Part shown: piece after piece, positions 1 to 64,000 of the stretch
Numbering within the stretch: position 1 is the stretch's first letter
How the letters are laid out: every line of letters starts with the position of its first letter
Virus record (IMG/VR): IMGVR_UViG_3300003322_000571
Coordinates: 62,001 to 126,000 of that record
Direction: 5' to 3' (one strand)
DNA length: 64,000 bases
Position numbers and translations under genes: made by a program
The notes under the pieces: model-generated
Told to the model about the DNA's origin: nothing
The model's database searches: none
The model's input: only the letters and a program-made list of their open reading frames with translations

Positions 1-183
1 TGTAGAGCAGATGCGAAGAACTTCACGCTTGAACAGCGATCGTCCGTATTTCCTGACGCTAGCTCTGATACGATTACCCGAACCTAAATAGTCATCTGTG
101 CTCGCATTCTCCCCTGAATGTACGCCAATGTAAAATTGGTTTGTGTCAATGTTGACGGTCTTGTAAACAATGTGCTCTCTCAT
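1..183 (-). CDS. Seg-like GIY-YIG homing endonuclease, N-terminal part (truncated by window edge; absent from the ORF track)
   Basis: Reverse strand reads GGAGG-N6-ATG then MREHIVYKTVNIDTNQFYIGVHSGENASTDDYLGSGNRIRASVRKYGRSLFKREVL, matching the Seg family pattern (VY..N....YIG.H....D.Y.GSG...KYG...FKRE.L). ATAAATA lies upstream (201-207). Confidence 0.88.
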   Translation of the reverse strand, partial: MREHIVYKTVNIDTNQFYIGVHSGENASTDDYLGSGNRIRASVRKYGRSLFKREVLRICST

Positions 184-292
184 GATACCCCTCCAACGCT
201 TATTTATGGACTTGCATTGCGATTGGTCCAGACTTCCCTGAGAAGATCGATCCGATCACTCGTCAACTCAAGTTGTACAACTAAGTACACCT

Positions 293-390
293 GCCAGCGT
301 TTCTAATATTGGCCTTAGGGGTGCCCTTATAAAGCACTAAGACCCGTCTAGATCAGGCGGTTAATGTGGGTTCGATTCCCATCGCTGGTA
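293..390 (+). tRNA. tRNA with anticodon UAU (Ile/AUA by anticodon) and a long variable arm
   Basis: Acceptor GCCAGCG/CGCTGGT with discriminator A390; D-arm TCTAA/TTAGG; anticodon arm GTGCC-CTTATAA-AGCAC; variable stem CCGTCT/AGGCGG; T-arm GTGGG-TTCGATT-CCCAT. CCA is not encoded. Confidence 0.88.
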
Positions 391-434
391 CACACAACCC
401 TAATATTTCTGTTGGGGTAACGTACTCAACCATA

Positions 435-440
435 TATACT
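435..440 (+). promoter_or_regulatory. sigma70-type -10 element (TATACT) for the small-RNA transcript starting at ~447
   Basis: TATACT ends 6 nt before the first paired base of the Y-like RNA; no clear -35. Confidence 0.5.
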
Positions 441-446
441 TTCTTC

Positions 447-515
447 AGCTGTTGCGTAGTTCAAGGGTTACTTCTTTTGGTGAAACTATCCCCTTGACGT
501 TTTAATCTCAGCTTT
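447..515 (+). ncRNA. candidate minimal Y RNA (Ro60 ligand)
   Basis: Terminal stem AGCTG(447-451)/CAGCT(509-513) with a U tail; helix GT[T]CAAGGG(459-467)/CCCTTGAC(491-498) with a single bulged pyrimidine, as in the GU[C]CGAG/CUUGAC Ro60 site of animal Y RNAs; 1.1 kb upstream of a Ro60 gene. Confidence 0.65.
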
Positions 516-526
516 AACATATGTAC

Positions 527-588
527 GCACGTGGGTGCAAGGTTAACTGTTCCCGTCTCATGACCGGACGTTAGTCTCCACGCTGCCA
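527..588 (+). ncRNA. tRNA-like remnant or mimic with a CAU-type loop, ending in CCA, with no T-arm
   Basis: GCACGTGG/CCACG[C]TGC closing stem, GGTTAA D-loop-like segment, CTCATGA (557-563), CCA at 586-588, followed by a terminator. Confidence 0.4.
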
Positions 589-599
589 ACTTTTGGTTG

Positions 600-640
600 A
601 AGCCCTGGTATGCAACACTGCTACCAGGGCTTTTCCTTTT
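600..640 (+). terminator. intrinsic terminator of the RNA cluster
   Basis: AAGCCCTGGTA...TACCAGGGCTT followed by TTCCTTTT. Confidence 0.8.
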
Positions 641-652
641 TGGAGAAAATAA

Positions 653-1057
653 ATGTCGCTAGGTACAATTAAAGATGTCGTAATTGCTACGGTGGATGTC
701 GCTAATCTCAACAATCGCGTTTACCCAAAGAACGTGATTGAAGAAGCTGTTCGTCAGCGTGTTCATCCGATTTTCGGCCGAGTCGGTATGCCGGAAGCAG
801 GATCGTCTTGTGAGGTCGACCTTCGTGATGTATCACATCAAGTTACCGATCTCCGAATCACCGAAGATGGTAACTTGACTGGCACAGTTGTCGTCCTTGA
901 CACGCCTCCCGGTAGGTTGCTGACATCATTGTTGACAGAGAACCTCGACATCACCTTCCGCATGGCAGGATATGGTGATCTAATTGATAAGGATGGATAC
1001 ACAGAAGTGACCAACTTTCGTCTATCATCGATCAATGCTGTCGCAGACGGTGCTTGA
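653..1057 (+). CDS. T4 gp21-like prohead protease paralog, catalytic residues lost
   Basis: NLNNRVYP, GRVGMP (cf. GELNHP), VSH, LDTPPG, TFRMAGYG (cf. GVSSRGLG), SINAV (cf. GVDAV). Confidence 0.8.
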   Translation: MSLGTIKDVVIATVDVANLNNRVYPKNVIEEAVRQRVHPIFGRVGMPEAGSSCEVDLRDVSHQVTDLRITEDGNLTGTVVVLDTPPGRLLTSLLTENLDITFRMAGYGDLIDKDGYTEVTNFRLSSINAVADGA

Positions 1058-1075
1058 TCTCATTAAGGGTCAACC

Positions 1076-1375
1076 ATGAAACTCCTCGAAGAACTTGAAG
1101 CACAGTTTACTGATGGTCGTCAACTGTCTTCTGAACTGTTTGGTTACATCTTGCGTTGGTATCAAACAGGTGAGATCGACAAAGTTGATGAGCTGCTGAA
1201 GTCGATCGAGTTCAAGCCCACGATGCTGCATGTTGCTGCTGGCGTGATCCGTATCACAGCAGGCTGGCGACACCTTCTTCCGTCTTGGGAAGAAGCAAAG
1301 GATCGGGCGGTGTTGGCGATCACGGAAAGTGGTCATGATCCTCACAAGCTGTTAATGGGAGTTCGTCCGTTATGA
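1076..1375 (+). CDS. hypothetical protein
   Basis: SD present; stop overlaps the next start. Confidence 0.7.
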   Translation: MKLLEELEAQFTDGRQLSSELFGYILRWYQTGEIDKVDELLKSIEFKPTMLHVAAGVIRITAGWRHLLPSWEEAKDRAVLAITESGHDPHKLLMGVRPL

Positions 1376-1560
1376 AACGTGACATCAAAGATCATCCGTT
1401 ATTGAAAACGATGACGGCTGAGCAACTGTTGCAAATGCTCGTTGATGTTCGAGAAGTTGCATGGGTCGAAGGCCAAGATGGACGAACGAAAGAAGATTTT
1501 TACAACGCTTTAACGCAAATTTGTCGCATCACACGTGATGTTGACAACTACCATTTTTAA
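1372..1560 (+). CDS. hypothetical protein
   Basis: ATGA coupling with the previous ORF. Confidence 0.65.
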   Translation: MKRDIKDHPLLKTMTAEQLLQMLVDVREVAWVEGQDGRTKEDFYNALTQICRITRDVDNYHF

Positions 1561-1573
1561 CTGGAGAAACGAT

Positions 1574-3250
1574 ATGTCAAAACTCAATCCAACTGGTCGT
1601 AACGTTACGACAAACATTGTTGCGGTTGCTGCGAACCGTGGTGAACAGCTTGCTGTTTCTGCGAATGGCAACTTGCAATTCAAGAAGGACTCCTACCAGA
1701 CGTTGTACGAAACAACTGTTTCGACGATGCTTGGCAAGGGCAACCAACTGAATTCTGCTGATGCGCTTGTGCAAAAGCTGAAGGCGTCCGTTCGTTCTGT
1801 TGTTGCTGATGGCGCCAGCTCATTCGACTTCATTGCGAACCTCGCAATCCACGCACGTACGGAGATGAACGTCCGTACGATCCCAATCGTTCTTGTGGTT
1901 GAATTTGCGAAGGCGCTCGCCGATCAGCGTCAACCGTTGGTTGCACGTGTTGATGCGATTGAACAAGAACTGACTACAGCTCGTAAGGCTAAGCGTGCGA
2001 CTTCGTCAATCGTTGAGCGCCTGACTGCAGCTCGCGAAGACGCTGAAATCTACACGTATGGCAACATGCGTCAGCTCGTCAATGACGTGATTCAGCGTGC
2101 CGACCAGATCACTGATCTGTACGCATATGCACTGCAAGTGTTCGGTGGCAAGAACAAGATCCCGATGGCGATCAAGCGTGGTGTTGCTGATGCTTTCAAC
2201 AAGTTCAGCGAATACGCGTTCGCGAAGTACAACCGTGACGGTGCTGTCAAGTTCCGTGACGTCCTTCGTATCGTTCACCCAACTGCTTCGACGATCAAGC
2301 AAGGCGAAATCTTTGACAAGATCATGAAGGATACGCTTTCCGTCCCGTACACTTGGGAAACTGAGTTGTCGGCCAACGGTCAGAAGCCAGTTGCAGAACG
2401 TCTGACGCAGAAGCAGCTGTGGACGCAGCTCGTCACGTCTGGTAAGGTCGGTTACATGGCGTTGCTCCGCAACCTGCGTAACATCATCAGTGCTGGTCTT
2501 GATGACGATGTTGTCAAGAAGCATGTTCTCGATGTGATCTCCGATCCTGCACGCGTTGCAAAGAGCAAGCAATTGCCGTATGACTTCATTGAAGCATACA
2601 ACATCGTCAAGCCACTTGACGGTCGTTTCGCAACCGCAGTGTCGAAGGCACTTGATGCTAGTGCTGCGAACTTGCCAGAACTTGGTAAGCGCGTGTGGCT
2701 GATTGTTGACTACTCCGGCTCGATGGGTCATGGTCCGACTTCTGCATTCGGCGGTGGTGTGTTCCTCGCTTCGGCATTGCTGAAGGCTGCAGGTTCGACT
2801 GCTTCTCGTCTTGCTGTGACGTTGTTCGGTTCGACTGCATTGACGTTGAAAGACGTTGATACGAACCATTCGATGCTCGGTCTCCAGCAGATCCTCGAAA
2901 GCTACCGTAAGGATGGCATCAGCGGTTCGACGAATTTCCGTGCAGCTCTTGACCAGAAGTCTCAGCTCGGTTTCGAACCTGACACGATCATTGTGATCAC
3001 TGACGGTGAAGTCAATGGCTTCCCGTACGGCGTGATCAAGAACGTTGCAGGTCGTAGCGTGATGAAGATGGCAGTCAACATGTCTGTTGCAACATCGACT
3101 CCGATGTCGCAGCATGACGGCTGGTATTCAATGGCAGGCTGGTCTCCAGCTATGTTCAAGTGGATCCCGGCAATGCGTGACGCCGGTTCTGTAATCGAAC
3201 AGCTTGCTGTTCCTTACAAGGGTGTCCCTTCAGCTAAGGTTGAAGAATAA
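1574..3250 (+). CDS. rsr: Ro60/Rsr-like TROVE + vWA RNA-binding protein
   Basis: TROVE features (IQRADQIT, KRGVADAFNKFSEYAFAKY, RDVLRIVHP, TWETELS, GYMALLRNLRN, SKQLPY) plus vWA MIDAS (DYSGSM, GSTNF, ITDGE). Start set at the ATG after GGAGA. Confidence 0.93.
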   Translation: MSKLNPTGRNVTTNIVAVAANRGEQLAVSANGNLQFKKDSYQTLYETTVSTMLGKGNQLNSADALVQKLKASVRSVVADGASSFDFIANLAIHARTEMNVRTIPIVLVVEFAKALADQRQPLVARVDAIEQELTTARKAKRATSSIVERLTAAREDAEIYTYGNMRQLVNDVIQRADQITDLYAYALQVFGGKNKIPMAIKRGVADAFNKFSEYAFAKYNRDGAVKFRDVLRIVHPTASTIKQGEIFDKIMKDTLSVPYTWETELSANGQKPVAERLTQKQLWTQLVTSGKVGYMALLRNLRNIISAGLDDDVVKKHVLDVISDPARVAKSKQLPYDFIEAYNIVKPLDGRFATAVSKALDASAANLPELGKRVWLIVDYSGSMGHGPTSAFGGGVFLASALLKAAGSTASRLAVTLFGSTALTLKDVDTNHSMLGLQQILESYRKDGISGSTNFRAALDQKSQLGFEPDTIIVITDGEVNGFPYGVIKNVAGRSVMKMAVNMSVATSTPMSQHDGWYSMAGWSPAMFKWIPAMRDAGSVIEQLAVPYKGVPSAKVEE

Positions 3251-3282
3251 CACTCGTTGAAGGTCAACGACCAACGCAAGAT

Positions 3283-3310
3283 AATAGCCCCGAAAGGGGC
3301 TATTCCTTTT
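3283..3310 (+). terminator. intrinsic terminator after Ro60
   Basis: AATAGCCCC-GAAA-GGGGCTATT-CCTTTT. Confidence 0.8.
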
Positions 3311-3322
3311 GGAGAATACAAA

Positions 3323-3748
3323 ATGGACAACAGAATTTTCAATGTCAACGGACGTGGCCTATCGATGTTGACGTCAACGCTTAAGCTAGCGTTTTGGCAA
3401 AATGCAGGATGCTATGACAAGAGTCAAGACACTGAAACAGTCAAGGGATACACCGTCGAAAAAGACAAAGGCTTGATTTTGCTCTGGGCTGTTGACGAAA
3501 AAGATCCATCACATCAAAAATTCATCGCACCGTTGACAGCTGAAGCCGTCGCACCGCTCGTTGATTTGTGGCTGAAGTCAGACGAAGCGAAACAAATCCC
3601 GTTTGAGCGATGGGAGGATGATTGCGATCATGACGGACACAACACTCTCGGTTGGCGTGTATATTGTGAAGATTGGGGCCATGTAGGAAGGGCAGGATGG
3701 CATGCAACAATTGCAATCAAGCCTGTTTATCTGTGGCACGGCAAATAA
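3323..3748 (+). CDS. hypothetical protein
   Basis: GGAGA SD before ATG 3323; Trp/Gly-rich C-terminus. Confidence 0.75.
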   Translation: MDNRIFNVNGRGLSMLTSTLKLAFWQNAGCYDKSQDTETVKGYTVEKDKGLILLWAVDEKDPSHQKFIAPLTAEAVAPLVDLWLKSDEAKQIPFERWEDDCDHDGHNTLGWRVYCEDWGHVGRAGWHATIAIKPVYLWHGK

Positions 3749-3813
3749 GGGGATAGGTAACTCCTCAACTATTACCTGTAAGTAACGATAACCATAACTA
3801 AAAAGGGTCACTT

Positions 3814-5136
3814 ATGTCAAGTCATGTATTGACGCTCTTCAACCCGATTGTTAGAGCGATTAAAAAGGGATACGTTCAGTATCAGAATCGAAAAGAAGAT
3901 AAAGCGTGGAACACTCTCCGTGCGGAAGAACTTGCAAAACTCGATAGTAAATCTCATAATTGGTACACCGTATTGGTCGATAATCAACTGAAGACAGTTC
4001 GTGGCCAAAAGGAATTGAACGCGAACCGCCAACAAAAGGTTGATGCATCGTACTTCGAATTCTTGTTCAAACTGGGATGCAAGGTTGCACGAGAGTATGC
4101 TGTACTACCAAACATCATCGGCATGCAGCCGTTGCATAGTCCTGTTGGTTTGGTGTATCACATGGAGTACACACAAAAACCAGTCACTTCAGAGCAAAAT
4201 GATGTTGGAAGTGCCGATATCGGTAAGTATCGCCTTGAAGTGATCAGTCATGCTGTCGTTGCATTGACTGAAAGGTTGAGCACCCACGTTGATCCTAACG
4301 TAGCTACTGTCCTGGGACAGAAGGATAAGACACTAGTTGACAAGTTAGTTGACGTTCTCGGGGGAGAAATCGCTCGTGAAATGCTGATTGACATTCTTAA
4401 CGATTTGAGACATCTCGGTCGTCAGAACAGAAATCACTTTGAAGTCATCACCGCATCTGACAGTCATAAAGCAGTATATCTCAACAAAATCTGCAATGAG
4501 ATTGCTGCAGAAACACGACGAGGCCCTGCGAATTGGATTATCGCATCGATTTCAACGGTTTCGAAATTGCAAAGTGCGCCGTTCTCATACTTTAGCTCTG
4601 GTAAGTCCAACCGTGATAGCAGTTTGCTGTTAATGCACGTTGGTCGGCTTAATGGAGTAATTGAAGTTTACGCTTCAACAGAGGTCAAAGACGATGAGAT
4701 TTTGATTGGCTACATGGGCGGTAACGGCGCCACAGATACAGGTTACGTATTTGCTCCATATATTCCTGTTGTTCCAGGTAATGTTGTACTTGATCCTGTA
4801 ACACTTGAGCCGATGGTTGAATTCATGACTCGCTACGGTAAAACCGCATTTAAGAATCTGTCGGACGATTTTGGCAACCTTGTAATCCCACGTCATTCTA
4901 CAGGTGAAAAATACTACCGCATTGTTGAATTCGCAGAACCTAAAGAAGGCGTATACGATCCAACCGCGCTCGTTGAAGATTTTGTGTTCCCTGCGACTAA
5001 AGAACCTCAGTTTCTTGCACCTCTAACAGAGCAATTGCTTGGTAAATCGAACCTTAATATCGAAGAAGACTCGTCTGTTGAGTTGAAAACAAACCTTCCA
5101 GATAGTACTGAGGTGAACGATAAACCGTTCGTATAA
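3814..5136 (+). CDS. divergent T4 gp23/gp24-family capsid protein paralog
   Basis: IIGMQPLHSPVGLVY, TRRGPANWIIAS, GRLNGVIEVY, LIGYMG...DTGYVFAPYIP, DPVTLEP...FMTRYG. Confidence 0.85.
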   Translation: MSSHVLTLFNPIVRAIKKGYVQYQNRKEDKAWNTLRAEELAKLDSKSHNWYTVLVDNQLKTVRGQKELNANRQQKVDASYFEFLFKLGCKVAREYAVLPNIIGMQPLHSPVGLVYHMEYTQKPVTSEQNDVGSADIGKYRLEVISHAVVALTERLSTHVDPNVATVLGQKDKTLVDKLVDVLGGEIAREMLIDILNDLRHLGRQNRNHFEVITASDSHKAVYLNKICNEIAAETRRGPANWIIASISTVSKLQSAPFSYFSSGKSNRDSSLLLMHVGRLNGVIEVYASTEVKDDEILIGYMGGNGATDTGYVFAPYIPVVPGNVVLDPVTLEPMVEFMTRYGKTAFKNLSDDFGNLVIPRHSTGEKYYRIVEFAEPKEGVYDPTALVEDFVFPATKEPQFLAPLTEQLLGKSNLNIEEDSSVELKTNLPDSTEVNDKPFV

Positions 5137-5154
5137 CAATAAGGAATAAAAACC

Positions 5155-5325
5155 ATGTCCAATCAAGTTACTTTCCCAAAGGGCAAGCAAGTCAATCGCA
5201 GTGGTGAACGCACTCGTTTGACGCGTCAAACGACCGTCACTGTTATCCGTAGCGAACCAGCTCGTGACGGCAAGACTCGCGTGTTCTGGAAGTCGCATCG
5301 CGGCGAAGCTAACGCACTCGTCTAA
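5155..5325 (+). CDS. small basic protein, 56 aa (not in track)
   Basis: AAGGA SD, MSNQVTFPKGKQVNRSG...; terminator follows. Confidence 0.7.
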   Translation: MSNQVTFPKGKQVNRSGERTRLTRQTTVTVIRSEPARDGKTRVFWKSHRGEANALV

Positions 5326-5346
5326 TCACAATAGACATTGATCATC

Positions 5347-5372
5347 AACACCGCCCTCGTGGCGGTGTTTTT
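5347..5372 (+). terminator. intrinsic terminator
   Basis: AACACCGCC-CTCGT-GGCGGTGTT-TTT. Confidence 0.8.
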
Positions 5373-5406
5373 GTTCCTGTTTGTTTTCCCCTGCAACTAT
5401 AAGATA

Positions 5407-5681
5407 GTCCGTGAAATACCGGGCGCAATTATGGCTTTGGGAGGTTAGCGTTCGTGCTAATATACCATTCGTTAGGCGGCTTGCAGCGCATAGAACGATA
5501 AACGGCGGAGGGATCCAGGCGTCAATGCCTCCCTTGACTGAAGCAAAACTGATTGACTAACCTTTGATAAAGGCGGCGGGGTACGGCTCTGCTAGTGACC
5601 GGCTGGCCTAACTTCGTGTTGCATAACTACGCTGGGAATCCCGGCTATACCTCCATCGTTTGCATGAGATAACCGGTGGAC
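5407..5681 (+). ncRNA. candidate ~275-nt structured RNA of unknown family
   Basis: No credible ORF in the gap; nested helices 5407-5422/5673-5681, 5423-5433/5622-5632, 5471-5477/5606-5612; possible pseudoknots 5521-5526/5552-5557 and 5440-5449/5644-5654; -10-like TATAAGAT at 5398-5405. Confidence 0.5.
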
Positions 5682-5696
5682 ATTTAAGGAGAGATT

Positions 5697-6257
5697 ATGA
5701 AAGAGATTGAGCGAAAATTCTTGGTTAACTCTGCTCAGTTCAACAGAGACATCAGTGTGCTCGAGAACTACGGAGTGGACATTGTCAAGTATTCGATCAT
5801 GCAAGGTTACTTGTCGACGGGTATTGATATGCCGATTCGCATCCGGCATCGATCGCATTTTGATCCAGTTGCCGTTGCAACGGTCGATGCTTACACGATG
5901 ACTGTTAAGGCTAATCGTACTGGTATCACGTGCGATGAGATCGAGTTCGATATCCCTGGTGATAAGTTTAATCAGCTGTTTAGGCTTTGTGGTGATAACG
6001 TTCTGGTAAAGTCGCGTTATGTCGTACCTTATCGAGGCAGTATTTGGGAAGTTGACATGTTTCATGGGGACTTACAAGGCCTTGTTGTTGCGGAGATTGA
6101 ATTGCAACATGAGGATGATCTTTTCGTACATCCTGTGTGGGTTGATACTCAAGTAACTGCCGACTCGCGGTATGCTAATGCGAACCTCGTGAAGCAGACG
6201 TTTGACATCCTAAGTAACGAATTGGTATGGAAGAATGTTGAACGATTTAGGGTTTAA
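5697..6257 (+). CDS. CYTH-domain (triphosphate tunnel) protein
   Basis: EIERKFLV, IMQGYL, RIR, KSRY, WEVDMFHG..GLVVAEIEL. Confidence 0.9.
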   Translation: MKEIERKFLVNSAQFNRDISVLENYGVDIVKYSIMQGYLSTGIDMPIRIRHRSHFDPVAVATVDAYTMTVKANRTGITCDEIEFDIPGDKFNQLFRLCGDNVLVKSRYVVPYRGSIWEVDMFHGDLQGLVVAEIELQHEDDLFVHPVWVDTQVTADSRYANANLVKQTFDILSNELVWKNVERFRV

Positions 6258-6274
6258 AGGTTAAAGTCACCAAC

Positions 6275-6472
6275 ATGAGCAAACCACACTATCACAAAGA
6301 CGAACGCGGCATTCTGCAAAAGTGCTATCACGGTGCACAGAATTTGCTGACCGATTACAAGTTTTGGATCGGCGTCACATTGAGTTTCCCTCTCGAACAT
6401 TTCATCTGGGAGAAGCTGTGGCCTTTCTATCTGATCTCCGAATGGCTCGGTCTAATTGACCATCTCCACTGA
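6275..6472 (+). CDS. small membrane protein
   Basis: Hydrophobic FWIGVTLSFPLEHFIWEKLWPF segment. Confidence 0.65.
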   Translation: MSKPHYHKDERGILQKCYHGAQNLLTDYKFWIGVTLSFPLEHFIWEKLWPFYLISEWLGLIDHLH

Positions 6473-6645
6473 TGGACGAGTTTAATCCGTACGATCCTGA
6501 GCTTGCGCAACAGATCACAGAACATGCACAGAGATTACTAGATGGTCTTTTGAAGAGTTCCCATCTGCAAAGTAACTCTCCTGTCCAACAGTGGTTCGAA
6601 GCCAATCCACAACTACCTTTCAATGATTTCTGGAATCCAAAATGA
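6472..6645 (+). CDS. hypothetical 57-aa protein (not in track)
   Basis: MDEFNPYDPELAQQI...; translationally coupled at both ends. Confidence 0.55.
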   Translation: MDEFNPYDPELAQQITEHAQRLLDGLLKSSHLQSNSPVQQWFEANPQLPFNDFWNPK

Positions 6646-7790
6646 GCAAATTTGCTGTTGAAGTCGTCCGTATCCGCGCAATCGAACCGATCACCGGAGC
6701 TGACGCAATTGAACTCGCTGTTGTTGGTGGCTACCGTTCTGTCGTTAAGAAGGGTGACTACAAAGTCGGCGATCTCGCCGTGTACATTCCTGAACAAGCA
6801 ATCGTCCCTGATTGGTTGCTCGAAAGGATGAATCTCACTGGTCGTCTTGCTGGGACGAATAAGAACCGCGTAAAAGCAATCAAGCTTCGCGGTTGTCTGT
6901 CACAAGGTTTGCTGATTCCCGTCAAGCATGTTGCAGCTTCCGGTGCGAACTACATTCAGAATGATGTAAGTCTGATTCCTGTTAAGGAAGGCGATGACGT
7001 TGCTGATTTCCTTGGTATCGTTAAGCATGAAGTGCCGATCCCCGCACACCTTGCTGGTGAAGTGTACAACGCAGGTAGCCACTTGACTGTTCCGTACGAT
7101 ATCGAGAACTACAAGAAGTTCGTCGATGTGTTTGAAGATGGTGAAGAAGTCGTGTTCACCGAAAAACTGCATGGCACATTCACCGGTATCGGTATTCTGC
7201 CGCGTGGTGATTGGGAGGAAAAGCACTTCCTCAGCCGTTTCGTTATCTTCAGCAAGGGACTTGGTGCACGAGGTCTGTGCTTCAAGGATTGCGATAACAA
7301 CGCAGACAATCTGTACGTTCGCACGCTGATGGAGTCCGACATCTTCTCTCGTCTGTCTGACCTGATGGAGGAGATGGAAGAAGAGCACGGCTTTGATCGT
7401 CCTTTGTTCCTGCTCGGAGAAACGTTCGGTGCAGGTGTACAAGACTTGCAGTACGGTAACCTGCCGGCTTCGTTCCGCCTGTTTGACGTATGCGTTGGCT
7501 ACCGCGGTGATCAGTTCTTCTTCGACTACGAAGGTCGTGTCCGCCTCGCGAACCATCTTGAAATTCCGATGGTTCCGATTCTGTACAAGGGTCCGTTCAG
7601 CCAAGCGGTGCTCGATCAGTACACGAATGGCAAGGAAACGGTTTCTGGTAAGGAATCACACATCCGCGAAGGTGTTGTGATCACTCCTGTCGTTGAACGT
7701 GAACATCCTGAACTCGGCCGTGTGATCTTGAAGTCTGTCTCTGCAGACTACCTGCTTCGCAAGAATGAAAACGCAACGGAGTACAACTGA
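6642..7790 (+). CDS. RNA ligase, DRB0094/Rnl5 family
   Basis: N-terminal IEPITGADAIE module; motif I TEKLHGT, GETFG, FDV, EGVV, LKSVSADYL. Confidence 0.92.
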   Translation: MSKFAVEVVRIRAIEPITGADAIELAVVGGYRSVVKKGDYKVGDLAVYIPEQAIVPDWLLERMNLTGRLAGTNKNRVKAIKLRGCLSQGLLIPVKHVAASGANYIQNDVSLIPVKEGDDVADFLGIVKHEVPIPAHLAGEVYNAGSHLTVPYDIENYKKFVDVFEDGEEVVFTEKLHGTFTGIGILPRGDWEEKHFLSRFVIFSKGLGARGLCFKDCDNNADNLYVRTLMESDIFSRLSDLMEEMEEEHGFDRPLFLLGETFGAGVQDLQYGNLPASFRLFDVCVGYRGDQFFFDYEGRVRLANHLEIPMVPILYKGPFSQAVLDQYTNGKETVSGKESHIREGVVITPVVEREHPELGRVILKSVSADYLLRKNENATEYN

Positions 7791-7969
7791 TGAATAACGT
7801 CTTAGTAGGGTACGAGGGAAGTGCTGAAGTTGACATCAGCTACTTCTATTGCCCGTACATCCCAGGACAACCTATTCCTGTTGATGTGTGGGATCACCGT
7901 GCTGTTAAGAGGCCAACTGATATCCAGCGCCGGATCATGGAAGCGGTTCAACGTCCTCAACTGTATTGA
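7790..7969 (+). CDS. 59-aa protein carrying a gp23 major-capsid motif (not in track)
   Basis: MNNVLVGYEGSAEVDISYFYCPYIP...; start overlaps the ligase stop (TGATG). Confidence 0.7.
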   Translation: MNNVLVGYEGSAEVDISYFYCPYIPGQPIPVDVWDHRAVKRPTDIQRRIMEAVQRPQLY

Positions 7970-8035
7970 ACCCTAAAGTTGAATAAAACTTTCAGGTCAA
8001 ATACAGTTCACCAACTTTCAACATAGAGGTCATTT

Positions 8036-9133
8036 ATGAACCGTCTTCCTTTTGGTCAGCAACAGACCACAACGGCACAACCAGTTGACATGAGTGCGTT
8101 CATTCAAGTGAACCCGACTCCTGCTCAGCCGGTCGTCGTTCATCAACCGCAGACGCGTGCACTGACTGTGATCAGTGATAAAGACATCCAGAACTTCGGG
8201 ACGGCGTCGACGAATCGGATCTCTGCAACGTCGCAGAAGATTCTCGCTGGTACGAAGGCCTCTGCAGTCGATGACTTTGGCGACAAGCTGAATGAGCTCG
8301 TTGCTACGACAAAGAAGCTCGATCCTGCGGATATCGGCAAGCCTAGTCTGATCAAGAAGCTGTTCGGGATCGGCTCCAGCGTCAAGGATCAATTCCAAGC
8401 GCAGTATCAAACCGTTGAACAGCGGATGAATACGCTGATCGCGGAGATTGATTCGATGGCGAAGCTGATGGAGCAACGAATCGATGATCTCGAGACGATG
8501 TACAAGGAAAATGAGGATGCGTACAAGCAACTCAGCCAAGACATCGCTCAGATCAACAGTATCGTCGCGACGATGAAGGCTGATCTTGCAGCACAACCAA
8601 CGCCGACTGATCCGATCGAAGCGCAGCGTCTCAATGACTATCAGGAACTGATCGACCGGCTCGAAAAGCGTGCTGATGATCTCGAACGTGGAAAGCAGCT
8701 CGTCATCCTGTCGCTGCCGGAAATTCGGATTGAGCAGACGAACAAGCGCAATCTCGTTGCAAGTATCGCAACGCTGAAGAGCACGACGATTCCGGCTTAC
8801 CAAGGTCTGTTCTCGCGTTACATCCTGGCGATGGAAACGAAGAAGGGCAACCAGGTCGTCGCTGCTTTGCAGGATGCAACTGATGAAGCGTTCCGCAAGC
8901 AAGCTGACCTCGTTCGTCAGAATGCGGTTGACTCTGCGAAGGCTCAACAACGGTCTGTCGTGACGACGGAGACGCTGATTCACTGCCGTGATCAGATGCT
9001 TGCAACTCTCGACGACGTCAAGAAGATCAATGACGCTGGCCGTAAGGCACGTCAAGACGCTCGTCCGCAACTCGAACAACTGGAACAGTCGCTGATCGCA
9101 CGCGCTGCTCCGCAACAACTTTCTCACAACTGA
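8036..9133 (+). CDS. telA: toxic anion resistance protein (TelA/KlaB family)
   Basis: Coiled-coil protein with IQNFG, LIKKLFG, QYQTV, RLEKRADDL, LPEIRIEQ..N..L...I, TIP. Confidence 0.85.
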   Translation: MNRLPFGQQQTTTAQPVDMSAFIQVNPTPAQPVVVHQPQTRALTVISDKDIQNFGTASTNRISATSQKILAGTKASAVDDFGDKLNELVATTKKLDPADIGKPSLIKKLFGIGSSVKDQFQAQYQTVEQRMNTLIAEIDSMAKLMEQRIDDLETMYKENEDAYKQLSQDIAQINSIVATMKADLAAQPTPTDPIEAQRLNDYQELIDRLEKRADDLERGKQLVILSLPEIRIEQTNKRNLVASIATLKSTTIPAYQGLFSRYILAMETKKGNQVVAALQDATDEAFRKQADLVRQNAVDSAKAQQRSVVTTETLIHCRDQMLATLDDVKKINDAGRKARQDARPQLEQLEQSLIARAAPQQLSHN

Positions 9134-9149
9134 ACGTAGGAGTTCAAAA

Positions 9150-9887
9150 ATGGCTGGTATCAATCTGCAAAAACGCGCCGAAGCTGTCGGCATCGTCCTG
9201 GCAAAGCGTGGCATCACGAAGGTGCCCCCGGTTCGTGTCGGCATGGCACTGGACGTTTCTGGCTCTGCACAAACGTTCTATACGAGCGGCGTGATGCAAG
9301 AAACGATCGACCGTCTGCTCGGCGTTGCGCTGAAGTTCGACGACAACGGTGAACTCGACTCGTGGCTGTTCCACAACGACGTTCTCCCTCAACTGCCGAC
9401 GCTGACGGAAAGCGATGAAGGTACGTACGTCAAGAACGTCGTCCTCAAGCAACGCGGTCTGTGGGGTGGTACGTCGTACGCTCCTCCGCTGAAGGCTGCG
9501 ATGAGCTACTACTTCCAAGGTCCTGCTCCCGCCCCTGCTGCGAAGTCGGGTGGTCTGTTCGGCCTGTTCAAGAAGGAAGCTGCGCCCGCACCGGCTCCCG
9601 CTACCAAGCAAGACCCGGCAATGCTGCTGTTCGTCACCGACGGTGCGAACGGTGACCGCGCTGAAGCTGCTCAAGTGCTCCGCGAAGCTGCGAAGAGCTC
9701 GCCGGTGTACTTCCAAATGGTCGGTATCGGCCGTGCATCCGAGTTCGACTTCATCCGTCAAATGGCTGACGAGCTGCCGAACGTCGGGTTCGTCAACCTC
9801 AGCACGCTCAGCATGACCGATGAACAGCTGTACGAACAGCTGATCAATCCGGAATTCTGTGAGTGGATCAAGACGCTCAAGGCGTAA
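9150..9887 (+). CDS. vWA domain protein, TerF-C-terminus type
   Basis: ALDVSGS, FDDNGELDSWLF, GGTSYAP, FVTDG, YFQMVGIG. Confidence 0.88.
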   Translation: MAGINLQKRAEAVGIVLAKRGITKVPPVRVGMALDVSGSAQTFYTSGVMQETIDRLLGVALKFDDNGELDSWLFHNDVLPQLPTLTESDEGTYVKNVVLKQRGLWGGTSYAPPLKAAMSYYFQGPAPAPAAKSGGLFGLFKKEAAPAPAPATKQDPAMLLFVTDGANGDRAEAAQVLREAAKSSPVYFQMVGIGRASEFDFIRQMADELPNVGFVNLSTLSMTDEQLYEQLINPEFCEWIKTLKA

Positions 9888-9901
9888 TTCAACGACCGAC
9901 A

Positions 9902-9931
9902 AAAAGGGAGGCTCGACCTCCCTTTTCTTTT
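9902..9931 (+). terminator. intrinsic terminator
   Basis: AAAAGGGAGG-CTCGA-CCTCCCTTTT-CTTTT. Confidence 0.8.
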
Positions 9932-9944
9932 CTTAAGGACACAG

Positions 9945-11222
9945 ATGGACACTCAACTATTCATTCCAGAAAAGCTGAAAGTTGGCTACCAAAAGCGTGA
10001 AGGTACGTATACGAGTAAACTAGCGTACGTGATCTACTACGACGCTAAGGGAAAGCTACGTAAGGAAACGTCGTGGCAGGGTTGGAGAAGCAAGGACATC
10101 GAACCTGATGACTTCGAAAACATCCCAACGACAGGGTTCATGATCAACAAGGGAATCACTCGCGGTGGTTATGATTGGTACTCTGATACCGTGACGAAAG
10201 TCCGTATCTGGGATCCGCGCGACTTTGAGATTGAGATCACGCTCGCCAACCTGATCGCGATCCTGATGCATAGTGATGTCTCTAAGCGAGATATCAACGT
10301 TCCTTGTGTGTATGCGTGGCACGGTTCTGACCTCGTTCTTCTTCCGACGAATACAGAAGAATACGAACTGTCGGCGAAGCATACTGCAAAGCAATCGCTC
10401 AAGTTTAGTTCGAAGGAACTAAAGATTGGCGCTACGTACAACATCAAGAAGGACAGCTCACAAGTTGTTTACCTCGGCTACTACGACCATTATGTTCCCG
10501 TTGATAAGTCAGGGGTTAAGGTCAAGCGCTGGTACAGCGTAGATGGATTGATCAAGCAAGGGATCAGCGGCAAGAAGCATGTATTCTACAATCTCACTGA
10601 CGATACGTTCAATTATTCAGCGCCATCTGCATTGATTGCAACGGTTGCGGATCTTGAGATTCATCCTCAGTATGCTGAACTACTAGACAAGTACTATGCA
10701 CAGTTTGAATCGCAGTTGATTGGCGGCTTGTATCTAAAGCCAAAGAATCCTCCTCCTTCTAGTCTACCGAATTACTATTACTACAGGTTCCCCACTTGGG
10801 TAAAGGTGTCTGATACGGTGTATGTCGACATTCAACTGAATGTTAACGTCGAACGTCCATATCATTATCACTGGAATGATCCAGTCAAACGGAACAAGGA
10901 TATGAGGATCGTCATTGATACAAAAATCAAGAACATTTGTGTCTATGACGAGGATACCAACTCTGTTAAGCTCAAGCCGGAATACTGGTCAGCATTCCCA
11001 ATCAGTTTCAACGATCCACAAATCACCGCTGTTGTGCAGCCGATCTTTGACATGTGGAGGCAGTTAGTCCAAGCGGAGTTCGAACAAACCCACGACATCT
11101 CTTATAACCACGAGGAACATTACAAGAAGATTGAGGCACAATTCCAACACGTGTTGGGGGAACGTCCCGCTTTTGTGATGATCGACGGTAAGAAATGTGC
11201 TAATGGTCCCACCATCTACTAA
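9945..11222 (+). CDS. hypothetical protein, paralog 1
   Basis: N-terminal ~200 aa similar to the next gene (IPE..VG.Q.R.GTYT.KLAYVIY.D..GK.RKETSWQ.WR; RIWDPRDFE.EIT). Confidence 0.85.
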   Translation: MDTQLFIPEKLKVGYQKREGTYTSKLAYVIYYDAKGKLRKETSWQGWRSKDIEPDDFENIPTTGFMINKGITRGGYDWYSDTVTKVRIWDPRDFEIEITLANLIAILMHSDVSKRDINVPCVYAWHGSDLVLLPTNTEEYELSAKHTAKQSLKFSSKELKIGATYNIKKDSSQVVYLGYYDHYVPVDKSGVKVKRWYSVDGLIKQGISGKKHVFYNLTDDTFNYSAPSALIATVADLEIHPQYAELLDKYYAQFESQLIGGLYLKPKNPPPSSLPNYYYYRFPTWVKVSDTVYVDIQLNVNVERPYHYHWNDPVKRNKDMRIVIDTKIKNICVYDEDTNSVKLKPEYWSAFPISFNDPQITAVVQPIFDMWRQLVQAEFEQTHDISYNHEEHYKKIEAQFQHVLGERPAFVMIDGKKCANGPTIY

Positions 11223-11224
11223 TC

Positions 11225-12517
11225 ATGAGCTCTAAACTATACATCCCGGAAACGATCCTTGTTGGTTTTCAGAACCGCGCTGGAACGTACACAGGCAAAC
11301 TCGCCTACGTGATCTACAAGGATCATACTGGCAAGATCCGCAAGGAAACGTCCTGGCAGAACTGGCGTGACCATGACATCGACACCCTCGAGCTCAAGAA
11401 TACTCCACAGAGCGGCTTTACGTTCAACAAGGGTGTTCAGCGAGATAACCGGTGGGCTGGTTCCGGTCGTTCGATGTTCCGTATCTGGGATCCGCGCGAC
11501 TTCGAGTTCGAGATTACCGTTGACAACACGATTGCTATTCTAACGCATAGTGACGTGTCTAAGCGTGACATCACAGAACCATGTGTGTTCGCTTGGGACG
11601 GTACTGAACTGATCCTGCTGCCGATCAATTCTGAAGAATACCAGTCGTCACTTGTCCATACAGCACGTCAAGCAAAGAACGTTGAGACTAAAGACCTTGT
11701 TGTCGGTCATTCGTACATGGCGAAGAAAGAAGGCGTAGCCGTCGTCTACATGGGCCGTCATGACGTGTACGAATGGAAGCAATCGTACAGCGGACATAAT
11801 GCTGGATACAATTACGGCCATACGTCAACTGGCATGGTTAAGAAGAAGGCGAAAGCTCATACGTTCTACGTTCCTCCGTACGAAGAAACGACAAAATCGG
11901 GTTATGTGATCAAGCACGCTGCAGAGTTTGTAACGAAAGCAGACCCGAAGGCATATCTGTCTGAGTGCGTTCAAGCAGAAGTGCATGAAGACTATCCGAC
12001 GCTGATTGAACAGTTTTACGGACAAGGAACTCATCAAAAGATGAGCGGGTTGACGATTGAACCGTACGAAGACCGGATCTTTAAGAACAGCACAATCGGC
12101 GGTTGGCTGATGCTGTCTGATACAGAAGCAATTCGTATTCAGACGGATGCCAATGGCAATGTCAGGTGGCAAAAGTCAGCTGCATTCGACGGTAATGTCG
12201 TTCAACTGTCGCATGGTGAGGAAGTTGACAGGTATGCAAGTACGTACTACCATTACGGGAACAACCAGCGCGTTTACCCTCGTCGTGACCTTCCGGGATT
12301 GAGTGCTCAAGATGAACGTGTTGCAAGTATCATTGAGCAAATGATGCGCGACTTGCTTGACGGTGGGTTTGCTTTGTCAACCGACAATGTTGAAGAAAAT
12401 GTCAAGATTCGTCTTGCGAATGGTGAATTGCTCCGTCAAATGTGTCATAAATACAAGGTCGGGTACTTGAGGTCAGTAATGGCCGATGGTACTGTGGCAA
12501 CTAGCAAATCTTTCTAA
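11225..12517 (+). CDS. hypothetical protein, paralog 2
   Basis: Tandem paralog of 9945..11222. Confidence 0.85.
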   Translation: MSSKLYIPETILVGFQNRAGTYTGKLAYVIYKDHTGKIRKETSWQNWRDHDIDTLELKNTPQSGFTFNKGVQRDNRWAGSGRSMFRIWDPRDFEFEITVDNTIAILTHSDVSKRDITEPCVFAWDGTELILLPINSEEYQSSLVHTARQAKNVETKDLVVGHSYMAKKEGVAVVYMGRHDVYEWKQSYSGHNAGYNYGHTSTGMVKKKAKAHTFYVPPYEETTKSGYVIKHAAEFVTKADPKAYLSECVQAEVHEDYPTLIEQFYGQGTHQKMSGLTIEPYEDRIFKNSTIGGWLMLSDTEAIRIQTDANGNVRWQKSAAFDGNVVQLSHGEEVDRYASTYYHYGNNQRVYPRRDLPGLSAQDERVASIIEQMMRDLLDGGFALSTDNVEENVKIRLANGELLRQMCHKYKVGYLRSVMADGTVATSKSF

Positions 12518-12547
12518 CATTTCTTAGACTTACACAAGGACTTTATT

Positions 12548-12979
12548 ATGACAACTCTAGACGAACAAATCCGCGGCATGTTTGCCAAGCTGAATGACCG
12601 CAAGGCAAAGCTCGAAACACTGAAGCAGCAGTCTGCTCCGAAATGGAAGACGACTGGTACGTTCCGCCAGATTGGTGCAACGTCGGTGACGAGCATGCAG
12701 ACTGCATCGAAGGAAACGATCATCGAGATCGCTACTCAGGTCGAACTGCTCGCAGGAGCACAAGAATCGGTTGCAAAGAAGCTCGGTACAGATGCTACCG
12801 CACTGATCCAAGGCTACAAGCTGGAAGATTGGTATCATGACTTCCAGAAGCGCCTGGCGACAATCAATCAACGCGATGAAGAGGCAGCGATTGCTGATCT
12901 CGAAAAGCGTCTGAACAGCGTTCTCTCGCCTGAAGAACGTCGCCGTATCGAAGTTGAACTCCTGCTCAAGGAAGTTTGA
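12548..12979 (+). CDS. coiled-coil hypothetical protein
   Basis: AAGGA SD; terminator follows at 13002-13030. Confidence 0.8.
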   Translation: MTTLDEQIRGMFAKLNDRKAKLETLKQQSAPKWKTTGTFRQIGATSVTSMQTASKETIIEIATQVELLAGAQESVAKKLGTDATALIQGYKLEDWYHDFQKRLATINQRDEEAAIADLEKRLNSVLSPEERRRIEVELLLKEV

Positions 12980-13041
12980 TAGACAATTAGTAGTACAAAC
13001 CAAAACGACCTTCGGGTCGTTTTCCTTTTTGGAGATTTGTT

Positions 13042-13374
13042 ATGGGGTATACGTTATATCTGTTCTTGCAAGACTTGTTCCTGCACTTGTTCGCAATTGC
13101 CGTGGTTGTCGTCGGCACTGCATTTATGAGTTTACTCACCGGAGGGATCGCAGTGTGTTCCCTAGTTGTTGTTAAATTGCTTATCAACGGCTTTTGTGTG
13201 TTTATTCATCATCCATTTCGTTTCCCTCTAACGGATAATTGGACGGTCGGCGAGAAACGCGTGGCTACGATTGTTGGTGCTGTCTGCTTTGTGTATAGCT
13301 GCTTGTTTGTCGTTTACTCACCTGGGATGGAGCGGACTCGCTATATTTTGACAGGTCAACACTACCATGGATGA
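13042..13374 (+). CDS. membrane protein (~3 TM)
   Basis: GGAGA SD; hydrophobic segments. Confidence 0.65.
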   Translation: MGYTLYLFLQDLFLHLFAIAVVVVGTAFMSLLTGGIAVCSLVVVKLLINGFCVFIHHPFRFPLTDNWTVGEKRVATIVGAVCFVYSCLFVVYSPGMERTRYILTGQHYHG

Positions 13375-13597
13375 CTACTTGATCATGCTCGCTGAGCAGT
13401 ACCATCTTGATTGTGATAGGTACGATGCAACAGTGTGTTCAGGAATGTCAGAAGACGGTACACCAATGCCAATTGGTCCTTATGAACTTGGTCTCGTAAA
13501 TCAAAATGCAAGGCGTGTTATTCGACGTCTACAACATTTGACATTTGACCATGAAGGACTAATGAAAGCAATTAGTATCGTCGGTGCGAGACAGTAA
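13367..13597 (+). CDS. hypothetical protein
   Basis: Overlapping-start ORF. Confidence 0.6.
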   Translation: MDDYLIMLAEQYHLDCDRYDATVCSGMSEDGTPMPIGPYELGLVNQNARRVIRRLQHLTFDHEGLMKAISIVGARQ

Positions 13598-13637
13598 ACC
13601 ACCTGTTTTTTGAGATGAAGATTTCATGAAGAACCTG

Positions 13638-13666
13638 TTGATTTATATTGATGGGTTAATTAAGGT
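13638..13666 (+). promoter_or_regulatory. sigma70-like promoter
   Basis: TTGATT-N17-TAAGGT upstream of the DUF475 gene. Confidence 0.55.
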
Positions 13667-13704
13667 GACGTGTCTTTCAACAACCAACTCTACGGAGTAA
13701 TTCA

Positions 13705-14727
13705 ATGTTCAAATATTACGGTAGTTCGTACATCTTCACCGCGATCGCGCTGGTGCTGTCCTACTTCCTGCTGGGAGGATGGGGTGCCGTCGTGATCGTC
13801 GGTGTTCTCGCAGTGATGGAGACGTCCTTGTCGTTTGACAATGCAGTCGTCAACGCGAGTGTGCTGAAGAACTGGGACGAGAAGTGGCGTCAGCGGTTCC
13901 TCGTGTGGGGTCTGCCGATCGCTGTGTTCGGCATGCGTCTCGTGTTCCCGCTGCTGATCGTCGCGATCACCGCAAGCCTCGGTCCGGTCGAAGCACTGAT
14001 GCTCGCGATCAATGAGCCGAAGCGTTACGAAGAAATCATGATGGCTGTCCATCACGAAGTCGCAGCGTTTGGTGGCATGTTCCTGCTGATGGTGTTCATC
14101 GACTTCTTCCTGCAAGAAGAGAAGGAACATCACTGGATTCCGTTCATCGAAGGCCCGCTGACCAAGCTCGGCCGTCTCGGCGTGGAAGTTGCACTCGCCC
14201 TTGGTGTTCTGCTGCTGACGACTCACTTCATCGGTGCGGAAGAACAGCTGGCTTTCCTGACTGCTGGTATCTACGGTCTGATCACGTACCTCATCGCACA
14301 AGCCGTTGGTACTCTGGCGGGCGGTGAAGAAGGTGCTGACGAAATGGCAGGCAACATCATCAAGCAAGGTGTTGGTGGCTTCATCTACCTGGAACTGCTT
14401 GACGCTTCGTTCAGCTTCGATGGTGTGATCGCTGCGTTCGCTCTGACCAACAACATCTTCGTGATGATGCTCGGCCTGGCCGTCGGTGCGATGTTCGTTC
14501 GTTCGATGACTTTGCACCTTGTTGATAAAAACGTGCCGTCCAAGTACCGCTTCCTCGAGCATGGTGCATTCTGGGCCATCGGTCTGCTCGCTGCTTTCAT
14601 GTTCGTTGGTGCAACCGGTCACGAACTGCCGGAATGGATCGTTGGTCTGACTGGTGCTGCTGTGATCGTGATCGCCCTGATCAGCTCGATCCGTGCGAAC
14701 AAGAAGGACGCTGAAGTGACCAAGTAA
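13705..14727 (+). CDS. DUF475 / TerC-like integral membrane protein
   Basis: ETSLSFDNAVVNA, FGMRLVFP, YLELLDASFSFDGVI.AFA, LEHGAFWAIG. Confidence 0.9.
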   Translation: MFKYYGSSYIFTAIALVLSYFLLGGWGAVVIVGVLAVMETSLSFDNAVVNASVLKNWDEKWRQRFLVWGLPIAVFGMRLVFPLLIVAITASLGPVEALMLAINEPKRYEEIMMAVHHEVAAFGGMFLLMVFIDFFLQEEKEHHWIPFIEGPLTKLGRLGVEVALALGVLLLTTHFIGAEEQLAFLTAGIYGLITYLIAQAVGTLAGGEEGADEMAGNIIKQGVGGFIYLELLDASFSFDGVIAAFALTNNIFVMMLGLAVGAMFVRSMTLHLVDKNVPSKYRFLEHGAFWAIGLLAAFMFVGATGHELPEWIVGLTGAAVIVIALISSIRANKKDAEVTK

Positions 14728-14808
14728 GTTACCTGAAAAGGTAGTTGACTTACCACATAGGGTAGAAGATGATTCTTCTACCCTATTTTTCATTTGCAGA
14801 GAACAAAC

Positions 14809-15240
14809 ATGAGCGAAGCCAGTGTTACTCCGTGGGTGCCGAACATGGATGATTACGTCGACCGTTGGCTGGTGCAAAACGCCAGCAACGTGATCTACCT
14901 CATTGAGGCAACCTCGTTCGAAATCAGCACTCTGTACACCCGCTACAAGGACACGTGGAAGGATGTGACACACGGTGGCCCGATGGTGACGGTAGGTCAC
15001 ATCAATGGCCGTCCGATCGTCGTCATGATGACGATCCACAACATCGAAGGCAGCGACTTCCTGTTCTACGAAGCAACCAGTCAACTTGTCGACTTCGTGA
15101 TGGTTGAAGATTGGTTCAAGACCAAATTCCCTCACCTGTTTGCACCGGACGACGTGCACCAACGGTGTGACGCCAACAACTTCCACAACGCAGCTCACAA
15201 GGCAATTCGCATTCGCGAGAAGGCAGGAGAGACGAAATGA
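14809..15240 (+). CDS. hypothetical protein
   Basis: ATG after GAGA; coupled to the HAD gene. Confidence 0.7.
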   Translation: MSEASVTPWVPNMDDYVDRWLVQNASNVIYLIEATSFEISTLYTRYKDTWKDVTHGGPMVTVGHINGRPIVVMMTIHNIEGSDFLFYEATSQLVDFVMVEDWFKTKFPHLFAPDDVHQRCDANNFHNAAHKAIRIREKAGETK

Positions 15241-15950
15241 TCAAGCATGTGTCATTCGATGTGTGGAACACGCTGATTGTTCCGAATCCGTACTACGCTC
15301 AAGCTCGCACACAACTGCTCGCTGAGCAGTTCAACTTGGAGCCGGAACGTGTCAAGCGCGTGTACACGTTCGTCAAACAGACGATTGATCGCAACGCTGA
15401 AGTTGCTGGTGCTGGTCCGACGACATACGAAGTGTTCGAAGCACTGATTCGTCGTCTTAACACCGAACGCAACGTTCAATGGGAACTGTATCACATTCAG
15501 GATTACAGCGTCCCCCTCCGCAATACGATGGAACGTCTGTTCATGATGTACCCTCCGCATGTGACCGAATCCGCTCGGATGGTGTTCGAGTTACTCCGTG
15601 ACATGGACATCTCGATCAGCATCGGCAGCAACTCGAACTTCATTTCCGGCCACGTCATGCATCCGTATCTCCAGAACGTTCTGGGACGGATTCGCGAGAT
15701 CAGCTACGGCGTGTACTCCGATCTCGAAGGAGCATCGAAACCGTCGTACGGTTTCTTCGAAACGATCCACCTGAAAGGCAACGGCCACGGTAAGGTCCAT
15801 GCAATCGGCAAGGATCAATATCTGCACGTTGGGGACAGTCAAGTATGTGATGTCGTCGGTGCGAAGATGTACGGATTCAACGCTGTACGTGTTACTGACC
15901 CCCACCTCCTGTATTCGACTGTCGCTCAGACCATCCACTCGCTCAAGTAA
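15237..15950 (+). CDS. HAD-superfamily phosphatase (Ter-associated)
   Basis: FDVWNTL, SNS, SKP, HVGDS..CDVVGA. Confidence 0.88.
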   Translation: MIKHVSFDVWNTLIVPNPYYAQARTQLLAEQFNLEPERVKRVYTFVKQTIDRNAEVAGAGPTTYEVFEALIRRLNTERNVQWELYHIQDYSVPLRNTMERLFMMYPPHVTESARMVFELLRDMDISISIGSNSNFISGHVMHPYLQNVLGRIREISYGVYSDLEGASKPSYGFFETIHLKGNGHGKVHAIGKDQYLHVGDSQVCDVVGAKMYGFNAVRVTDPHLLYSTVAQTIHSLK

Positions 15951-15956
15951 ACAATC

Positions 15957-16781
15957 ATGCAAAAGCACCAACGCTATTCCGTCCACCAGTTCCACGATCT
16001 CGAGACTGCAGGTTTCTGCCCGCAAGAATACTCGAAGCTGAAATTCGGAAGTGATTCCGCGGCTCGCAAGCTCGGTCATGAGCTCGCCGCTGGTTTCTTC
16101 GCTGCACACAGCGCTGATATCCTGGCAAACCGGATCGTCGTCATTCCGTCGCCGTACAACCACGTGCCGAATGCCGCAACGGTGATGACCGGCCATTTCG
16201 TCAACAAGCTGAACGAACTGAGTGTTCTCGCCCGTGGTGAACATGTCGAGTACTCGATCATCCACCGCAAGGTCAGTTACACGAACGACTACGGCTTCCT
16301 GTCAAAGGAAAACCGGCGTGCACTGATCGACAACGACTCGTTCTACATGAACAGCAAGTTCTTGAAAGGGAAGACACTTGTGTTTGTCGACGACGTTCGG
16401 ATCACCGGCACGCACGAAGACAAGCTGGTCGAGATCCTCAAGCGTGACCGTGTCAAGAACGATGCGTTCTTCCTGTACTATGGCGAGTACTACGGCAACC
16501 AACCAGACATCGAAGGTCAACTGAACTTCAGCTTCGTTAAGTCTCTCGATGACTACCTCGGTCTGTCGCATGAACACGGCCATCACGTGATCGTTCGTCC
16601 GCTCAAGTACCTGCTCAAGCAGGATCAACAGACGCTGCGTCGCGTGTGCCAAGACTTCCCGTTCCACACACTCGAGAAGGTCTATCACGGCTGTCTCGCG
16701 GAAGGCTACTACCGGATTCCCGACTTTCAGAAGAATTTTGGGGTAATCGTTGAAGTGTACAACGATCGGACCGGAAAGTAA
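15957..16781 (+). CDS. Ter-associated phosphoribosyltransferase-like protein
   Basis: PRPP loop VFVDDVRITGTHE; YSKLKFG; located between HAD and TerD. Confidence 0.82.
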   Translation: MQKHQRYSVHQFHDLETAGFCPQEYSKLKFGSDSAARKLGHELAAGFFAAHSADILANRIVVIPSPYNHVPNAATVMTGHFVNKLNELSVLARGEHVEYSIIHRKVSYTNDYGFLSKENRRALIDNDSFYMNSKFLKGKTLVFVDDVRITGTHEDKLVEILKRDRVKNDAFFLYYGEYYGNQPDIEGQLNFSFVKSLDDYLGLSHEHGHHVIVRPLKYLLKQDQQTLRRVCQDFPFHTLEKVYHGCLAEGYYRIPDFQKNFGVIVEVYNDRTGK

Positions 16782-16819
16782 CAACTCTTCATTCACTTTT
16801 TCTCTGTAGGAGCATATAA

Positions 16820-17470
16820 ATGGCTGGTATCAATCTGTCCAAAGGTGGCAAGATCAATCTGTCGAAAGAAGCACCAGGCCTGACCAATGTGCTGGTCGGT
16901 CTGAGCTGGGGCGAGAACAAGTTCGCCACTGGTACGGACTACGACCTCGACTGTTCGGTGTTCTGCCTGAAGGCTGATCCGACTGCCCCCGCTGGTGCAC
17001 GACTGCTCGCCAACGAGTACTTCGTGTTCTACGGCTCGGCTGGCCTGTCGGAACCGGAAGGTGCCGTCAAGCACAGCGGTGACAATCGCACTGGCAATGC
17101 ACCGGGCATTGACGAATCGATCACTGTTCACCTCGACAAGCTGAACCCGCAAGTCGATGAACTGTCGTTCATCGTGACGATTCACGAAGCTGATCTGCGC
17201 AAGCAGAACTTCGGCCAGATTCCTGGCAGCTCGATCGCCCTGTACAACGCTGACAAGCTGTCGAACGGTGCGAAGTCGACTCCGGAAGAACTCGCTGCTG
17301 CACAAATCGCAATCTACTCGCTGGAAGACGACGCATCTGGTTCGACCGCAATGCAGTTCGGTTCGCTGAAGAAGCGTGCTGACGGCGCATGGCAGTTCGG
17401 TGCGGCTGGTAACGGCTACACGCAAGGTCTTGGCGACTTCGTTCTGCTGTACGGCGGCACGCTCGCCTGA
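16820..17470 (+). CDS. terD: TerD-family stress protein
   Basis: INLSKG..INLSK, VGLSW, DLDCS, HSGDNRTG, DESI, FIVTIH, NFGQ. Confidence 0.93.
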   Translation: MAGINLSKGGKINLSKEAPGLTNVLVGLSWGENKFATGTDYDLDCSVFCLKADPTAPAGARLLANEYFVFYGSAGLSEPEGAVKHSGDNRTGNAPGIDESITVHLDKLNPQVDELSFIVTIHEADLRKQNFGQIPGSSIALYNADKLSNGAKSTPEELAAAQIAIYSLEDDASGSTAMQFGSLKKRADGAWQFGAAGNGYTQGLGDFVLLYGGTLA

Positions 17471-17485
17471 AGAAAGGAACCGGCA

Positions 17486-18424
17486 ATGGCAAAGTTGCCG
17501 TTCCACACGCTCAACAAGCCCCAGCCTGAACAAAAACAGCCTGGGGCTGTTAAGCCTCTGGACTTTGGATCTGTTAAGAAGGTGGCTCCGCCTCCTGAGA
17601 AACAGATTGTTCAAACAGGTTTCGATCCGTTCAACTTTGCACCAAAGCCTGCTCCGCCACCTGAGCCTCCAAAGCCACCAGCTCCTCCGCAGAAGCTCGA
17701 CTTCAGTAATGTGAAGCCGCCAGCTACTCCGACGCCTGTTGTGCCTGCCGGTCCCGTCACTGTTCGCGCAGCGTTTCATGATCCTACTGACACGCAAGTG
17801 CCAGATGTGATTAAGATTGCTGAACAGTCGTTCCCGACTGTTGCTAAAACGTTTGCTGACAAACTGTTGATCCAAGTCAAGCAATTGATGCCATTTAAGA
17901 TGGAACATGCGATGACATGGGGAGATAAGAACCTGCAGAAGATGGCACAGGAGGCAACAACGTGTGCCAATTTGATTCGTGAGGTTGGTTCAGCTAAGGG
18001 TAGTGAACTGCTGGAAGCCGCACTTGAGTCGGTATCAAAGGCTCCCGGATTGCTTGCACGTTTGACTGGCAAAGGTGATTTGCTGGGTTACAAGCCTCGA
18101 ATTATTGTCCTTCAGCAACGAATCACTCAATGGTTGATTGACGTCGGACCGTTGGTTGAGGAAGTGAAGACGACCAACCAGAAGCTGGAAGTGCGGATGT
18201 GTTCGTACAGCAGCGTTATCAAGTACCTTGGTGACATGCCGGACGATGCGCTCGAACTTGCTGCGTCACAACGTCGAAACATGCTCGCGCAGGCTGTAAC
18301 GCAGTCACAGTTGCAGGTTGCTCAGATGGAACAGCTGCAAAAGCAGTTGATCCAAATGAAGCAGTCCGCGGATCAATTGCTCAATGTGACGATCCCAGCG
18401 TTCGAAACGGCAAATGCTCGTTGA
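17486..18424 (+). CDS. Pro-rich N-terminus plus TelA/KlaA-like coiled-coil protein
   Basis: PAPPPEPPKPPAPP linker; TWG..., GLLARLTG and C-terminal VTIPA resemble TelA. Confidence 0.55.
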   Translation: MAKLPFHTLNKPQPEQKQPGAVKPLDFGSVKKVAPPPEKQIVQTGFDPFNFAPKPAPPPEPPKPPAPPQKLDFSNVKPPATPTPVVPAGPVTVRAAFHDPTDTQVPDVIKIAEQSFPTVAKTFADKLLIQVKQLMPFKMEHAMTWGDKNLQKMAQEATTCANLIREVGSAKGSELLEAALESVSKAPGLLARLTGKGDLLGYKPRIIVLQQRITQWLIDVGPLVEEVKTTNQKLEVRMCSYSSVIKYLGDMPDDALELAASQRRNMLAQAVTQSQLQVAQMEQLQKQLIQMKQSADQLLNVTIPAFETANAR

Positions 18425-18479
18425 CTTATATGAAAGGATCGGTTACGATCCTTTCATTGTTTAATTCCGGGAGGAAGGA

Positions 18480-18713
18480 ATGAACCTCGCCAAATCAGTG
18501 GCACTACAACGAGCAACCGCACAGATCCAGGTTGTCGACTTCGACATCAACAACCAAGAACATCTCGATGCGTTCGCTCAGCTTGCACGGAACAACCGTC
18601 AACATCCGACGATTCGGTTCCGTCTCAAGTCGCCTTACCATGATGTCCGCTCGATGATCGCTCAAGAGCTGATGCATGCGTACCTGGACAAGGTCGTTCC
18701 GAAGAATCAATGA
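18480..18713 (+). CDS. hypothetical protein
   Basis: GGAGG SD; promoter-like TTGACT-N17-TACGAT at 18421. Confidence 0.75.
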   Translation: MNLAKSVALQRATAQIQVVDFDINNQEHLDAFAQLARNNRQHPTIRFRLKSPYHDVRSMIAQELMHAYLDKVVPKNQ

Positions 18714-19006
18714 CTGACGACACTTGCGGACTATGCAAACGGCCCTTAGGGGCCGTTCGTATTGAGCTCCATCACTTGATCCCGAAGACTTTCAAAGGGA
18801 AGGTCGTTGTACCTATCCACAAGATTTGTCATCAGAAGATCCACGCTACGTTCTCTGAACGAGAATTGCTCAATTATTACCATACATTCGAACGTCTGCT
18901 TGAACATGAGCAGATTGACAAGTTCGTTAAATGGGTGGCGAAGAAAGAGCCAGCGTTCTATGACAAGAACGATGATACGAAGGATCGGAACCGTAAGCGC
19001 CGTTAA
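18710..19006 (+). CDS. small HNH-type nuclease
   Basis: CGLC, HHLIP, ICHQKIH. Confidence 0.8.
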   Translation: MTDDTCGLCKRPLGAVRIELHHLIPKTFKGKVVVPIHKICHQKIHATFSERELLNYYHTFERLLEHEQIDKFVKWVAKKEPAFYDKNDDTKDRNRKRR

Positions 19007-19014
19007 ATGCGTCC

Positions 19015-19021
19015 ATAAATA
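19015..19021 (+). promoter_or_regulatory. T4-type late promoter core ATAAATA (also at 20505, 23674, 32902, 33309, 34866 on +; 201-207, 27213-27220, 63542-63548 on -)
   Basis: Recurs at gene boundaries directly upstream of lysis, virion-type and HEG genes; resembles the T4 late consensus TATAAATA. Confidence 0.75.
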
Positions 19022-19026
19022 CAAAC

Positions 19027-19212
19027 ATGGATGCACAACAAAAACAAATCAAGCAGCTTGAAGCGCAAGTAGCGAAGCTAGAGAAGGCAGTCAACCTGCT
19101 ACTCAATCGCACACATCAACTCGATGTAGAAGTCCGTCGTTTGAAAGGTAACCACCTTCAAACTAAGCACCAGATTGCTGCTGTTGAACGGAATTTGCAC
19201 CGAGGAGAATAA
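19027..19212 (+). CDS. late coiled-coil protein
   Basis: Heptad pattern; first gene of the spanin operon. Confidence 0.7.
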   Translation: MDAQQKQIKQLEAQVAKLEKAVNLLLNRTHQLDVEVRRLKGNHLQTKHQIAAVERNLHRGE

Positions 19213-19213
19213 A

Positions 19214-19600
19214 ATGTGGCTCAAGTATAAACTGCAGATCATTTTGGCACTGGTCGTACTAGCGATCGGTGCTGGCGCTGCTTGGTATGTGGGAAATCTT
19301 CGCACGACGATTGCAGATCAAAAGAGCTCGATTGTCAAGTTGGAACTGGAAAACCAGATCATCAAAGACAATAACGCGAAGTTAGAAGCATCAATCCATG
19401 CGAACAACGAAGCTATCACTAAACTGGCTGCAGGATCAGACGCTACTGTTAAGGCGTTCAACAGTCTCAACGTTAACGTCAAAGGACAATTGACAGGTCT
19501 TGATTCTCGTCTACAGGGAATCTTGAAAGAGAAGAAGCCGCAGTCTTGCCAAGAGACAATTCAATACTTGCTTGATGCTGTACCGGAGTATAACAAATGA
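19214..19600 (+). CDS. inner-membrane spanin (Rz-like)
   Basis: N-terminal TM followed by coiled coil and a C-terminal Cys; adjacent lipoprotein. Confidence 0.75.
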   Translation: MWLKYKLQIILALVVLAIGAGAAWYVGNLRTTIADQKSSIVKLELENQIIKDNNAKLEASIHANNEAITKLAAGSDATVKAFNSLNVNVKGQLTGLDSRLQGILKEKKPQSCQETIQYLLDAVPEYNK

Positions 19601-19968
19601 AATTCGTAGTAGCAATTGTCGCTGCGCTAATTCTAGCTGGATGCTCCACACAAACGATCATTCAAAAAGAGATTGTCACTGTCGACAAACCGATTCCGTT
19701 TATTCCAAAGCCTCCTGAAGTACCCAAGTTTGTCTCCCAAGTAGACAAACTTACTGCTGCAGATGCATCAGATCCTGGGAAAGTGGGGCAAGCGTACAAG
19801 TACGATACGCTGATGCTCCGCAAGTTGATCGCTATATATGAGCAGATTCTTGCGCAGTATAGCGCGAGTTCGACAGATTTCGACAAGATCAAAGGCGAGA
19901 TTGACAAAATCTATGCTGATATTAATGCAGCAGAGACAAAAGCCGTTGATAATGCAGCGAAAAAGTGA
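19597..19968 (+). CDS. outer-membrane spanin lipoprotein (Rz1-like)
   Basis: Lipobox LAGC followed by a Pro-rich segment. Confidence 0.75.
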   Translation: MKFVVAIVAALILAGCSTQTIIQKEIVTVDKPIPFIPKPPEVPKFVSQVDKLTAADASDPGKVGQAYKYDTLMLRKLIAIYEQILAQYSASSTDFDKIKGEIDKIYADINAAETKAVDNAAKK

Positions 19969-20032
19969 TCCGTTGATTCTTATCTAAAAATGGGGTAAAG
20001 TAGGGCATCCGTTGTACCTGTAAGGAGGCCCT

Positions 20033-20494
20033 ATGTTTGGATGGTTGCGTCGTAGTACGGCGCCGAATCTACTCAATTTCGACCGTGCTGACGTCGAATT
20101 GTACGGGCAAGCTCCGAAACCGACCGGTGACATCAGTCCGTTCATCCGCGACACCGATGCTCTATGCGCAAAGTATGCGCAAGAGGCAAAACAGCACTTT
20201 GAAAACTTGCGTAATCAGGCTGAGGAGACTGTACTCCCAGGTCAGACTGTCGATCAACGGTTCAAAAACCTGATTGAGGATGATCAGATCGTCCGTGATC
20301 TCGTCGCAAGCATGGGCGAGATTGAACGTCGGCATGCGCTCGAGCACGAAGAGGTGATCGAAGCACTGAAGCAGATCTCCACTGAAGTTCGTCGTGGCGC
20401 AACTGCTGCCAATCTGATCGACTTCGCTCGTCAGCATCCGTTCCTCAGCGGAATGATCGGGACCCACATCCTGCACAAGATCGCTTCGAAGTAA
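20033..20494 (+). CDS. hypothetical protein
   Basis: AGGAGG SD. Confidence 0.75.
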   Translation: MFGWLRRSTAPNLLNFDRADVELYGQAPKPTGDISPFIRDTDALCAKYAQEAKQHFENLRNQAEETVLPGQTVDQRFKNLIEDDQIVRDLVASMGEIERRHALEHEEVIEALKQISTEVRRGATAANLIDFARQHPFLSGMIGTHILHKIASK

Positions 20495-20535
20495 TCTAGC
20501 GCTCATAAATACGCCATCTAAAAGGATGGCGGTTT

Positions 20536-20808
20536 ATGAGACTGGAACAATTGTTTGAGAGCGACATCACTGTTCTCAAGAAATACAAACAGCAACTATC
20601 TGATCAAGAGCGTCAGCAATGTCTCGACGCTGACGCTGTTTGGCACCATGGCCCAGGCGGGAAGCCTTCGCCAGCTGTGTGGAAGTCTGTAAATCCAAAA
20701 ACGAAGAAGGTAACGTACGTGACTAACACTCACCGTGCGTACAACACTGCTTCTACGTTGGCTGGTGCGATTGACCGCTATCACAAATTCATTAAGGATA
20801 CGGCATGA
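20536..20808 (+). CDS. late protein with a capsid-targeting-like N-terminus
   Basis: MRLEQLFES behind ATAAATA. Confidence 0.7.
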
Positions 20809-21578
20809 GCGGACCAGGACCAATCAATCAATTCGCTAAGTCTGCTGGGGAGATGAACATTCCTAGCCAGTACGATAACAAAGACTTCGGTAAGAAGGTT
20901 AAAGCCGTTGCCAAGAAAGTGACGATTAAGTCATCCGGTGACGGTAAAGTATATGGCGCACGCGCTATCATGACAAAAGAGACACAATCGTTCCTTCAGT
21001 TCCTCGAACAGAAGATCCTCGCTGAGAAGGAGGAGACAAGTGATCAAATCGTTACCGAAGGTGATGATATCACATTGTTGCCTGATTCTGTTTTGGGTGA
21101 GATCAAATCGAATATCCGTGCTGGCGCAAGGGATCTAGAACAGAAGTGGAAGAACGCATTGGAACTCGTTCACAAGGCTTACCAAGTTGCCAACATTCGT
21201 CGTCCAACTCCGGATCAAAAAGGTGCTTGGAAACAGTACGAAGATATGATCAAGTTTGGCGTCGCACAGTTGCGTGCTACACGTGGCATTGACGGTGATT
21301 GGCGTATGACGCAAATTTCGATTCGTGAAGCGTACGAACAAGAGCCAGACAAGACGCAAAAGCTCGGTAAGCGTAGGTTCTTTGTTGAAGTGCCCGGCGA
21401 AGCTGCTGTTGAAGCTGACGGCAAGGACGTTGGTGAAATTATCGAGCAACTGACAAACAAATTCCGCCGACACGGTACAACAGTTCGCGTTGACCGTAGG
21501 GATGACCTCGGTGCTGTTCTATCAATTTGGAAGCACGGCATTCAGATTGACAAAATGGTTATCAAAGAGTTGTCGTAA
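20805..21578 (+). CDS. late hypothetical protein, probable head component
   Basis: Internal FLE/LAE/VTE sites; terminator at 21596-21631. Confidence 0.7.
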
Positions 21579-21673
21579 CCGTTTTACACCTCACCAAAAA
21601 GCCTGCAACAGTTGAATGTTGCAGGCTTTTTGTTTAATATGTACATAACACTATAACTAGAAGGGTATACCCA

Positions 21674-22531
21674 ATGTCAAATTCCAAGTACGTGAAGCAT
21701 CCGTCGTTTTGCTACATTGCACCGACTTCACACTTGCAAGATGTCCTCGCATCCAAGACTCATCTCGTCCTTGCTCACCTCGTAGACGAGGATGAAACGT
21801 ACGCTGATTTCTACCATGATCTAGGCACAGCAAGCGGTGACTTCATCATGATGGACAACTCAGCTTACGAATTGAAGGTTCCGTACGCACCAACGAAGCT
21901 GATCGAACTTGCGTCGAAGTGTGCTGCAGATGTTGTCGTTCTCCCTGACTATCCATTCCAACCAGCCTCTGTTACAATCGAAGCTGCAAAAGAGTTCATT
22001 CCTCAGTTTAAGGAAGTCGGTCTCGGAACATTCTTCGTCCCTCAATCGAAGAAAGGTGATCTAGAAGACTGGATTCAAGCGTATATCTGGGCTGCAGAGA
22101 ATCCTGATATCGATGTGATCGGTATGTCAATTCTTGGTATTCCAAATGCCCTGTCAAACATCGATCCAGCTTATGCACGTGTCGTGATGACACAGTTGCT
22201 GATTGATCGTGGCGTGTTTAATTTTGATAAGCACCACCACTATCTTGGCTTGAACGCTGGCCCTGCTCTTGAGATTCCTTCGCTGCTGCGAATGAATGCT
22301 CTTGACACAATTGATAGCTCTGGTCCAATCTGGTCTGCTATTCTCGGTCATGAGTACACTATCAACGCCGACAGCTATCTTGCAACGAGTAAGCCAAAGA
22401 TGCCTGTCAATTTCCATATCAAGGAATCACGTGATGCTGCGACGATTACTCGTATTAACCACAACATCACTTTGACGCAAAGTTTGTTTGCAGGCGCTAA
22501 CGACGTCAAAACATGGTACGCACAGGAGTAA
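21674..22531 (+). CDS. TGT-fold protein, putative DNA/tRNA guanine transglycosylase (DpdA-like)
   Basis: MMDNSAYE, VLPD, HYLG, DTIDSS in TGT motif order; queE and queD in the same window. Confidence 0.6.
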   Translation: MSNSKYVKHPSFCYIAPTSHLQDVLASKTHLVLAHLVDEDETYADFYHDLGTASGDFIMMDNSAYELKVPYAPTKLIELASKCAADVVVLPDYPFQPASVTIEAAKEFIPQFKEVGLGTFFVPQSKKGDLEDWIQAYIWAAENPDIDVIGMSILGIPNALSNIDPAYARVVMTQLLIDRGVFNFDKHHHYLGLNAGPALEIPSLLRMNALDTIDSSGPIWSAILGHEYTINADSYLATSKPKMPVNFHIKESRDAATITRINHNITLTQSLFAGANDVKTWYAQE

Positions 22532-22535
22532 TACG

Positions 22536-23192
22536 ATGGGCACAATGACACAAGAAAACCGTGAAGTTGTTGCCCGTGCTCTTCGTGTCAATTACGGACT
22601 CGTCGTTCATTGTTACAAGTTTAACAAGGAAACGATGGACACGATCCGTGAGATGGTTTCTGTTGGACAAAAGCCATACGATCCGAAGAACGCTGACTTT
22701 GTTGGTGACACACTAGATCGACATCCTTGGAGCTGTTATGGCAATAACCAAGAGATCGTTGCTGCGATGACTTTAGTTCATCATGAGAGTGTGTGGCCAG
22801 AACATGTCAATTTCGCTCGTTCGAAGTTCGATCAGAATACGAAGAAAGTTGACCTCAATATCAACGGACGATCGTTTCAAGTAAAGACCGCCAAACGTGG
22901 TGCTCAGCATTGGTTCGTTCCAGAGAACGATCTGATCGGTGAAGCAGATATGATGCTTGTCGTAGATGCTGCACGTGGACTGATGTATGAATTTGATCGT
23001 GCTCCTTTCAGACGCAACATGAAAGAGCAAATGGATATTGGTGGTCCGTATGATCAATGGCGAGGTGAGCAAGGTTGGTTCGTCGATACCAGCGAAATTG
23101 ATTTTGTCACCACCTATACGATTCCTGCAGGTGTTGCGATGACTTACCTTGAAGGTGACATAATGGTTTATAATGACGGGCTGAAACTATGA
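22536..23192 (+). CDS. putative PD-(D/E)XK nuclease
   Basis: KKVDLNINGRSFQVKT motif. Confidence 0.45.
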   Translation: MGTMTQENREVVARALRVNYGLVVHCYKFNKETMDTIREMVSVGQKPYDPKNADFVGDTLDRHPWSCYGNNQEIVAAMTLVHHESVWPEHVNFARSKFDQNTKKVDLNINGRSFQVKTAKRGAQHWFVPENDLIGEADMMLVVDAARGLMYEFDRAPFRRNMKEQMDIGGPYDQWRGEQGWFVDTSEIDFVTTYTIPAGVAMTYLEGDIMVYNDGLKL

Positions 23193-23677
23193 AGAACAAA
23201 TCAACACGAATCATGAGGCAAATGGTAGTCGATCAGATTACTAAGGGCCGTGCAGAGTATCAAGCAGGTGGAGATCCACATATCGAAGTGTTTGGACCGG
23301 ACGGCAAGTCTGGTTATATCAACTTGCTTAACGAACAACAATCGCTCCCTCAACTTGACAACCAGTTCAATACTCTACCAACGAGCTGCTACGGTAGTGT
23401 GTTGTCGTTTGAAGAAGTTGTTGACATTGTCAAAGCGGAACGTCAATACCAAGCATCGAAGTATAATGAACAACCGCAATCACTTCCCGGCTTTTTGCTG
23501 ATTCTCCAAAAGGAGATTGAAGAAGCAATTGACGGATGGATGAAGGGAGTTAATACTGGCAGGGATTCACCGTTGAATGAAGTGGTTCAGATTGCTGCAA
23601 CCGCTGTTGCATGTATTGAACGTTACGGTGCAACAGGTATCACAACGAACACGAACGACGAGCCGCAGTATCGATAA
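23189..23677 (+). CDS. MazG-like helical NTP pyrophosphatase domain (C-terminal)
   Basis: AERQYQ..KY.EQ, ILQKEIEEA, EVVQIAATAVACIE. Confidence 0.55.
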   Translation: MKNKSTRIMRQMVVDQITKGRAEYQAGGDPHIEVFGPDGKSGYINLLNEQQSLPQLDNQFNTLPTSCYGSVLSFEEVVDIVKAERQYQASKYNEQPQSLPGFLLILQKEIEEAIDGWMKGVNTGRDSPLNEVVQIAATAVACIERYGATGITTNTNDEPQYR

Positions 23678-23703
23678 ATACCGGACTTTCCGGATTTATC
23701 AAC

Positions 23704-24351
23704 ATGAAACTGCACGAAATCGTTACTGAACAAGAACTCATCTCTGAAGTCAACTGGCGTTCAGCACTAGCTGCTGGTACAATCGCAGCTAGTGCTATGG
23801 CACCTAGTCATTTGACTGCAAATAAAGCACCTGACCATTCGCCAGCACAAGTTGCTGCGATGCAGAAGCTATACCATAACCAGGGTATTGATCAACTGTC
23901 TCGTATTATTCAAAAGAAGTACAAGGGAGTTGATGATCAAACTGCTCGTCAGATTGCTGATCTAGCACAGAAACATGCTAAGCCAGGTTTCCCACGAGCA
24001 GTTGATATCTTGTCGGTTATTGGTATTGAGAGTTCGTTTAGGCCAACAGCGGTTTCACAATTGAAGAATGATCCTGCGCGTGGACTTATGCAAATGCGTC
24101 CAGGCGTTTGGGGTTTAAAGAAGTCTGACCTTGCTACAATCGAAAAGCAGATTGAGCGAGGTGCAGACGTTCTGCATCAGTACTACGAAAAGCTTGGTAG
24201 TGCTAAAGATGCTCTCCATGCGTACAACATCGGTATCACAAACCTTCGTAAGAACAAGGGACTGAATCCAAAGTACGTAGATAAGTTCCGTAAAGAACGA
24301 GAACAGTACGACACATTTTCCCCGTCATACGCATCAGTTGACCCCGTATAA
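23704..24351 (+). CDS. lytic transglycosylase (SLT), late, probably virion-packaged
   Basis: IESSF, ARGLMQ, ALHAYNIG; N-terminus MKLHEIVTE. Confidence 0.88.
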   Translation: MKLHEIVTEQELISEVNWRSALAAGTIAASAMAPSHLTANKAPDHSPAQVAAMQKLYHNQGIDQLSRIIQKKYKGVDDQTARQIADLAQKHAKPGFPRAVDILSVIGIESSFRPTAVSQLKNDPARGLMQMRPGVWGLKKSDLATIEKQIERGADVLHQYYEKLGSAKDALHAYNIGITNLRKNKGLNPKYVDKFRKEREQYDTFSPSYASVDPV

Positions 24352-24401
24352 CACAACGCGTATACTGACGGCATAACTATAACAATAAGGAGAACACGTA
24401 G

Positions 24402-24974
24402 ATGTTCATCAATCCTAGAACAGCAATTGCTGAAGGCTGGGTTACTTTTCCTGCATGGATGACGGAAGAGCAGAAAGAAAAGTGCATTCAGCCGAACGCA
24501 CTTGATTTTACGTTGGACCACGTTAACGCTATTAGGACAGACGTTCCGTTTATCCTGTATGAAGACAAGTCAAAAGTCCAGCACCGTAGGTTGATCGAAG
24601 TCGCACCTTCGAACGGCGTATTCCATCTTGTCAATCAGTTTGAATCGCCTCTGTGGGGTGGCTACTTCAACACGACAAAGTACGATTTTCAGTCTGACTT
24701 CTATGTCAACTTGCCGGAGGGCGTTGCTGCACTTGTTATTGTTCGCTCAACGTTGAACCGTAACGGCCTGTTTATTACAACGGGTCTTTGGGATTCTGGT
24801 TTCAAAGGTCATATCGCCGGTGTTCTTCACAATACCGATGGTGAAGCTCATATCGAAGAGCACGTCCGTATTGGACAAATCATGTTCATCAAGTCAGAAT
24901 TCAGTGGAGCTCTGTACGCTGGTGGATACAACACTGAAGCAGGCCAACATTGGACCACAAGGAGTACACAATGA
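24402..24974 (+). CDS. trimeric dUTPase / dCTP deaminase family protein
   Basis: QPNALD, RSTLNRNG, WDSGFKG, RIGQIMF. Confidence 0.85.
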   Translation: MFINPRTAIAEGWVTFPAWMTEEQKEKCIQPNALDFTLDHVNAIRTDVPFILYEDKSKVQHRRLIEVAPSNGVFHLVNQFESPLWGGYFNTTKYDFQSDFYVNLPEGVAALVIVRSTLNRNGLFITTGLWDSGFKGHIAGVLHNTDGEAHIEEHVRIGQIMFIKSEFSGALYAGGYNTEAGQHWTTRSTQ

Positions 24975-25195
24975 GTGACGAACTAAAACGAATCGAACAA
25001 CTAGAACAAGCTGTTGTTCAGCTGACGAAGCAAGTAAACTACATGGCACTTCAACTTGGATTCATTCAAGTTGCACCCGCTGCCACGGCCGCTGGTGAAG
25101 GTGTTGCTGGCCAACGTCAAATCGCTGGTAATCCGAACCGTACTGAAACAGGAATGGGCCCTCTACTCAATCCAACCGGATCGCAGTACCTGTAA
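24971..25195 (+). CDS. hypothetical protein
   Basis: AAGGAG SD; ATGA overlap. Confidence 0.7.
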   Translation: MSDELKRIEQLEQAVVQLTKQVNYMALQLGFIQVAPAATAAGEGVAGQRQIAGNPNRTETGMGPLLNPTGSQYL

Positions 25196-25387
25196 TCTCT
25201 AGTTGATCAACTAAGCTAAAGGGGTGATAGTGAAAACGTCACCTCTTTTTCTTTTGTTGGTTATCTTTGGAGAACCAGGTATGATGATAACACTTCAATA
25301 CTTCCTTGAAAACGCCGTCGCGAAGATGTTCTACGACGACACGGTCGAAACAAGGATGTCCTATAACAAGAAAAACAAGGATACCAA

Positions 25388-26005
25388 ATGTCAAAACCAC
25401 GGGGCTACATTGAACGCGTTCTGTTCATTGACGCTGAAACATCTGGGATTGCGCTCGGCAGTGCAGACCCCTCCTACGATGAAGCGTCCGGTAAGGAATA
25501 TCAAGCTGTCTCATGGGGGTTGGTTGTAGCCGACGCTCAGACGTTGAAGCCACTCGACAAACTGTATGTCGAGATCAAATACAACGGAACAGCAGAATGG
25601 TCAAAGGAAGCTCAAAAAGTCCACGGCCTTTCGCTAGCATACCTTGAAGAAAATGGCGTTGATGAAGAAGACGCCGTTGTTCAAATCGCCGAACTAATCC
25701 TCAAGCACTGGGGCCACGACGGTGTCGTTTGTGTTGGTGGTCATAACGTTGCGACGTTTGATCTGCCATTCTTCCGTCGACTGCTTAACAAATTTGACAT
25801 CAATGTCAAGTTCGGCAGCAAGACGATTGACACGAACGCAATTGGTTTCGCAACTTTCGGCACTCACAATAGTGACGACTTGTTCGAAATGGTAGGATTG
25901 CCACCTCGCGATCCTGCAGGACATAATGCACTAGACGATGCTGATCGTGCTCGTCAAGCAGTAATGTATGTCCGTAAGCTGTTCAAACACTGCGTGGACG
26001 GCTAA
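25388..26005 (+). CDS. DEDDh 3'-5' exonuclease (DnaQ/RNase T-like)
   Basis: IDAETSG, GHNVATFD, IDT, HNALDDA. Confidence 0.9.
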   Translation: MSKPRGYIERVLFIDAETSGIALGSADPSYDEASGKEYQAVSWGLVVADAQTLKPLDKLYVEIKYNGTAEWSKEAQKVHGLSLAYLEENGVDEEDAVVQIAELILKHWGHDGVVCVGGHNVATFDLPFFRRLLNKFDINVKFGSKTIDTNAIGFATFGTHNSDDLFEMVGLPPRDPAGHNALDDADRARQAVMYVRKLFKHCVDG

Positions 26006-26006
26006 T

Positions 26007-26462
26007 ATGGCACAACCGAAATTCATTACCAATCCGTCGTATGACGCACTGCATAATGCAGCTGTCACAATGGTTCGTGAAGCTCGGACACTCGCATGGA
26101 TCGACGCCATTGTCGCTCCCGTGCGAGGTGGACTGATGTTCGGTGTCATCGCGTCACACAAGTTGAACGTTCCTGTCATCCCAATTCACTACTCTTCCAA
26201 GGGCGGTAATGGCGACGACAAGAATCACACAAACACAATCGTAGCACTCGCTAACGGCGTTAAGACGATCTTGCTCGTTGACGACATCATCGACAGCGGT
26301 AACACGCTGAAAGAAATTCATGATGCGTACACAGCTGCAGGGATCAAGGTGATCTCCGCTGCATTCCACTACAAAGAGAATGCAGTGTTTCATCCTGATC
26401 TGTACTTCTGGCGCATCCCAGCTGATAGTCCGTTCATTACGTATCCGTATGAGAATGCGTAA
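26007..26462 (+). CDS. purine phosphoribosyltransferase (Gpt/Hpt-like)
   Basis: PVRGG, LLVDDIIDSGNT, ITYPYE. Confidence 0.88.
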   Translation: MAQPKFITNPSYDALHNAAVTMVREARTLAWIDAIVAPVRGGLMFGVIASHKLNVPVIPIHYSSKGGNGDDKNHTNTIVALANGVKTILLVDDIIDSGNTLKEIHDAYTAAGIKVISAAFHYKENAVFHPDLYFWRIPADSPFITYPYENA

Positions 26463-27195
26463 TTTTTGACCAACGATATCCAAAAGCGATGTCGTTATTC
26501 ACTGCAGCTCGTGAGATATAGGATACACCCGTATTCATTTCACGAGCTGCAGCAGAAATGCTGTCGAACACCTTGATGATATTTCCATTGAGATCAGATT
26601 GAATAACTTGATGTTTTAGAAGTTTGGATCTGGGTACTCTATTGTCGGGAGCAGCAAACTTCCACACGTAGCCTTTAGTGGAAGCGTACAGTCCCTGGCA
26701 ACAGTACAGAATATAAGATCCATTAATCCCTGTAGCTTTCGCTGCAACTCTGGATGATGGATAACGTGCTAGTTCCTGTCCTTCCAGGTTATACTGGATC
26801 ACTTCTGTACCTCCATGGGAAGCATTACTTCGTCGTGTGCCTTGTAAGGAAGCACTGATACGAGATCGAGTATTTTGTGATAAAACTCGACCGGAACCAG
26901 CACCTTCACCACCGTTTTGTAGGTTGGTGAGTATTCCTGTTCCATTATCTCGTCGTCCATACTGTTCAATCAGTTGACGTTCAAGGATATATGCAGACTC
27001 TTCATCGGCGCATTGAACGTGTTCAATAATGATGTCTTGACCAGCGGATCTAATTTGATTGATGACAGCATCTTTATATGGATTCTGTCCATTCGTGCTT
27101 GGATTGAAATGAACCCTCGAACGTCTGCCCTTGCCTTTTCCAATGTAAAAAGGTAAATTGGTGGACGGATCGATTAATTTATACACATAGAACAT
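26437..27195 (-). mobile_element. free-standing GIY-YIG homing endonuclease with NUMOD repeats
   Basis: FYVYKLIDP...FYIGKG...R, GILTN, NUMOD3/NUMOD1-like segments; inverted orientation; own TATAAATA promoter; flanked by a recoded duplicate of the PRTase 3' end. Confidence 0.88.
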
Positions 27196-27246
27196 GGTTA
27201 GTACCTCTCTATTATTTATAGAAAGCTACTATCCGTACGAAAACAC

Positions 27247-27477
27247 ATGACGTACACACTTTGGCACCTAGCTAAAGACGTTGTCACCGGCAAAGTCAAA
27301 CTAGCATCACGCGAAGTGACGAAAAGCCGGTTGGCAACATGCAGCGGATGCGAAGCAAAGAACAACAAACTGAACACCTGTACGGCGTGCGGGTGTTATC
27401 TTCCTGCTAAAGCTCGTTTAGCTGATGCAGATTGCCCTATGGAGCTTTGGAATGACAGAAAACAAGTTGCAGAGTGA
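27247..27477 (+). CDS. small Cys-rich zinc-binding protein
   Basis: CSGC...CTACGC....K....CP...W. Confidence 0.75.
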   Translation: MTYTLWHLAKDVVTGKVKLASREVTKSRLATCSGCEAKNNKLNTCTACGCYLPAKARLADADCPMELWNDRKQVAE

Positions 27478-29174
27478 ATTATCGCCTGCGATGAACCCAC
27501 CAAACAAAGATTACATGGTTGAATTACAATTGCGTATTGCACAGCAAAACATGAACGATGCGTTTGCTAAACGTGTCTTGGAAATGGCATGTGAGTATGG
27601 TTGGTCAGGCGATCTTGTTGAGATCGAATGGTTCGTCAAGTGGATCCACGATAAGTTGGATGTCCCATACGATCCTACGCCCATTCAAAACGTTGAGTGT
27701 TAATCTCTAATCAGTTGATTTAATCTATCGGGTCAAATATAGTGAAGGTGAAATAACTTTTCAGTGTGTTTAATGGTAGAAGATAACCACCTGATCGACA
27801 TGGACGACTTTGAAGTACAGCAAGTTGCTTACTTCAATGGTCTCCTTGCTGCTGAGCAGTACATGAACGAGGTCAACAATGGCTATATCCAAACTTTGGA
27901 TTTGACAGAAGCTATTGCTGATCTCGTTCATCGGGAAGACATTTTCTTTGCTCCTCTGGTCAGTCTTTCGAACCGTACTGACCACTGAAAATGGATTGAC
28001 CCGTAAAAAGGGTTAATTGAAGATATATTGAACCGTTGGGTTAAAGTTTGAGGAGTACTTTATGAGTAAGGTTGTGATGTCGTGGGGTGATCGGTTTGCT
28101 GTTATCGATCACTATCGCCCGACCGATGAAAAGATTTGCCAGGTGTTCGGCCTTGACGCCGGAGAGCTGGAGATGGCACGGATGATGTTGAAGACCGGCA
28201 CGTTCAAGGTCAACAAGTCACTCGATGTGTCGAAATACAGTTCACTGTTCAGCGACAACAGCGAAGTGCAAGTGATCACCGCTGTCACGCCAGGTGCAAT
28301 TTCGAAAAAGGGCAGTGCAACGACGCACACAATGCCTGAATCCGCATCGAAGCGCGTTCGTCCTCCGCAGAAGCGCGGCCGTAAGGGTGACAAGATCAGT
28401 CGTGCACTGCAATCAGTGACGACGACGAAGGTTCCAGTCGAGGAGTTCTGCAAGCAACACGATGTTTCGCTCGCCGTTCTGCGTCAGTCGAAGCGGTTCA
28501 TCGAGAAGCTGCCTCCTGATGTGCAAGCAACGATCGGTAAGATCAATGTTCGCCAAGACGGTTCGAAGGTTCTGATGATCTGGAAGGACTGACATGGGAA
28601 TGTCAACTCGTGTTCACGGACTCGTGCCACCTGATGCAAAGTACTTAGCAAAGCTTGATGCTTACCTTGCGTGCGAGCGAGCAGGTGTTAGCATTCCTGT
28701 TGAACTGATGGATTTCTTCGAGGGACGTCCTAACGCTGACGGGATGGCAATCAGCATCAAAGATGCTGTGTCTGAGTTTTCTGACAGTAATACAGCTACG
28801 GATGGGTGGATCGTTGATCTGTCGAAGCTTGATCCAAAGGTCAAAAAGATTCGTTTCGTCAACAGCTACTGATTATGAGCGGATTCAAGATTGTTGACAT
28901 TCACATCGTTGGTGAAGGTGCTGATGTGATCTTCCAAGATGACAATGCTACGGAACTCTTCACAGGGAAGTCGTTCCGGCGTATGCCAAACGGAAAGTTA
29001 GCGTTAGCACATCAACCATACGGTCTCGGTTCAGCGGCCGAGCGAGCTTTCGGTGCAGATTACAAGAATGCACGACACGTGGTCGATGATCCACGTGATT
29101 TCCGGAAGGAGGCGTTCATGCCATCCAAGGCAAGAATCGTTTGGACCAAGAAAGTAAAAGCTCTCGCCCCTTGA
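27452..29174 (+). CDS. five hypothetical ORFs (27452-27703, 27764-27988, 28062-28592 basic/DNA-binding-like, 28594-28872, 28875-29174)
   Basis: Tightly packed + strand ORFs with SDs; terminator at 29192-29227. Confidence 0.65.
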
Positions 29175-29289
29175 AGGGTTGGTGCATAAGTAAAAAGGCG
29201 TTCCCAAAAGGAGCGCCTTTTCTTTTTGCACAATTGAAAGTATACTCTGTTAAGACCGTTAGTTTGGTCTTTCAGTGTAAACGGCTTTT

Positions 29290-29898
29290 ATGGCGACCGA
29301 ACAACAACTAAAAACGCTAGACAAGTACGTTGACGCTATCCACGAACTGCTGATTGACCAGATCGAAGGGATCAAAACTAATCCCAAGCGTCAACTGCTA
29401 CAGAACAGGTTAATCTTCACACGGATGCTCGGGCAGATGTTATACGATGCGCCGAAGCTACACACCGGCATGGTTAGCGTCCGCATGGTTGAACAGAAGT
29501 TGAAGAACTTCAGTGCGAAGGCGTGTCAAGAACATCACCACACAAGACAAAAGGGCGGATCAGCGTTAATAGCGCTGGTCGACCGCGCTATTGCCAGTGG
29601 TGTTTATCCGTCTAAAGACCAGGTGCGACAACTTGCCTTGAAGTATTGCCAAGTTCACTACACAACTGTTGCTGAGAACAACAAGCTTCGAAAGCATCAA
29701 AAGCATTGTTCCAGTGAAGCAGCGTATAGACGAGCTAATATCCAATTGGTACACGCCCCAGATCTGTTTACCAAACGAGGTAAGCATGCAGAGGTTTGGA
29801 AACAAGAAATGCGTGACAAATATCAGCCAGTGGTTGACTCGTACCACAAGCCACAACCAATACAACAGAACTTTGAATGGCCAGATATCATTCACTAA
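29290..29898 (+). CDS. hypothetical protein, possible His-Me nuclease-like
   Basis: EHH...T..EN..L pattern; weak. Confidence 0.4.
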   Translation: MATEQQLKTLDKYVDAIHELLIDQIEGIKTNPKRQLLQNRLIFTRMLGQMLYDAPKLHTGMVSVRMVEQKLKNFSAKACQEHHHTRQKGGSALIALVDRAIASGVYPSKDQVRQLALKYCQVHYTTVAENNKLRKHQKHCSSEAAYRRANIQLVHAPDLFTKRGKHAEVWKQEMRDKYQPVVDSYHKPQPIQQNFEWPDIIH

Positions 29899-30614
29899 TG
29901 ACTTATATTGTATACCAGTTAACCTCTCCCTCAGGTAAAAAGTATTTCGGACTATCTAGTAAGACATTATCTGTCCGCGTTTCAACTCACATGAAAGATC
30001 GTCAGCGATTAATCAATAGAGGAAAGCATCTACCCAGGCTATATGCTGCCTTCGGTAAGTATCCTATTGATCTCTGGAAGCAAACTGTTCTGTTTGAGGG
30101 GTTGACGAGATCCGAGGCTGAAGTTAAGGAACGGGAATTAATAGCAATCCACAATACACAAAACCCTTCGTGTGGATACAATATGGCTGAAGGTGGGATA
30201 GGAGGGGATACTGGCCGCAATGGAGAACTTGACAAAAGGCAAAAGCATTCTGAGCGAATGAAAGCTCTCAACGCAGATCCTCTATTCGTCAAGAATCGCA
30301 TTGAAAAGGGACAAACCTCTATACGCAACAATCCCGAACAGTTCCGGGTCAATGCAATTAAGAGGAAAATGAGGCTTCGAAGATCCTCAAATCATCAAAA
30401 TCACACAGGCATGTGGGTGGTTCGAGGAGTACCGTACGGTAGTCTACGTGAAGCAGTGGCATCTACGGGCGTAAGTGAAAGCACGATTGTAAAGTTTTGC
30501 AATAAACCCGATGTTGTAGCAGGATGTACAAACAAGTATATCAAGATCGGAACAACGCCTAGAGAAAATGGCTACTACAAAACAATAAAGGAAAAAGATA
30601 ATGGCAAAGTATGA
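29898..30614 (+). mobile_element. GIY-YIG (Seg-like) homing endonuclease
   Basis: YIVYQLTSPSGKKYFGLS, R...H, KYP, E...I, GYNMAEGG; C-terminal NUMOD/HTH-like segment; overlaps the queE start. Confidence 0.82.
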
Positions 30615-31497
30615 ATGGTCTGAAGTATTCTACTCAATTGAAGGTGAAGCGAAGTATTCCGGACATCCGACTGTATATGCACGTTTCGCATTGTGCAATT
30701 TTCAGTGCAAGGGGTTTGGTAATCCTGAAAAATTAGACACCACAAAAATTGATGTTCTTGGTTTCAATCCAGCAGATTACAAAGACATCTATTCAATTCC
30801 ATTGATTACCCGCGGTTGTGATTCAATCTATTCGTGGGACAAAAAGTTCGCTCACATGTGGAAGAAGACAGATGAGCACGAATTGGCAAATGAACTACTA
30901 AAGCTTTTGCCGAACCAGTCGTTTACAACTCCGTCCGGACGTTCGGTTATTTTGTCGTTGACCGGTGGAGAACCAACACTTCGTGCAAAATTCATCCCCA
31001 CGTTGATGAATACGCCGGAGTTGAAAGACGTCAAGCACATCTTGATCGAAACAAATTGTGCAGTTCCCCTGAAGCATGATTTCATTATGGAAATCAATGC
31101 GTGGCTCGCAGCTGACCCATCTCGTAAATGGACGTGGAGCAACTCGCCCAAGTTGTCGGCGTCGGGAGAAAAGTGGGAAGAGGCAATTCGTCCTGAGATC
31201 GCTGTAATGCAAACTCTCGTCAAGAGTCGTGAATTCATTACGAATCAAGTCGATCAATACTTCAAATTTGTGTGCGATGAAACTGATGAAATGTTCGACG
31301 AAGTAGCGAAGGCTATGGAAGAATACTACACAGCAGGTATCCCGCGTGATGTTGAAGTATATGTAATGCCTGTTGCTTGCCAAGAATCGGATCAAACGCG
31401 AATCTCTTCAAAGGTGGCAAAGCAGTGCATGGATCGCGGATATATCTACTGCCATCGTGTACACTTGGATGTGTTTGGTAACACTCCCGGAACTTAA
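30601..31497 (+). CDS. queE: 7-carboxy-7-deazaguanine synthase (radical SAM)
   Basis: EVFYSIEGE, RFALCNFQC...GCDS, TGGEP, IETN, SPKL, RVH..VFG. Confidence 0.88.
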   Translation: MAKYEWSEVFYSIEGEAKYSGHPTVYARFALCNFQCKGFGNPEKLDTTKIDVLGFNPADYKDIYSIPLITRGCDSIYSWDKKFAHMWKKTDEHELANELLKLLPNQSFTTPSGRSVILSLTGGEPTLRAKFIPTLMNTPELKDVKHILIETNCAVPLKHDFIMEINAWLAADPSRKWTWSNSPKLSASGEKWEEAIRPEIAVMQTLVKSREFITNQVDQYFKFVCDETDEMFDEVAKAMEEYYTAGIPRDVEVYVMPVACQESDQTRISSKVAKQCMDRGYIYCHRVHLDVFGNTPGT

Positions 31498-31538
31498 TAC
31501 ATTGGCGGCTTGTCCGCCTATTTTCATAGGGAAAAGAA

Positions 31539-32393
31539 ATGACACTTTATCGTTTAACGCCAGAAAATGGTTTACCGGTTTCTATCGTGCTCGAACATGT
31601 TGTTGCTGTGACTGATATCAAAACTTCACGTTACAACGCCAGTTTCACAGTTCATATGTCAAACGGAATTCAATACGTCATCAATGAGCCAGTTGGTAGT
31701 ATTACATATCTGCCGGGATTCACGGTTGACTACTTTGAGACTCAGGAATATAAAGATGCTGAAAACCAAGTAACTGAAACTGCAAAGAATCGTCTCATGC
31801 CGCGTCGCAGTGATTTGATTAATGCCCTCTCACCTCGGAGTTATTAAGTCCTATGAATACTTACAGTGTTGCCCTTATTAGCGATCAAGTCTCTTTCAAG
31901 ACGGAAATCCAAGCCGAAACATACGGCGATGTCTCGTTGTCTAATGGTGGAAAAAGGTACCTGTTCATCAGTAACGGTACTACCGTCGCAGTTATCGAAA
32001 AGCCGCCGGGACATTCAATTATCATTAACAAGCTGTGAGAAGTAAATGCGGCCATATCATATTAACGCGGAAGGCGTAGCGAACGGAAAGGCGTGGATCG
32101 ACCTCGACCACATCCAGATGATCTCAGATGTGGTCGTTGACAACAGAACAGAATTCGGAACAGCAACAGCTTCGTTTTATGTCGTACTGGCGTTCCGTGA
32201 GAACGGGATCAGTTTTTCTGTATATGGTGAGCGACGGTACAACAGCGACAAGTCGAACGCATTCGCAAATGTGTTCGATAACCATCCTCTTACAGAAACC
32301 GACATTGCTAAAATCAATCAAGTCCACGATCAACTTGTCGCTGCGTGGCAGAACAAGCCGAAGGCAGGAACAAACAGCACCGGACCTTGTTGA
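31539..32393 (+). CDS. three small hypothetical ORFs (31539-31847, 31853-32038, 32046-32393); first and third look paralogous
   Basis: Shared I.L.H...(V/I).D.....ASF.V pattern. Confidence 0.65.
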
Positions 32394-32460
32394 AGCGAAG
32401 TCCCACGTCGTTGAGGTCTTCTGAAACCACATATATACTCTTACAAGATTGGGAGTTTAT

Positions 32461-32895
32461 ATGCTGCACGACAAGAAATTGATCTACAGGGCGGGCGTCG
32501 TCCCGTACATTGTCGAGGACGGCCAAATTCGTATGAAGTTCATGCGCCCATCAGACCCAGAGTTTGGTGGTGACACATTCCAGCTTGCTAAAGGCAAGAT
32601 TGAAGAAGGTGAGTCGGCTGAACAAGCAGGCTTGCGTGAAGCAAAGGAAGAACTTGGTTTGTTCATTGGAAACGTCGCACTGGTAGAAGAACTGGGGACG
32701 TTCATGGGTCGTACAACGGTGTTCGTTGCAAAGGTAAAGGAACGTGATATGTTCGGAGAGCCTGGATTCGAGACATCAGAAGTTGCTTGGATGACGGTGG
32801 AAGAGTTTAATGCTCAAGGGCGTGATCTCCATAAGCCTGTCGTTAAGGCTGCTCACCGCAAAATCTGCAAGCTAGAAGGGTTGTCGGTTAACTGA
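32461..32895 (+). CDS. Nudix hydrolase
   Basis: Nudix box GKIEEGESAEQAGLREAKEELG. Confidence 0.92.
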   Translation: MLHDKKLIYRAGVVPYIVEDGQIRMKFMRPSDPEFGGDTFQLAKGKIEEGESAEQAGLREAKEELGLFIGNVALVEELGTFMGRTTVFVAKVKERDMFGEPGFETSEVAWMTVEEFNAQGRDLHKPVVKAAHRKICKLEGLSVN

Positions 32896-32934
32896 TAACC
32901 GATAAATACCTGACAACTCTTTACGAGGCACAAC

Positions 32935-33309
32935 ATGAAAGTTAGAGATCTATTTGAACGCCGTGGCCCAAGCCACGGTAACGTTCCAGTTAAATTCATC
33001 TGGACGTTGGAATGGCAAGACGATGCAGGTGAATGGCAATCGGATGACGTTACTGTAACAGGGACTGTATCTTACGACGATGATCCGTACGGAGTAGGCG
33101 AGCGCCTGGGCTCTCGTGATTTTGAATTTTTCCCTAAAGCTGTTATCTCAGGTAACACAAAACAACCGATCGATATTAACTCGATTTCTGAAGAAGAATG
33201 GGCTAAGATCGAAGAATATGCGCTTGAAAAAGCGCATGACGAACTGGAATCACAGCAAGCAGAGTATGATGACTGGGCACGAGAAGAGCAGCGACTCGAG
33301 CGGTTCTAA
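32935..33309 (+). CDS. late acidic protein with a capsid-targeting-like N-terminus
   Basis: MKVRDLFER behind ATAAATA. Confidence 0.7.
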   Translation: MKVRDLFERRGPSHGNVPVKFIWTLEWQDDAGEWQSDDVTVTGTVSYDDDPYGVGERLGSRDFEFFPKAVISGNTKQPIDINSISEEEWAKIEEYALEKAHDELESQQAEYDDWAREEQRLERF

Positions 33310-33344
33310 TAAATAAGATCATTACTCTTACAGGGAGAAACAGA

Positions 33345-34145
33345 ATGAGTGATTGGAATCTAGACCGCCTGCGTAAGATCGCTGGTCTGAACGAGTCTGT
33401 AGTTTCGAAGAAAAAGCAACTCAACGAAGGTTGGGCTGACGATGATGATGGCTATGATGACGAAGATCCAGACGTGAAGATCGCTAGCGAAGACAAGGGT
33501 CAGCGTAAGTTCGAAAGGAAGAACAAGAAAGAGTTGTCGACTGCGGACAAGGAAGCAGCTGCTAAGGCCGCTGAAGCTAAGAAGAAGCAAGCTGAAAAGA
33601 AGGCTGCAGCTCCGAAGGCAGAAGAGAAGAAGCCAGAACCTAAGAAGGAAGAACCTGCTAAGGCTGAAGAGAAGAAAGAAGCTCCAGTCGAGAAGAAAGA
33701 AGAGCCAGCAAAGGACGAAGTGAAGGCTGAAGCTGAAAAGAAGCGCCGCGGTAAGGCTCCTAACCCAGAGAGCAAGGCACAACGTGCTCTCGCTGTGTTG
33801 AAGAACATGACACGTGGTGAATTCATCAAGTGGGCTGAAGCTAACACGGGTATGGGTAAGAATTACGCTAGCGCGTACTACGCAAAGCACAATCCAAAGA
33901 GCTCTCGTCAAGTTAAGGAAGCAGCAACACTGTTCGGTATTGCTCACCCGTTCTTGAAGGGATTTGTACTTGCAGAGAACCGTGAACTGAACCAGATGCA
34001 ATGGATCGATGCAGACAGCAAGTTGGAACCGATGTTGTTCACAGAACAAGCAGAAGCTGACAAGATTGCTAAGTACATGGCAGAATGGAAGTCTCAGACA
34101 GCTGTAGTTGAAACATTCGACATGGCAGAATTTGACAAAGAGTAA
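33345..34145 (+). CDS. late K/E/A-rich protein, probable head/scaffold component
   Basis: LRKIAGLNES and QLNEG sites; ATAAATA promoter; terminator at 34165-34195. Confidence 0.7.
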   Translation: MSDWNLDRLRKIAGLNESVVSKKKQLNEGWADDDDGYDDEDPDVKIASEDKGQRKFERKNKKELSTADKEAAAKAAEAKKKQAEKKAAAPKAEEKKPEPKKEEPAKAEEKKEAPVEKKEEPAKDEVKAEAEKKRRGKAPNPESKAQRALAVLKNMTRGEFIKWAEANTGMGKNYASAYYAKHNPKSSRQVKEAATLFGIAHPFLKGFVLAENRELNQMQWIDADSKLEPMLFTEQAEADKIAKYMAEWKSQTAVVETFDMAEFDKE

Positions 34146-34275
34146 TAGTCGTTATTACACAAACAAAAGGGAGACTTTGTCTCCCTTTTTCTTTTGCTAT
34201 ATACTGTATGCATGTGGTCTCTGCAGCTCACCCCACACGAATCCTCTGCGCTGCTAATAACAACAAGGAGGCCAC

Positions 34276-34854
34276 ATGGCTGTAATCAAATCACAAAAAT
34301 CATTCCACAAACTTCCGTGCGCTCATGCTCAATTCCAGGACTTCGATGGTCCTTGCAAGACATTCCACGGATATGACCGTAGTGTCTCATTCGAATTCTC
34401 GGGAGAGATTGACGAATATGGTTGGCTAGTTGGGTTCGGACATCTGAAACCAGTTCGCGCATTCCTCGAATACTACTTCGACCACACTGCTGTCGCACCC
34501 GCAAACGATCCTCGCCTTGCGGAGATCATCAAGGCAGAAGAAGCTGGACTATTCACTCTTCGTGTATTGCCTTACGGTGTTTCTATGGAGATGTCGGCAT
34601 TGTTCATCTGGGAACAAGTCAACCCGTTCATCCACAAGATTACAGACGGTCGGGCTTGGATTTCTCGTATCGAATGTCGAGAGCAAGATTCCAACGCAGC
34701 TTCTATTGAAGTGCCAACACGTTCATACCGTATGAAGCATGAAATGGAAGTGAAAGCTAAGCAGGGAGAATATCTGACGCTCAACCCACGTTGGGATTAC
34801 AAGAAGCCGCAAGACGTGTTGTATAGAATTGGTGTGCTGAACAGCGCTAACTAA
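34276..34854 (+). CDS. queD: 6-carboxytetrahydropterin synthase
   Basis: CAHAQ...CKTFHGY, GWLVGFG.LK, FDHT, SME, RE.DSN.A. Confidence 0.85.
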   Translation: MAVIKSQKSFHKLPCAHAQFQDFDGPCKTFHGYDRSVSFEFSGEIDEYGWLVGFGHLKPVRAFLEYYFDHTAVAPANDPRLAEIIKAEEAGLFTLRVLPYGVSMEMSALFIWEQVNPFIHKITDGRAWISRIECREQDSNAASIEVPTRSYRMKHEMEVKAKQGEYLTLNPRWDYKKPQDVLYRIGVLNSAN

Positions 34855-34900
34855 TTAATCGAGACATAAATACCGCACAATTCCAGATTGGAGCGAATTT

Positions 34901-36160
34901 ATGTCATTCAACATGATTAAGGAAGCCCAAGCGCGCCTTGCGCTTGGGAATAAACTGTCAGTCGCAGAACACGTTCAGAAGGTTCTCGGCGACGTGACAT
35001 TGTCAGAAGTAAAGAGCATCGTTGAATCGTTTAACAAGGCCGACTTCCAAATTACACCAGAAGACTATAGTCGTTGGTTGGAAGTCGTTGTTGAGCTGAT
35101 GCAACAACACGGCGGGAGCCGTAAGCGTGACTTCATGGACATTGCACTAGACGTTGTTCTCGACAACGATCCAAAGTTTGATCTACTTGGTGGCGATCAA
35201 GAAGCATTGAAAGCACAAGTTGCAAACACTTTGTGGCAGACATACAAGGCTTCGAAGGCACACTCCGAAGTCGCCGGTAATGTCAATTCAACAATTCAAC
35301 AAGCGCGCGAAGAAGAGGAAGCAATTGCTGACTTGATGTCAGTATGCGACGACAACGAGCGTGAAGAGGAAGAGTCTGGCGGTGGGTTTGAGCAAGCCCT
35401 TAAGACTACGATGAATATCGATTCTGCTCAAGAAGAAGAGCACGATGGCAATCCTTATCCTGTAGGAACAATGCGTCATGCACTGTGGAAGGATGTCAAC
35501 AAGAGCAAGATGTTTAAGTCCGGCCACAACATTGTCAAGAAAGCAAAGGAAGAAGAGGAATTCGACGATATCGAACTCGATGACGATATCGATATCGATA
35601 CTACTCAGATGTCTGCCGAAGACTTGGCCTCTCGTATTGTTGGTAAGGCAGGTATCGACGATTACGAGACATCTGATACTGGTGATCAGACAGATGTCGA
35701 AGCTCGTATCGAAGACCTTGAAGCACGTATTAAGGAACTCGAATGTGACGCTGATGCGGACACAGAAGAAATCGACAGCGATACGCTAGACATCGATTAC
35801 GATAGTCTCGGCAATGATCGTCCAGGTGCTGCACAAGTGATCGGTGTTTCTATTCCAGCTTCTGGTAAGGAAGACGAACGTTTCCGCGATAAGCCAGACT
35901 TCGACGACGAAGAGTCAACAAAGAAGTTCTTCCGTACTGCTTTGACATCTCCTAAGGAAATGATGTCTCAAGCAATCAAGGACATTGAAGCAGAAGGGGC
36001 AGAAGCTTGGAAGAAGTTGCAGTTCCCAAAGAATCCACATCCTAAGAAGTCACAGGCTTTCAGGGCGTGGGAAAAGGGAATGAAGAACGCCGCAAAGGAT
36101 CACCTTGGATTCAAGGACAAGCCGGTGCAAATTACTAGTAAACCTGCCCGTAAAAAGTAA
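34901..36160 (+). CDS. late, highly acidic protein (repeated EEE), probable head/scaffold component
   Basis: ATAAATA promoter; repeated xxEEE(E) segments. Confidence 0.7.
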   Translation: MSFNMIKEAQARLALGNKLSVAEHVQKVLGDVTLSEVKSIVESFNKADFQITPEDYSRWLEVVVELMQQHGGSRKRDFMDIALDVVLDNDPKFDLLGGDQEALKAQVANTLWQTYKASKAHSEVAGNVNSTIQQAREEEEAIADLMSVCDDNEREEEESGGGFEQALKTTMNIDSAQEEEHDGNPYPVGTMRHALWKDVNKSKMFKSGHNIVKKAKEEEEFDDIELDDDIDIDTTQMSAEDLASRIVGKAGIDDYETSDTGDQTDVEARIEDLEARIKELECDADADTEEIDSDTLDIDYDSLGNDRPGAAQVIGVSIPASGKEDERFRDKPDFDDEESTKKFFRTALTSPKEMMSQAIKDIEAEGAEAWKKLQFPKNPHPKKSQAFRAWEKGMKNAAKDHLGFKDKPVQITSKPARKK

Positions 36161-36185
36161 TACGAGAAAGTAGTGGTGAGAAGTT

Positions 36186-36781
36186 ATGAACCCCGCTTGG
36201 AACTGCGTCGTTGACGATATCCAGGATGTTATGGCGAGGGGCGTGGCGCTCCTCCCTACGGTTTACTTTGAATTTCTTGAACAGCTATCGGAGAGGGAGC
36301 GGACGCAAAATCTGTGTTTGTTGCCCTCTCCCCGTTTTGAGCTGTATCATTACAGACTAGAAAGCAAGGTACGACAACGTATCAAAGCCTTGCAAACAGC
36401 CGCATGATCAATCAACCCTACACACAGCTGACAGAAATGACAGATGTCGTTGAGCGAGCATCCACACTCGCTTCCGACGCAAATACGTTGTACGACAATC
36501 TGGTCGCAGGTACTCTTGAAGAATATTACGATCAGGTAATCGTTGCAATTGCAACCGACTTGATGGCCGTTCCTGTAGACAGGACATTCAACGGATTGCC
36601 TGAGATCGAGGATCCTGCTGAAGTGGTAGCAGCGATCGATTCGATCAGCTCTATTCTTTCGCGCACTTTTGCGAAAAGTCAACAATCAATCACAAAGGAC
36701 CTAAGTGTCCTTGTTGAACAACTGCCTATTGACGACTTGCGGGAAGCAAGGTTTCGACGGAACGCAGGTCTTTTGAATTAA
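36186..36781 (+). CDS. two hypothetical ORFs (36186-36407, 36404-36781)
   Basis: ATGA-coupled. Confidence 0.6.
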
Positions 36782-36854
36782 ATAGTTGACTTGTTACCCT
36801 TGGTCATATTAAGATGCATCTCATTGTTCAAAATTGAGATAGCAGGTCAATCTG

Positions 36855-37838
36855 ATGTCTCTCAAGAAAATGAAGCCCGTTGAGCGTACCGAAGAGCAGT
36901 TGGAACTGTTTGTTGCTGCTGATTTCATTCAATACGACCCTGCTCTCACTCTCACTGAAACGCAACAACAGTTGCTGATTCAGCATGTTCAGTCAAACAC
37001 CAAGCGGTATGAACGGTACGAAGTTCGTGCCCTGTCGACAGTGTTCAACGACTTCGAACAGAACAAGTTGACGATGAAGAACAATCAGCGTCGCCAACGG
37101 ATGCTGACGTTCCAAGCAAATTGCAAATGCATCAAGTGCGGTATCGAAGCTGACATTTGTATCGTCGAGCGTGTCAGAACCGAACTTGAAGGCGCTCGTC
37201 ATCACAACCTGTATGCAATCACTGCAAACGGTCTTGTCCTGATGACGGTTGATCACTACGTTCCAGATAGCTGTGGTGGCCGTTACCACTTCGACAACTT
37301 CCAGACGATGTGCACCGATTGCAACAACGGCAAGAGCAACTACATGTCTCTGGAAGAGATTGCAGAAGCTCGTGCGAACAAAGCAAAATACAAGAAGGAA
37401 TGGTGGAACGACGAGTTGTTTGATCTCGTCTTGTACATCCAAGAACAAGCTGCGACAGCTCAACGAGCTGATCAACGTAAGCAATGGTACAAACTGCTGG
37501 CTACGTTCAAGCAGTACACCGGCAAATTCCAGATGGAAAAGCCGCAAAACGTTCCCGAACTGATTGACACGATCAAGACGAAAATCTACGTGCTCCATCG
37601 TTCGCATGGAGTGAAAAAATGTCATATCAGTGTCGTTCCTGCAAAGGAACAGGTTTATACGTGGGCTTTCTGGAGCGCCAAGGCGAAGCAGTTGTATGCA
37701 CAGATTGTGAAGGAACTGGGCATTCTGAAGACGGTGAAGTTCCGTTCACCCATCGTGTTCGCGTCGAAGGGATCACCAAAATCCGCACGATGTGCATCAA
37801 CGAAACCTTCTCGCCAGAAGATCGCTACCGTTGGATGA
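36855..37838 (+). CDS. HNH endonuclease domain protein
   Basis: CIKCG, MTVDHYVP...GG....NFQTMCTDCNNGK. Confidence 0.85.
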   Translation: MSLKKMKPVERTEEQLELFVAADFIQYDPALTLTETQQQLLIQHVQSNTKRYERYEVRALSTVFNDFEQNKLTMKNNQRRQRMLTFQANCKCIKCGIEADICIVERVRTELEGARHHNLYAITANGLVLMTVDHYVPDSCGGRYHFDNFQTMCTDCNNGKSNYMSLEEIAEARANKAKYKKEWWNDELFDLVLYIQEQAATAQRADQRKQWYKLLATFKQYTGKFQMEKPQNVPELIDTIKTKIYVLHRSHGVKKCHISVVPAKEQVYTWAFWSAKAKQLYAQIVKELGILKTVKFRSPIVFASKGSPKSARCASTKPSRQKIATVG

Positions 37839-37876
37839 CGGTAGAGCAGTTCGAAGCGAAAGTACCCTGCTGTTGA
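37619..37876 (+). CDS. DnaJ-type zinc-finger mini-protein
   Basis: CRSCKGTG...CTDCEGTG; own GGAG SD. Confidence 0.75.
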   Translation: MSYQCRSCKGTGLYVGFLERQGEAVVCTDCEGTGHSEDGEVPFTHRVRVEGITKIRTMCINETFSPEDRYRWMTVEQFEAKVPCC

Positions 37877-37890
37877 TTTGGTTTAATGGG

Positions 37891-37922
37891 AACTCCTATA
37901 GTGAACGTTCACTATAGGAGTT
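37891..37922. repeat. perfect 32-bp palindrome (terminator overlapping a promoter -10)
   Basis: AACTCCTATAGTGAAC/GTTCACTATAGGAGTT followed by a T-run; TTGATT-N18-TATAGT. Confidence 0.8.
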
Positions 37923-37927
37923 TTTTC

Positions 37928-38194
37928 ATGTCTGAACCAAATCTCAACCGCGAACACGGCGCAAGCCGCGTGTTGATCATTGGCGATATGCATGACACGT
38001 CATGGGCGAAGAAGTTCCTCGATGACATCGAGTCGCTTGAAATCGTCTATGTCGCTGAGGAAACGTTCGAAGACGGTTATCGTACAACGAACGTGTGCTA
38101 CCGGGTTGCTCCTCCGGTAGACAAAATGGCTGTACAAACAAAAAAGCCGGTCAAACAACCGCAGCCGACCACACTGATCCGGCGGATTACATAA
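37928..38194 (+). CDS. hypothetical protein
   Basis: AGGAG SD lies within the palindrome. Confidence 0.6.
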   Translation: MSEPNLNREHGASRVLIIGDMHDTSWAKKFLDDIESLEIVYVAEETFEDGYRTTNVCYRVAPPVDKMAVQTKKPVKQPQPTTLIRRIT

Positions 38195-38201
38195 CAATAA
38201 C

Positions 38202-40580
38202 ATGAAGATCCAGCACGTCCCCGCCACTATTGAACGTGGCGAGGGAATCGTTGAGTCCAATTTCTCAATGGACCCAACCGCAGAAGCATTTGAAATTCTG
38301 TCCAGTGGTTTGTATTCCAATAAGCCACTAGCGATCGTTCGAGAGTTGTCGTGCAATGCGTATGACTCACACGTCGCAGCTGGTAAAGCTGACGTGCCGA
38401 TCGAAATCTACCTCCCTACGTCGATGGACCTTAACTTCTACGTTAAGGACTACGGCACTGGCTTGAACGACTACGAAGTTCGAGGTGGATGGCTGCATCA
38501 AGTGACAGGCGAGAAAGTATCGGTTCTTGATCAGACAATCTCTGATGAAGACATGCTCAACGCTGGTTACATCCGTAGCACGGGTATCTACAACACGTAC
38601 TTCCGTTCCACCAAGACGTCTAGTGATGAATTCATTGGACAGCTAGGACTTGGTAGTAAGTCGCCATTCAGCTACGCTGGTACGTTCAACGTCACGACTG
38701 TTAAGGACGGCGTGAAGTACTCATACGTGTGCTTCAAGAACGAAGAACGAAAGCCAGTGATCTCACTGATCAACCATTCTCCTACGGAAGAACCGAACGG
38801 CGTGATGGTATCGATTGCTATTCGCCGCGATGACGTCGATAAGTTCGTCCAGGCTGCCAAGAGCGCCTTGATGTACTTCGATCCAATGCCGGTAATTAAA
38901 GGTCGAAGTGATTTCGCTCCGTACGAAATGGTTCACACCGTAAAAGGTGACACGTGGCGTATCCGCGAAGCAGACTACTACGCACACATGAACGGTCCGT
39001 ACGTTGTTCAAGGGTTTGTTGCATATCCGATCGACCTTGAACTGCTGAAAGAAAACGGCTTGTCCGGTGCTGCAGAACTAATTGCTTCGACGAACATTGA
39101 TATGTATGTGCCTATTGGTGCTGTGTCAATCGCTGCTTCTCGTGAAGCACTGCAGTACGATCGCCGGACGATTCAGAATCTGATCAGTGCTTTTAGGCAT
39201 GTTGCTGGGTCAACACGTGTTAAGTTTGAAGAAGGCTTCCTTGAGTGCAATACAGAACTCGAAGCTGGGATGCTGCACGACAAGTACATGAACACGCGTG
39301 ATGCATCGTTCGGTAGGTTCTATGCTGCTCTGCACAAGGACAAACCGTTCACGTGGAACGATCAACCAATTAAGACGACGATTGACATTAGCCTTGCAGG
39401 ACTGACGAACGTCCGTTTTAGCCGGGCACGTGCTGCAACATCACAACGAGCACTTGCTACGTTTGGATATTGGAATCCAACGACGCCACTCCGTGCAAAT
39501 GAAGAAGCCAAGACAGTGTACCAGCTAGAGATTCTAGCGAATACACACTTCGTCTACTGCAACACAGACGTTGGTACGATGGCTCGTCTTCGGTACTGGC
39601 TGGATACGATCAGTCGCGAAGGAAATCGTGATCCACACTTGTTCATCGTATACGCATTGGAAAAGAACGATCCAAAGGCAAAACAGCAGTGCGCTTTGAT
39701 CGAAAAGCAACTTGGCGTTACGTTTACGTTGTTCACAGACCTCGCTGTACCACCTGCACGTCCACGTTCTACATCTAGCTCCAGTCCGAGGATCAAGTTG
39801 ACAAAGGAACGTCGTCTCGTGTGGAAAGGCTTCCCTCGTCGTAAGGGTCGTTGGAGCTATCGCAGGAAGATCACCGAATACTCCAAGCGGTGCTGGGATA
39901 TTCAAGATATTGATCTGTCAACTGGTGGATTGTACATTCCAATCAATGGTCATAGTCCTGTTCCGTATACGAACGACCTGGAAGAGTACCTAGACCTTGC
40001 TATGGCTCTTGGATTGATTACGACGACGTCGCTTCCTGGTATGACGACGGAGGAACACAAACATGCGACGGAAGACGGAACTGTGTGGACTGATGTGTTC
40101 GAACACATTAAGACAACATTCCAAGCGAAATTTGGTCAGAAGCACTATGATGTCCACATTCGTAACTTCCTTGCTTCAAGGTTGTACCATCTCCCTATTG
40201 ACTGGGCGAAGGAAGGTGTTGTGTTCAATATCAAACAAGGTCCACTGCACGAACTGCATACGTTGCTAAGGGAGTTGCATCAGGTCAGCGTCAACGTTGA
40301 TATGGTCAAGATCCAAGCACTAGAGAGGTTTATGGGCATTTCGTTTGACGCTGCAACAGCAGACACGACTGTTAAAGCACAACGGTTGTGGAAGGAAGCA
40401 ACAACCAAGTATCCCATGCTGATGTTGCTTGAGTCCGGCAGTGCTCGTTTGCAAGGAATTGGAGCTAAGGTCACGTCAATGCTTGTTTCGGAGTACGTTA
40501 ACTCTATTGAGCGGTTGGCAACGACTGTTGAGGTCAAGGCCCAAAACGAAGAAGCTGTAGTGGAAGCTCTGGCTGAATAA
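38202..40580 (+). CDS. rIIA: rIIA-like protein (GHKL ATPase N-terminus)
   Basis: AFEILSSGLYSNK..AIVRELSCNAYDSH, DYGTG, GLGSKSPFSY, SREALQY. Confidence 0.92.
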   Translation: MKIQHVPATIERGEGIVESNFSMDPTAEAFEILSSGLYSNKPLAIVRELSCNAYDSHVAAGKADVPIEIYLPTSMDLNFYVKDYGTGLNDYEVRGGWLHQVTGEKVSVLDQTISDEDMLNAGYIRSTGIYNTYFRSTKTSSDEFIGQLGLGSKSPFSYAGTFNVTTVKDGVKYSYVCFKNEERKPVISLINHSPTEEPNGVMVSIAIRRDDVDKFVQAAKSALMYFDPMPVIKGRSDFAPYEMVHTVKGDTWRIREADYYAHMNGPYVVQGFVAYPIDLELLKENGLSGAAELIASTNIDMYVPIGAVSIAASREALQYDRRTIQNLISAFRHVAGSTRVKFEEGFLECNTELEAGMLHDKYMNTRDASFGRFYAALHKDKPFTWNDQPIKTTIDISLAGLTNVRFSRARAATSQRALATFGYWNPTTPLRANEEAKTVYQLEILANTHFVYCNTDVGTMARLRYWLDTISREGNRDPHLFIVYALEKNDPKAKQQCALIEKQLGVTFTLFTDLAVPPARPRSTSSSSPRIKLTKERRLVWKGFPRRKGRWSYRRKITEYSKRCWDIQDIDLSTGGLYIPINGHSPVPYTNDLEEYLDLAMALGLITTTSLPGMTTEEHKHATEDGTVWTDVFEHIKTTFQAKFGQKHYDVHIRNFLASRLYHLPIDWAKEGVVFNIKQGPLHELHTLLRELHQVSVNVDMVKIQALERFMGISFDAATADTTVKAQRLWKEATTKYPMLMLLESGSARLQGIGAKVTSMLVSEYVNSIERLATTVEVKAQNEEAVVEALAE

Positions 40581-40591
40581 GGAGAACAATA

Positions 40592-41551
40592 ATGAATACT
40601 TACGTTGTAAACGGAGGAGGGATGTCCCTCTTCGTTGACGGACAGCTGTACACTGTCGAATCATCGCACATTCGATTTGACCAAATCCGTGATGCTGCAC
40701 GTGCAGGCGAGTGGCAAGAGGCAATCGATCAGATTCCTCTGATCGGTGCAATCACAAAGTACGTAACGACAGAAATCGGCGTCGGCAAGATCACTGTTGA
40801 TGCAGAATCTCACAAGGTGTTGTTCGACGGTCATCCGCTGCACAACTACCTTGTCGATAAGCTGTTCAAGATGATGGAACAGAACCATGACGTTCTTCCG
40901 CTCGTCAAGTTCCTCAACAACTTGATGCGCAATCCGTCGAACAAAGCTGTACAAGAACTATATCGCTGGATTGAGTCGAACGGGATGACTATCAGTGAAG
41001 ACGGTTATCTGTACGCTTATAAGCGTGTCCAGGATGATTACACGTCATTCTACGACGGCAAGACGAAGAACCCTGTTGGTGGATACGTTGAAATGCCTCG
41101 CTGGCAAGTTGATGATCGTTCGCACAACACGTGTTCTGCTGGTCTACATTTCTGTAGTCAAGCATATCTGCCACACTATGCAGGCGGTCAAGGTCGTGTT
41201 CTGTTGCTGAAGATCGATCCGGCTGATGTTGTGTCAATTCCGACCGATTACAAAAACGCTAAGGGTCGCGCATGCCGCTACTTCATTGAAAGTGAATTGA
41301 AGGGCGAATCTCGCGACCGCGTTGAGACGGAAGATGTGATCACAGCTCGTGTAGTGACGGTCGACGTTGAAGACATCAACACATCTACAAACTTCCAGCG
41401 TGGTTATAAAGTTGGATACAAGGCAGGACGTGGTAAGCAGAAGAACGAGTACCGCGATCACACGCCAGTTGACAAAGATGACAAGCTGTTCACGGACGGC
41501 TACCTTGCTGGTTACAAAGACGGACGAGACCGTAGCCCTGCAAAGCACTAA
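40592..41551 (+). CDS. rIIB: rIIB-like protein
   Basis: NPS, DG...AYK.V, MPR..VDD, TCSAGLH, DVVSIP.DY, KGRACRY. Confidence 0.92.
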   Translation: MNTYVVNGGGMSLFVDGQLYTVESSHIRFDQIRDAARAGEWQEAIDQIPLIGAITKYVTTEIGVGKITVDAESHKVLFDGHPLHNYLVDKLFKMMEQNHDVLPLVKFLNNLMRNPSNKAVQELYRWIESNGMTISEDGYLYAYKRVQDDYTSFYDGKTKNPVGGYVEMPRWQVDDRSHNTCSAGLHFCSQAYLPHYAGGQGRVLLLKIDPADVVSIPTDYKNAKGRACRYFIESELKGESRDRVETEDVITARVVTVDVEDINTSTNFQRGYKVGYKAGRGKQKNEYRDHTPVDKDDKLFTDGYLAGYKDGRDRSPAKH

Positions 41552-41649
41552 AAAAGAGGACCAAAAGGTCCTCTTTTTATTTGAGGGTAACCGTTGCTAA
41601 TTAACCCTTCTTCACAGAAGATTACGTTACCTTATAACTGGAGCAGGTC

Positions 41650-41826
41650 ATGGAAGACGACAACGTGCTGTCGGTCCGAATCAATGAAGATGGTCTTCGT
41701 CAAGCGATGCGCGAAGCAACCGACGTGTGCATCAACTGCGAACTGCCGTACTACAACAACGGTGGTGGAATGATCTGCCCGGAGTGCGGCGATATGCCGG
41801 ACGAAGACCAACTGCTCAATCCGTAA
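41650..41826 (+). CDS. 58-aa zinc-ribbon protein (not in track)
   Basis: CINC...CPECG; GGAG SD. Confidence 0.65.
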   Translation: MEDDNVLSVRINEDGLRQAMREATDVCINCELPYYNNGGGMICPECGDMPDEDQLLNP

Positions 41827-41841
41827 CTACCTGAAAACCAA

Positions 41842-42444
41842 ATGAAACGTTATATCGCTCTCGTTCTCGTCGCAGCTGCCTTGGCACTGATTGCTGTGTT
41901 CCCAACACCAGCGCATGCAATCGACGCGAACACCGTCAATAGCGCTGGCTTCGACAAACTGACAGAGGCCCAGAAGGCAGAAATGCTGAAACAGATCGCC
42001 GACAAAGTCGAAGCGAACAAATCTGCACCACCTGATACGAAGGTTGTCGAGAAGACGGCACAATGGGTCGATCTCGGTGAGCGAATCGGCAAGATGCTCG
42101 GAGGTGCTGCACGCGAAGTTGGCATTGCTGTCAACGAGTTTGTCAAGACGCCTGTCGGTATGCTGACCGCAGCACTGATCGTGTGGCATTTCATGGGTGG
42201 TGTGATCGTTCACGTTGTCGGTGGTATTGCGATCATGGTCGTCGGCATGTCGATCCTGTGGTATATCCTCCGTCGTTCGCGTCACATTGAGACCAAGTAC
42301 GATCCGGAAAAGAAGGACATCTTTGGTCGTTCGGTCAAACTGACTGAGATTCGTCACAGTCTGTCCGACGATGACAAGGCCATGGCACTGTTGTGGACCG
42401 CAGCTGTGGCGATCGTAAGCTTGGTCACGACGTTCACGTACTGA
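41842..42444 (+). CDS. membrane protein with signal peptide
   Basis: Signal peptide ending AHA, followed by TM segments; terminator at 42462-42490. Confidence 0.8.
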   Translation: MKRYIALVLVAAALALIAVFPTPAHAIDANTVNSAGFDKLTEAQKAEMLKQIADKVEANKSAPPDTKVVEKTAQWVDLGERIGKMLGGAAREVGIAVNEFVKTPVGMLTAALIVWHFMGGVIVHVVGGIAIMVVGMSILWYILRRSRHIETKYDPEKKDIFGRSVKLTEIRHSLSDDDKAMALLWTAAVAIVSLVTTFTY

Positions 42445-42662
42445 TCGCGGATCGCTCTGGCAAAAACCACGCAATACTGCGTGGTTTTCTTCGTTTGCTC
42501 TATTGTCTTTTTCGCGTAATACGGTGAATATCTTGACCGTTAAAGTGTTTGATGTCGTTCGACAAGCAAACGATCGAAGAAGATCAAATGCTCCGTTGAT
42601 TTTTCACCCTATAACTACGATACTGTAATCATCGTAAGACAAAACGAGCAGGCAGGTACAAC

Positions 42663-43865
42663 ATGAGTGACGAACTGTTTAACACAACCGAATTGCAAGA
42701 TGCGATTGACGATCTTTCTCAAGATCAGGACGAGCATCAGTTCGGTCAAAGCGAAGACGATGAAGTCCTTGAGCTGTACGGCGACAAAGAAGTTCGCTGG
42801 TATCAGATCGCTGCACGAAACGGCGTCGAGCAAGCGTGGACCGAAAATCCGCGTGCTCGTGTTCTGATTGTCCTGCCGACGGGAGCTGGTAAGACAATCA
42901 CGTCTGGTCTCGTGTTCAGTTCTGATGTGATCCGTCAACTCGTCGGTGTCAAGCCGGGCGAGAAGCTGCGGATTCTGTTCATCGCGCACAAGCATCGTCT
43001 GTTGACGCAAGCAGAACAAGCGTATGCGGACGCACACAACGTCGAGTTCATCCCTCAGTCTGCGTTCTCGGCGATCCCCGACGAAGTGCTCGAAAGGGGA
43101 TGGCACATCGCGTGTATCGACGAAGCGCATCACGAAGCGATGGCAACGATCCAGTACCATCTGGAAAAGCTCGGTGACAAGCCGATTCTCGGTCTGACTG
43201 CAACTCCGGACCGTGCCGACGGTTGCCTGATCAAGTTTGACGTGATCATCAATCCGATCACTCGTGAGCAGGCTGTTGCTGAAGGATTCCTGGCGCCGAC
43301 ACACATTCATTCGTTTGTCGACGTGCCGTCCGCTGACAAAATCAAGATCCTGACTGCGATTTTCGAGGACTATGCTCACCAGATGGGCCAGACGATGGTG
43401 TTCGTTCGCACGAAAAAAGAAGTTCGTGCGCTGACGACGATCCTGATCAATATGGGCTATGATGCTGTCGGTGTGCTGACGCAAACGGAAAAGGAGCTCG
43501 ACCGTTTGCTGAACGACTTCTCGAACAAGAAGATCCAGTTCATCATCAACTGCAACAAGATCAACGAGGGCGTCGACGTTAAGGGATGCACTGACGTGAT
43601 CCTTGGCCGTCAGTTCGGTTCGTACATGCAACTGAACCAAGTGATCGGTCGCGCTGCTCGTCCTGACTCGGACTGCAACGTGTGGGAACTGATCAATCCG
43701 CTGTCGTCCCGCAACCTCGATACGACTGTCGTTGTCGGTACTCCGGAATCGCATCGTCTCGTTGCGATGGAGGGTGGTGTGTGGGTCGAGCGTAACTTTG
43801 ACTACGTCACTCATCGCACGAATAAGCAGCTGGGCATCACCAGTGGTATCCGTATCCGTCATTGA
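42663..43865 (+). CDS. SF2 DEAH helicase (ResIII/UvsW-like)
   Basis: PTGAGKT, DEAHH, TATPDR, EGVD, QVIGRAAR. Confidence 0.92.
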   Translation: MSDELFNTTELQDAIDDLSQDQDEHQFGQSEDDEVLELYGDKEVRWYQIAARNGVEQAWTENPRARVLIVLPTGAGKTITSGLVFSSDVIRQLVGVKPGEKLRILFIAHKHRLLTQAEQAYADAHNVEFIPQSAFSAIPDEVLERGWHIACIDEAHHEAMATIQYHLEKLGDKPILGLTATPDRADGCLIKFDVIINPITREQAVAEGFLAPTHIHSFVDVPSADKIKILTAIFEDYAHQMGQTMVFVRTKKEVRALTTILINMGYDAVGVLTQTEKELDRLLNDFSNKKIQFIINCNKINEGVDVKGCTDVILGRQFGSYMQLNQVIGRAARPDSDCNVWELINPLSSRNLDTTVVVGTPESHRLVAMEGGVWVERNFDYVTHRTNKQLGITSGIRIRH

Positions 43866-43872
43866 GGACAAC

Positions 43873-46800
43873 ATGGCAACGAACGACGCTCTCGGAAATC
43901 CAGTTGTTGAAGGCAACTGGTACGGGTACTCCAAGGAAAGCAACGGAATTACTCGTGTGATTCGTGCCCGTGTCAAGTACCTGAAGAACGACAAAGCACG
44001 ATTGACGGATTGTCGTGAGTACCTTTCACTTGGTATCACCAACAGTGCAGAGATCGTCCCAACCCAAGTCGAGGACCGGACGATGACGTGCCATACGTTG
44101 TTTCCGATTCCCCCTCAGGAGTAACTATGACCAAAGCGGTATTCTTCTCTTTGACAGTCGTCACATTGACAATCGTGATCGGACTGTTGATGCTTGATTT
44201 TCGAATCGGGCAAGCTCTAGGTGGCGCACTGACGTTCATCAGCGCATGCGGTGCCCTGTCTGAACTGGTTCGCGGCTGCGAAGACAAGCAAGGTCAAGCT
44301 GGAATGTTCACATTCTTCTTGATTGTCGGACTCGTTATCTTCTTCACAACATAAGGAAAATCATGCCTCAAGAATGGTTGACATTGTGCTCGTTGTCAAC
44401 CACAAGTAATAGGTATACGATCCTCTTTACGTTCAACTCTTCGAGATTACCATGGCAGACTTTGAAGTTTACGGATGGATCATCGTCGTCGGTGCTCTGA
44501 TCGCATTGCTCACGTCGTCCGTGCGTGCCATTCTGCGTGCAGAACGCGTTTGGTCGTTGGGAACGTTCGTGTACACGGCAAGTCGTGTGTCGATGATCCT
44601 GTACATTATCATCGCATCCGTGATCGGCACGGCGGCGTGGTGGGGTGTCGGATACATCATCGAACACAAGATCAAGATCGAAGTCACTCTCCGCTGAAGG
44701 ACTATCATGTTTCGCAACGCAATCGCGTACCATGTGACGCGTGGCAATGGTGAAAAGGAAACGATCTGGGCAATGCCCGGATCGCAACTGCACAAGTTGC
44801 TGTCGGAAGGTAAGAAGGATGCTGCACACGAGTGCCATCGCGAAAGCGTTGCGCGTGAAAAAGAGCTAATGGCTCGAATTGATGCTCAAATGGCGAAGGT
44901 GCAACGATGAGTGACATCTACTACAAGATTCGTAGCAAGACAACCGGTCTGTTCTCGACTGGTGGAAGTGACGTCACGTGGAACAAAGTCGGTAAGGTGT
45001 GGAGGCGGAAGGGAGACCTTTCATCGCACTTTACTGGCTTGACATCACATGGCCGCAAGCAGTATCGCGACAACGACGCTGAGGTTGTTGAGCTCGAAAC
45101 GGTTGTTCACAATCTAATCCCCGTCGAACAATACCTCGAGCAAGCGGACGAACGTCGCGTTGAGAAAACGAACGAAGCACACCGACGTCGAGCTGACAAG
45201 ACACGCAAGGACGAACTTGCGGTTTTGAAGCATCTGCAAAAGAAGTACCCAGGAGGTGTGTGATGAAAGAGCCGAAGCTGGACTTTGTCCGTCTGATTGA
45301 CATCAACACGGTGACACGTGATGAAATCGTGTCGATCATTCGCAAGTGGGGTCGCGACAACGGTGGACGGTACATCGCCAGTCTGCTGTTGCAGATTGCT
45401 GAGTTGAAGGGATTCCCACCGATCACTCCGGTTGACTTGGAGCCGAACCGGTCGTTCGGCTTCGAGATCAAGTTGTTCGAGGTCAATACCGATGCATTGG
45501 AAGACGTCACCGAGTCCGCTGTAGGCCTTCGTCAAACGAAGTACCTTGGCTTCACCACGACACACAAGGGAAACAGGTTTGCGGTCCTCCACTATTACGG
45601 CAAGGAGCCGGCGTGGGACGACGTCAAAAAGAAACTCAAACAGTACGGAGGCTTGTTCGCGTAATGGGCAAGAAGTACATCACCGATGTCAATGACATCC
45701 CAAAACATCCTCACTACGCAGTCGTCCAGAGCAAAAGCGTATACATCCCTGCGGATGCAACGGCTTATCATCCGGAACCAGCCTACTACGACCATTCTTT
45801 GTCGTACATCGTGTTCGACACCCCGGAAGAGTGGGAACAGTACGTTCGCGAAGCGACACTCAAAGCCGGTTCGAACAAGGTTGACTTCATTGCAATTGAA
45901 GCAACACCAGCCCAAGTGACAATGACAGTCAATGTCAAGCTCACATTGCCGAAGGGTAAGTGATGAAACGACTGCTCAACTTCCTCCGTCCATTCCGTAC
46001 GCACAAACTCGGTCGTCGTCGTATAACCACGATCAAGATCATCTACAAGAGCGGTGCGACACATGAATTTGATGTGTACACGTTCGAAATCACAAGGTCG
46101 TACGGCGGTGATACGTCGATGAAGTGGGAAGCTGTTAGTGACGATAACAAACCGTTGCTGATTGGCGTGGACGAAATCGCTGCGGTGTACCAAGGCAAAG
46201 AGCGCTACAAATACGGATTGATTGAAAAATGAGTTCGAAGATCCCAAAGCAGTGGAAGCACTGGTTGTATCGTCTCCGCCTTCGCCAAGAATGGCACGGA
46301 GATGCCTATTCTTACAAAGGCCGTGGTCATCATTGGCGAATCGGCTACCGATATTACGGGAAGAACAGCGGTCAGTTGTTCTTCCAGCGGGGCGACAAGT
46401 ACGAAGACATGGACCGGTGGGCGCTTACCGACACTGTGTCGCATGAAGGAATCCCTCAGACGTTTGCAGAGCTGAAGGAATTCGTCGAAAACGCTCTCAA
46501 TCCTGAATTCTGTGCGAGATACAAAGCAGATCTCGACCGTAAAATTGCTGAATGGCTGAAGGAATACAAGGAACAATCAGGGAAGGTGACGGTGAGCGAA
46601 GATGCGTGAAATTCAACGTCGCCGCGGTCCAACTTACGAAGTGGACGGGAACGAGTACCTCGACCGTCTCGAACGGAAGGATGCCTTGTGGCACGACATC
46701 ATCGGCGAAGAATTCGGTGTGCATGATGATTACTGCGACGGAGATTTCAAGCTTGTTGTTTGGCAATGGTGCAATGATGGATATAAGGCTGACCGATATA

Positions 46801-47072
46801 AGTTCTTTACGGAACTGACGGACAGCCAACTTGAAATCCTCGCAACTGATGGTGACATCGACTGTCCGGATGACGACCCTCAGTTGGTCGAATATGACAA
46901 ACTGACCGAGGCCGTCAAGCAACTCGGAGATCAATTCAACGACCATATGTTTTGGTTATCGGCCGACTCGTACGCAATGATGGAACAGATTCGTCGTGCA
47001 ATCATTAAGGACTACCCTGAAGCAGAAAACATGATGAAGAAAGGCCAGCTGGCACTCGCATTTTATCAGTGA
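43873..47072 (+). CDS. cluster of ~10 small hypothetical ORFs (43873-44124, ~44127-44354 TM, 44452-44697 TM, 44707-44910, 44907-45263, 45260-45664, ~45664-45963, 45960-46232, 46229-46609, 46602-47072)
   Basis: Co-oriented, translationally coupled ORFs with SDs. Confidence 0.65.
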
Positions 47073-47220
47073 CCAGTTGACCTAAACTGTTGGTTGTATA
47101 TAATAGCGAGCGTGGTTTCGACCACAGCTCGCTATCAGCGCTGCAAAACTGACCCATTGATCTTTTACCCGATATCGCTGATAGTAGTCGTAACAGTTAA
47201 CAAAACGCACGGACACGCAA

Positions 47221-48444
47221 ATGATTCGCTTCGACCCTTCCAAACTCGTCGTTGAGATCGTCTGGTTGAAGACGGTGACGACTGCTGTCGGTGGCAGCAT
47301 CTCCGTACTCGATGAGACCAAGTCGACCGACAAGAAGGAAGTGCTCCGTCGGATTGTCGTGCCGATGGCTGTCGCTCGACAGTTCTTGCTGAAGACTAAG
47401 AAAATCACGAAGTACCTCAAGCCTGTCCTTACTGCGATCACTCGATATGACGGTCTTGTCGTGTCGATGGAACGTCATCCGCTTGCTGGCCTTGGCAAAC
47501 TGGAAGAGGAAGGTGCTTTCGGCGATACGCGTCGTTGGGAACCGTACAGCCAGCAGAACTTCAACGCGTATGTGCACGGGATGATCAAGTCGTCGAGCCG
47601 TCAGTGGTATTTCGACGGTCGCTACGTGTATGCGTTTGACAATGACGACACGAACGTCAACATTCGTGATGGACAGTACCTCTCCCGTGATGGTCGTTTC
47701 CGTAAGCTCAATGTGACGACCGTCGACCTCCAGTCGCTGCCGTATGCAGACAGCCTGCAACCGGAAGGTCGCACGTGCTTGGCTTTCGTTGCAGCAAATG
47801 GCAAATTCGCCATCACTCCTCCGATCTGGAAAGATGTTGCAAATGTCGGTTCGACGCGAATCACGATCGACGATGACGATGATGATTCCGGTGAAGAGAC
47901 CGTTGCGAACGGTGAGAACAACAACTCGTACAACTTCGATGCGATCGACGAACAACTGTCGGTCAACGTCAACTTCGCACTGAAGGCTGGCCAAGAGATT
48001 GGCAAGACGTTCGGCTACGAGTACATCGAGCCTCTCCAACTGCCCCGTCTGATGATCGAGCTGCACACCGTCAACCTGCCTGGCATTCCGAAGGAAGTCA
48101 AGCAAACGTACAACTGTGGCCTGAAGTTCACGCACGCTCTTGCATGGCTTCTTGGCATGTCTCGCCAAGCGAACACGATGCCCACGATGCTGATGATGCG
48201 CTCGCTGATGAAGTATCTGACGAAGCGTGGGATGTTCTCGAGCAAAACGTTCGATGCGTCGAATGTGTTCCAAGACGGCAAGACGGTCGCTGACGTCAAG
48301 GTTCGTAGCCTCAAGGAAATCCGTGAGACACAGGATGTAGCCAAACTGATGATCTCGTCGATGCTCGCAGAAACGACTCGTGCGCAAAAAGCGCGCAAAA
48401 AGGCCGATGCTTCGCAAGTTGGCGGTCTGCTCAACGAAGATTGA
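47221..48444 (+). CDS. hypothetical protein (407 aa, host-like codon use)
   Basis: Long ORF; TTGACC-N16-TATAAT at 47077-47104. Confidence 0.85.
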   Translation: MIRFDPSKLVVEIVWLKTVTTAVGGSISVLDETKSTDKKEVLRRIVVPMAVARQFLLKTKKITKYLKPVLTAITRYDGLVVSMERHPLAGLGKLEEEGAFGDTRRWEPYSQQNFNAYVHGMIKSSSRQWYFDGRYVYAFDNDDTNVNIRDGQYLSRDGRFRKLNVTTVDLQSLPYADSLQPEGRTCLAFVAANGKFAITPPIWKDVANVGSTRITIDDDDDDSGEETVANGENNNSYNFDAIDEQLSVNVNFALKAGQEIGKTFGYEYIEPLQLPRLMIELHTVNLPGIPKEVKQTYNCGLKFTHALAWLLGMSRQANTMPTMLMMRSLMKYLTKRGMFSSKTFDASNVFQDGKTVADVKVRSLKEIRETQDVAKLMISSMLAETTRAQKARKKADASQVGGLLNED

Positions 48445-48512
48445 CCCGTTGAACAACGGTAAATATAGGGGTAAGATTCGTCTTATCACTTTCCTTCCCT
48501 CAGGAGTACTCA

Positions 48513-49016
48513 ATGAAACGCATCATGCTCGCGAGTGCAATCCTCGCATTGTCCGCGTGTTCGTCGCCTCCGGCGCAACTGAGCACGCCCGCACAAGCCG
48601 TCACGACGGAACAGGTTGAATCGCTTGTCGCGGCTCAATATGGTTCTGTCCAAGTCGTGTCGGACAAGAAAGGCCAGTGGGTCGAGATTTCGTCGACGGG
48701 GTCTGCTGCCGTCACGCAGAACACTGCTGCAGCACAAGATGCTGCTCTCAAGCTGGCACTGACGGTTGCTCGTCGCAACATCTCCGAATTCATGGGGACG
48801 AACGTTGCGACGAACACGATCACAACAACGACGAACGACGGTGACAAGTCGTCTGTCAGCTCGAAGGAAACCGTTTCCGAACGGAGTGCCGCGCTGCTGA
48901 AAGGTATGACGATCGACCAGCAACTGATCAACGGTGATCGCGCTGTCGTCAAGGTCGTCATCCGTCGCCAGAACGTCAACGCAGCTCGCAACGCCCGCAT
49001 CGACATGCTGAAGTAA
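48513..49016 (+). CDS. lipoprotein, LPP20-like
   Basis: Lipobox LSAC; STGSA...A...A...ARRNISEF pattern. Confidence 0.7.
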   Translation: MKRIMLASAILALSACSSPPAQLSTPAQAVTTEQVESLVAAQYGSVQVVSDKKGQWVEISSTGSAAVTQNTAAAQDAALKLALTVARRNISEFMGTNVATNTITTTTNDGDKSSVSSKETVSERSAALLKGMTIDQQLINGDRAVVKVVIRRQNVNAARNARIDMLK

Positions 49017-49025
49017 GGTGCCGCG

Positions 49026-50027
49026 ATGGGTGCTGTTTCGTCTGTCGTTACTGTGTTATCGATGCTGTCTTCTCCGGCAGCACCGGTGACAAATGCGATC
49101 ATTGGAAAGGTTGTTTCTACTTTCCAACAGCCGAAATCTGACGTCAAGTTGACAACAGTCGAAGCAACCGGTCGTGGTTCAACGTACGAACTTGCTTTGG
49201 CAAACGCAAAAACGAACGCCCTCGGTACTGTTACCGGGGTTTTCGTCGTTTCTTCAACGAAGACGGTCGACGACAACCAAACAACGAACACTGCCGAGTA
49301 CGCAGGCGGTGTGATCAAATCGCATGATGTCGTGTCATTTGATCACACGGATGATATCTACACTGTGATCATCACTGCCGTCGTTCAGACTGGCAAGAAT
49401 AACGTCGTCACGGGACGCACTGTTGATCCTGTATGGCGTGCAAATGTCAAAGCGTTGCTGGACGACCAGAAGCAACAGCAAGCATTCACTCCGTCGTTTG
49501 CTGATCAGCCAAAGTACAATACAGAGATCAAGAACGTACAAGCAGTTGCTCGCGCCAACTTCGCTGAAGTGAAGATCACATACAGCGTGACGTGGTCTCC
49601 AAAGTTCCTCGATGATGTCCGTCGTTTTGTTGAGACTGGTGGTCGCAAGATCAATGCTGGTGATCCTCGTACGATGTACGCTGTGTGTTTTGGTACAACT
49701 ACCGTCTGGGCTCCGGACGAAACGTGTACGGATGTTTCCACCAACATCGCAACCATCGAAAAAGACGTTTACTTGAACGTGAAGGTCACTTATGATAACG
49801 GTAAATCAAAAGTGCACCCCGTTCAACTGATACGTGAACAAAACGCGATGCGCGTTGTGACGTATGCTGGATCTAAGATGTATCACAGCTCCAGTGGTCG
49901 ACAAGTCTCCTACGGTAAGGGCGTGGTGCTTTTTGAAAAGGGAAGCATTAACAGCGTTATCGCGCTGCGTATGCCTTTGCAAGAAGCCGCTCGTATCTCT
50001 TCAATCGAAGCGGAAACCGTAGAATGA
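49026..50027 (+). CDS. exported protein with an LPP20/FlgT-N-like domain
   Basis: VEATGRG.T...ALANA..NAL..V.G..V.S; G.IKS..V; YTV.ITA.V. Confidence 0.6.
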   Translation: MGAVSSVVTVLSMLSSPAAPVTNAIIGKVVSTFQQPKSDVKLTTVEATGRGSTYELALANAKTNALGTVTGVFVVSSTKTVDDNQTTNTAEYAGGVIKSHDVVSFDHTDDIYTVIITAVVQTGKNNVVTGRTVDPVWRANVKALLDDQKQQQAFTPSFADQPKYNTEIKNVQAVARANFAEVKITYSVTWSPKFLDDVRRFVETGGRKINAGDPRTMYAVCFGTTTVWAPDETCTDVSTNIATIEKDVYLNVKVTYDNGKSKVHPVQLIREQNAMRVVTYAGSKMYHSSSGRQVSYGKGVVLFEKGSINSVIALRMPLQEAARISSIEAETVE

Positions 50028-50033
50028 GGACAT

Positions 50034-50480
50034 ATGGACGACATTTCTTGGGCTATGATGGTTGGAGTTGTCTGCCTGATCATTATGAGTGGTGTTCTTC
50101 ATCGGGCAATTCGCAACAAGGAAGTTAAAGTGCACGACATGGCTGCTGCGCAGTTTGTGATCGGCACCAGTAGCATCAGCGCAATTGCTTTGACGTTCAT
50201 TCTCGTTTTCCGGATCGTGGGGTGAATTATGGGTGGTATTTCCAGAACTGTCGTGCAGCAACAACTCCCGGATGTACTCAAGCAACTCAACGTTGTCGTT
50301 CAGGCTGATGCGAAAGTGATCGCCACGCTGGTCGAACTTGCAAAAGGACTGACCGATCCACATGCATCGCTCAGTATGCGCCATGAGATCGCTGTGTCGA
50401 TCCAAGAAAGTCTCGGACGGATGCACAAGAACGCTGTCGGTACCAGCAATCACATCAAAGAGATCCTCAAGTACGTCTGA
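50034..50480 (+). CDS. two small ORFs (50034-50225 2-TM; 50229-50480)
   Basis: SDs; tight spacing. Confidence 0.6.
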
Positions 50481-50621
50481 TCCTCGTACTCGCTAAATAA
50501 CTGTTGACATTATCTCATGGGATATGAGATAGTGATCGCACTGAATAACGCAGGTTCGCGAAATTCAGTGGTAGTTTTCAATGTTTAAACCTTAAATGTC
50601 TGCGGACAGATAGGAGTCTCT

Positions 50622-51698
50622 ATGCATACCGACAACTTTGAGCTGATTCGCAATGCGAAGGTCGATGTCGAACACATCGTCGACAGCAAGAAGAACAACG
50701 TTGCCGTGATCACGGTCAACGACAAGTACCAACACCGCTTCTCCCCGAAGTCGCGTATTTCCAAGCACCTCGAAATGATGGACAAGGCGGATCTGCAAGA
50801 ACGCCTGAACGGTGGTGCGTATATGTTCATCGACGATCGCCTGGTCGACTTCCGTGATGGAATGTACCACGGCTTCATCCACGACGACAACGCTCTCGCC
50901 AAGTTCATGGAGCTGATCGGCTACCAAGTCCGTGAAAAGATGCCTCTGCACCGCCGTCGTCGCAACGACGATGACGAACGTGGTGATAGCGCGATCGTTC
51001 TTCGCAAGGTGTGGGATTCGAGTGAAATCATCGTCCCTGGTTACAGGGAAGGTGGTGAGTTCAACAGCGAACTGTCGTTCGTCTGGAATCCGTTCAGCAA
51101 GACGATCAACCAAGCGTTCGACCTCGTCCGCCTCATCTGCACGAACGGGATGGTCGGCCTCACTTCGTTCCTCAACACGAAGGTGCCGGTGATGAACCGT
51201 TGGGAAGAGCACATGGACATCGCGTCTCGCCAGACGCAGAACAAGGTGACGGCGACGGTGATCGCACGGATCCAAGCGATGCAACATGAACGTGCTTCGG
51301 TCGCCGACTGCATGCTGATGTCGAACCACGCGAACGATCGTCTGCATTCGCCTGGCGAGAAGCTGGAAGGCGAACGTCAGCGTCTGCTCGAGATGTACGC
51401 TGCTGTCAACCCGATGGAACATCTGAAGGATCTGTACCAGCCTTCTGTGTTTTACAACTCTGCTCTGGGAAGCCAGTTGCCGAGCCATCTGACGACGCTC
51501 GACCTGTTCAACTTCGCGACCGAACTGCGCACGCACACTTCGGAATGCAAGAAGTCGTCGCAGACTGCACTGGACAAGTTCGCTAACGGTGTTCTGTTCG
51601 AAGACCAGAACAATGTGATCGCGTCCGCTTCGGCGATGGTGCCTGCAAAGGCTGCGTTCTCGTCACCGGAACGTGCTTTCTTCGGCCAGATGCACTAA
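50622..51698 (+). CDS. DUF932-like protein
   Basis: RLICTNGM signature; terminator at 51701-51725. Confidence 0.65.
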   Translation: MHTDNFELIRNAKVDVEHIVDSKKNNVAVITVNDKYQHRFSPKSRISKHLEMMDKADLQERLNGGAYMFIDDRLVDFRDGMYHGFIHDDNALAKFMELIGYQVREKMPLHRRRRNDDDERGDSAIVLRKVWDSSEIIVPGYREGGEFNSELSFVWNPFSKTINQAFDLVRLICTNGMVGLTSFLNTKVPVMNRWEEHMDIASRQTQNKVTATVIARIQAMQHERASVADCMLMSNHANDRLHSPGEKLEGERQRLLEMYAAVNPMEHLKDLYQPSVFYNSALGSQLPSHLTTLDLFNFATELRTHTSECKKSSQTALDKFANGVLFEDQNNVIASASAMVPAKAAFSSPERAFFGQMH

Positions 51699-51735
51699 TC
51701 AAGGGGCTTCGGCCCCTTTTCTTTTGGAGAACCAT

Positions 51736-52257
51736 ATGACCAAGCTGTTTTCGCCCGTCGTTTCGAAGTCGCCTCGTCGCTTCCAGATGGAAGATCGTTC
51801 TGGCGGCAAAGTCAACCGGACCGACTCGAACATGACGCTGCAGGATGCACTGCGGATGACGGACTTCACGGATGATGAAGTCAACGCAATCGTCGAGCTG
51901 AAGCCTGGTGAAGAAATGCTGTTCGGGTCCGACCAAGACCTCAGCATCAAGCGGACCGACGGAATCCGTCCGAAGCCGACGTTCTTGTACGGTTCGGAAC
52001 TCAAGTACCTGATCGAATGCGTCAGCCGCGATCATCGCGACCTGGAATCGGTCGTTGCCGTCAAGCAGAAGCTCAAGCAAATGCTGATCGAAGAAGAGCC
52101 GTTTTCGCGGACGCCTCTGTATCCCCACGTGTGGGTGGACAATGCAACTGGCATGTTCGTGTGGGAAGACGAAACGAACGTCTTCAGCGACGGACGGTAT
52201 CCGACAGCACACCTGGCAGAACACGCACGCCTGGAGTACTGCAACGCTTGCCTGTGA
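51736..52257 (+). CDS. hypothetical protein
   Basis: GGAGA SD; terminator at 52275-52302. Confidence 0.7.
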   Translation: MTKLFSPVVSKSPRRFQMEDRSGGKVNRTDSNMTLQDALRMTDFTDDEVNAIVELKPGEEMLFGSDQDLSIKRTDGIRPKPTFLYGSELKYLIECVSRDHRDLESVVAVKQKLKQMLIEEEPFSRTPLYPHVWVDNATGMFVWEDETNVFSDGRYPTAHLAEHARLEYCNACL

Positions 52258-52364
52258 AGCGTAACAGCTTCCCTAAAAAAGCCCACTTCGGTGGGCTTTT
52301 TTATTGCTTGTTTTATGGTAAACGGGTACAAATTACAATGTAGCCACATTTGAAAGGATACAAC

Positions 52365-53583
52365 ATGGCTACAACCAAAATCGTGACGCGTACTCGCAAA
52401 GAAGCACTTGAACTGTGGGCTGACACGCTCGAAAGCGGTAAGTACCGTCAAGCACAAGGCCAGCTGCGCGAGACTACTGTCGACAAAAGCGGCCATACTC
52501 GCCGTTCGTTCTGCTGCCTTGGCGTTTTGTGCGACCTTGCTCGTAAGGACGGAGGTCCGCAGTGGGATCAATACGACCAGTACGGTATGGAAAGTGGATT
52601 CCTTCCTAAGGATATCGCCAAGTACACTGGTGTGAATCGTACGATTCAGAACAAGCTGATCAAGTTGAACGACGACACTGGTGCTTCTTTCAAGAAGATC
52701 GCCAAGTACATCCGCGCGGAAGTGATTCCTAAGGTCACCGAGTAAGGGATGACAATGACTAAGATTGTAACCCGTACACGCAAGCAGGCATTCCTCAACT
52801 GGATTGATGCATTGGAAAGCGGTAAGTATCGTCAAACGCAAGGTCAATTGCGTGATTCGCATTATGACCGTGGTGGTCACGTCCGCCATTCATTCTGTTG
52901 CCTCGGTGTTCTGTGTGACCTTGCTCGTAAAGATGGTGGACCGAAGTGGGACTCACACACGACTGAATGGTATGATGAACTGGAAAATCAAGTGTTCTCA
53001 CCTGTTGATGGCGAATTGCCGTTGGACATGCGACAGTTCATGGGAATGTCAGCTGCACACGAAACCAGACTGATCAGCATGAACGACGACGGCAAAGCTT
53101 CGTTCAAGGAAATTGCCAAGTACATCCGTACAGTCGTAATGCCTGAAGCACTGAAAAACTGACATGACCAAGATCGTAACTCGCACACGCGAGCAGGCAT
53201 TCCTCCACTGGATTGCCGCTTTGGAAAGCGGCAATTATCGCCGAACGACTGGTCGGCTTCGCAGGGTCAAGAGGGATGGTGATCGTATTGACGGTCGCCT
53301 TCGGCATTCATTCTGCTGCCTTGGCGTCCTGTGTGATCTTGCACGCAAAGACGGTGGTTCTAAGTGGCGGGATGATCGTGGCATGAATGACGCTGAGGCG
53401 GACGCACAGCTATTTGCATCCCATTATGCCTTACTTCCGGATCCCATCCGTGATTTCATGGGAATCACTCGTGAGCAACAACAATCGTTGATTGACATGA
53501 ATGACAAAAAACGAGCTTCGTTCAAAGAAATCGCCGAGTACATCCGTAATACGATCATGCCGAAAGCTTTGGAGCGACCATGA
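52365..53583 (+). CDS. three tandem paralogs (52365-52745, 52749-53162, 53164-53583)
   Basis: TKIVTRTR..A...W...LESG.YR...G.LR...SFCCLGVLCDLARKDGG..W...ND...ASFK.IA.YIR in all three. Confidence 0.88.
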
Positions 53584-54368
53584 TTGAAGAACCTCAATTG
53601 ACCACTGAACAATGGCTGCATGAAATCTGCTGCTACGCTGGTTGGGGCAATCGCGGCGAATGCGTTCGAACGGACGATGGATGGGTCGGTACGGCCGAAC
53701 TGATGACGATTCGTGACGCAATCATTTCGATCCTGATCGGTCGTCGTTGTGGTGACACTATTCATCTTCCAGACGAACACGTTCCAGCGTACCTACGGAT
53801 TCCGTATTCCGACGTTGAGATTCAAGAGTTGCGAGCTAAAGCTCAACGCCTAATTGATCCTACGAACATGTCCCCTGAATACATGGCTGGATTCGAGGAC
53901 AGTGCAACTCTGAACGCCCGTAAACAACTAGCAAAACTGAGAATATAACATGCCACAATTCACAATCCAACTATCTGATGAACAAATCGCACAACTGAAG
54001 AAGGAAGCTCGTCGTGATGTCAGCGATGAAATTGACGAAGATAGCGGTGAATTCTTCAATCCGTACGATATGTACGGTGGTAACTTCGACGACGCATACC
54101 AAGGTGGTCGTGATGACTCCGACACAGATAATGCGCGTTTCCTCCTCACGTTGATCGGTGAAACGTGGTAAAGCGTAAACAACCGTTGCTCCACTGGAAA
54201 GTGATTGCGTTCATCGTTGTCCTGTTCCTTGCTTGCTTCGGTAGTCTGATTGTGTCAAGTAAGGCGTACTTGTACTGCCGAGAAACTGAAAAACCTCTGG
54301 TCTGTTCGACGGAGACGAAGAAGTGGATCGGCAAGTATGCCCTCCACGTTGTAAAGAAACTATTTTAA
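53580..54368 (+). CDS. three small hypothetical ORFs (53580-53948, 53950-54171, 54165-54368 TM)
   Basis: Coupled ORFs. Confidence 0.6.
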
Positions 54369-54374
54369 GGGTAT

Positions 54375-55274
54375 ATGTCATCTTCAGTCAAGGCTGCGTT
54401 AGCGGCCAATGGTGCTGTTGCCATCGCCAAAAGCGTTGGTGCGTTCTTCACTGGCTCTGCAGCGTTGTTTGCTGAAGCGGTTCATAGCTTCGCAGACTGC
54501 GGTAACCAACTGCTTCTCCTGTTCGGAATGCGTTCCTCTCAGAGGGATCCGAACACGGAACATCCGCTCGGATATGGCAAGGAGGTTTACTTCTGGTCGT
54601 TCGTCGTTGCACTTGTGCTGTTCACGCTTGGTGGTGTGTACTCAGTGTACGAAGGATACCACAAGTTGGTTGATCCAGTGCCTCTTAACCATGTTGGCTG
54701 GGCTGTTGGCATTCTCGTGTTCGCTGTGTGGGCTGAATCGAAGTCGCTCTGCGTGTGCCTTCGAGAGATCCGAGCGAAGTACCCTGGCAAATCACTGAAG
54801 TGGTTCTTCAAAGAGACACGCGATCCTGAATTGCTTGTCATCTTTGGTGAAGACGCCGCAGCACTTGCAGGTCTTGTGATTGCTTTGTTCACTGTTCTCC
54901 TCAGCTGGATTACCGGCAATCCCGTATGGGATGCGATTGGTTCGATCATTATCGGTATTCTGTTGATGGTAGTTGCTGTTGGACTATTCCTTGAAACCAA
55001 GGCGTTGTTGATTGGTCAAAGCGCTGACCCAACAACACGTAAGGCTCTTCGTCAACACTTGATGGATCTCGATGAGATTGAACACGTGTATGACTGTGTA
55101 ACGCTGCAGCTGGGTAAGGAAGTTCTCCTGTTGCTTCGTGTGCGCATTATCAACATGGAAAGCCACGAACAGCTGATCGACTACTTGCGTACCGTTAAAG
55201 CTGGTATCTACGAAAAGTTCCCCCAATTTACCGTGGTCTACATTGAACCGGATGATCAGTTCAAGGATCATTGA
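54375..55274 (+). CDS. cation diffusion facilitator (CDF) metal transporter
   Basis: AEAVHSFAD..NQ, HPLGYGKE.YFW, EDAAA, WDAIGS, IEPD. Confidence 0.92.
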   Translation: MSSSVKAALAANGAVAIAKSVGAFFTGSAALFAEAVHSFADCGNQLLLLFGMRSSQRDPNTEHPLGYGKEVYFWSFVVALVLFTLGGVYSVYEGYHKLVDPVPLNHVGWAVGILVFAVWAESKSLCVCLREIRAKYPGKSLKWFFKETRDPELLVIFGEDAAALAGLVIALFTVLLSWITGNPVWDAIGSIIIGILLMVVAVGLFLETKALLIGQSADPTTRKALRQHLMDLDEIEHVYDCVTLQLGKEVLLLLRVRIINMESHEQLIDYLRTVKAGIYEKFPQFTVVYIEPDDQFKDH

Positions 55275-55300
55275 TCTATTCTAATTTACAGGACCAAATC

Positions 55301-56174
55301 ATGAGCTTTGAGACCAACCGTTGGTGGATTCTTCACACTGCAATCGCAATGACTGCCGACGAGCGAATCAACCTTGCTTCGTTCCGTAGTCCTTCTCTGT
55401 TCCATATTAACAACGGCATCAGTAATTTGGACGTCGATGTACACTTTGTTGAAGGTACCGACACCGCATGTATGGGAGGAATCGCAGCGACGATTCCTAT
55501 GTTCAACGCAGAAGGTCTGACTTACAATACCGCCACCAAATGCGTTGTATTTGAAGACGAAGAACATTATCTGATGAACTTCGACGCTTTGGCAAAGTTC
55601 TTCAACATCGATGTTGAAGCGGCGAAAGACCTGTTTTGTCCTGGTCCAGCATCGCGCGTCGACGAAACGGTCGAGTACGCCATGCAAGGTGAGAAGGACA
55701 AGTGGTCTGACAAGCGGATCGCTCTGCGTCGCATTCGCCGTCTGATGCTGAAGACCGGAGTGATCTCTGAGTTGGAGAGCAAGCGGATGAAGAAGTTTGA
55801 AATCAATGTGAGCAAGTAACATGACGAAGTTCACCAAGATCGACGGCAGTGAACCAACCAACTACGATGTGCTTGAGGACAAAGCTCAAAAGATCCTCGC
55901 TCGTCTTCAGGTTGGTAGCACGATCACGCGAAACTTCGCTGAGTACGCTCTGCATATCGCTCAGCGCCGTCGTACCAACGCAGGTTTCAGTGGAGCATAC
56001 GATGACGGTGGTGCAAGCGCAATTGAAGCTGCTGTTGATGCGTGGATTAGCGGTCTGAACCAAACGATTCCGTCTGCTAACAGCGTGCTCGGTCCGGTGT
56101 ATCGTTCATTCAATCGCGACACTGATCCGAGGTACGAACAGTACCTCAGACTGAAGGCTGAATTCGAACAATAA
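55301..56174 (+). CDS. two hypothetical ORFs (55301-55819, 55821-56174)
   Basis: SDs; tight spacing. Confidence 0.65.
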
Positions 56175-56183
56175 GGAACCACG

Positions 56184-57131
56184 ATGACTGAATTCACTGT
56201 TAAGCGCGTCGACTCGTCTGACGAGAACGTCAGCAAGTATGTGTACGATTTCGGTAACGCTGTCGCTGAAGCTGTTCTGTACAAATACCCGACGTACGAG
56301 GAACGAACTGTGATTTGTTGCAGCACACAATCTGGTTGCCCTGTTGGCTGCCGGTTCTGCGGTGCTGGTGACAATTTCGTTCGTAGTCTGACTGGTCAAG
56401 AGATCCTCGATCAAGTCCAGTACTTGTTCAGCGATCGCAATATCGATCCAGCTCAGGTGAAGAAGGGACAGATCATGTTCATGAGCATGGGCGAACCTTT
56501 GCTGAACAAGCAAGGTCTGACCGATGCGATTCGTAAGCTGCACGTCCTGTATCCGAATTTCGCTCTGTTGATCAGCACAAGTGCACCCGACGTCGACTAT
56601 CAGTGGGTTCGCGACCTGTCGGTTGAAGTGCCAACCGTTGGCCTTCAGTTCTCTGTTCATGAGAGCACTGATGAAGCGCGGGACAAGCTGATTCCGTTCA
56701 AGAAGAAGCTGACAATCGAGCAAATCGCTCGTGAAGGCGAGCTGTGGTACCTTGCCACTGGCCGCTCTCCGTTCTTCAATTACTGCGCACACGACAAGAA
56801 CACGTCGCAAGACGATGCTGACCGTATCTACGGTCTGTTCAATCCGAATGTGTGGCAGGCAACGATCAGTGTGATCTGTGAGCGTGATGAATCGATTGCT
56901 GCTGCGAACCAACGTCAGCGTCAACTCGCCACGGATTTCATGGACAAGCTGAGCGACTTCGGATTCAGCACACGTTGTTTTGATCCTGCTGGTCAAGACG
57001 ATATCGGCGGGGGTTGTGGGCAGTTGTGGTTCGTCCAAGATTGGATGAAGCAACATCCGGATCTTGCTCGTCCTTCGATTGGCCGTCTCAGTGGTATTCC
57101 TGTTGTTCATACTCCTCGGGCGTGCGCATGA
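56184..57131 (+). CDS. RlmN/Cfr-family radical SAM RNA methyltransferase (lacks the N-terminal domain)
   Basis: EAV, CCSTQSGCPVGCRFC, MSMGEP, FSVH, DIGGGCGQL. Confidence 0.88.
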   Translation: MTEFTVKRVDSSDENVSKYVYDFGNAVAEAVLYKYPTYEERTVICCSTQSGCPVGCRFCGAGDNFVRSLTGQEILDQVQYLFSDRNIDPAQVKKGQIMFMSMGEPLLNKQGLTDAIRKLHVLYPNFALLISTSAPDVDYQWVRDLSVEVPTVGLQFSVHESTDEARDKLIPFKKKLTIEQIAREGELWYLATGRSPFFNYCAHDKNTSQDDADRIYGLFNPNVWQATISVICERDESIAAANQRQRQLATDFMDKLSDFGFSTRCFDPAGQDDIGGGCGQLWFVQDWMKQHPDLARPSIGRLSGIPVVHTPRACA

Positions 57132-59333
57132 CTCTGCAGTATAAGAAAATGTCAGAGGATTTTGCGATCCTCAATGGCCGTTACCAAGACCTAGCGTACG
57201 AATTCAGTATCATCGACTCAAAACACAACAAGTTGTGCAGTGAACTTGGTAGAGTCATTCGCCCTTTGCTGAGCATTTTGTTCCCTGATGACGACAGTAA
57301 AATTCTGACGTACGGTAACTTCAAGTGCCTCAGGCAAGAGGCGGATGCTGACGTAGTGTACTTCTTCCTTGGCGACACTCACCGTTCGTATACAATCTCG
57401 CATGAGATCCTGTTTGCGGATGACCCTGTCGCGCAAGCAACAGCGTATATGGAACAGAGAGAAAGAGACAAGATCGATACCGAGATTGAATATCTCGAAC
57501 AGACGATCAAGTACCATCAACGTGAGCTGGAAGACCTAAAGCGAGTGAGAGAAACCAACAATGGAAGCTAAGGAAAGCCACATTAATCCCTCAACGGGAC
57601 TAAAGCGTCATGCTCAGATGTTAGCGGATGCTTACAAACTTGACGGAGCTATCATTATTTCGTGTTCCGATGAACAAATGAGAATTGGGACACATGGTCT
57701 CGATCCTCAGATGATTCGCGACGCCCTTTGCTACGCCATCGCTCAGACTTACGAGCATGAGAACGCAACAGGCATTGATTACTACTAGCAAGATGTTGAT
57801 TGTCTGAAAGACAATCAACAGTGAGAAGAAAATGAATCCAGTTGAACTTAAGGACCTAGAGGTCGGCGACATCGTCTATGAGCGTGAGTATGGCTTTATG
57901 GATCAGTACCGAGTAGTCAGCGCTCCTCGACGTATTGTCGACAGTGAAGACTACGCTGACGGTTGGCTGGTTGAAGTTCAACCGCTTGACGACTCCAGCG
58001 GTCCGATCGAATTCTTCGTCTCTGATGAGTATGCACACCTCGGACCTGAACTGTACATTTGAAAGGCAATTATGTCGGAAACACTCGATCGATATCTGGA
58101 ACTGAAGCACCAGATTCAAACGGAAGAAATTCCCAAGTTGACGGACGAAACAATCCCTCTCGAGAAACGGTGGGAACTGTACGAGAAGCTGGCAACTGCT
58201 GGCGTTCTCGGTAAGAACAGTTGCGGTGATGGCTATCTTGATGTTCTCGATCCGACCGATAGCTTGTCGTTGTATGACGACTTCAATGTTGATCGTCACC
58301 AGACGGTTACGTATCTCAAGTTGTACAAAAAGATTCTAGCAGCGAATGCTTCTGCCGCGAAGTACGAAGAGCCGCTTCCTTACACACAGGAAGCGATCGA
58401 CGACTGGCGTGAAGAAGTACTTTTTGGCGGCGACAGCGAAATGGTGTACGACTGGTGAGAATTACTTTTGTCAATCAGATGATCCAATACGCTGAAGCTC
58501 ACATTAAGTGGCTTGCAACGGTTGATCAGAAATATGTCGATCCATACGACGTGTATCCCGAGGACTTCCTCGATATCTACCGCACTGCGGAGAACCTGAT
58601 CGAGCTCGGGAACAACTATCTGCTTGCACTTGAAGCATTGCAGACAGGTGATCAAGAAAAGGCACAGCAAGCCCTCAGCAACGCTGGTCTAATTTGAACC
58701 TGTTGATTTAACTCAATTAAGGGTAGATGATTGATTTCATCTACCCTTTTTATTTGAACCAAAGATGAACAAACTACTCGCAGTCGCTTTGTTGGTCGTG
58801 ATGACCAACACGTTCGGTAAAGGGATACCTGTTCAAGTCGAACAAACGCCAATTATCACACCGGCAATTGCAACGGGTGTGATGCAAATTGATACGTATC
58901 GAACGTATCCTCATAAGAATGGGCTGCTGTTTTGTGGCTGGGCATTCAACTACGACCGCGATACAGCGCGGTGCTCCGATGCCCAAGGCTACAATGCATG
59001 GCAGTATCTGCCTCAAATCATTCCGCGTGGGAGTTCCTATGTCGGATTCAGCATCATTACACCGGGGACGATCGCCGTCTACTACAAATGAAAACCAAAC
59101 AAAATCAACGCTGGATCGCAATCAATGGCTCCGTGTTCGTTGAACAGGAAGTCGAAGTGAAGGCTGATCTCGGCAAGAAGTACAAGAAGCGTGAAGCGGT
59201 CGCGTTCAACGTTGGCCAAGACGTTGCTGAGCACATCGTCAAGCTTCACAACGCCGGACTGAGCGACAATTGGAAGTCCGAATTCAAGGATATCGACTTC
59301 AAGAAGAACGAACACGGCGTGTGGGAAGTGTAA
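57128..59333 (+). CDS. cluster of small hypothetical ORFs (57128-57571, 57561-57788, 57832-58062, 58072-58458, 58455-58697, 58765-59091 secreted, 59088-59333)
   Basis: Co-oriented, coupled ORFs. Confidence 0.62.
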
Positions 59334-59334
59334 C

Positions 59335-59625
59335 ATGAACGTCCTTCAATACCTGATCGGACTTCGTCCTGCTATTCCAACGTCTGCAGAACGTCCTCCT
59401 GAAGCAACCTCGAACAGTGAGCTTCGCCGGATGTTGCAGAACAAAGCGATCCAGATCAACGGTGAGACTGACTGGAAGTTCGACGAAGAGATCCCCTGCT
59501 TCGTGTGGGAAGTGATCTTCTTCCCTAAGTCAACGACATGGAAGAAGGGGAAGGAAGGTGAGCGTGATAAGCCTCCTCGCCGTACGACTCTCGTTCAATT
59601 CAATTTCAAGGAAATGAAACCATGA
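59335..59625 (+). CDS. S4-like RNA-binding domain protein
   Basis: SNSELRRMLQNKAIQING resembles the S4/TyrRS C-terminal motif S.SEARR.I..GAV.ING. Confidence 0.55.
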   Translation: MNVLQYLIGLRPAIPTSAERPPEATSNSELRRMLQNKAIQINGETDWKFDEEIPCFVWEVIFFPKSTTWKKGKEGERDKPPRRTTLVQFNFKEMKP

Positions 59626-60259
59626 CCTTTGCTGTCTCTGCATCGCAACTGAACGACGCTTTCGCTGCTGGTCAAAAGGTTCTACTTGACGGAACCGTTG
59701 ACAACATTCGCAACATTGTCAACGCTGCCTTGAAAAAGGCTGTTGCTGATTTGCCCGACGGTAATCGCTCGAACACGATGGGATATATCAGAATTCCTGT
59801 CGTCGCTGTCAAGTTCAAGGGAACTTACGCGGGAGACATGATCGATCGAGCACTGGCGATTGTGATCAATCAACTGAACGACAGCGGTTTTCGCGCTACG
59901 TTCGAAAGCGATCCGGATGAATGGGGCCGGTGGGACATTATGATTCATATGGGGTAATCATGAGCCGCATCAAACCTCTGTTCAAAGTGTATTGCGCAAC
60001 GGAAGAACTGGCAGAACAGTTCCAACGTGTTGCGTTCAACCACAATATCCGGTGGTTGTGCCAATCACATAACCAGCCTGCTGAGCCATGGTCGACGTTT
60101 CGTCTGTATCTAATCGTGACACGTGGATATGACGGACGTTTGTGGATCAGTTGGATGTCACCGGATCACTTCTTCAAGACAGAGACAGATATGTTGTATG
60201 TCACTGCTGAAGAGTTTATTCGTGACGCAGATGTGATGATGGAATTGTTCAACAAATAA
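59622..60259 (+). CDS. two hypothetical ORFs (59622-59957, 59960-60259)
   Basis: Coupled ORFs; terminator at 60258-60285. Confidence 0.62.
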
Positions 60260-60377
60260 AGGCTCCCTAGGGAGCCTTTTCTTTTGCATTTAACGCGTTT
60301 ACCTGCAAGCTAACACTGATATAGAACTTGCCTGATTGCTTCAATGATTGCTGAACGTTACTCAGCAATGGAAACAA

Positions 60378-62042
60378 TTAACTTAGGTCACGGAGCTTGG
60401 TTTCCAGCTCCTCAACTCGTTGACTGAGTTCTTGAACTGCTTTGATCAAGATAGGAACAAATACACTATATTTAACCGACTTAATTTCTTGTTCGCTGCC
60501 GGGATGAATAGCCGTTTCAATCATTCCAGGGAAGATTTGTTCGAGCTCCTGAGCAATCACGCCAAGTTGTTTCGTTTTCGTTTCGTCGTTCTTCAGTGTG
60601 TAGTTAACAACACGGACTTTGTTAACGTCTTCCAGTTTAGGCGTAGCGTCAACAATGTTCTCTTTCAGATTGACGTCAGAAATTGCACCGTACGAGTTAT
60701 TTACGTTGGTAATGTTACCGTTCGCTGCGATGAACACTGCATTCGTGGTAATCGAAGTGCCGTTCCCGTATTGGCCGATAAAGTGATACCAACCACCTGC
60801 AGTAGAAACTGATTGTGACACATATGCGGCTTGACTTGTCGCTGCTCCGCTTGGAAGAACTGCTTGAACACCAGAATCAAGGTTTGTCGTTCCAAGGGCA
60901 ACAACACCCACTGCTGCATTGCCGCTGAACGGTGGAACAGTTGCGTTGATCAGCAAATTTCCGCTCGTCAGGAGTCGTGCACGCTCTGCGTTATTAATGT
61001 ACCACGTCAGTGGAACATTTCCACGAGAACCAATTGCTGTTGAGGCAGATCCTTCACCAGGATTGACAAAAAAGTCAAACGAACCACCGACAACTGCAAA
61101 CTTACCAAACGAACTAGGTGTTGTTGTACCGATTCCTACATTTCCGCTGACATCAATACGCATCGATTCCGCGGGCGTAAATGTTGTTCCAATTGTACCG
61201 GCAACAGCATTCGACCAAAGATGAGAGCCACCTGATTGAGTGTAAATCGATGAACCGTTGTTGCCTGAACGAACCCAGTTTGTGCCGTTATAAAACGCAC
61301 CTTGTGTAATACGCGAACCACCGTTATCACCTTGGAATGATGCAGATCCACCGGACGTAGACGTACCAATTGTAATAGCTTGTCCAAGACCCCATGCTGG
61401 CGCTGAAGCACCAATTCCGATATTACCACTGGTATCAGCAAGAATACGAGCGACACCACTTGTTGCTAGAATCAACGGATGCGCCGTCTGCGTTCCCACC
61501 CACATTGAATTTGGGCGCGAAGGGTGATTAGCACCGTATGCTGTAGTGCGACCAAGTACTGTCGGAGAAACGACTTGCTGATCAGCATAATCGTTCGTTC
61601 CTGTACCACTAGTTTCGAGAATACTAACGGCAGTTGTCGTTGACAGCGTATGCAGTTTACTTGACGGAGTCGTTGTACCGATCCCTACATTCCCTGCTGA
61701 GTCGATAGTCATCTGCGCTGTCCACGCAGACACCGTCGCATTTGCTCCGCTCGTGTTGTTAGCGGCTGTCAGGAACTGATGCGCTCCACCTCCTTGGAAG
61801 TATCGAGTAGCATTACCATTACCGCGATACTTCCAAATTGATCCGTCCCAGTAAGCATTACGGATCAATTCCGTGCCAATTTGACTGGAAATACCTGAGG
61901 AAGAGATCAACGACGATAGGTTACCAACACCAACGATAGCTTGGTCGCTACCTGCAGTCAGATTCCAAACGGCAGTAATTCGGTTAAGGCCAATATCAAA
62001 CGTGTTGTTCGCTGTGCCATGCTGTTTTGGATAGAATGCCAT
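60378..62042 (-). CDS. tail fibre with C-terminal S74 intramolecular chaperone
   Basis: GNVGIGT repeats; SDVNLKENI, GVIAQE, C-terminal coiled coil. Confidence 0.88.
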   Translation of the reverse strand: MAFYPKQHGTANNTFDIGLNRITAVWNLTAGSDQAIVGVGNLSSLISSSGISSQIGTELIRNAYWDGSIWKYRGNGNATRYFQGGGAHQFLTAANNTSGANATVSAWTAQMTIDSAGNVGIGTTTPSSKLHTLSTTTAVSILETSGTGTNDYADQQVVSPTVLGRTTAYGANHPSRPNSMWVGTQTAHPLILATSGVARILADTSGNIGIGASAPAWGLGQAITIGTSTSGGSASFQGDNGGSRITQGAFYNGTNWVRSGNNGSSIYTQSGGSHLWSNAVAGTIGTTFTPAESMRIDVSGNVGIGTTTPSSFGKFAVVGGSFDFFVNPGEGSASTAIGSRGNVPLTWYINNAERARLLTSGNLLINATVPPFSGNAAVGVVALGTTNLDSGVQAVLPSGAATSQAAYVSQSVSTAGGWYHFIGQYGNGTSITTNAVFIAANGNITNVNNSYGAISDVNLKENIVDATPKLEDVNKVRVVNYTLKNDETKTKQLGVIAQELEQIFPGMIETAIHPGSEQEIKSVKYSVFVPILIKAVQELSQRVEELETKLRDLS

Positions 62043-63481
62043 TATACACCTTTAGATTCTAGTTGTGCAACTCGTGCACGTAGGTCTTGCACTTCCTTAA
62101 CGAGAAGTGGTACGAGTTTGCTGAAATCGACACTCCACGGGTGTGTCTTCTCGTTGTCGCCACCAACCGTGACAGCTGCAGGAACCACGTCATACAGTTC
62201 TTGTGCAATAAATCCGGTTACCACGCGACCGATGTCTTCCTTGAATTCGAAGTCGCGAACGCGCATGTTATCGAACTTGTCACCTTGACTAGGTGTATCG
62301 ACAATGTTTGTCTTCAAACGTTCATCAGACGACGTATTGAATGCTACCGTTGTAGTAGAGTTCTGGTAGATGCCTCCGTTTTGTGTGCCGGAAGTGTTAT
62401 AGCAAGCGAAGTGCCATCCTGTGCCTCCTACAGCTGAAGGATTTAGCTGGGACTGTACACCGTAGCCGAGGCCATCACCAAAGTTATCAATAAACAACGC
62501 ACAATCAGCAGCCCCTGTCGAAGCAGACACGCTGAGTTTTGCATTTCCTGTACCGATGCTGGACGAACCCAATCGATTGACGATGAGATTGCCGGTATTG
62601 GTCAATCGCATCCAGGCTGTTGCGGTCGAACCGGTATTGTTTGAACCACCTGCTCCATACCAGGCATGCGAACCATCACTAAAGACGTCATAGCTACCTG
62701 TATTGGTCAGTGTAGATGATGGCACACGAACTGAAGTAGCATCCAACGTACCAGTAAAGTAATGGCCGATAAGGTTCCTCTGTGTCCATGTAGGTGCTCC
62801 ATTGGTGGAGTCAATCGTGATCGCTAGGTTGGTCCGATCTCCTTGACGGAAAGAACGAATCGACCCGTTAACGACAAGTGCAGCACCAGAAGCAGCAGCA
62901 GAGCCGATCACGACTTCGCCAACTGGCGTAACACGCATACGTTCCGTATTAGCCGTCGCAACCACCAAAGCTTGCGTGGAACCGTTCGCGTTAATCCAGC
63001 AAGTATTACTGCGGCTAAGGTGTGTAGAACCATACGAAGAGAGACGAAGCAGATTATCATTACCTGTAATTCGTGCTTCACAAAAGTCAACGTTGCTTGT
63101 CGACGTTGATGTGAAATTGACCGTTGTCGTGACAGCCGAAGAAACATCTAGTTTTCCGCTTGGTGAAGCTGTACCAATACCAACATTACCGCCGGACAAC
63201 ACAAATTGATTAGTACCAGCGACAAGTCCGTTCGTAGGCAAAATCAATGTACCTGTCATCGTGTCGCCGGCCTTCAGCACATAGTTTGAACCGACGGGAA
63301 CATCAACCCACGTCAAGTTACCTGCACCGTCTGTAACAAGTGCTTGGCCTGATGAACCGTTACTATTGGGGAATTTAAGCGTACGTGTCGTCGTTAGATT
63401 GCTAGAATCAAGACGCAGTTTGTTGAGACCGACATCAAACGTGTTGTTTGCTGTGCCGGCTTGTTTTGGATAGAAAGCCAT
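62042..63481 (-). CDS. tail fibre with C-terminal S74 intramolecular chaperone
   Basis: L.TDG.GNL.W, GDTMTG, GNVGIGT; SDERLKTNI, GFIAQE. Confidence 0.88.
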   Translation of the reverse strand: MAFYPKQAGTANNTFDVGLNKLRLDSSNLTTTRTLKFPNSNGSSGQALVTDGAGNLTWVDVPVGSNYVLKAGDTMTGTLILPTNGLVAGTNQFVLSGGNVGIGTASPSGKLDVSSAVTTTVNFTSTSTSNVDFCEARITGNDNLLRLSSYGSTHLSRSNTCWINANGSTQALVVATANTERMRVTPVGEVVIGSAAASGAALVVNGSIRSFRQGDRTNLAITIDSTNGAPTWTQRNLIGHYFTGTLDATSVRVPSSTLTNTGSYDVFSDGSHAWYGAGGSNNTGSTATAWMRLTNTGNLIVNRLGSSSIGTGNAKLSVSASTGAADCALFIDNFGDGLGYGVQSQLNPSAVGGTGWHFACYNTSGTQNGGIYQNSTTTVAFNTSSDERLKTNIVDTPSQGDKFDNMRVRDFEFKEDIGRVVTGFIAQELYDVVPAAVTVGGDNEKTHPWSVDFSKLVPLLVKEVQDLRARVAQLESKGV

Positions 63482-63614
63482 AAGTGCATCCTTTGAAGGA
63501 AAACTCTCTTCCTTGGCTGGTGAGAGAGCAGCGTGATCATTTATTTATCACCCTGGAGTTGCCAAAGTTGTGCACTTGTTCTACGATCTAACAAACTCTT
63601 CTAAGAAGAACAAA

Positions 63615-64000
63615 ATGAGCAAAACGAAAAACATTCCAAACCTCGTCCACTACGACGAGAACACCAAAGGACGAGACTTTGTGGTCGGTGATCTACACGG
63701 ATGTGTTGAAGACCTACTGAAGGTTTTGTTGCTACTGAACTTCGATAGTTCGGTCGATCGCGTATTTTCTGTCGGTGACCTCGTTGACCGAGGCCCCAAC
63801 AGCATGAAGACAGCTGATCTTGTCTACGAAGATTGGTTCTTCGCCGTCAAAGGTAACCACGAAGAGCTGATGTACGAATCGATCCTTCGTGACAGTTATC
63901 AACACGTTGGCACGTGGGCGGCGAACGGTGGATTGTGGTCATACAACGAAGACAAGGCAGCACTCAAATCGATCTCGAAGAAGCTCGAGCAACTGCCGTA
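63615..64000 (+). CDS. calcineurin-like Ser/Thr protein phosphatase (NinI/PphA-like), truncated by window edge
   Basis: Manual translation gives GDLHG, GDLVDRG, GNHE. Confidence 0.9.
   Translation, partial: MSKTKNIPNLVHYDENTKGRDFVVGDLHGCVEDLLKVLLLLNFDSSVDRVFSVGDLVDRGPNSMKTADLVYEDWFFAVKGNHEELMYESILRDSYQHVGTWAANGGLWSYNEDKAALKSISKKLEQLP

What the first reader, a model, noticed from the sequence alone, without database searches (positions are those of the whole stretch)
653..1057. Prohead protease (gp21) paralog with all three catalytic residues substituted
Seen: gp21 motifs are retained, but His (GELNHP to GRVGMP), Ser (GVSSRG to TFRMAG) and Asp (GVDAV to SINAV) are all replaced. The ORF is intact with a strong SD, no ATAAATA late promoter and no neighbouring morphogenesis genes. 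Established: phage prohead protease has been identified as a trigger of type I CBASS. Inference: an early-expressed pseudo-protease acting as a decoy or inhibitor for a protease-sensing defence, or a regulator of the real protease.
Basis: partly seen in the sequence, partly recalled or inferred. Interest (0 to 1): 0.68.

Follow-up and report, generated by a model that had tools for sequence, protein, structure and literature searches.

The report
Conserved dead copy of prohead protease
A 350-kb soil/root jumbo phage carries, besides its normal capsid-maturation protease, a short copy with all three catalytic residues replaced; this copy belongs to a large, conserved, unannotated phage protein family whose function is unknown but testable (possibly shielding the phage from defences that sense the real protease).

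Summary
Window 653-1057(+) encodes a 134-aa protein with the T4 gp21 (Peptidase S77) fold: phrog_207 E 4e-17; AlphaFold pLDDT 95; Foldseek to 5JBL TM 0.83, rmsd 1.8 A. The triad is replaced: His->Met46, Ser->Arg103, Asp->Asn128. Both terminal extensions of real proteases are missing.

It is not a decaying copy. In my sample of 315 relatives it groups with 176 short proteins (median 131 aa) that separate from 139 full-length His-Ser-Asp proteases on one branch (SH-aLRT 99). Arg occupies the Ser column in 89% of them. dN/dS is 0.15-0.28. The family is acidic (median pI 4.8).

The same genome has a canonical 212-aa protease in its head module about 180 kb away, and a second degenerate paralog 2.3 kb upstream of this gene.

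A trimmed gp23-family capsid paralog lies at 3814-5136, and the same arrangement recurs in a distant relative.

In relatives the gene sits among recombination, nucleotide-metabolism or RNA-repair genes. This suggests, without proving, non-late expression.

Function is inferred only: a non-catalytic binding protein acting outside the prohead. The anti-defence shield reading fits a 2026 CBASS report but is untested. Truncated protease paralogs were already reported in phiKZ-like phages (2017).

The parts
653..1057 (+). ORF for the 134-aa short gp21-like pseudo-protease ('mini-gp21', P0001). Former triad positions are Met46, Arg103 and Asn128. It lacks the roughly 26-residue N-terminal and roughly 55-residue C-terminal extensions of the genome's own protease.
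642..645 (+). Shine-Dalgarno GGAG, 7 nt before the ATG.
   Evidence: read directly from the sequence
601..641 (+). Terminator-like hairpin: 10-bp G+C-rich stem (601-610 with 622-631), inner pairs in the loop, then a T-rich run to 641. It ends 11 nt before the ATG, so the gene is read either by read-through or from a promoter upstream of the hairpin.
   Evidence: sequence; fold of 285-648. The simple scan missed it because the loop is longer than 8 nt.
3814..5136 (+). Context, not shown to be a partner: 440-aa Gp23-family capsid paralog ('mini-gp23') that lacks the roughly 120-residue insertion of the genome's own major capsid protein. The same order (short gp21-like gene, Ro/TROVE, one small gene, Gp23-like) is found in contig L077.
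1535..3250 (+). Context: Ro60-like TROVE + vWA protein, the conserved downstream neighbour both here and in L077.

Best explanation
Shown: the gene encodes a stand-alone core of the gp21 prohead-protease fold. It cannot work as a gp21-type serine protease because His, Ser and Asp are all replaced. It is kept by selection as one member of a large, old family in jumbo phages that also carry a normal protease.

Inferred, step 1: the protein lacks the terminal extensions of real proteases. In T4 the N-terminal region blocks the active site until it is self-cleaved. In SPN3US the C-terminal region is thought to target the enzyme into the prohead. Without them, this protein probably stays in the cytoplasm and is not part of the prohead core.

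Inferred, step 2: the former active-site pocket is not left to drift. It is rebuilt into a new conserved form (Gly45-Met46, Phe102-Arg103, Asn128). At the same time the Asn-x-Asn-x-Arg-x-Tyr loop, the Ser61-His62 pair and the Thr84/Gly87 turn are kept in common with real proteases. I therefore propose that it works by binding, not cutting.

Inferred, step 3: my leading guess for the ligand is a peptide segment that the real protease would otherwise recognise (Ile/Leu-x-Glu-type sites). The near-invariant Arg at the nucleophile position could hold an acidic side chain or a carboxylate. Binding without cleavage would shield such segments. These could be host 'tripwire' loops, such as CBASS CD-NTase activation loops, or the phage's own head proteins before assembly.

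The confidence below is for this binding-shield mechanism. That the protein is a functional, non-catalytic family member I hold at about 0.9.
For: - Fold and homology.
- Triad replaced.
- Family-wide pattern, from 315 aligned relatives (the best 150, the best 120, and IMG/VR loci): the 176 without the triad have a median length of 131 aa. They carry Arg at the Ser column in 157, Met at the His column in 112 (the rest mostly hydrophobic) and Asn at the Asp column in 108. All 139 sequences with His-Ser-Asp are at least 173 aa (median 217).
- One branch (SH-aLRT 99, a single change) separates the short non-catalytic group from the real proteases.
- dN/dS is 0.15-0.28 between close relatives.
- Column analysis shows a remodelled pocket alongside retained shared motifs.
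- The family is acidic, median pI 4.8, against 6.0 for full-length proteases.
- A canonical protease is present in the same genome and in relatives.
- Neighbours are non-structural in three independent contexts: UvsX-UvsY-UvsW, a dCMP-deaminase-like gene, and PTH2/Ro/RNA ligase.
- Literature: T4 gp21 cuts after Glu in I/LxE, and CBASS CD-NTases are switched on by that cut (PMC12991175). The gp21 N-terminus blocks the active site and the enzyme is pentameric (PMC9958956). The C-terminus is inferred to target the enzyme to the prohead (PMC5694885).
Against: - There are no binding, expression or virion data of any kind.
- Residues invariant in real proteases next to the triad (Glu72, Leu73, Arg130 in the own-protease numbering) are lost in the short family. 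The substrate groove may therefore no longer read the same motif.
- I had no model coordinates, so I could not check that Met46, Arg103 and Asn128 still face one pocket, or where the shared conserved residues lie.
- The host and its defences are unknown (root metagenome).
- The nearby capsid paralog, conserved in L077, points equally well to a morphogenetic role.
- No gene neighbour is shared across all lineages, so context cannot name a partner.
Confidence: 0.3

Rival explanations
1. Head-assembly factor or regulator. The dead protease binds the real protease (mixed pentamers, dominant-negative timing control), or binds capsid or vertex proteins. In this phage the partner would be the neighbouring trimmed gp23 paralog. 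It would then act in morphogenesis rather than against the host.
For: - T4 gp21 is a pentamer thought to sit under the vertices, and it is activated when the gp23 paralog gp24 binds (PMC9958956).
- A gp23-family paralog lies 2.7 kb downstream, and the same gene order is kept in L077 at only 36-43% protein identity.
- Motifs shared with real proteases are retained.
Against: - Most family members are not near any capsid gene.
- G001 and G003 carry a short paralog but only one Gp23-family match each, although both are incomplete records.
- The gene is never in the head module.
- It lacks the extensions thought to take the protease into the prohead.
- The complex prediction with the real protease gave no verdict, which is not evidence either way.
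Confidence: 0.25
2. The fold has been reused for an unrelated job in nucleic-acid or nucleotide metabolism, for example as an accessory subunit of recombination or RNA-repair machinery. The protease ancestry would then be irrelevant to its present function.
For: - Neighbours are UvsW/UvsY/UvsX/gp32, a dCMP-deaminase-like gene, or PTH2/Ro-TROVE/RNA ligase.
- In four contigs its stop abuts or overlaps the start of a phrog_11279 gene.
Against: - The protein is acidic (pI 4.7; family median 4.8), which is unfavourable for direct nucleic-acid binding.
- The neighbours differ between lineages, so no single pathway is implied.
- These regions are simply where non-structural genes of these phages lie.
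Confidence: 0.15
3. It is still an enzyme, with a new catalytic mechanism built from the remodelled pocket or from the conserved Ser61-His62 pair.
For: Ser61 and His62 are conserved in 93% and 95% of short members, and Arg103 in 89%.
Against: - The same Ser-His pair is just as conserved in real proteases that have the full triad (92% and 99%), so it is inherited and not a new site. T4 gp21 lacks it.
- Adjacent residues rarely form a working dyad.
- There is no nucleophile at the old position.
Confidence: 0.07
4. It is a decaying duplicate or a mis-called ORF with no function.
For: The Pfam score is just under the curated cut-off (26.3 against 27). Homing endonucleases flank the locus, so it could be duplication debris.
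Against: - The frame is intact and has an SD.
- 132 representative clusters match at E <= 1e-10, nearly all 115-150 aa.
- dN/dS is 0.15-0.28.
- There are ten invariant columns across 41 members.
- The fold prediction is confident.
Confidence: 0.02

Closest known systems
T4 gp21 prohead core protease (MEROPS/Pfam Peptidase S77; structure 5JBL)
   Same: Same fold (TMq 0.83, rmsd 1.8 A over 137 columns). Detectable sequence homology. Shared Asn-x-Asn-x-Arg-x-Tyr-Pro loop and other core motifs.
   Different: No His-Ser-Asp triad. 134 aa instead of about 212: the N-terminal region that blocks and then frees the active site is missing, and so is the C-terminal tail. It is not in the portal-protease-scaffold-capsid module. 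The genome has its own canonical enzyme elsewhere.
Truncated 'cryptic protease' paralogs of phiKZ-like giant phages (SPN3US gp117, 201phi2-1 gp206 of 145 aa, PhiPA3 gp143 of 136 aa; Front Microbiol 2017, PMC5694885)
   Same: Same phenomenon: a short, C-terminally truncated paralog of about 135-145 aa that is presumed inactive and coexists with the full-length prohead protease in a giant phage. Its function is unknown.
   Different: A different lineage: those derive from S80-type proteases. A profile of the present family finds nothing in SPN3US or 201phi2-1. gp117 keeps the aligned Ser and Asp and lacks only the His, whereas here all three are replaced and the replacements are themselves conserved.
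Weak short paralogs in cultured relatives: Xanthomonas phage XacN1 ORF386 (140 aa, 'predicted ORF') and counterparts in Stenotrophomonas phage RAS14 and Xanthomonas phage Xoo-sp13
   Same: Short open frames of 135-147 aa that match the family profile weakly (E about 1e-5 to 1e-6) in genomes that also have a full protease. They resemble this genome's second paralog.
   Different: Only about 23% identical to the protein studied. They lack the Met/Arg/Asn signature. They are unannotated and I found no data on them in the XacN1 paper.
Pseudoenzyme decoys and phage anti-CBASS proteins (Acb1, Acb2, Acb4)
   Same: Only the proposed logic: a phage protein that prevents activation or signalling of a defence triggered late in infection.
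   Different: Acb proteins degrade or sponge the nucleotide signal. Nothing here shows any link to CBASS. No homology was tested or claimed.

Membership tests
Peptidase S77 (T4 gp21 prohead protease) | Sequence and fold homology to gp21 | tested here: met
   PF03420 scores 26.3 bits, just under the 27-bit cut-off. phrog_207 E 4e-17. Foldseek to 5JBL: E 5e-8, TMq 0.83.
Peptidase S77 (T4 gp21 prohead protease) | Catalytic triad His-Ser-Asp | tested here: not met
   Met46, Arg103 and Asn128 occupy the aligned columns. The triad identity for T4 gp21 is taken from PMC5694885 and from the 5JBL alignment.
Peptidase S77 (T4 gp21 prohead protease) | Full-length architecture of about 200-230 aa with N- and C-terminal extensions | tested here: not met
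   134 aa, covering profile positions 50-172 of 198. All triad-bearing relatives in the sample are at least 173 aa, median 217.
Peptidase S77 (T4 gp21 prohead protease) | Gene located in the head module (portal, protease, scaffold, capsid) | tested here: not met
   The canonical module is at genome 241-246 kb. This gene is at 62.65 kb, among RNA-repair genes.
Peptidase S77 (T4 gp21 prohead protease) | Proteolytic activity on head proteins | not testable with these tools
   Needs biochemistry.
Short non-catalytic gp21-like family (defined here) | Length 115-150 aa, Arg at the Ser column, hydrophobic (mostly Met) at the His column, and placement on the short side of the branch that separates it from real proteases | tested here: met
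   The nearest member is 51% identical.
Short non-catalytic gp21-like family (defined here) | Coexists with a canonical protease in the same genome | tested here: met
   This genome; G001 and G003; XacN1, RAS14 and Xoo-sp13 for the weak type.
phiKZ-like 'cryptic protease' paralogs (SPN3US gp117 family) | Sequence relationship to gp117 and its homologs | tested here: not met
   The family profile A3 finds no match in SPN3US or 201phi2-1 at E <= 10. A deeper profile-profile comparison was not possible.
phiKZ-like 'cryptic protease' paralogs (SPN3US gp117 family) | Short truncated paralog beside a full-length protease in a giant phage | tested here: met
Anti-defence decoy or shield against protease-sensing immunity (e.g. 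CBASS) | Made before or together with the real protease | tested here: inconclusive
   Non-structural neighbours and no ATAAATA upstream. However, the motif is not diagnostic in this genome and no RNA runs exist.
Anti-defence decoy or shield against protease-sensing immunity (e.g. CBASS) | Binds the sensor or its bait loop and lowers defence | not testable with these tools
   The host is unknown. Needs genetics and biochemistry.

The most novel reading that the evidence does not exclude
The short gp21-like proteins are a widespread, so far unrecognised class of phage counter-defence proteins. They would be catalytically dead protease cores that occupy the bait loops or sensors through which bacterial immunity (CBASS CD-NTases and perhaps other systems) detects prohead-protease activity. 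In this phage lineage the neighbouring trimmed gp23 paralog might play the matching role for capsid-sensing defences.
Probability: 0.15. Interest if true: 0.85.

Novelty: new variant of a known kind. Interest (0 to 1): 0.58.

Why it matters
Prohead proteases have just been reported as the activity that switches on a large share of CBASS systems. A conserved, catalytically dead, cytoplasmic copy of that protease is an obvious candidate for a counter-measure or a timing regulator.

The family is large (over a hundred 50%-identity clusters) and is carried by jumbo phages of soil and water, but it is annotated only as 'hypothetical'. Its conserved Arg at the nucleophile position gives a sharp mutational handle.

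Whatever its role turns out to be, it shows that head genes of T4-core jumbo phages have spawned trimmed paralogs (mini-gp21 and mini-gp23) that live outside the head module.

Tried and rejected
- Megablast of window 1-8000 against GenBank phages: no match.
- ARAGORN: no tRNA in the whole window, although Rfam's tRNA model scores 293-390.
- The word-based protein search with the single sequence found only two relatives. The exhaustive HMMER search was needed to see the family.
- Complex prediction, own protease plus this protein: score 0.00, no verdict. Not used as evidence for or against binding.
- Family profile against SPN3US and 201phi2-1: nothing. Same-family membership with the phiKZ-type cryptic proteases is therefore not supported at sequence level.
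- PA5oct and RsoM2USA have only the real protease, so PA5oct's RNA-seq and virion data could not be used.
- The XacN1 paper text holds nothing on ORF386 or the protease.
- Sequencing runs: only DNA runs (root and soil metagenomes), no RNA. Read laying was therefore not used, and no read-tool refusals occurred.
- Rfam on L077 8000-13000: no RNA family, so the tRNA-like element is not visibly conserved there.
- Test of whether the two small downstream ORFs (1076-1375, 1372-1560) are split-off C-terminal pieces of a protease: no meaningful similarity.
- Alternative Ser61-His62 catalytic pair: rejected as a new site because real proteases conserve it equally.
- Tail-gene idea: the 511-aa and 163-aa genes that flank the family member in relatives are UvsW helicase and phrog_11279, not sheath and tube.
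- No alternative genetic code was used.
It was rerun reading the same sequence from the locus file.

Full report
**What is there**

The window is bases 62,001-126,000 of a 350,089-bp IMG/VR virus record with direct terminal repeats and 48% G+C. The only near-complete DNA holder is a root metagenome. Its nearest cultured relatives are the T4-core jumbo phages XacN1, RAS14/CM1, Xoo-sp13, RsoM2USA and PA5oct.

The ORF at 653-1057(+) is intact and encodes 134 aa. An in-frame TAA directly precedes the ATG, and GGAG lies 7 nt upstream. A strong hairpin with a T-run (601-641) ends 11 nt before the start codon.

**Is it a prohead-protease homolog?**

Yes.
- Pfam Peptidase_S77 scores 26.3 bits, just under the curated 27.
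- phrog_207 'head maturation protease' gives E 4.2e-17.
- tblastn finds about 32% identity to annotated proteases of T4-like phages.
- An AlphaFold2 model built on 41 family members has mean pLDDT 95.2.
- Foldseek places it on T4 gp21 (5JBL) with E 5e-8, TM 0.83 by the query and rmsd 1.8 A. Herpesvirus proteases follow far behind.

**Are the catalytic residues gone?**

Yes. The genome has a canonical 212-aa protease at about 243.6-244.3 kb. It lies between the portal gene and the scaffold and major capsid genes, and carries GELDHP, GVSSRG and TYDIV. Aligned to it, the short protein has Met46 for His, Arg103 for Ser and Asn128 for Asp. T4 gp21 has a His-Ser-Asp triad according to PMC5694885. 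The 5JBL construct carries Ala at the His and Ser positions.

The short protein also lacks about 26 N-terminal and 55 C-terminal residues of the real enzyme. The two small ORFs downstream are not the missing C-terminus.

**It is a family, not an accident**

An exhaustive HMMER search of 1.84 billion representatives gave 1,450 hits. Of these, 132 had E <= 1e-10, and nearly all of those are 115-150 aa.

I aligned 315 distinct sequences: the best 150, the best 120, and IMG/VR loci. They split cleanly:

| Group | Number | Median length | Triad columns |
|---|---|---|---|
| With His-Ser-Asp | 139 | 217 aa (minimum 173) | His, Ser, Asp |
| Without the triad | 176 | 131 aa | Arg at Ser in 157; Met at His in 112 (others mostly Phe/Val/Tyr/Leu/Ile); Asn at Asp in 108 (Asp kept in 25) |

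- A maximum-likelihood tree of 113 rows puts all short non-catalytic sequences on one side of a single branch (SH-aLRT 99, one change).
- Close relatives give dN/dS of 0.15-0.28.
- Column analysis shows three classes of position:
  - Kept in both groups: Asp15, Asn18, Asn20, Arg22, Tyr24, Gly42, Ser61, His62, Leu82, Thr84, Gly87, Gly106, Gly108.
  - Conserved only in real proteases: Glu72, Leu73, His75, Pro76, Gly126, Ser128, Arg130, Asp150.
  - Switched or newly conserved in the short family: Phe102, Arg103, Gly45, Pro17, Leu90.
- The former active site has therefore been rebuilt and then held, not left to drift.
- The Ser61-His62 pair is not a new catalytic site, because real proteases conserve it equally.
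- The family is acidic: median pI 4.8 against 6.0 for full-length proteases.
- All members come from metagenomes and are unnamed. Atlas clusters are all viral 'hypothetical protein'.

**Surroundings**

The gene order here, from upstream of the window to its first 10 kb, is as follows:
1. ADP-ribosylglycohydrolase.
2. A 64-aa ORF.
3. A second degenerate gp21-like paralog (142 aa, genome 59,954-60,382, outside the window).
4. A GIY-YIG endonuclease.
5. PTH2.
6. A second GIY-YIG endonuclease, on the minus strand.
7. A tRNA-like element (293-390).
8. The hairpin (601-641).
9. The short gp21-like gene studied here.
10. Two small ORFs.
11. Ro/TROVE+vWA (1535-3250).
12. A 163-aa ORF.
13. A Gp23-family paralog (3814-5136; PF07068 E 9e-36).
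14. CYTH.
15. RNA ligase.
16. A small gp23-like frame (about 7790-7939).
17. TelA.
18. vWA-TerF-like.

The gp23 paralog is 39% identical to the core of the genome's own capsid protein but lacks its residues of about 95-217.

The same order (ADP-ribosylglycohydrolase, PTH2, short gp21-like gene, TROVE, one small gene, Gp23-like, RNA ligase, small Gp23-like, TelA, TerF-like) recurs in ENA contig L077. There the orthologs are only 43% and 36% identical.

In other lineages the family member sits elsewhere:
- Between UvsW helicase and a phrog_11279 gene, downstream of gp32, UvsX and UvsY. This holds for six contigs.
- After a dCMP-deaminase-like gene.

It is never in a head module. Several members have homing endonucleases beside them.

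Genomes with a short member also have a canonical protease.

**Timing**

Nothing direct is available. TATAAATA is not enriched in the genome. ATAAATA occurs upstream of the scaffold gene and of the first gene after the portal, but not upstream of this gene. No RNA run holds the sequence. The non-structural neighbourhoods suggest non-late expression. This is an inference.

**Mechanism**

Shown: the protease fold, no triad, no extensions, selection, a family-specific pocket, and coexistence with a real protease.

From the literature:
- T4 gp21 is a pentamer whose N-terminal region blocks the active site until self-cleavage (PMC9958956).
- The C-terminal region of such proteases is inferred to target them into the prohead (PMC5694885).
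- gp21 cuts after Glu in I/LxE motifs, and this activity cleaves an exposed loop of CBASS CD-NTases and switches them on (PMC12991175).

Inferred: the short protein stays in the cytoplasm and acts by binding. I rank the readings as follows.

| Reading | Confidence |
|---|---|
| Shield that binds protease-recognition segments without cutting, of host sensors or of phage head proteins | 0.3 |
| Head-assembly or protease regulator, perhaps with the gp23 paralog | 0.25 |
| Fold reused in nucleic-acid metabolism | 0.15 |
| New enzyme | 0.07 |
| Junk | 0.02 |

The loss of Glu72, Leu73 and Arg130, all invariant in real enzymes, is a caution against assuming the same peptide specificity. The one complex prediction (own protease plus this protein) gave no verdict.

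**Comparison with what is known**

Truncated, presumably inactive paralogs of the prohead protease were reported in 2017 in phiKZ-like giant phages: SPN3US gp117, 201phi2-1 gp206 and PhiPA3 gp143, of 136-145 aa. Their function is unknown. The present family is the same kind of thing in the S77 lineage of T4-core jumbo phages.

A profile of the present family finds nothing in SPN3US or 201phi2-1. Unlike gp117, it has lost all three triad residues and fixed new ones.

Cultured relatives XacN1 (ORF386), RAS14 and Xoo-sp13 hold only weak short paralogs that resemble this genome's second copy. BFVD shows further short gp21-fold proteins, for example in Yersinia phage fHe-Yen9-04. A broad jumbo-phage genomics review does not mention such paralogs.

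**Verdict**

- The pseudo-protease label is right.
- The decoy idea is reasonable and newly topical but untested.
- Novelty: a new variant of a known kind.
- Interest is moderate to fairly high, because the family is large, conserved and unannotated, and it makes a current question in phage-defence biology directly testable.

Noticed in passing
G000:C1:59954-60382 (+), i.e. L003:1495-1923, 2.3 kb upstream of the gene and outside the window: A second degenerate gp21-like paralog of 142 aa (PF03420 18.5 bits). It has Glu at the His column, and the Ser and Asp regions are not recognisable. It falls on the same side of the tree as the short family and has an ortholog in IMG/VR locus L056, next to PTH2 and RNA-ligase homologs.
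   Followed up: partly
window 3814-5136 (+): A 440-aa Gp23-family paralog ('mini-gp23'). It is 39% identical to the core of the genome's own major capsid protein, lacks that protein's residues of about 95-217, and has a different C-terminal tail of about 85 aa. It is conserved (36% identity) in L077 in the same gene order. No other gp24-like gene was found in the genome.
   Followed up: partly
window about 7790-7939 (+): A small open frame (66 aa) directly after the RNA ligase gene matches Gp23 profile positions 300-341 (26.5 bits). L077 has a 97-aa gene with a weak Gp23 hit at the same place, so it looks like a conserved small gene rather than debris.
   Followed up: no
window 293-390 (+), with the structured stretch up to the hairpin at 601-641: A tRNA-like element: Rfam tRNA 32.4 bits (gathering score 29), not called by ARAGORN, with a long variable arm and a 9-nt 'anticodon' loop. 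It lies about 1.1 kb upstream of a Ro/TROVE+vWA gene. Region 285-648 folds better than shuffles (z -3.4). Bacterial Ro proteins pair with tRNA-like Y RNAs (PMC4201824), so this may be a Y-RNA-like partner. No counterpart was detected in L077.
   Followed up: partly
L003:303-1307 and L003:2683-3099; window 1535-3250, 5697-6257, 6642-7790, 8036-9133, 9150-9887: A cluster of RNA-repair and stress genes: ADP-ribosylglycohydrolase, PTH2 peptidyl-tRNA hydrolase, Ro/TROVE+vWA, CYTH, RNA ligase (PF09414 with the PHA02142 OB-fold domain), TelA and vWA-TerF-like. The whole block is syntenic with L077.
   Followed up: partly
window 1-183 (-) continuing upstream; L003:1991-2713 (+); window 26437-27195 (-): GIY-YIG homing endonuclease genes flank the two gp21-like paralogs. 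Endonucleases also sit beside family members in L004, L013 and L074. This may explain why the gene occupies different genomic positions in different lineages.
   Followed up: no
L010, L011, L012, L013, L018, L004: In six metagenomic contigs the family member lies between UvsW helicase and a phrog_11279 gene of 163-181 aa. In four of them (L010, L011, L012, L018) its stop abuts or overlaps the next start. In this genome the UvsW and phrog_11279 homologs are adjacent (208.8-211.0 kb) without it.
   Followed up: partly
whole genome G000: The T4 late-promoter octamer TATAAATA is not enriched (4 sites on each strand against about 7 expected). ATAAATA occurs upstream of only some head genes, so T4-style promoter spotting is unreliable in this phage.
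   Followed up: partly

What the first reader, a model, noticed from the sequence alone, without database searches (positions are those of the whole stretch)
5407..5681. ~275-nt highly pairable intergenic RNA candidate with pseudoknots and a second CUUGAC site
Seen: one of the largest gaps without a credible ORF in the window, between a terminator and the CYTH SD. Helices: GTCC+ACCGG/CCGGT+GGAC closing; GCGCAATTATG/CATAACTACGC (9 of 11); GTTAGGC/GCCTAAC; AGGC/GCCT whose loop GTCAAT complements ATTGAC (5552-5557); and GGAGGTTAGC/GCTA[T]ACCTCC crossing the main stem. GGCGGAGGG (5504-5512) faces CCCTTGAC (5531-5538), resembling a Ro60 site. Several segments loosely echo RNase P RNA in the same order (GAAATACCGGGC, GAAGCAA, GCTGGCCTA, GAATCCCGGCTA), but the invariant GAAAGUC and helix P1 are missing. 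Inference: a novel large Y-type or RNase-P-derived RNA, or a cis-regulator of the CYTH-ligase operon.
Basis: partly seen in the sequence, partly recalled or inferred. Interest (0 to 1): 0.7.

Follow-up and report, generated by a model that had tools for sequence, protein, structure and literature searches.

The report
New double-pseudoknotted jumbo-phage leader RNA
The gap upstream of the CYTH gene of this soil jumbo phage encodes a real, strongly conserved, roughly 280-nt folded RNA with two pseudoknots that matches no known RNA family; it is neither a Y RNA nor an RNase P relative, and its function is still unknown.

Summary
The window is part of a 350-kb jumbo phage from a root metagenome. 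Positions ~5385-5666 (+) hold a genuine structured RNA.

- **Copies and relatives.** A second copy, 80% identical, lies 104 kb away in the same genome. Relatives sit at the same syntenic place (TROVE/Ro60 ... gp23-like ... small ORF - RNA - CYTH - RNA ligase - Ter genes) in at least three other soil or wastewater phage lineages.
- **Covariation.** On six sequences, 96% of pair cells are paired, against 34-44% when partners are slid. Eighteen pairs change on both sides (0 of 500 shuffles reach this).
- **Pseudoknots.** The alignment model did not contain either pseudoknot, yet both covary.
- **Conservation.** The RNA is better conserved than the neighbouring genes.
CUUGAC is not conserved.
- **Y RNA and RNase P.** The Y RNA and RNase P readings fail their defining tests. 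AGUCCG is one strand of a local hairpin that covaries. A separate RNase P-like RNA lies elsewhere in the genome.
- **Known families.** No Rfam family matches.
- **Most likely role.** It is probably a cis-acting 5' leader domain, riboswitch-like or otherwise regulatory. The main rival is a processed trans-acting RNA of the RNA-repair island. No transcript data exist.

The parts
5347..5369 (+). Terminator-like hairpin plus U tract ending the gp23-like/small-ORF unit. It marks the upstream boundary of the element.
   Evidence: An analogous but unrelated hairpin precedes copy B and the L028, L030 and L031 copies.
5385..5666 (+). Whole conserved structured RNA domain, copy A.
   Evidence: Homology with copy B starts near UUUCYCUGCAAC and ends at GCAUG. 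CM R1 hits in relatives. Pair counts.
5391..5396 (+). PK1 5' strand CUGCAA. It pairs with the loop of h2 (5481-5486, UUGCAG).
   Evidence: CUGCAA/UUGCAG in copies A and B becomes CUACAA/UUGUAG in L028, L030 and L031, a G-C to A-U change. All 6 pairs are Watson-Crick in 5 sequences, and the helix was not part of the CM.
5407..5424 (+). Hairpin Ha: GUCCG / CGGGC with loop UGAAAUAC.
   Evidence: C-G becomes U-A in L030 (GUCUG/CAGGC).
5440..5445 (+). GGAGGU, candidate long-range helix P2 with ACCUCC at 5649-5654.
   Evidence: Predicted by RNAalifold and in the single-sequence MFE of copy B. It is invariant in the 3 sequences that have both sides, so it is unproven.
5446..5459 (+). Hairpin h1 (UAGC/GCUA). 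In relatives it is UCGC/GCGA capped by UUCG, GAAA or AAAA.
   Evidence: Two compensatory pairs and tetraloop swaps.
5469..5498 (+). Hairpin h2: UCGUU/AACGA, internal loop AG/AUAG, GCG/CGC. Its 8-nt loop carries the PK1 3' strand at 5481-5486.
   Evidence: U-A becomes C-G in the lower stem. G-C becomes A-U in the upper stem in L030 and L031.
5503..5540 (+). Three-part hairpin h3 (CGG/CUG, AGGG/CCCU, AGGC/GCCU) with loop GUCAAU.
   Evidence: Six of its eleven pairs change on both sides. The middle stem becomes AUUG/CAAU, GUGG/CCAC, AUGG/CCAU or GCGG/CCGC.
5552..5557 (+). PK2 3' strand AUUGAC. It pairs with the h3 loop GUCAAU at 5521-5526.
   Evidence: GUCAUG x CAUGAC in L028 gives two compensatory pairs. 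The helix was not part of the CM.
5561..5573 (+). Hairpin h4 (CCUUU/AAAGG).
   Evidence: CCAUU/AAUGG in B and B2; UCUUG/UAAGA in L028.
5579..5609 (+). Hairpin h4b (GGGU.CGGCU / GGCUG.GCCU) with a near-invariant 12-nt loop CUGCUAGUGACC.
   Evidence: U.G becomes C-G in B and L028. G.U becomes A-U in B. The bulged A is paired by an inserted U in B.
5616..5645 (+). Adjacent hairpins h5 (loop GCAU) and h6 (GCUGGG/CCCGGC, free-varying loop).
   Evidence: h5 reads GUGUU/AAC(U)AC, GCUUU/AAAGC or GCGC/GUGC. The h6 loops are AAU, GCU, UCUAU, UUCAC or AUA, with the stem kept.
5655..5666 (+). Conserved 3' tail AUCGUUUGCAUG. It repeats the 5' strand of h2 and can pair with the h2 3' strand (5493-5499).
   Evidence: cols 106-111 x 273-278. 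U becomes C in L028 and L014, matching A to G at 5494. The suggested switch role is inference only.
5667..5696 (+). Variable spacer and Shine-Dalgarno sequence (AAGGAG) before CYTH.
   Evidence: 80% identical to L013, compared with 100% for the RNA. The sequence differs in every lineage.
5697..6257 (+). CYTH-domain gene, the first gene downstream.
   Evidence: Pfam PF01928. The RNA lies directly upstream of the CYTH homolog in L013, L014 and L028.
1535..3250 (+). TROVE + vWA (Ro60-like) gene of the same conserved island.
   Evidence: Synteny in L028, L029 and L030.
6642..7790 (+). RNA ligase gene of the same conserved island.

Best explanation
Positions ~5385-5666 encode, on the + strand, a compact RNA domain of about 280 nt belonging to a previously undescribed family.

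**Architecture (shown).** It has eight local hairpins (Ha, h1, h2, h3, h4, h4b, h5, h6). Two pseudoknots tie them together: the 5' end with the h2 loop, and the h3 loop with the following linker.

**Role (inferred).**
- No terminator separates the RNA from the next gene, so it is transcribed as the 5' leader of the CYTH - RNA ligase - TelA/TerF/TerC operon.
- A diverged paralog would be the leader of a second operon of small unknown genes.
- It most likely acts in cis, as a riboswitch-like or protein-binding regulatory domain that sets expression of the genes behind it.
- A candidate switch is the conserved 3' tail AUCGUYUGCAU. It duplicates the 5' strand of h2 and could displace it.

**Status.** The structure, strand, paralogy, synteny and conservation are shown. 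Transcription, the cis mode of action, the switch and any ligand are inferred.
For: **Structure**
- 96% of 301 pair cells are paired, against 34-44% with slid partners.
- 18 pairs change on both sides, against 5.5 +/- 1.8 in shuffles (0 of 500).
- Both pseudoknots covary although they were not in the model used for the alignment.
- Seven G.U pairs would be A.C on the other strand, so the RNA is the + strand.

**Conservation**
- The RNA is 79% identical to L028 at the nucleotide level, against 54-75% for the seven neighbouring genes.
- It is 100% identical to L013 over 145 nt, although the adjacent CYTH genes are 59% identical.
- Fragments 100% identical occur in wastewater and soil runs with unrelated flanks.
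- Both paralogs are kept in a second phage.

**Leader position**
- In five contexts (A, B, L013, L014, L028) the conserved part ends 30-50 nt before a same-strand start codon, with no terminator between.
- Two copies in front of different operons is the usual pattern for cis-regulatory RNAs.
- The tail can pair with the h2 3' strand in every variant, with matching changes.
Against: - No transcript data exist. No RNA run holds the sequence.
- No promoter is recognisable between the upstream terminator and the RNA, so the 5' end is unknown.
- No conserved terminator or SD-sequestering helix was found. The SD differs between lineages and is weak in L028.
- The proposed tail/h2 switch would cross helix P2, and neither is proven.
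- Conservation is very high even in stems. The RNA also sits inside an RNA-repair island between a Ro60 gene and an RNA ligase gene, as Salmonella Y RNAs do. Both points fit a trans-acting RNP RNA equally well.
- Only six or seven sequences from about four lineages are available.
Confidence: 0.45

Rival explanations
1. It is a stable trans-acting non-coding RNA, cut out of the operon transcript. It works as the RNA subunit or scaffold of an RNA-repair or quality-control particle, with the phage Ro60, the CYTH enzyme or the RNA ligase. That would make it a functional analogue of Y RNAs without being one.
For: - It lies in a conserved island (PTH2, TROVE/Ro60, CYTH, RNA ligase) in four lineages. 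This resembles the position of yrlA and yrlB between rsr and rtcB in Salmonella (my own knowledge of Chen et al. 2013/2014, PMC4201824).
- Its sequence conservation is extreme, including loops and linkers.
- Y RNAs also occur as paralogs.
- It is insulated from the upstream gene by a terminator.
Against: - It has no terminator of its own and no terminal stem.
- Copy B lies among unrelated small ORFs, far from any RNA-repair gene.
- It has no Ro60-binding motif.
- Phages with related RNA ligases, with or without TROVE, lack it.
Confidence: 0.3
2. It is a ribozyme, for example a self-cleaving or self-processing domain that separates the upstream late mRNA from the downstream operon, or some other catalytic RNA.
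For: - A double-pseudoknot architecture with many invariant unpaired nucleotides is typical of ribozyme cores.
- It lies at an operon junction.
- Self-cleaving ribozymes are common between phage genes (my own knowledge).
Against: - No Rfam ribozyme family matches, even at E <= 10.
- It is far larger than the known self-cleaving classes.
- No cleavage-site signature was identified.
Confidence: 0.08
3. It is an RNase-P-derived RNA or a canonical Y RNA (YrlA-type or metazoan-type).
For: - There are short echoes of RNase P conserved regions (AGUCCG, CCCGGCUAU). GGUCCG is present in the L028-type copies.
- A Ro60 gene lies 2.1 kb upstream.
- The phage has 55 tRNA genes.
Against: - RF00010 and all other Rfam models give no hit on the element.
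- AGUCCG pairs locally with CGGGC and covaries. The bases before it vary: GAUAG, AUUAG, AGAAG, UAAGG.
- CCCGGC is the 3' strand of hairpin h6.
- A different locus of the genome (11575-11993) already matches RNase P class A over its full length, and it is unrelated to the element.
- There is no CGAA motif, no terminal stem and no tRNA-like module. CUUGAC is not conserved.
Confidence: 0.03
4. The conservation reflects a DNA-level or mobile module rather than an RNA function. Examples are a recombination cassette exchanged between phages, a replication or packaging signal, or a non-autonomous transposon.
For: - Segments 100% identical have sharp borders to divergent flanks in several samples. This points to some recent exchange.
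- The module includes the upstream terminator from 5319.
Against: - Compensatory changes that keep strand-specific G.U pairs and two pseudoknots indicate selection on a folded single strand.
- The two copies in one genome are only 80% identical and sit at conserved syntenic places in diverged phages, unlike an active mobile element.
- There are no terminal repeats and no transposase nearby.
Confidence: 0.05

Closest known systems
Riboswitches and other large structured 5' leader RNAs (e.g. cobalamin, T-box, glmS leaders)
   Same: - It lies on the coding strand directly upstream of an ORF.
- It has a compact multi-helix fold with pseudoknots and invariant unpaired bases.
- Several copies in one genome sit in front of different operons.
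   Different: - It has no sequence or structure match to any Rfam family.
- No recognisable expression platform was found.
- The ligand or partner is unknown.
- It is larger than most aptamers.
Y RNAs (metazoan Y, Deinococcus Yrn1, Salmonella YrlA/YrlB, phage Yrl1/Yrl2 of Thermus phage phiLo; PMC4201824, PMC12135203)
   Same: - It is encoded near a Ro60/TROVE gene and an RNA ligase gene in an RNA-repair island.
- It occurs as paralogs.
   Different: - It is about 280 nt, against 80-130 nt for Y RNAs.
- It has no 5'/3' terminal stem.
- It has no GNCGAA, CGAA or GGUCCGA site in a bulged helix.
- It has no tRNA-like domain.
- One copy is far from any Ro60 gene.
Bacterial RNase P RNA class A (RF00010)
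   Same: - It is of similar size to the smallest RNase P RNAs.
- It contains pseudoknots.
- It has short shared words (AGUCCG, CCCGGCUAU).
   Different: - It gives no covariance-model match.
- Those words lie in local hairpins, not in a P4 helix.
- There are no P1-P3 or P15 equivalents.
- The phage has a separate RNase P-like gene.
Large phage-associated RNAs of unknown function (GOLLD, ROOL) and processive-antitermination RNAs (HK022 putL/putR)
   Same: - It is phage-borne, ornate and strongly conserved, and its function is not evident from context.
- Like putL and putR, it occurs as two paralogs, each at the head of a long co-directional operon.
   Different: - It is not homologous to either (Rfam negative).
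- GOLLD and ROOL are two to three times larger and usually sit near tRNA genes.
- put RNAs are about 70 nt and lie just downstream of a promoter, not just downstream of a terminator.

Membership tests
Y RNA (metazoan / YrlA / phage Yrl) | Encoded next to a Ro60/TROVE gene. | tested here: inconclusive
   Copy A lies 2.1 kb downstream of the TROVE ORF, and this arrangement is syntenic in L028, L029 and L030. Copy B is about 108 kb from the window's TROVE gene, and no TROVE gene is nearby, among unrelated small ORFs.
Y RNA (metazoan / YrlA / phage Yrl) | 80-130 nt, with the 5' and 3' ends forming a long stem that carries the Ro60 site. | tested here: not met
The element is about 280 nt. The only candidate terminal helix (UGCAA/UUGCA) is broken in L028.
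Y RNA (metazoan / YrlA / phage Yrl) | Conserved 5' motif (GGUCCGA in animals, GNCGAAN0-1G or CGAA in bacteria and phages; PMC4201824, PMC12135203) in a bulged helix with UUGACU. | tested here: not met
   There is no CGAA in the element. GUCCG pairs locally with CGGGC and covaries (GUCUG/CAGGC in L030). CUUGAC at 5533 reads CGGCUG in B and CAACUG in L028.
Y RNA (metazoan / YrlA / phage Yrl) | tRNA-like T/D-arm module (YrlA). | tested here: not met
   No tRNA, YrlA or Y_RNA model hits 5385-5666, even at E <= 10.
Y RNA (metazoan / YrlA / phage Yrl) | Binds Ro60. | not testable with these tools
   This needs EMSA or co-purification with the TROVE protein (1535-3250).
RNase P RNA | Matches an RNase P covariance model. 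| tested here: not met
   Rfam gives no hit on the element at E <= 10. A genome-wide RF00010 search hits only 11575-11993 and a 6-bit noise site.
RNase P RNA | P4 helix from the conserved GAAAGUCC 5' strand and the CCGGCUUA 3' strand, with a bulged U. | tested here: not met
   AGUCCG and CCCGGC each belong to a local hairpin (Ha and h6) kept by covariation or by loop replacement. The bases 5' of AGUCCG vary without compensation.
RNase P RNA | Cleaves pre-tRNA. | not testable with these tools
   This needs an in-vitro assay. A separate RNase P-like RNA exists in the genome.
Riboswitch / cis-regulatory leader | Lies in the 5' UTR, on the same strand as the regulated ORF and directly before it. 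| tested here: met
   This holds in five contexts, 30-50 nt before the start codon, with no terminator between. Transcription itself was not shown.
Riboswitch / cis-regulatory leader | Conserved sensor fold supported by covariation. | tested here: met
Riboswitch / cis-regulatory leader | Expression platform: alternative pairing that controls a terminator or the SD. | tested here: inconclusive
   There is no terminator. The SD is not conserved. Only one candidate exists, the tail/h2 alternative helix.
Riboswitch / cis-regulatory leader | Binds a ligand or factor and changes gene expression. | not testable with these tools
   This needs in-line probing or reporter assays.

The most novel reading that the evidence does not exclude
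The element founds a new class of large catalytic or RNP-forming RNA dedicated to phage RNA repair or quality control. It could be the RNA partner of the phage Ro60/CYTH/RNA-ligase island, a structurally unrelated functional counterpart of Y RNAs. Or it could be a new riboswitch class sensing a metabolite or damaged-RNA signal that switches on the RNA-repair and Ter stress genes.
Probability: 0.2. Interest if true: 0.85.

Novelty: new variant of a known kind. Interest (0 to 1): 0.62.

Why it matters
Large RNAs with intricate tertiary folds are rare, and most that are known turned out to be ribozymes, riboswitches or RNP cores. This one has several properties that make it worth study.

- It is about 280 nt, has two covariation-supported pseudoknots, and is more conserved than the proteins around it.
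- It is kept as two paralogs.
- It sits at the entrance of a Ro60 - CYTH - RNA ligase - Ter island in jumbo phages that also carry 55 tRNA genes, a tmRNA and a possible RNase P RNA.

If it regulates or takes part in RNA repair, it would give a handle on how giant phages control their own RNA-maintenance machinery. It would also add a new RNA class.

Its known distribution is narrow: one IMG/VR genome plus a handful of short-read contigs from soil, rhizosphere and wastewater.

Tried and rejected
- **Rfam.** All 4227 families were searched at gathering score on the whole window and at E <= 10 on 5250-5800. Nothing fell in the element.
- **tRNA and tmRNA.** ARAGORN found no tRNA or tmRNA in the window.
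- **MFE z-scores.** They are uninformative for copy A.
- **Sequence similarity.** Searches found nothing in INPHARED phages, PLSDB plasmids or E. coli genomes.
- **Exact-motif scans.** IMG/VR (6 scans), JGI metagenomes (2) and GTDB genomes (1) gave only chance hits.
- **Relatives of the gp23-like (annotated major capsid) protein.** None are close.
- **CM R1 on other phage sequence.** It gave no hit on three whole genomes (LR756508.1, CcrColossus, Papperlapapp) or on 13 IMG/VR loci with related RNA ligases.
- **A closing helix P1 (UGCAA/UUGCA).** RNAalifold predicted it on three sequences. I rejected it when L028 broke it.
- **A P4-like pairing AUAG(U)CCG/CGGCUAU and a Y-like pairing UAGUC/GACUA.** I proposed both and rejected both, because Ha covaries locally and the distal bases vary.
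- **CTGCAAC as a phage promoter motif.** It is not recurrent in the window or the genome. T4-type late promoters are absent.
- **CsrB-like, 6S-like and K-turn readings.** I considered these by eye and dropped them because the motifs are absent.
- **A second, broader CM from six sequences.** It could not be built because the calibration forecast exceeded the time limit.
- **Whole Logan contigs.** They could not be searched.
- **Complex prediction.** I did not use it, because it gives no verdict for RNA-protein pairs.
- **B2.** The copy-B ortholog in run X3 was reconstructed from read laying differences only.

Full report
**Setting.** The window is bases 62001-126000 of a 350,089-bp IMG/VR phage record with direct terminal repeats. 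It was recovered from a root metagenome.

The finding lies in a 370-nt gap. Upstream are a gp23-like gene (3814-5136), a 56-codon ORF (5155-5325) and a terminator-like hairpin (5347-5369). Downstream are a CYTH-domain gene (5697-6257), two small ORFs and an RNA ligase (6642-7790). A TROVE + vWA (Ro60-like) gene lies at 1535-3250. TelA, vWA-TerF, TerC/DUF475, HAD and PRTase genes follow the ligase.

**First checks.** Taken alone, these would have dismissed the finding.
- No Rfam family reaches threshold in the window except a tRNA-like hit at 293-390.
- A permissive scan of 5250-5800 gives nothing inside the element.
- The minimum free energy of 5407-5681 is no better than shuffles: z +0.29 on the + strand and -0.57 on the - strand.
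- Public phage records hold nothing similar.

**A second copy.** A search of the phage's own genome found a second copy at 171,748-172,017, about 80% identical over about 276 nt. Profile and covariance-model searches find exactly two copies. Homology starts and stops sharply, from about UUUCYCUGCAAC to GCAUG; the flanks are at background identity of 46-48%. The differences include indels of 1 and 4 nt, and all frames are closed, so the element is not coding. Several hairpins differ by compensatory changes.

**Relatives elsewhere.** All of these come from Logan assemblies of public runs.
- CYTH homologs of 53-54% identity lie on two short contigs, L013 and L014. Both carry the 3' part of the RNA directly upstream of CYTH.
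- Laying contigs of four runs on the window gave 100% identical fragments of the RNA in wastewater and soil samples, with unrelated sequence upstream. One rhizosphere run holds both an A-type and a B-type copy.
- A search with the 56-aa upstream ORF found three homologs. Their contigs, L028 (identical to L029), L030 and L031, contain the RNA at the same place, with CM scores of 142-220 bits.
- L028 and L029 are fully syntenic: PTH2 ... TROVE - 141 aa - gp23-like - 61 aa - RNA - CYTH-like - 91 aa - RNA ligase - TelA - vWA-TerF ... TerC.

**Conservation.**
- The RNA is 79% identical between the window and L028. The seven neighbouring genes are 54-75% identical at the nucleotide level and 33-74% at the protein level.
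- Against L013 the last 145 nt of the RNA are 100% identical, the spacer is 80% and the CYTH gene 59%. Since the RNA tolerates about 20% divergence elsewhere, these perfect matches probably also reflect recent exchange of the module between phages.

**Structure.** On the six-sequence alignment A6 I counted a structure of 71 pairs in 14 helices, including two pseudoknots.

| Measure | Observed | Partners slid by 1-3 columns | 500 shuffles |
|---|---|---|---|
| Pair cells that are standard pairs | 96.0% | 34-44% | - |
| Pairs changed on both sides | 18 | 0-5 | 5.5 +/- 1.8 (0 of 500 reach 18) |

The alignment was fitted to the nested helices, which favours them. The two pseudoknots were not in the model, so they are an independent test.

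The helices, in window coordinates:

| Helix | 5' side | 3' side |
|---|---|---|
| PK1 | 5391-5396 | 5481-5486 |
| Ha | 5407-5411 | 5420-5424 |
| P2 | 5440-5445 | 5649-5654 |
| h1 | 5446-5449 | 5456-5459 |
| h2 lower | 5469-5473 | 5494-5498 |
| h2 upper | 5476-5478 | 5487-5489 |
| h3 base | 5503-5505 | 5538-5540 |
| h3 middle | 5509-5512 | 5531-5534 |
| h3 apical | 5517-5520 | 5527-5530 |
| PK2 | 5521-5526 | 5552-5557 |
| h4 | 5561-5565 | 5569-5573 |
| h4b outer | 5579-5582 | 5606-5609 |
| h4b inner | 5584-5588 | 5601-5605 |
| h5 | 5616-5620 | 5625-5630 |
| h6 | 5631-5636 | 5640-5645 |

Points on individual helices:
- PK1 reads CUGCAA/UUGCAG in copies A and B and CUACAA/UUGUAG in L028, L030 and L031.
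- PK2 reads GUCAAU/AUUGAC in most sequences and GUCAUG/CAUGAC in L028.
- h1 is capped by UUCG, GAAA, AAAA or a hexaloop. The h6 loop changes freely while its stem is kept.
- Seven G.U pairs place the RNA on the + strand.
- P2 (GGAGGU/ACCUCC) never varies and remains a prediction.
- The residual 'unpaired' cells in h3 middle, h4 and h6 come from copy B being one column out of register. Folded on its own, copy B forms each of these hairpins.

The AGGC/GCCU hairpin, its loop pseudoknot with AUUGAC, and the helix containing GGCGGAGGG/CCCUUGAC are real. Three helices are not conserved, or their strands belong to other covarying helices: the closing helix GTCC+ACCGG/CCGGTGGAC, GCGCAATTATG/CATAACTACGC and GTTAGGC/GCCTAAC. 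CUUGAC is simply the 3' strand of h3 in copy A. It reads CGGCUG in copy B and CAACUG in L028, and the hexamer is common in this genome.

**Y RNA.** The genomic neighbourhood is suggestive: a Ro60 gene upstream and an RNA ligase downstream. The defining features are not met.
- Published Y RNAs are 80-130 nt, with a terminal stem and a GGUCCGA or GNCGAA/CGAA motif (PMC4201824, PMC12135203).
- This RNA is about 280 nt, with no conserved terminal stem and no CGAA.
- Its GUCCG is the 5' strand of hairpin Ha, which changes to GUCUG/CAGGC in L030.
- The second copy is nowhere near a Ro60 gene.

**RNase P.**
- No RNase P model matches the element.
- The P4-like words sit in local hairpins.
- The same genome holds a different locus (11575-11993, outside the window) that aligns to RNase P class A over the full model, at 53.6 bits and E 1.5e-16, with recognisable GAGGAA..UC.GGGCU, AGAUGAAUGG and ACA.AACCC..GCUA blocks. 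That locus is unrelated to the element.
- The phage also has 55 tRNA genes and a tmRNA.

**What it does: shown and inferred.** Shown: a conserved, intricately folded + strand RNA domain, in two anciently duplicated copies kept in at least two phages. It sits at a fixed syntenic position at the head of the CYTH-ligase-Ter genes.

Inferred: it is transcribed with the downstream genes, because no terminator follows it in any of five contexts and a start codon follows within 30-50 nt.

The most economical mechanism is a cis-acting leader. It could be riboswitch-like, or a binding site for a phage or host factor. Two copies in front of different operons is the usual pattern for such elements. The conserved tail AUCGUYUGCAU repeats the 5' strand of h2 and can replace it in every variant, which offers a possible switch.

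Against this reading:
- I found no conserved expression platform.
- No promoter is recognisable between the upstream terminator and PK1.
- There are no transcript data.

A processed, trans-acting RNP RNA of the repair island is nearly as likely. A ribozyme cannot be excluded.

**Distribution and novelty.** Apart from the window's own record, the family was found only in Logan assemblies of soil, rhizosphere and wastewater runs. It was not found in IMG/VR, JGI metagenomes, GTDB genomes, INPHARED or PLSDB, nor in phages with related RNA ligases. Literature searches found no description of it. It is therefore a new RNA family, and its kind (leader, RNP RNA or ribozyme) remains to be established.

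Noticed in passing
outside the window: G000:C1:11575-11993 (+) = L023:1501-1919: A candidate phage-encoded RNase P RNA. It aligns to RF00010 (bacterial class A) over the full model at 53.6 bits (E 1.5e-16; gathering score 100), with CR-I, CR-IV and CR-V-like blocks. It lies in the tRNA-rich part of the genome. The huge-phage papers in the library never mention RNase P RNA.
   Followed up: partly
whole genome G000 (outside the window for the most part): ARAGORN reports 57 RNA genes. The 55 visible in the output are 54 tRNA-type calls and a permuted tmRNA (complement 304515-304896, tag ANEGNFRLAA). The tRNA calls include two labelled tRNA-Pyl (anticodon CUA), which would read the amber codon, and one with a 4-base anticodon. 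None lies in the window.
   Followed up: no
window 293-390 (+): A tRNA-like element: Rfam tRNA at 32.4 bits, a 7-bp acceptor stem, a good T arm, a 25-nt variable arm and anticodon loop CUUAUAA. ARAGORN does not call it, and Rfam finds no counterpart in L028 or L030.
   Followed up: partly
window 222-232 and 430-520 (+): UUGGUCCAGA at 222-232 and CCCCUUGAC at 490-498 flank the tRNA-like element and resemble the two strands of a Ro60-binding helix. Window 431-488 is conserved in L028 and L029, and 218-407 and 448-518 in L030. CUUGAC itself is not kept in L028.
   Followed up: partly
window 8036-16781 (+): A Ter-type stress cluster sits directly behind the RNA ligase: TelA, vWA-TerF-like, TerC/DUF475, a HAD hydrolase and a ComF-like PRTase. 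It is syntenic in L028 and L029.
   Followed up: no
window 3814-5136 (+): The gp23-like 'major capsid' gene is only 33% identical to its L028 counterpart, while its neighbours are 55-74% identical. A second weak Gp23 fragment follows the ligase in L028. It may not be the true capsid gene.
   Followed up: no
L028:10210-10270, L030:10207-10267, L031:715-775: The L028-type copies have an extra conserved hairpin (GGGUUGU...ACAACCC) between the terminator and the RNA. L028 also has a near-consensus sigma-70-like pair, TTTACA-18-TATAAT, overlapping the PK1 strand. Copy A has neither.
   Followed up: no
window 5319-5690: The module (terminator + RNA + SD) is 100% identical in fragments from wastewater and soil runs, and over 145 nt to L013, with abrupt borders to flanks that are 59% identical or unrelated. 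This suggests recent recombinational exchange of the cassette between diverged phages.
   Followed up: partly
whole window: The hexamer CTTGAC is over-represented: 79 sites against 45 +/- 7 expected, mostly on the - strand.
   Followed up: no

What the first reader, a model, noticed from the sequence alone, without database searches (positions are those of the whole stretch)
7790..7969. Unannotated 59-aa ORF built around an isolated major-capsid motif
Seen: translationally coupled to the RNA ligase, it encodes VLVGYEGSAEVDISYFYCPYIP. This matches the gp23 C-terminal signature (VGYKG....DAG.FY.PY.P) and the same motif in 3814..5136 (ILIGYMG...DTGYVFAPYIP); the remainder is unrelated. Established: capsid proteins or their peptides are sensed by Lit and CapRel. 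Inference: a capsid-epitope mimic or sponge, or an assembly modulator; it falls below the ORF-track cutoff.
Basis: partly seen in the sequence, partly recalled or inferred. Interest (0 to 1): 0.68.

Follow-up and report, generated by a model that had tools for sequence, protein, structure and literature searches.

The report
Conserved mini-protein made from capsid fragment
A 59-residue gene in an uncultured 350-kb jumbo phage is a real, conserved small protein built from the most conserved beta-hairpin of the phage's major capsid protein plus a new helical tail, and it probably acts as a stand-in for that capsid segment, though its partner is unknown.

Summary
ORF 7790..7969 (+) encodes 59 aa. 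Its ATG overlaps the RNA-ligase stop (TGATG), with GGAG 8 nt upstream. Residues 2-26 match the gp23 major-capsid-protein (MCP) family above Pfam's cut-off, and match the genome's own MCP best (15/23).

It is not a recombination scar. An exhaustive HMMER search and two profile searches found about 25 clusters of stand-alone 55-112-aa homologues, all unnamed and all from metagenomes. They share the hairpin (GYKGQxxxDxGYF[FY]CPYIPG) and also a non-capsid tail (PTEIQxRIMxxVR). Four other phage contigs carry it in the same place: TROVE, gp23 paralog, CYTH, RNA ligase, mini, TelA, vWA. Elsewhere it sits in replication, repair or nucleotide-metabolism gene arrays, never in a head module. dN/dS is about 0.25, and codon use is gene-like. 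It is missing from three near-complete related jumbo genomes, from 50,697 cultured-phage records and from PHROGs.

Function is inferred only. The hairpin maps to T4 gp23 residues 434-456. That is not the Gol/Lit region, but it includes A455, the gp31-chaperonin bypass site. My best reading is a competitive mimic of this MCP segment. The leading candidate partner is a host sensor, and the chaperonin or assembly machinery is nearly as likely. AlphaFold2 folds only the tail.

The parts
7790..7969 (+). Mini-gp23 gene, 59 aa (P0001). It belongs to an unnamed family of 55-112-aa phage proteins.
   Evidence: ORF list; Pfam Gp23 29.6 bits; stand-alone homologues; dN/dS 0.22-0.26; codon score 0.14, reached by 1.8% of spurious small ORFs
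7793..7867 (+). MCP-derived segment, residues 2-26 (NNVLVGYEGSAEVDISYFYCPYIPG). It is two beta-strands and a loop homologous to own-MCP residues about 396-421 and to T4 gp23 about 434-456.
   Evidence: BLASTP 15/23 to own MCP; hhalign 98.5%; T4 mapping. Mini P25 aligns with T4 gp23 A455, the gp31-bypass site (PMC9546572).
7913..7954 (+). Conserved non-capsid tail, residues 42-55 (PTDIQRRIMEAVQR), a predicted amphipathic helix.
   Evidence: T43 and Q46 invariant; I49, M50 and V53 in at least 90% of 21 members. AF2 helix 44-54; pLDDT about 79 for residues 41-50 and about 70 for 51-59. No match to MCPs.
7778..7792 (+). Translation start region: GGAG (7778-7781), an 8-nt spacer, and an ATG that overlaps the ligase stop codon (TGATG).
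   Evidence: Sequence. The same junction (ACGGAGTACAAC-TAATG) occurs in relative L011.
6642..7790 (+). Upstream gene: RNA ligase (N-terminal PHA02142 OB fold plus RNA_ligase domain).
   Evidence: Pfam and PHROG; directly precedes the mini gene in L011 and L107; in L109 a 195-nt gap and in L110 a 65-aa ORF lies between them
8036..9133 (+). Downstream gene: TelA-like protein.
   Evidence: Pfam TelA 178 bits; follows the mini gene in L011, L109 and L110, and in L107 after one extra ORF
9150..9887 (+). vWA-TerF-like gene, the last gene before the terminator-like hairpin at 9902-9926.
   Evidence: Pfam; terminator scan
3814..5136 (+). 440-aa gp23 paralog in the same conserved cluster. It is not the true MCP.
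   Evidence: Pfam Gp23 124.5 bits; true MCP elsewhere in the genome; cluster orthologues 31-44% identical
5347..5369 (+). Terminator-like hairpin. With the one at 9902-9926 it brackets a putative transcription unit: CYTH, two small ORFs, Rnl, mini, TelA, vWA.
   Evidence: Consensus scan only

Best explanation
Shown: this is a genuine small protein gene. It belongs to an undescribed family in uncultured large and jumbo phages that have gp23-type capsids. The family arose by exaptation of a short C-terminal piece of a gp23-type MCP. That piece is two beta-strands in short members such as this one and three in long members. It was joined to a new one- or two-helix tail. The family has since been kept under purifying selection as an accessory gene in non-structural gene arrays.

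Inferred: the protein works as a competitive mimic of that invariant MCP segment. The capsid-like part is probably unfolded on its own. It would bind, by beta-strand addition, a partner that normally engages this segment of nascent or unassembled MCP. The helical tail would supply solubility or a second contact.

My preferred partner is a low-abundance host surveillance or abortive-infection factor that reads this invariant MCP peptide. In that case the mini-protein is a decoy, made from a low-expression non-structural operon that I assume is expressed before the head genes. The host GroEL/phage co-chaperonin folding route, or the capsomer interface, is almost as likely a target.

The confidence figure covers the generic mimic or competitor mechanism. 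For the host-sensor decoy specifically I put about 0.25-0.3.
For: Real gene:
- Stand-alone homologues of 55-112 aa cover the whole length.
- The position after the RNA ligase and before TelA is conserved in L011, L107, L109 and L110. Neighbouring proteins there are 29-82% identical and the mini 46-59%.
- dN/dS is 0.26 for L011 vs L109 and 0.22 for window vs L011. Rnl and TelA give 0.12-0.18 in the same comparisons.
- Codon use is gene-like.

MCP origin:
- hhalign gives 98.5%, E 3.7e-15, against MCP residues 376-427. The match includes the extra N-terminal strand of long members.
- The residues invariant in 60 MCPs (K, G, D, G-Y-F-Y-C-P-Y-x-P) are mostly the ones the mini family keeps.

Not autonomously folded:
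- AF2 gives confident structure only to the helices, in both the 59-aa and an 83-aa member.

Accessory, non-structural role:
- Contexts are RNA repair/Ter, Mre11-Rad50, clamp loader/CCA/RlaP, and nucleotide metabolism.
- It is absent from the near-complete jumbo genomes G005, G006 and G007 and from 50,697 cultured-phage records.
- It occurs with and without the 400-440-aa paralog.

Precedent for sensing:
- A conserved linear gp23 peptide (Gol) is sensed by Lit (PMC3014915).
- Capsid proteins trigger CapRel, Thoeris and CBASS (PMC13728456; PMC13243611).
Against: No partner has been identified and no expression data exist. There is no RNA run for this phage. The MCP-plus-mini complex prediction gave no answer. 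No known defence system is reported to read this particular gp23 segment. A fragment that binds a sensor might trigger it rather than block it.

The residues the mini keeps are the MCP's structural core residues. That fits docking into an MCP-fold protein or a chaperone at least as well as it fits mimicry of a surface epitope.

No covariation between the mini hairpin and the same genome's MCP hairpin was seen in three genomes. Early or middle timing is inferred from gene neighbourhood only. Promoter scans were uninformative.
Confidence: 0.45

Rival explanations
1. Modulator of MCP folding or assembly. The mini-protein pairs its hairpin with the phage's own MCP (or gp24-like paralog) or with the GroEL/co-chaperonin machine. 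It would template, delay or tune folding of the beta-sheet that decides chaperonin dependence, or formation of capsomers.
For: In T4 gp23 the single change A455V removes the need for the gp31 co-chaperonin. A455 aligns with P25 of the mini (PYVA vs PYIP). The gp24-bypass change K420R lies at the start of the extra strand kept by long family members, at the intracapsomer interface (PMC9546572; numbering). The genome encodes its own Cpn10-like protein but no Cpn60, as does mini-carrying G001. The mini keeps the same residues that are invariant in MCPs.
Against: It is never found in a head-gene module. It is absent from three near-complete related jumbo genomes and from all cultured gp23-type phages searched, so it is not a core assembly factor. 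A small ORF coupled to an RNA-ligase gene is unlikely to match the very high MCP level (inference). The short form here lacks the K420-equivalent strand.
Confidence: 0.27
2. Weapon against competitors. The fragment would act as a dominant-negative that poisons capsid folding or assembly of co-infecting gp23-type phages, or as a decoy for satellite proteins that hijack the MCP.
For: The motif is near-universal in gp23-type MCPs. In five contigs the gene lies beside TelA/TerF/TerC genes, which have been proposed to act against superinfecting phages (PMC7824862). Its distribution is patchy and accessory.
Against: The carrier's own MCP has the same motif, so self-poisoning would have to be avoided by an unknown means. 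There is no direct evidence.
Confidence: 0.1
3. A function unrelated to capsids. The hairpin would be a convenient structural module, and the protein would work with neighbouring RNA-repair or Ter proteins or in some other host-takeover role.
For: It is tightly linked and start-stop overlapped with the RNA ligase in three of the five syntenic loci (window, L011, L107). The tail is conserved and is the only confidently predicted structure.
Against: In most other genomes the neighbours differ: Mre11/Rad50, guanylate kinase, clamp loader, unknown genes. So the function does not depend on the ligase or TelA. Retention of the MCP-invariant residues over deep divergence would be unexplained.
Confidence: 0.15
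4. A non-functional relic: a recombination scar or decaying pseudogene fragment of a capsid gene that happens to be open.
For: The window's copy is the shortest form in its syntenic group. It lacks the N- and C-terminal extensions of L011, L109 and L110. There are no expression data.
Against: About 25 independent clusters keep an open frame and the same non-capsid tail. dN/dS is 0.22-0.26. Codon use is gene-like. Short forms of 55-66 aa are the majority of the family. The start junction is conserved.
Confidence: 0.03

Closest known systems
C-terminal conserved hairpin of gp23-type major capsid proteins (Pfam PF07068; T4 gp23 about 434-456; PDB 5VF3, 6UZC, 7VS5)
   Same: Homologous sequence: G-Y-K-G, D, G-Y-F-Y-C-P-Y-I-P. 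The loop has the same length as in T4 gp23.
   Different: Only about 25-50 of 400-520 residues are present. There is no N-arm, spine helix, insertion domain or A domain. A new helical tail replaces the rest, and the gene lies outside the head module.
T4 gp24 and other full-length gp23 paralogs, including window 3814..5136
   Same: Duplicated derivatives of the MCP gene in the same genomes. In five contigs the 398-440-aa paralog lies 2-3 kb upstream of the mini gene. T4 also has gene 24 next to an RNA-ligase gene, rnlB.
   Different: Those are complete HK97-fold proteins. The mini-family profile scores true MCPs (33-40 bits) above the cluster paralogs (17-34 bits). The mini also occurs in genomes with no such paralog.
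Gol peptide of T4 gp23 (activator of the Lit protease with EF-Tu)
   Same: A short, highly conserved linear piece of gp23 that has biological activity of its own and is read by a host defence (PMC3014915).
   Different: Gol lies in the first quarter of gp23 and is not a separate gene. The segment here is near the C-terminus and is encoded as a stand-alone protein with an added tail.
Small phage proteins that engage capsid sensors (Bas11 Gp54 with CapRel-SJ46) and phage anti-defence sponges or binders (Tad, Acb, TadIV-1)
   Same: Small accessory phage proteins from non-structural regions that act on host immune sensing (PMC13728456; PMC13243611).
   Different: By the descriptions read here, none is described as derived from a capsid protein. 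Gp54 activates rather than blocks. The sponges bind nucleotides. No match to PADLOC, NCBIfam or PHROG models apart from the MCP model.

Membership tests
Gp23 major capsid protein family (Pfam PF07068) | Sequence scores above the family's curated cut-off | tested here: met
   29.6 bits against a cut-off of 24.4, E 6e-7. 18 of 21 family members also hit the MCP PHROG phrog_138.
Gp23 major capsid protein family (Pfam PF07068) | Complete HK97-type capsid protein covering the profile (about 400-520 aa) | tested here: not met
   59 aa; only profile positions 301-341 of 376 are matched. hhalign covers MCP 376-427 only.
Gp23 major capsid protein family (Pfam PF07068) | Encoded in the head module beside scaffold and protease genes | tested here: not met
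   The true MCP, with a scaffold-like gene upstream, lies about 172 kb away. The mini gene lies between the RNA ligase and TelA.
New mini-gp23 family (defined here) | 55-112 aa; hairpin GYKGxxxxDxGYF[FY]CPYIPG followed by the tail PTxIQxxIMxxV | tested here: met
   Alignments A1 and A3. Profile score of P0001 is 81-94 bits.
Gol-type activator of Lit protease | Corresponds to the 29-residue Gol segment in the first quarter of gp23 | tested here: not met
   The motif maps to T4 gp23 about 434-456 of 521. Gol location is from PMC3014915.
gp24-type vertex protein | Full-length gp23 paralog able to form pentamers | tested here: not met
   Length is 59 aa. The hairpin of T4 gp24 (about 322-347 of 427) is only one element of a whole fold.
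Known defence or anti-defence protein families | Match to a curated model | tested here: not met
   No hit in PADLOC or NCBIfam for four family members. Dedicated anti-defence libraries were not available.
Capsid-mimic decoy (functional class, not a sequence family) | Binds a partner that also binds the MCP and competes with it | not testable with these tools
   The partner is unknown. The single complex job (MCP plus mini) returned no answer.

The most novel reading that the evidence does not exclude
Some large phages carry a dedicated capsid-peptide decoy. It is a microprotein copied from the one stretch of the major capsid protein that cannot mutate. It would be made from a non-structural operon, presumably before the head genes, and would blind a host sensor or abortive-infection factor that recognises that stretch in nascent capsid protein. 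This would be the first anti-defence protein derived from the trigger itself.
Probability: 0.25. Interest if true: 0.85.

Novelty: new variant of a known kind. Interest (0 to 1): 0.56.

Why it matters
Capsid proteins are among the commonest triggers of bacterial immunity, and phages usually escape by point mutation. A conserved stand-alone copy of an invariant capsid segment suggests two other routes. One is mimicry of the trigger. The other is trans-acting control of the chaperonin-dependent step of capsid folding, because the segment contains the T4 gp31-bypass position. Either outcome would define a new class of phage microprotein. It would also give a 60-residue handle on how gp23-type capsid proteins are recognised before assembly. 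The family also shows that sub-100-aa ORFs carrying partial domain hits should not be dismissed as scars.

Tried and rejected
**Complex prediction.** The job with own MCP (alignment A4) plus mini (A3) returned 'no answer', score 0.00. It is not used as evidence either way.

**AF2 monomers.** The 59-aa protein gave pLDDT 66.5 and the 83-aa member P0012 gave 68.5. Only the tail helices were predicted. I ran no fold search because the models are too weak.

**Tail homology to the MCP.** Pfam's alignment runs to residue 50. Some tblastn matches to MCPs span the whole query at 31-37% identity. T4 gp24 'PESLQPSIGLLVRY' looks similar by eye. A tail-only profile nevertheless gave only scattered, non-significant hits in 63 MCPs and paralogs. 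Rejected.

**Origin from the neighbouring paralog.** I suspected this because the L011 and L107 paralogs share the short loop. Rejected: the family profile scores true MCPs higher, and the short loop also occurs in T4 gp23.

**Recent copy or gene conversion from the own MCP.** The DNA core is 23/25 identical. Only 5 of 8 synonymous sites match, all at preferred codons, and the flanks are diverged. Not supported.

**Covariation of mini and own-MCP hairpins.** None was seen in three genomes.

**Close relatives of the genome.**
- megablast against phages found nothing.
- The single-protein IMG/VR scans with the paralog and with TelA found nothing.
- RNA-ligase relatives L005 and L006 are not syntenic and lack the gene.

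**Expression.** No RNA run holds the locus. The source is a root metagenome. Soil-metagenome contigs cover only fragments: 7860-8106 with one difference and 7930-8344 with five.

**Promoters.** The T4 late-promoter word TATAAATA occurs only 8 times in the genome and not near this operon. The sigma-70 scan was at or below background. Timing remains an inference.

**Other searches with no useful result.** Protein atlas; PDB by sequence; PADLOC and NCBIfam; literature searches for capsid-fragment proteins or decoys.

Full report
**1. What is in the sequence**

ORF 7790..7969 (+) encodes 59 residues: MNNVLVGYEGSAEVDISYFYCPYIPGQPIPVDVWDHRAVKRPTDIQRRIMEAVQRPQLY.
- Its ATG shares one base with the stop codon of the upstream RNA-ligase gene (6642..7790; TGATG).
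- A GGAG lies 8 nt upstream of the ATG.
- Downstream come a TelA-like gene (8036..9133) and a vWA-TerF-like gene (9150..9887).
- Terminator-like hairpins at 5347-5369 and 9902-9926 bracket a putative unit: CYTH, two small ORFs, ligase, mini-ORF, TelA, vWA. These are consensus matches only.

The window is bases 62001-126000 of a complete 350,089-bp virus record with terminal repeats. The record was assembled from a root metagenome.

**2. Is the capsid motif real?**

Yes.
- Pfam Gp23 (PF07068) matches residues 2-50 at 29.6 bits, above the curated cut-off of 24.4.
- A six-frame scan of the whole genome finds three gp23-like places:
  - the true MCP, 473 aa, 325 bits, next to a scaffold-like gene;
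  - the 440-aa paralog at window 3814..5136;
  - this ORF.
- The ORF matches its own MCP best, 15 of 23 residues over positions 4-25. It matches the paralog at 11/32.
- In T4 gp23 numbering the segment is about 434-456 of 521.

**3. It is a conserved gene, not a scar**

*Homologues.*
- A word-indexed search limited to similar lengths found only the protein itself.
- An exhaustive HMMER search of 1.84 billion representatives found ten short stand-alone proteins of 62-97 aa, eight of them aligning over residues 1-55; the other two, P0014 and P0015, have unrelated tails and were left out of the family alignment.
- Two profile rounds raised this to about 25 clusters of 55-112 aa.
- All are unnamed and all come from metagenomes. 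Several lie on contigs of 330-350 kb.

*Shared features*.
- The hairpin is GYKGQxxxDxGYF[FY]CPYIPG.
- The tail PTEIQxRIMxxVR is also shared and has no counterpart in MCPs.
- D15, G26, T43 and Q46 are invariant. G7, Y8, F19, C21, P22, Y23, P25, I49, M50 and V53 are kept in at least 90% of members.
- Long members add an N-terminal strand (YKVYRxPERR). hhalign aligns it with the preceding MCP strand. The family profile against a 60-sequence MCP profile gives probability 98.5%, E 3.7e-15, over MCP residues 376-427.

*Conserved position.* Four other contigs (L011, L107, L109, L110) carry the gene in the same cluster: TROVE/vWA, small ORF, gp23 paralog, small ORF, CYTH, RNA ligase, mini, TelA, vWA-TerF. 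L011 even has the same start junction.

*Sequence identity and selection in that cluster*.

| Gene | Identity between contigs |
|---|---|
| RNA ligase | 70-78% (29% to L107) |
| TelA | 46-82% |
| gp23 paralog | 31-44% |
| mini | 46-68% |

- dN/dS for the mini gene is 0.26 (L011 vs L109, dS 0.9) and 0.22 (window vs L011). The ligase and TelA give 0.12-0.18 in the same comparisons.
- Codon usage in the ORF frame scores 0.14 bits per codon. That is above 99.9% of out-of-frame windows and is reached by only 1.8% of spurious small ORFs in this genome.

**4. Where else it sits, and where it is missing**

| Locus | Neighbouring genes |
|---|---|
| L017 | between Mre11-like and Rad50-like genes |
| L022, L023 | clamp-loader, CCA-adding/PolyA-polymerase and RlaP genes |
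| L103 | after a guanylate-kinase gene |
| L104-L106 | dCTP deaminase/dUTPase, NUDIX and PTPS genes |
| L008-L016 | arrays of small overlapping ORFs |

- It was never found in a head module.
- Genomes G001 (97% complete) and G003 have an MCP and a mini gene but no 400-aa paralog.
- The near-complete gp23-type jumbo genomes G005, G006 and G007 have only full-length gp23 genes.
- No stand-alone member occurs in 50,697 cultured-phage records.
- No PHROG, PADLOC or NCBIfam model covers it.

It is therefore an accessory gene of patchy distribution.

**5. Origin**

- In each genome examined, the mini has a hairpin loop one residue shorter than that genome's own MCP.
- The family shares the PG turn and the tail.
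- This points to one ancient exaptation rather than repeated fragmentation.
- The family profile scores true MCPs above the cluster paralogs. The DNA shows no sign of recent copying.

**6. Structure**

- AF2 with the family alignment gives mean pLDDT 66.5 for the 59-aa protein, with helices at 31-37 and 44-54.
- It gives 68.5 for the 83-aa member P0012, with helices at 44-54 and 63-74.
- The capsid-derived part is not predicted to fold alone. This fits a segment that becomes ordered on a partner. It could also reflect the shallow alignment.

**7. Mechanism (inference)**

Three facts constrain it.
- (a) The mini keeps most of the residues that are invariant in MCPs.
- (b) It is accessory and non-structural in context (section 4).
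- (c) In T4 this very segment is genetically important:
  - A455V in gp23 abolishes the need for the gp31 co-chaperonin, and A455 aligns with P25 of the mini;
  - the gp24-bypass change K420R lies at the start of the strand retained by long members, at the intracapsomer interface (PMC9546572; numbering).

The phage encodes a Cpn10-like protein and no Cpn60.

I conclude that the protein most likely acts as a competitive stand-in for this MCP segment. Two partners are plausible.
- A host factor that reads it in unassembled MCP. This is favoured by the accessory distribution, the conflict-gene neighbourhood and the likely low expression. There is a precedent in the Gol peptide sensed by Lit (PMC3014915) and in the many capsid-triggered systems.
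- The folding/assembly route, favoured by fact (c).

The Lit/Gol system itself is excluded as the target, because Gol lies in the first quarter of gp23. Nothing here tests binding. The one complex job returned no answer.

**8. Verdict**

- The functional reading stays open.
- The family is an undescribed derivative of a known family: a stand-alone MCP-hairpin microprotein.
- Interest is moderate to high. It is a clean, conserved and unexpected case, with concrete laboratory tests available. There is no cultured carrier and no functional evidence yet.

Noticed in passing
window 1535..9887; also L011, L107, L109, L110: A gene cluster is conserved in five phage contigs: TROVE/vWA (Ro-like), small ORF, 398-440-aa gp23 paralog, small ORF, CYTH, RNA ligase with an N-terminal OB fold, mini-gp23, TelA, vWA-TerF (TerC further on). 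The gp23 paralog sits among RNA-repair and Ter genes, far from the head module. It evolves much faster (31-44% identity) than its neighbours. Its role, whether vertex protein or something else, is unclear. T4 also has gene 24 next to rnlB.
   Followed up: partly
window 293..390 (+): Rfam tRNA model hit (32.4 bits, just over the cut-off) that ARAGORN does not call. It lies about 1.1 kb upstream of the TROVE/Ro-like gene. It could be a tRNA-like or Y-RNA-like partner of the Ro protein.
   Followed up: no
window 9945..11222 and 11225..12517 (+): Two tandem paralogous genes of 425 and 430 aa, 39% identical over the first 310 or so residues (phrog_2475, function unknown). There is a single orthologue in L011, L109 and L110.
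   Followed up: partly
G000:C1:207028-207285 (-), outside the window: The phage encodes a Cpn10/GroES-like protein (23.2 bits, above the cut-off) but no Cpn60. This suggests that capsid folding depends on host GroEL, as in T4.
   Followed up: partly
G004:C1:244572-244640 (-) and G001:C1:163192-163275 (-): Other jumbo phages hold further short open frames (80 and 141 aa) with weak partial gp23 matches. One lies 4 kb from its MCP gene. These may be other capsid-fragment genes or true remnants.
   Followed up: no
L109 4813..5478 (-) compared with L110: A NUMOD3 homing-endonuclease gene is inserted just upstream of the RNA ligase in L109 and is absent from the otherwise near-identical L110. In L110 a 65-aa ORF fills the gap between the ligase and the mini gene.
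   Followed up: no
L008 443..1012, L014 6860..7441, L022 6866..7444: A 189-195-aa protein with a weak DNA_pol3_finger match recurs within one to four genes of the mini gene in three unrelated contexts. This may be a linked gene.
   Followed up: no

What the first reader, a model, noticed from the sequence alone, without database searches (positions are those of the whole stretch)
19008..34905. Systematic hairpin lock on late genes embedded in early regions
Seen: at most ATAAATA promoters, sequence at or just around the promoter is complementary to the SD/AUG of the downstream gene. Examples: TGCGTCCAT(19008-19016)/ATGGATGCA(19027-19035); CGCCATC/GATGGCG over the SD at 20512-20531; GATAAAT-A-CCGGA/TCCGG-ATTTATC at 23673-23700; GACATAAAT/ATTTATGTC plus inner CGC..TCCA/TGGA..GCG at 34863-34905; CTTTCTAT/ATAGAGAG for the minus-strand HEG near 27205-27225. 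Established: T4 uses this arrangement for e, soc, 49 and I-TevI, where read-through early RNA is silenced and late-initiated RNA lacks the 5' arm. Inference: here it is a general design rule, with the promoter itself often encoding the anti-SD/anti-AUG strand.
Basis: partly seen in the sequence, partly recalled or inferred. Interest (0 to 1): 0.6.

Follow-up and report, generated by a model that had tools for sequence, protein, structure and literature searches.

The report
Late-promoter hairpins that hide start sites

Summary
All five quoted hairpins are at the stated coordinates and fold far better than shuffles (z -3.8 to -7.3, 0/200). ATAAATA is a genuine late-promoter motif. It occurs 63 times in the 350-kb genome, almost always 12-45 nt before an SD+ATG. 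It precedes the portal, adaptor, sheath, tube and fibre genes, is kept before orthologues in XacN1 and Xoo-sp13, and the phage encodes a gp55-like late sigma factor.

Genome-wide (50 promoter-gene pairs), opening the ribosome site costs 9.5 kcal/mol in RNA that reads through from upstream. It costs 3.6 kcal/mol in RNA starting 6 nt after the motif. The difference is 5.9, against 2.4 for swapped promoter/gene pairs (z 13.7) and 2.3 for 374 non-promoter genes. Twenty of 50 promoters carry a gene-specific lock (2.5 expected). The same pipeline gives z 1.8 for T4, 7.4 for XacN1 and 2.4 for Xoo-sp13.

The mechanism matches T4 e/I-TevI, and the locked genes include an SLT muramidase and a GIY-YIG homing endonuclease. 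"Most promoters" is really about 40-50%. "Embedded in early regions" is not shown, because locks are as frequent downstream of other late promoters. No RNA data or covariation could be obtained. Verdict: a new member of a known kind, used at unusual scale.

The parts
19008..19035 (+). Hairpin of 9 bp (one G-U). The 5' arm at 19008-19016 overlaps the start of promoter ATAAATA (19015-19021). The 3' arm at 19027-19035 is the ATG plus two codons of a 61-aa ORF (19027-19212). The ATG lies only 5 nt after the motif and has no SD, so the predicted late start falls on the A of ATG (leaderless candidate).
   Evidence: -11.1 kcal/mol, z -3.8, 0/200 shuffles
20502..20540 (+). Hairpin of 17 bp. The 5' arm (20502-20519) contains promoter ATAAATA (20505-20511). 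The 3' arm (20524-20540) contains SD GGAUGG and the AUG (20536-20538) of a 90-aa gene (20536-20808).
   Evidence: -22.9 kcal/mol, z -7.3; dG_open 20.6 long vs 4.1 short, 0% of swaps reach it
23673..23700 (+). Hairpin of 12 bp. The 5' arm contains promoter ATAAATA (23674-23680) plus CCGGA and also the stop codon of the upstream ORF. The 3' arm covers the weak SD (GGA) and ends 3 nt before the AUG (23704) of an SLT lytic transglycosylase gene (23704-24351).
   Evidence: -13.3, z -5.2; dG_open 15.2 vs 2.6; PF01464 E 1.7e-11
27199..27231 (-). Hairpin of 13 bp on the minus strand. Promoter ATAAATA (27219-27213) spans the end of the 5' arm and the loop. The 3' arm AUAGAGAG (27212-27205) covers the SD of a GIY-YIG/NUMOD1 homing endonuclease gene (27195-26437).
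   Evidence: -14.3, z -4.8; dG_open 14.1 vs 2.3; Pfam/PHROG hits
34863..34905 (+). Hairpin with a 9-bp outer stem, GACAUAAAU (promoter 34866-34872) against AUUUAUGUC (AUG 34901-34903), plus inner stems over the SD GGAG. The gene is 34901-36160 (419 aa, no family hit).
   Evidence: -15.0, z -4.6; dG_open 15.4 vs 5.9
32902..32908 (+). ATAAATA promoter before gene 32935-33309 with no lock (S 1.3). A hairpin encloses the promoter but does not reach the SD/AUG.
33309..33315 (+). ATAAATA promoter before gene 33345-34145 with no lock (S -0.3).
201..207 (-). ATAAATA promoter before a 217-aa minus-strand gene. S is 8.9 but not gene-specific (16% of swaps reach it) and the local fold is no better than shuffles.
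63542..63548 (-). ATAAATA 60 nt before the tail-fibre-like gene 63481-62042 (Peptidase_S74). It lies outside the 12-45 nt class, and the fold is not significant (z -1.3).
12447..12453 (+). ATAAATA copy with no ORF start downstream (inside the end of gene 11225-12517). Probably not a gene promoter.

Best explanation
ATAAATA (usually C/G-ATAAATA-C/T) is the late promoter of this T4-superfamily jumbo phage and is read by its gp55-like sigma factor. At about 40% of these promoters, the promoter and the 10-18 nt around it form the 5' arm of an RNA hairpin. The 3' arm of that hairpin is the Shine-Dalgarno sequence and/or the AUG of the gene that follows.

Any RNA that enters from upstream contains both arms, so the ribosome site is closed. 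RNA that starts at the gene's own promoter, about 6 nt after the motif, lacks the 5' arm and is open. Translation of these genes is therefore tied to initiation at their own late promoter.

Shown: the motif, its gene association, the hairpins, their specificity and their position.
Inferred: the start position (from the T4 rule), the existence of read-through RNA, and the effect on translation.
For: Promoter identity:
- 63 copies genome-wide, 58 followed by an ORF start, mostly 15-35 nt away.
- It stands before the portal, adaptor, sheath, tube and fibre genes.
- It is retained before orthologues in XacN1 and Xoo-sp13 at about 37% protein identity.
- The phage has a gp55 homologue (E 7e-8 to T4 gp55; phrog_234 E 9e-30).

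Lock:
- dG_open of the SD-AUG window is 9.5 kcal/mol in long RNA and 3.6 in short RNA.
- The excess is 5.93, against 2.39+-0.26 for swapped pairs (z 13.7, 0/20000) and 2.27 for 374 non-promoter genes (Mann-Whitney U (MWU) test p 1e-8).
- 20/50 locks are gene-specific.
- The result is robust to start offset, flank length and window.

Position:
- Truncation scan: the cost is flat for 5' ends at or upstream of -18 and falls to baseline by +6 relative to the motif end, so the 5' arms lie over the promoter.
- The 3' partners peak from -10 to +3 around the AUG.
- Short RNAs are, if anything, less structured than control leaders (3.6 vs 4.2).
- The window around the promoter alone is not more structured than control upstream windows, so the signal is specifically promoter-to-RBS pairing.

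Positive control: the same pipeline recovers T4 e (S 12-15), I-TevII (12.9) and gene 26 (9.1).

Gene classes match T4: an SLT muramidase, a GIY-YIG endonuclease and a second endonuclease (phrog_681/HNH, T5orf172 Pfam hit).

The six promoters in back-to-back divergent pairs, where no read-through can enter, all have S below 4.

T4 literature:
- The late promoter box lies at the -10 position and its first base is numbered -13 (PMC2988020), which puts it at -13..-6.
- Mechanism for e, I-TevI/II/III, segB, mobE, soc, 25 and 26: PMC3014915, PMC2988022.
Against: - No transcript start, RNA level or translation datum exists for this phage.
- Locks are not conserved at orthologous genes in XacN1 or Xoo-sp13 (adaptor S 13.4 against 1.0 and 1.0).
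- No diverged relative was found for covariation. The one near-identical strain shows no change in the only hairpin it covers.
- Sense and antisense strands fold equally well, so the strand that matters is not shown.
- Association with read-through opportunity is only a trend (6.66 vs 4.51, p 0.085).
- Upstream ORFs stop 2-9 nt before or inside the 5' arm at the four plus-strand window sites. Terminating ribosomes could therefore open the hairpin.
- The homing endonuclease lock at 27199-27231 is on the strand opposite to its neighbours, where the source of read-through RNA is unclear.
Confidence: 0.65

Rival explanations
1. The hairpins are weak intrinsic, partly bidirectional terminators. The A-rich promoter and the U-rich RUUUAU flank a GC stem. 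Read-through RNA would be terminated just before the AUG, or antisense RNA would be terminated by stem+UAUUUAU. RNA started inside the hairpin escapes termination.
For: - The scan tool calls the inner stems at 20512-20531 and 23681-23693 terminator-like on the minus strand, with TATTTAT (the promoter's complement) as the tail.
- About half of the specific locks have a self-contained stem starting 1-2 nt after the motif and followed by RUUUAU.
Against: - Sense tails carry only about 4 U in 8, and they are paired in the MFE.
- The phage's clear terminators have at least 6 U in 8 (for example UUCUUUUG) and sit upstream of promoters as separate elements.
- About half of the locks have the 5' arm upstream of the motif and a 3' arm that ends in or beyond the AUG, with no U tract (264238, 290447, 7364, 24431, 283422, window 19008 and 27199).
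- The signal is pairing to the SD-AUG window, not structure around the promoter.
Confidence: 0.12
2. The hairpins are translational-coupling devices. Ribosomes finishing the upstream ORF melt the 5' arm and so switch on the downstream gene on polycistronic RNA. The promoter overlap would be incidental.
For: At the four plus-strand window sites the upstream stop codon lies 2-9 nt before the 5' arm or inside it: 19004-19006, 20492-20494, 23675-23677 and 34852-34854.
Against: - Strong RBS-closing structures are 4-5 times rarer at non-promoter gene junctions (S>=8 in 7-10% against 36%).
- The arm position tracks the motif.
- In T4 e, a similarly placed hairpin reduces lysozyme synthesis about 100-fold (PMC3014915), with the upstream ORF nudE ending 37 nt before e.
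Confidence: 0.08
3. The signal is a DNA-level palindrome (cruciform, or a site for a dimeric protein or nuclease) at late promoters, and RNA folding is a by-product.
For: - Sense and antisense strands fold equally well.
- G-U pairs are only 11% of the cross pairs.
Against: - The arms differ in sequence, length and spacing at every site, so there is no common protein site.
- The promoter-centred window is not more structured than controls.
- Partners centre on the SD/AUG at variable distance from the motif (loops of 3 to about 45 nt).
Confidence: 0.04
4. The hairpins are chance complementarity in short AT-rich leaders.
For: - Individual 7-9 bp matches are common. 28% of swapped pairs reach 7 bp when G-U is allowed.
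- The site at window 201-207 is not specific.
Against: - z 13.7 against swapped pairs, 0/20000 permutations.
- 20 specific locks against 2.5 expected.
- Watson-Crick-only helices of at least 7 bp in 14/50 against 6.1%.
- Each quoted hairpin beats 200/200 shuffles.
Confidence: 0.01

Closest known systems
T4 gene e (lysozyme) late-promoter / translation-initiation-region hairpin
   Same: A late TATAAATA-type promoter lies in the DNA that encodes the 5' strand of a hairpin closing the ribosome site. Long RNA is closed and late RNA is open (PMC3014915). The same pipeline scores T4 e at S 12-15 and the SLT muramidase gene here at 12.6.
   Different: - The enzyme here is an SLT transglycosylase, not a T4-type lysozyme.
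- The promoter is C/G-ATAAATA rather than TATAAATA.
- Nothing is measured here.
- In T4 this is one of a handful of cases (genome z 1.8), whereas here 20/50 promoters carry it.
Hairpin-regulated homing endonucleases of T-even phages (I-TevI, I-TevII, I-TevIII, segB, Aeh1 mobE)
   Same: A GIY-YIG/NUMOD1 endonuclease (window 26437-27195) and a second endonuclease (phrog_681/HNH, T5orf172 Pfam hit; genome 224374-225129) each have a late promoter inside a hairpin that covers the SD (PMC2988022).
   Different: - The window endonuclease is free-standing and antisense to its neighbours, so the source of read-through RNA is unclear.
- No operator or autorepression site was looked for.
T4 soc, 49, 25 and 26 RBS-sequestering structures
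   Same: These are late genes on long polycistronic RNAs whose RBS is closed by upstream sequence (PMC2988022). Gene 26 is picked up by the pipeline (S 9.1).
   Different: Here the same design extends to large virion genes (982-aa adaptor, 608- and 795-aa fibre-like proteins, a 3239-aa protein). It also occurs downstream of other late promoters.
PeSL (promoter-early stem-loop) cassettes of T4-type phages (recalled from memory, not checked in a paper)
   Same: A promoter is combined with a stem-loop at gene boundaries.
   Different: - PeSLs are repeated, near-identical cassettes with early promoters.
- The late-promoter hairpins here all differ in sequence.
- A PeSL-like repeated family does exist elsewhere in this genome, at 147-160 kb.

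Membership tests
T4-type late-promoter / RBS-sequestering hairpin (e, soc, 49, I-TevI class) | A gp55-type late promoter (TATAAATA-like box, no -35 element) immediately upstream of the gene | tested here: met
   - ATAAATA is enriched (10 vs 3.2 in the window).
- 58/63 copies precede an ORF start.
- It stands before virion genes and is conserved before orthologues.
- A gp55 homologue is present.
T4-type late-promoter / RBS-sequestering hairpin (e, soc, 49, I-TevI class) | In RNA extending from upstream, a stable structure pairs the SD and/or AUG | tested here: met
   This was tested in silico only. dG_open is 9.5 against 3.6 kcal/mol, 20/50 locks are gene-specific, and the five quoted hairpins have z -3.8 to -7.3.
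T4-type late-promoter / RBS-sequestering hairpin (e, soc, 49, I-TevI class) | The late transcript starts inside or after the 5' arm and so cannot form the structure | tested here: inconclusive
   - The geometry fits if the start is about 6 nt after the box, as in T4 (PMC2988020).
- The truncation scan reaches baseline at +6, and several loops begin exactly at +6.
- No 5' ends are mapped.
T4-type late-promoter / RBS-sequestering hairpin (e, soc, 49, I-TevI class) | The gene is also carried on longer RNAs from upstream (early or middle) promoters | not testable with these tools
   - No RNA run holds the phage.
- Proxies give only a trend (p 0.085).
- Sigma-70-like sites are not enriched.
T4-type late-promoter / RBS-sequestering hairpin (e, soc, 49, I-TevI class) | The structure lowers translation of the long RNA | not testable with these tools
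   This needs toeprinting, reporter or in-vitro translation experiments.
Intrinsic (rho-independent) terminator | A GC-rich stem-loop directly followed by an unpaired U-rich tract | tested here: not met
   - Sense-strand tails have about 4 U in 8 and are paired with the promoter.
- None of the lock hairpins in 17000-36999 is called on the sense strand, and two are called on the antisense strand only.
- Canonical terminators of this genome have at least 6 U in 8.
PeSL-type mobile promoter/stem-loop cassette | Repeated, near-identical cassette sequence at many gene boundaries | tested here: not met
   The arms differ at every late promoter. The repeated GGGAGTAT.ATACTCCC family belongs to sigma-70-like promoters at 147-160 kb.

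The most novel reading that the evidence does not exclude
In this phage the promoter/RBS hairpin is not only an early-versus-late timer. It is a genome-wide insulation rule. About 40% of late genes, including major virion genes lying downstream of other late promoters, would be translatable only from RNA started at their own promoter. Protein output would then be set promoter by promoter and shielded from any read-through. One gene (19027) may even be made from a leaderless late RNA that begins at its AUG.
Probability: 0.3. Interest if true: 0.6.

Novelty: new member of a known kind. Interest (0 to 1): 0.45.

Why it matters
The T4 e/I-TevI hairpin is a textbook curiosity known from about a dozen genes. 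Here the same design is statistically demonstrable as a genome-scale feature of a distant, uncultivated jumbo phage. It is weaker but present in the cultivable relative XacN1.

If confirmed, two things follow. Late-promoter positions and RBS accessibility could be read together to predict which transcripts are translatable. Operon-style read-through in such phages would be largely silent for many genes. The result also supplies a simple, portable statistic (cognate against swapped promoter/leader pairs) for screening other phage genomes.

Tried and rejected
- **Close relatives for covariation.** The 419-aa protein, the SLT protein and the major capsid protein searched against viral contigs, and the SLT protein against metagenome contigs, gave no relatives. 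Megablast and tblastn against 'phages' found only distant jumbo phages.
- **RNA evidence.** No RNA run holds the phage. A 98-99% identical strain in one soil sample covers only one hairpin, without changes.
- **Strand test.** Sense and antisense fold equally well, so this cannot separate RNA-level from DNA-level selection.
- **Conservation of locks at orthologous genes in XacN1 and Xoo-sp13.** The promoters are conserved but the locks are not.
- **'Early region' test.** Sigma-70-like promoter scans show no enrichment: 27 vs 25 expected, and 5 vs 6 for the strict pattern.
- **Link between locks and read-through opportunity.** There is only a trend (p 0.085), and no difference between late and other upstream contexts.
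- **General promoter-centred palindrome.** Rejected, because the promoter window is no more structured than control windows.
- **Repeated mobile cassette.** Rejected, because the arms are all different.
- **gp45 homologue.** T4 gp45 gave no hit in a simple search, which is uninformative.


Full report
**What the window is.** The window is bases 62001-126000 of a single 350,089-bp virus record with direct terminal repeats and 48% G+C. It encodes a Gp23-type major capsid protein. The genome also encodes a portal, a 982-aa head-tail adaptor, a sheath, a tube and fibres, and a gp55-like late sigma factor (E 7e-8 to T4 gp55; phrog_234 E 9e-30). The nearest sequenced phages are the Xanthomonas and Stenotrophomonas jumbo phages Xoo-sp13, XacN1, CM1 and RAS14, at only about 37% protein identity. 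The DNA was found in a root metagenome, and a 98-99% identical strain occurs in one soil sample. No RNA run holds it.

**The observation.** All five quoted complementarities are at the stated coordinates. Folded alone, each beats 200 of 200 dinucleotide shuffles:

| Site | Strand | MFE (kcal/mol) | z |
|---|---|---|---|
| 19008-19035 | + | -11.1 | -3.8 |
| 20502-20540 | + | -22.9 | -7.3 |
| 23673-23700 | + | -13.3 | -5.2 |
| 34863-34905 | + | -15.0 | -4.6 |
| 27199-27231 | - | -14.3 | -4.8 |

Outside the CGCCAUC/GAUGGCG stem, CUCAUAAAU pairs with GUUUAUGAG, so the promoter core pairs with the start codon. Within the reported range, 5 of 7 ATAAATA copies carry such a hairpin. The copies at 32902 and 33309 do not.

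**Is ATAAATA a promoter?**
- It occurs 10 times in the window against 3.2 expected and 63 times in the genome.
- 58 copies are followed by the start of an ORF of at least 40 aa, mostly 15-35 nt away and with an SD.
- It stands before the portal, adaptor, sheath, tube and fibre genes.
- It is kept about 22 nt before the orthologous adaptor gene, and before several other orthologues, in XacN1 and Xoo-sp13.
- With the gp55 homologue, this makes it a T4-type late promoter, although the base before it is mostly C or G rather than T.
- In T4 the box lies at the -10 position and its first base is numbered -13 (PMC2988020). That puts the box at -13..-6, so I placed the start 6 nt after the last A. Positions +6 to +8 are A-rich and G-poor.

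**Genome-wide test.** I used the 50 promoters whose gene start lies 12-45 nt downstream. For each I computed the free energy needed to keep the window AUG-14..AUG+2 unpaired. This was done for a long RNA (50 nt upstream of the predicted start, to AUG+20) and for a short RNA that begins at the predicted start.
- The means are 9.51 and 3.58 kcal/mol, a difference S of 5.93.
- Joining each promoter region to the leader of another promoter's gene gives 2.39 +- 0.26 (z 13.7; none of 20,000 derangements reaches the observed mean).
- 374 genes without the motif, cut at matched pseudo-starts, give 2.27. S of at least 8 occurs in 36% of promoters against 7% of these controls (Mann-Whitney p 1e-8).
- 20 of 50 promoters have an S that at most 5% of swaps reach (2.5 expected, p 1e-13), and 24 of 50 at the 10% level.
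- The result holds for starts at +4 to +8, flanks of 30-80 nt, and other window sizes (cognate 5.1-6.4 against 1.8-2.7). It also holds for a model-free count: Watson-Crick helices of at least 7 bp occur in 14/50 cognate pairs against 6.1% of swapped pairs.

**Where the arms are.**
- A truncation scan shows the opening cost is flat (8.1-8.7) for 5' ends at -18 or further upstream of the motif end. It falls to 3.5 by +6.
- In MFE structures the 5' partners lie from about -18 to +5, most densely at +1 to +4. The 3' partners peak from -10 to +3 around the AUG.
- In several cases the loop begins exactly at +6: window 23674, and genome 60422 and 294431.
- The promoter core is often itself an arm. 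AUAAAU pairs with [AG]UUUAU placed just before the AUG or next to the SD. [AG]TTTAT occurs in 7/50 leaders against 7/374 controls (p 4e-4).
- Other locks use CCUC-type anti-SD sequence directly after the motif, or an arm upstream of it (genome 264238, 290447, 7364).
- The region around the promoter alone (motif -34 to +13) is not more structured than control upstream windows. The excess is therefore specifically promoter-to-RBS pairing and not a general palindrome at promoters.

**Controls in other genomes, same pipeline.**

| Genome | Cognate S | Swapped S | z | Specific locks |
|---|---|---|---|---|
| This phage | 5.93 | 2.39 | 13.7 | 20/50 |
| XacN1 | 4.35 | 2.18 | 7.4 | 11/42 |
| Xoo-sp13 | 2.77 | 2.17 | 2.4 | 7/47 |
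| T4 (24 exact TATAAATA sites) | 4.41 | 3.18 | 1.8 | 5/24 sites (4 genes) |

In T4 the pipeline recovers e (S 12-15), I-TevII (12.9) and gene 26 (9.1), but soc only weakly (3.5). So the method finds the classical cases, T4 uses the device sparingly, and this phage uses it most of the four.

**Mechanism.** The arrangement is that of T4 e, I-TevI/II/III, segB, Aeh1 mobE, soc, 25 and 26. In those genes, RNA from upstream promoters forms a structure over the ribosome site, and RNA from the late promoter inside that structure does not (PMC3014915, PMC2988022). The locked genes here include the same functional classes:
- an SLT lytic transglycosylase (23704-24351; PF01464);
- a GIY-YIG/NUMOD1 homing endonuclease (26437-27195, minus strand);
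- a second endonuclease with phrog_681/HNH matches and a T5orf172 Pfam hit, at genome 224374-225129.

I therefore take a translational lock released by promoter-proximal initiation as the most likely function (0.65). The start site, the read-through RNA and the translational effect are all inferred.

'Late genes embedded in early regions' is not shown.
- Locks are as frequent where the nearest upstream same-strand promoter is itself late with no terminator between (4/11) as elsewhere (16/39). The gene at 20536 is one such case: it lies 1.5 kb downstream of the 19015 promoter.
- Locks sit on the adaptor, two fibre-like proteins and a 3239-aa protein.
- Sigma-70-like promoters are not enriched in the window.
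- The link with read-through opportunity is a trend only. With a same-strand upstream gene and no terminator, S is 6.66; with a divergent or terminated upstream context it is 4.51 (p 0.085).
- The six promoters in three back-to-back divergent pairs, where nothing can read in, all have S below 4.
- The device may therefore insulate genes from any upstream transcription rather than only time them.

**Weak points.**
- No diverged relative was found, so there is no covariation test.
- Orthologous genes in XacN1 and Xoo-sp13 keep the promoter but not the lock, so the locks are evolutionarily labile.
- Sense and antisense strands fold equally well.
- Upstream ORFs end 2-9 nt before, or inside, the 5' arms of the four plus-strand window sites, so terminating ribosomes may open them (coupling rival).
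- The scan tool reads two inner stems as minus-strand terminators, with the promoter's complement as the U tract.
- On the sense strand the tails are U-poor and paired, unlike this genome's clear terminators.

**Verdict.** The T4-like mechanism is the best explanation and the scale is unusual.

Noticed in passing
outside the window: G000:C1:147080-158290: At least 12 near-identical cassettes of the form GTTGAC-N17-[TGGGAGTA-TWAT-ACTCCCA]. Each is a sigma-70-like promoter whose -10 hexamer sits at the centre of a perfect palindrome, followed about 15 nt later by GGAG and ATG. It resembles T4-type promoter-early stem-loop (PeSL) cassettes, a comparison made from memory.
   Followed up: partly
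window 19015-19029 (also genome 47017): The ATG of the 61-aa ORF lies 5 nt after ATAAATA and has no SD, so the predicted late start (+6) is the A of the ATG. This makes it a candidate leaderless late mRNA, and in longer RNA the same ATG is in a 9-bp hairpin. A second case with 6-nt spacing is at genome 47017.
   Followed up: partly
window 20512-20531 and 23681-23693, minus strand: Read on the opposite strand, the inner stems are followed by TATTTAT (the promoter's complement), and the scan calls them terminator-like. The late promoter could therefore double as the U tract of an antisense terminator.
   Followed up: partly
genome-wide, positions +1/+2 after ATAAATA: C is strongly preferred at +1 and +2 (24 and 25 of 58), and the base before the motif is C or G (43 of 58). 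In T4 the first base is T, and the segment after the box is AT-rich (PMC2988020).
   Followed up: partly
window 1535-3250: A 571-aa protein with TROVE (Ro60-like) and VWA domains lies just upstream of the major capsid gene (3814-5136). An RNA ligase with a PHA02142 OB fold is at 6642-7790.
   Followed up: no
outside the window: G000:C1:134359-134969: A cluster of CCCTATAGGG-type palindromes in a non-coding stretch.
   Followed up: no
window 21595-21632, 29193-21 and 34165-34189: Strong A-tract/stem/U-tract terminators at 21595-21632, 29193-29221 and 34165-34189; the last is called on both strands. They divide the plus-strand gene array into units, and they are distinct in form from the promoter hairpins.
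   Followed up: no
window 19843-24662 (scattered contigs): A 98-99% identical strain is present at low depth in four runs of one 2024 soil sample. The differences are mostly transitions in coding sequence, and there are none in the one hairpin covered (20502-20540).
   Followed up: yes
genome 224374-225129 (L009:4377-5129, minus strand): A second homing-endonuclease-like gene (phrog_681/HNH, T5orf172) lies in the tail gene cluster. It has its own ATAAATA and a CCUC/GAGG lock (S 7.7, 2% of swaps reach it).
   Followed up: partly
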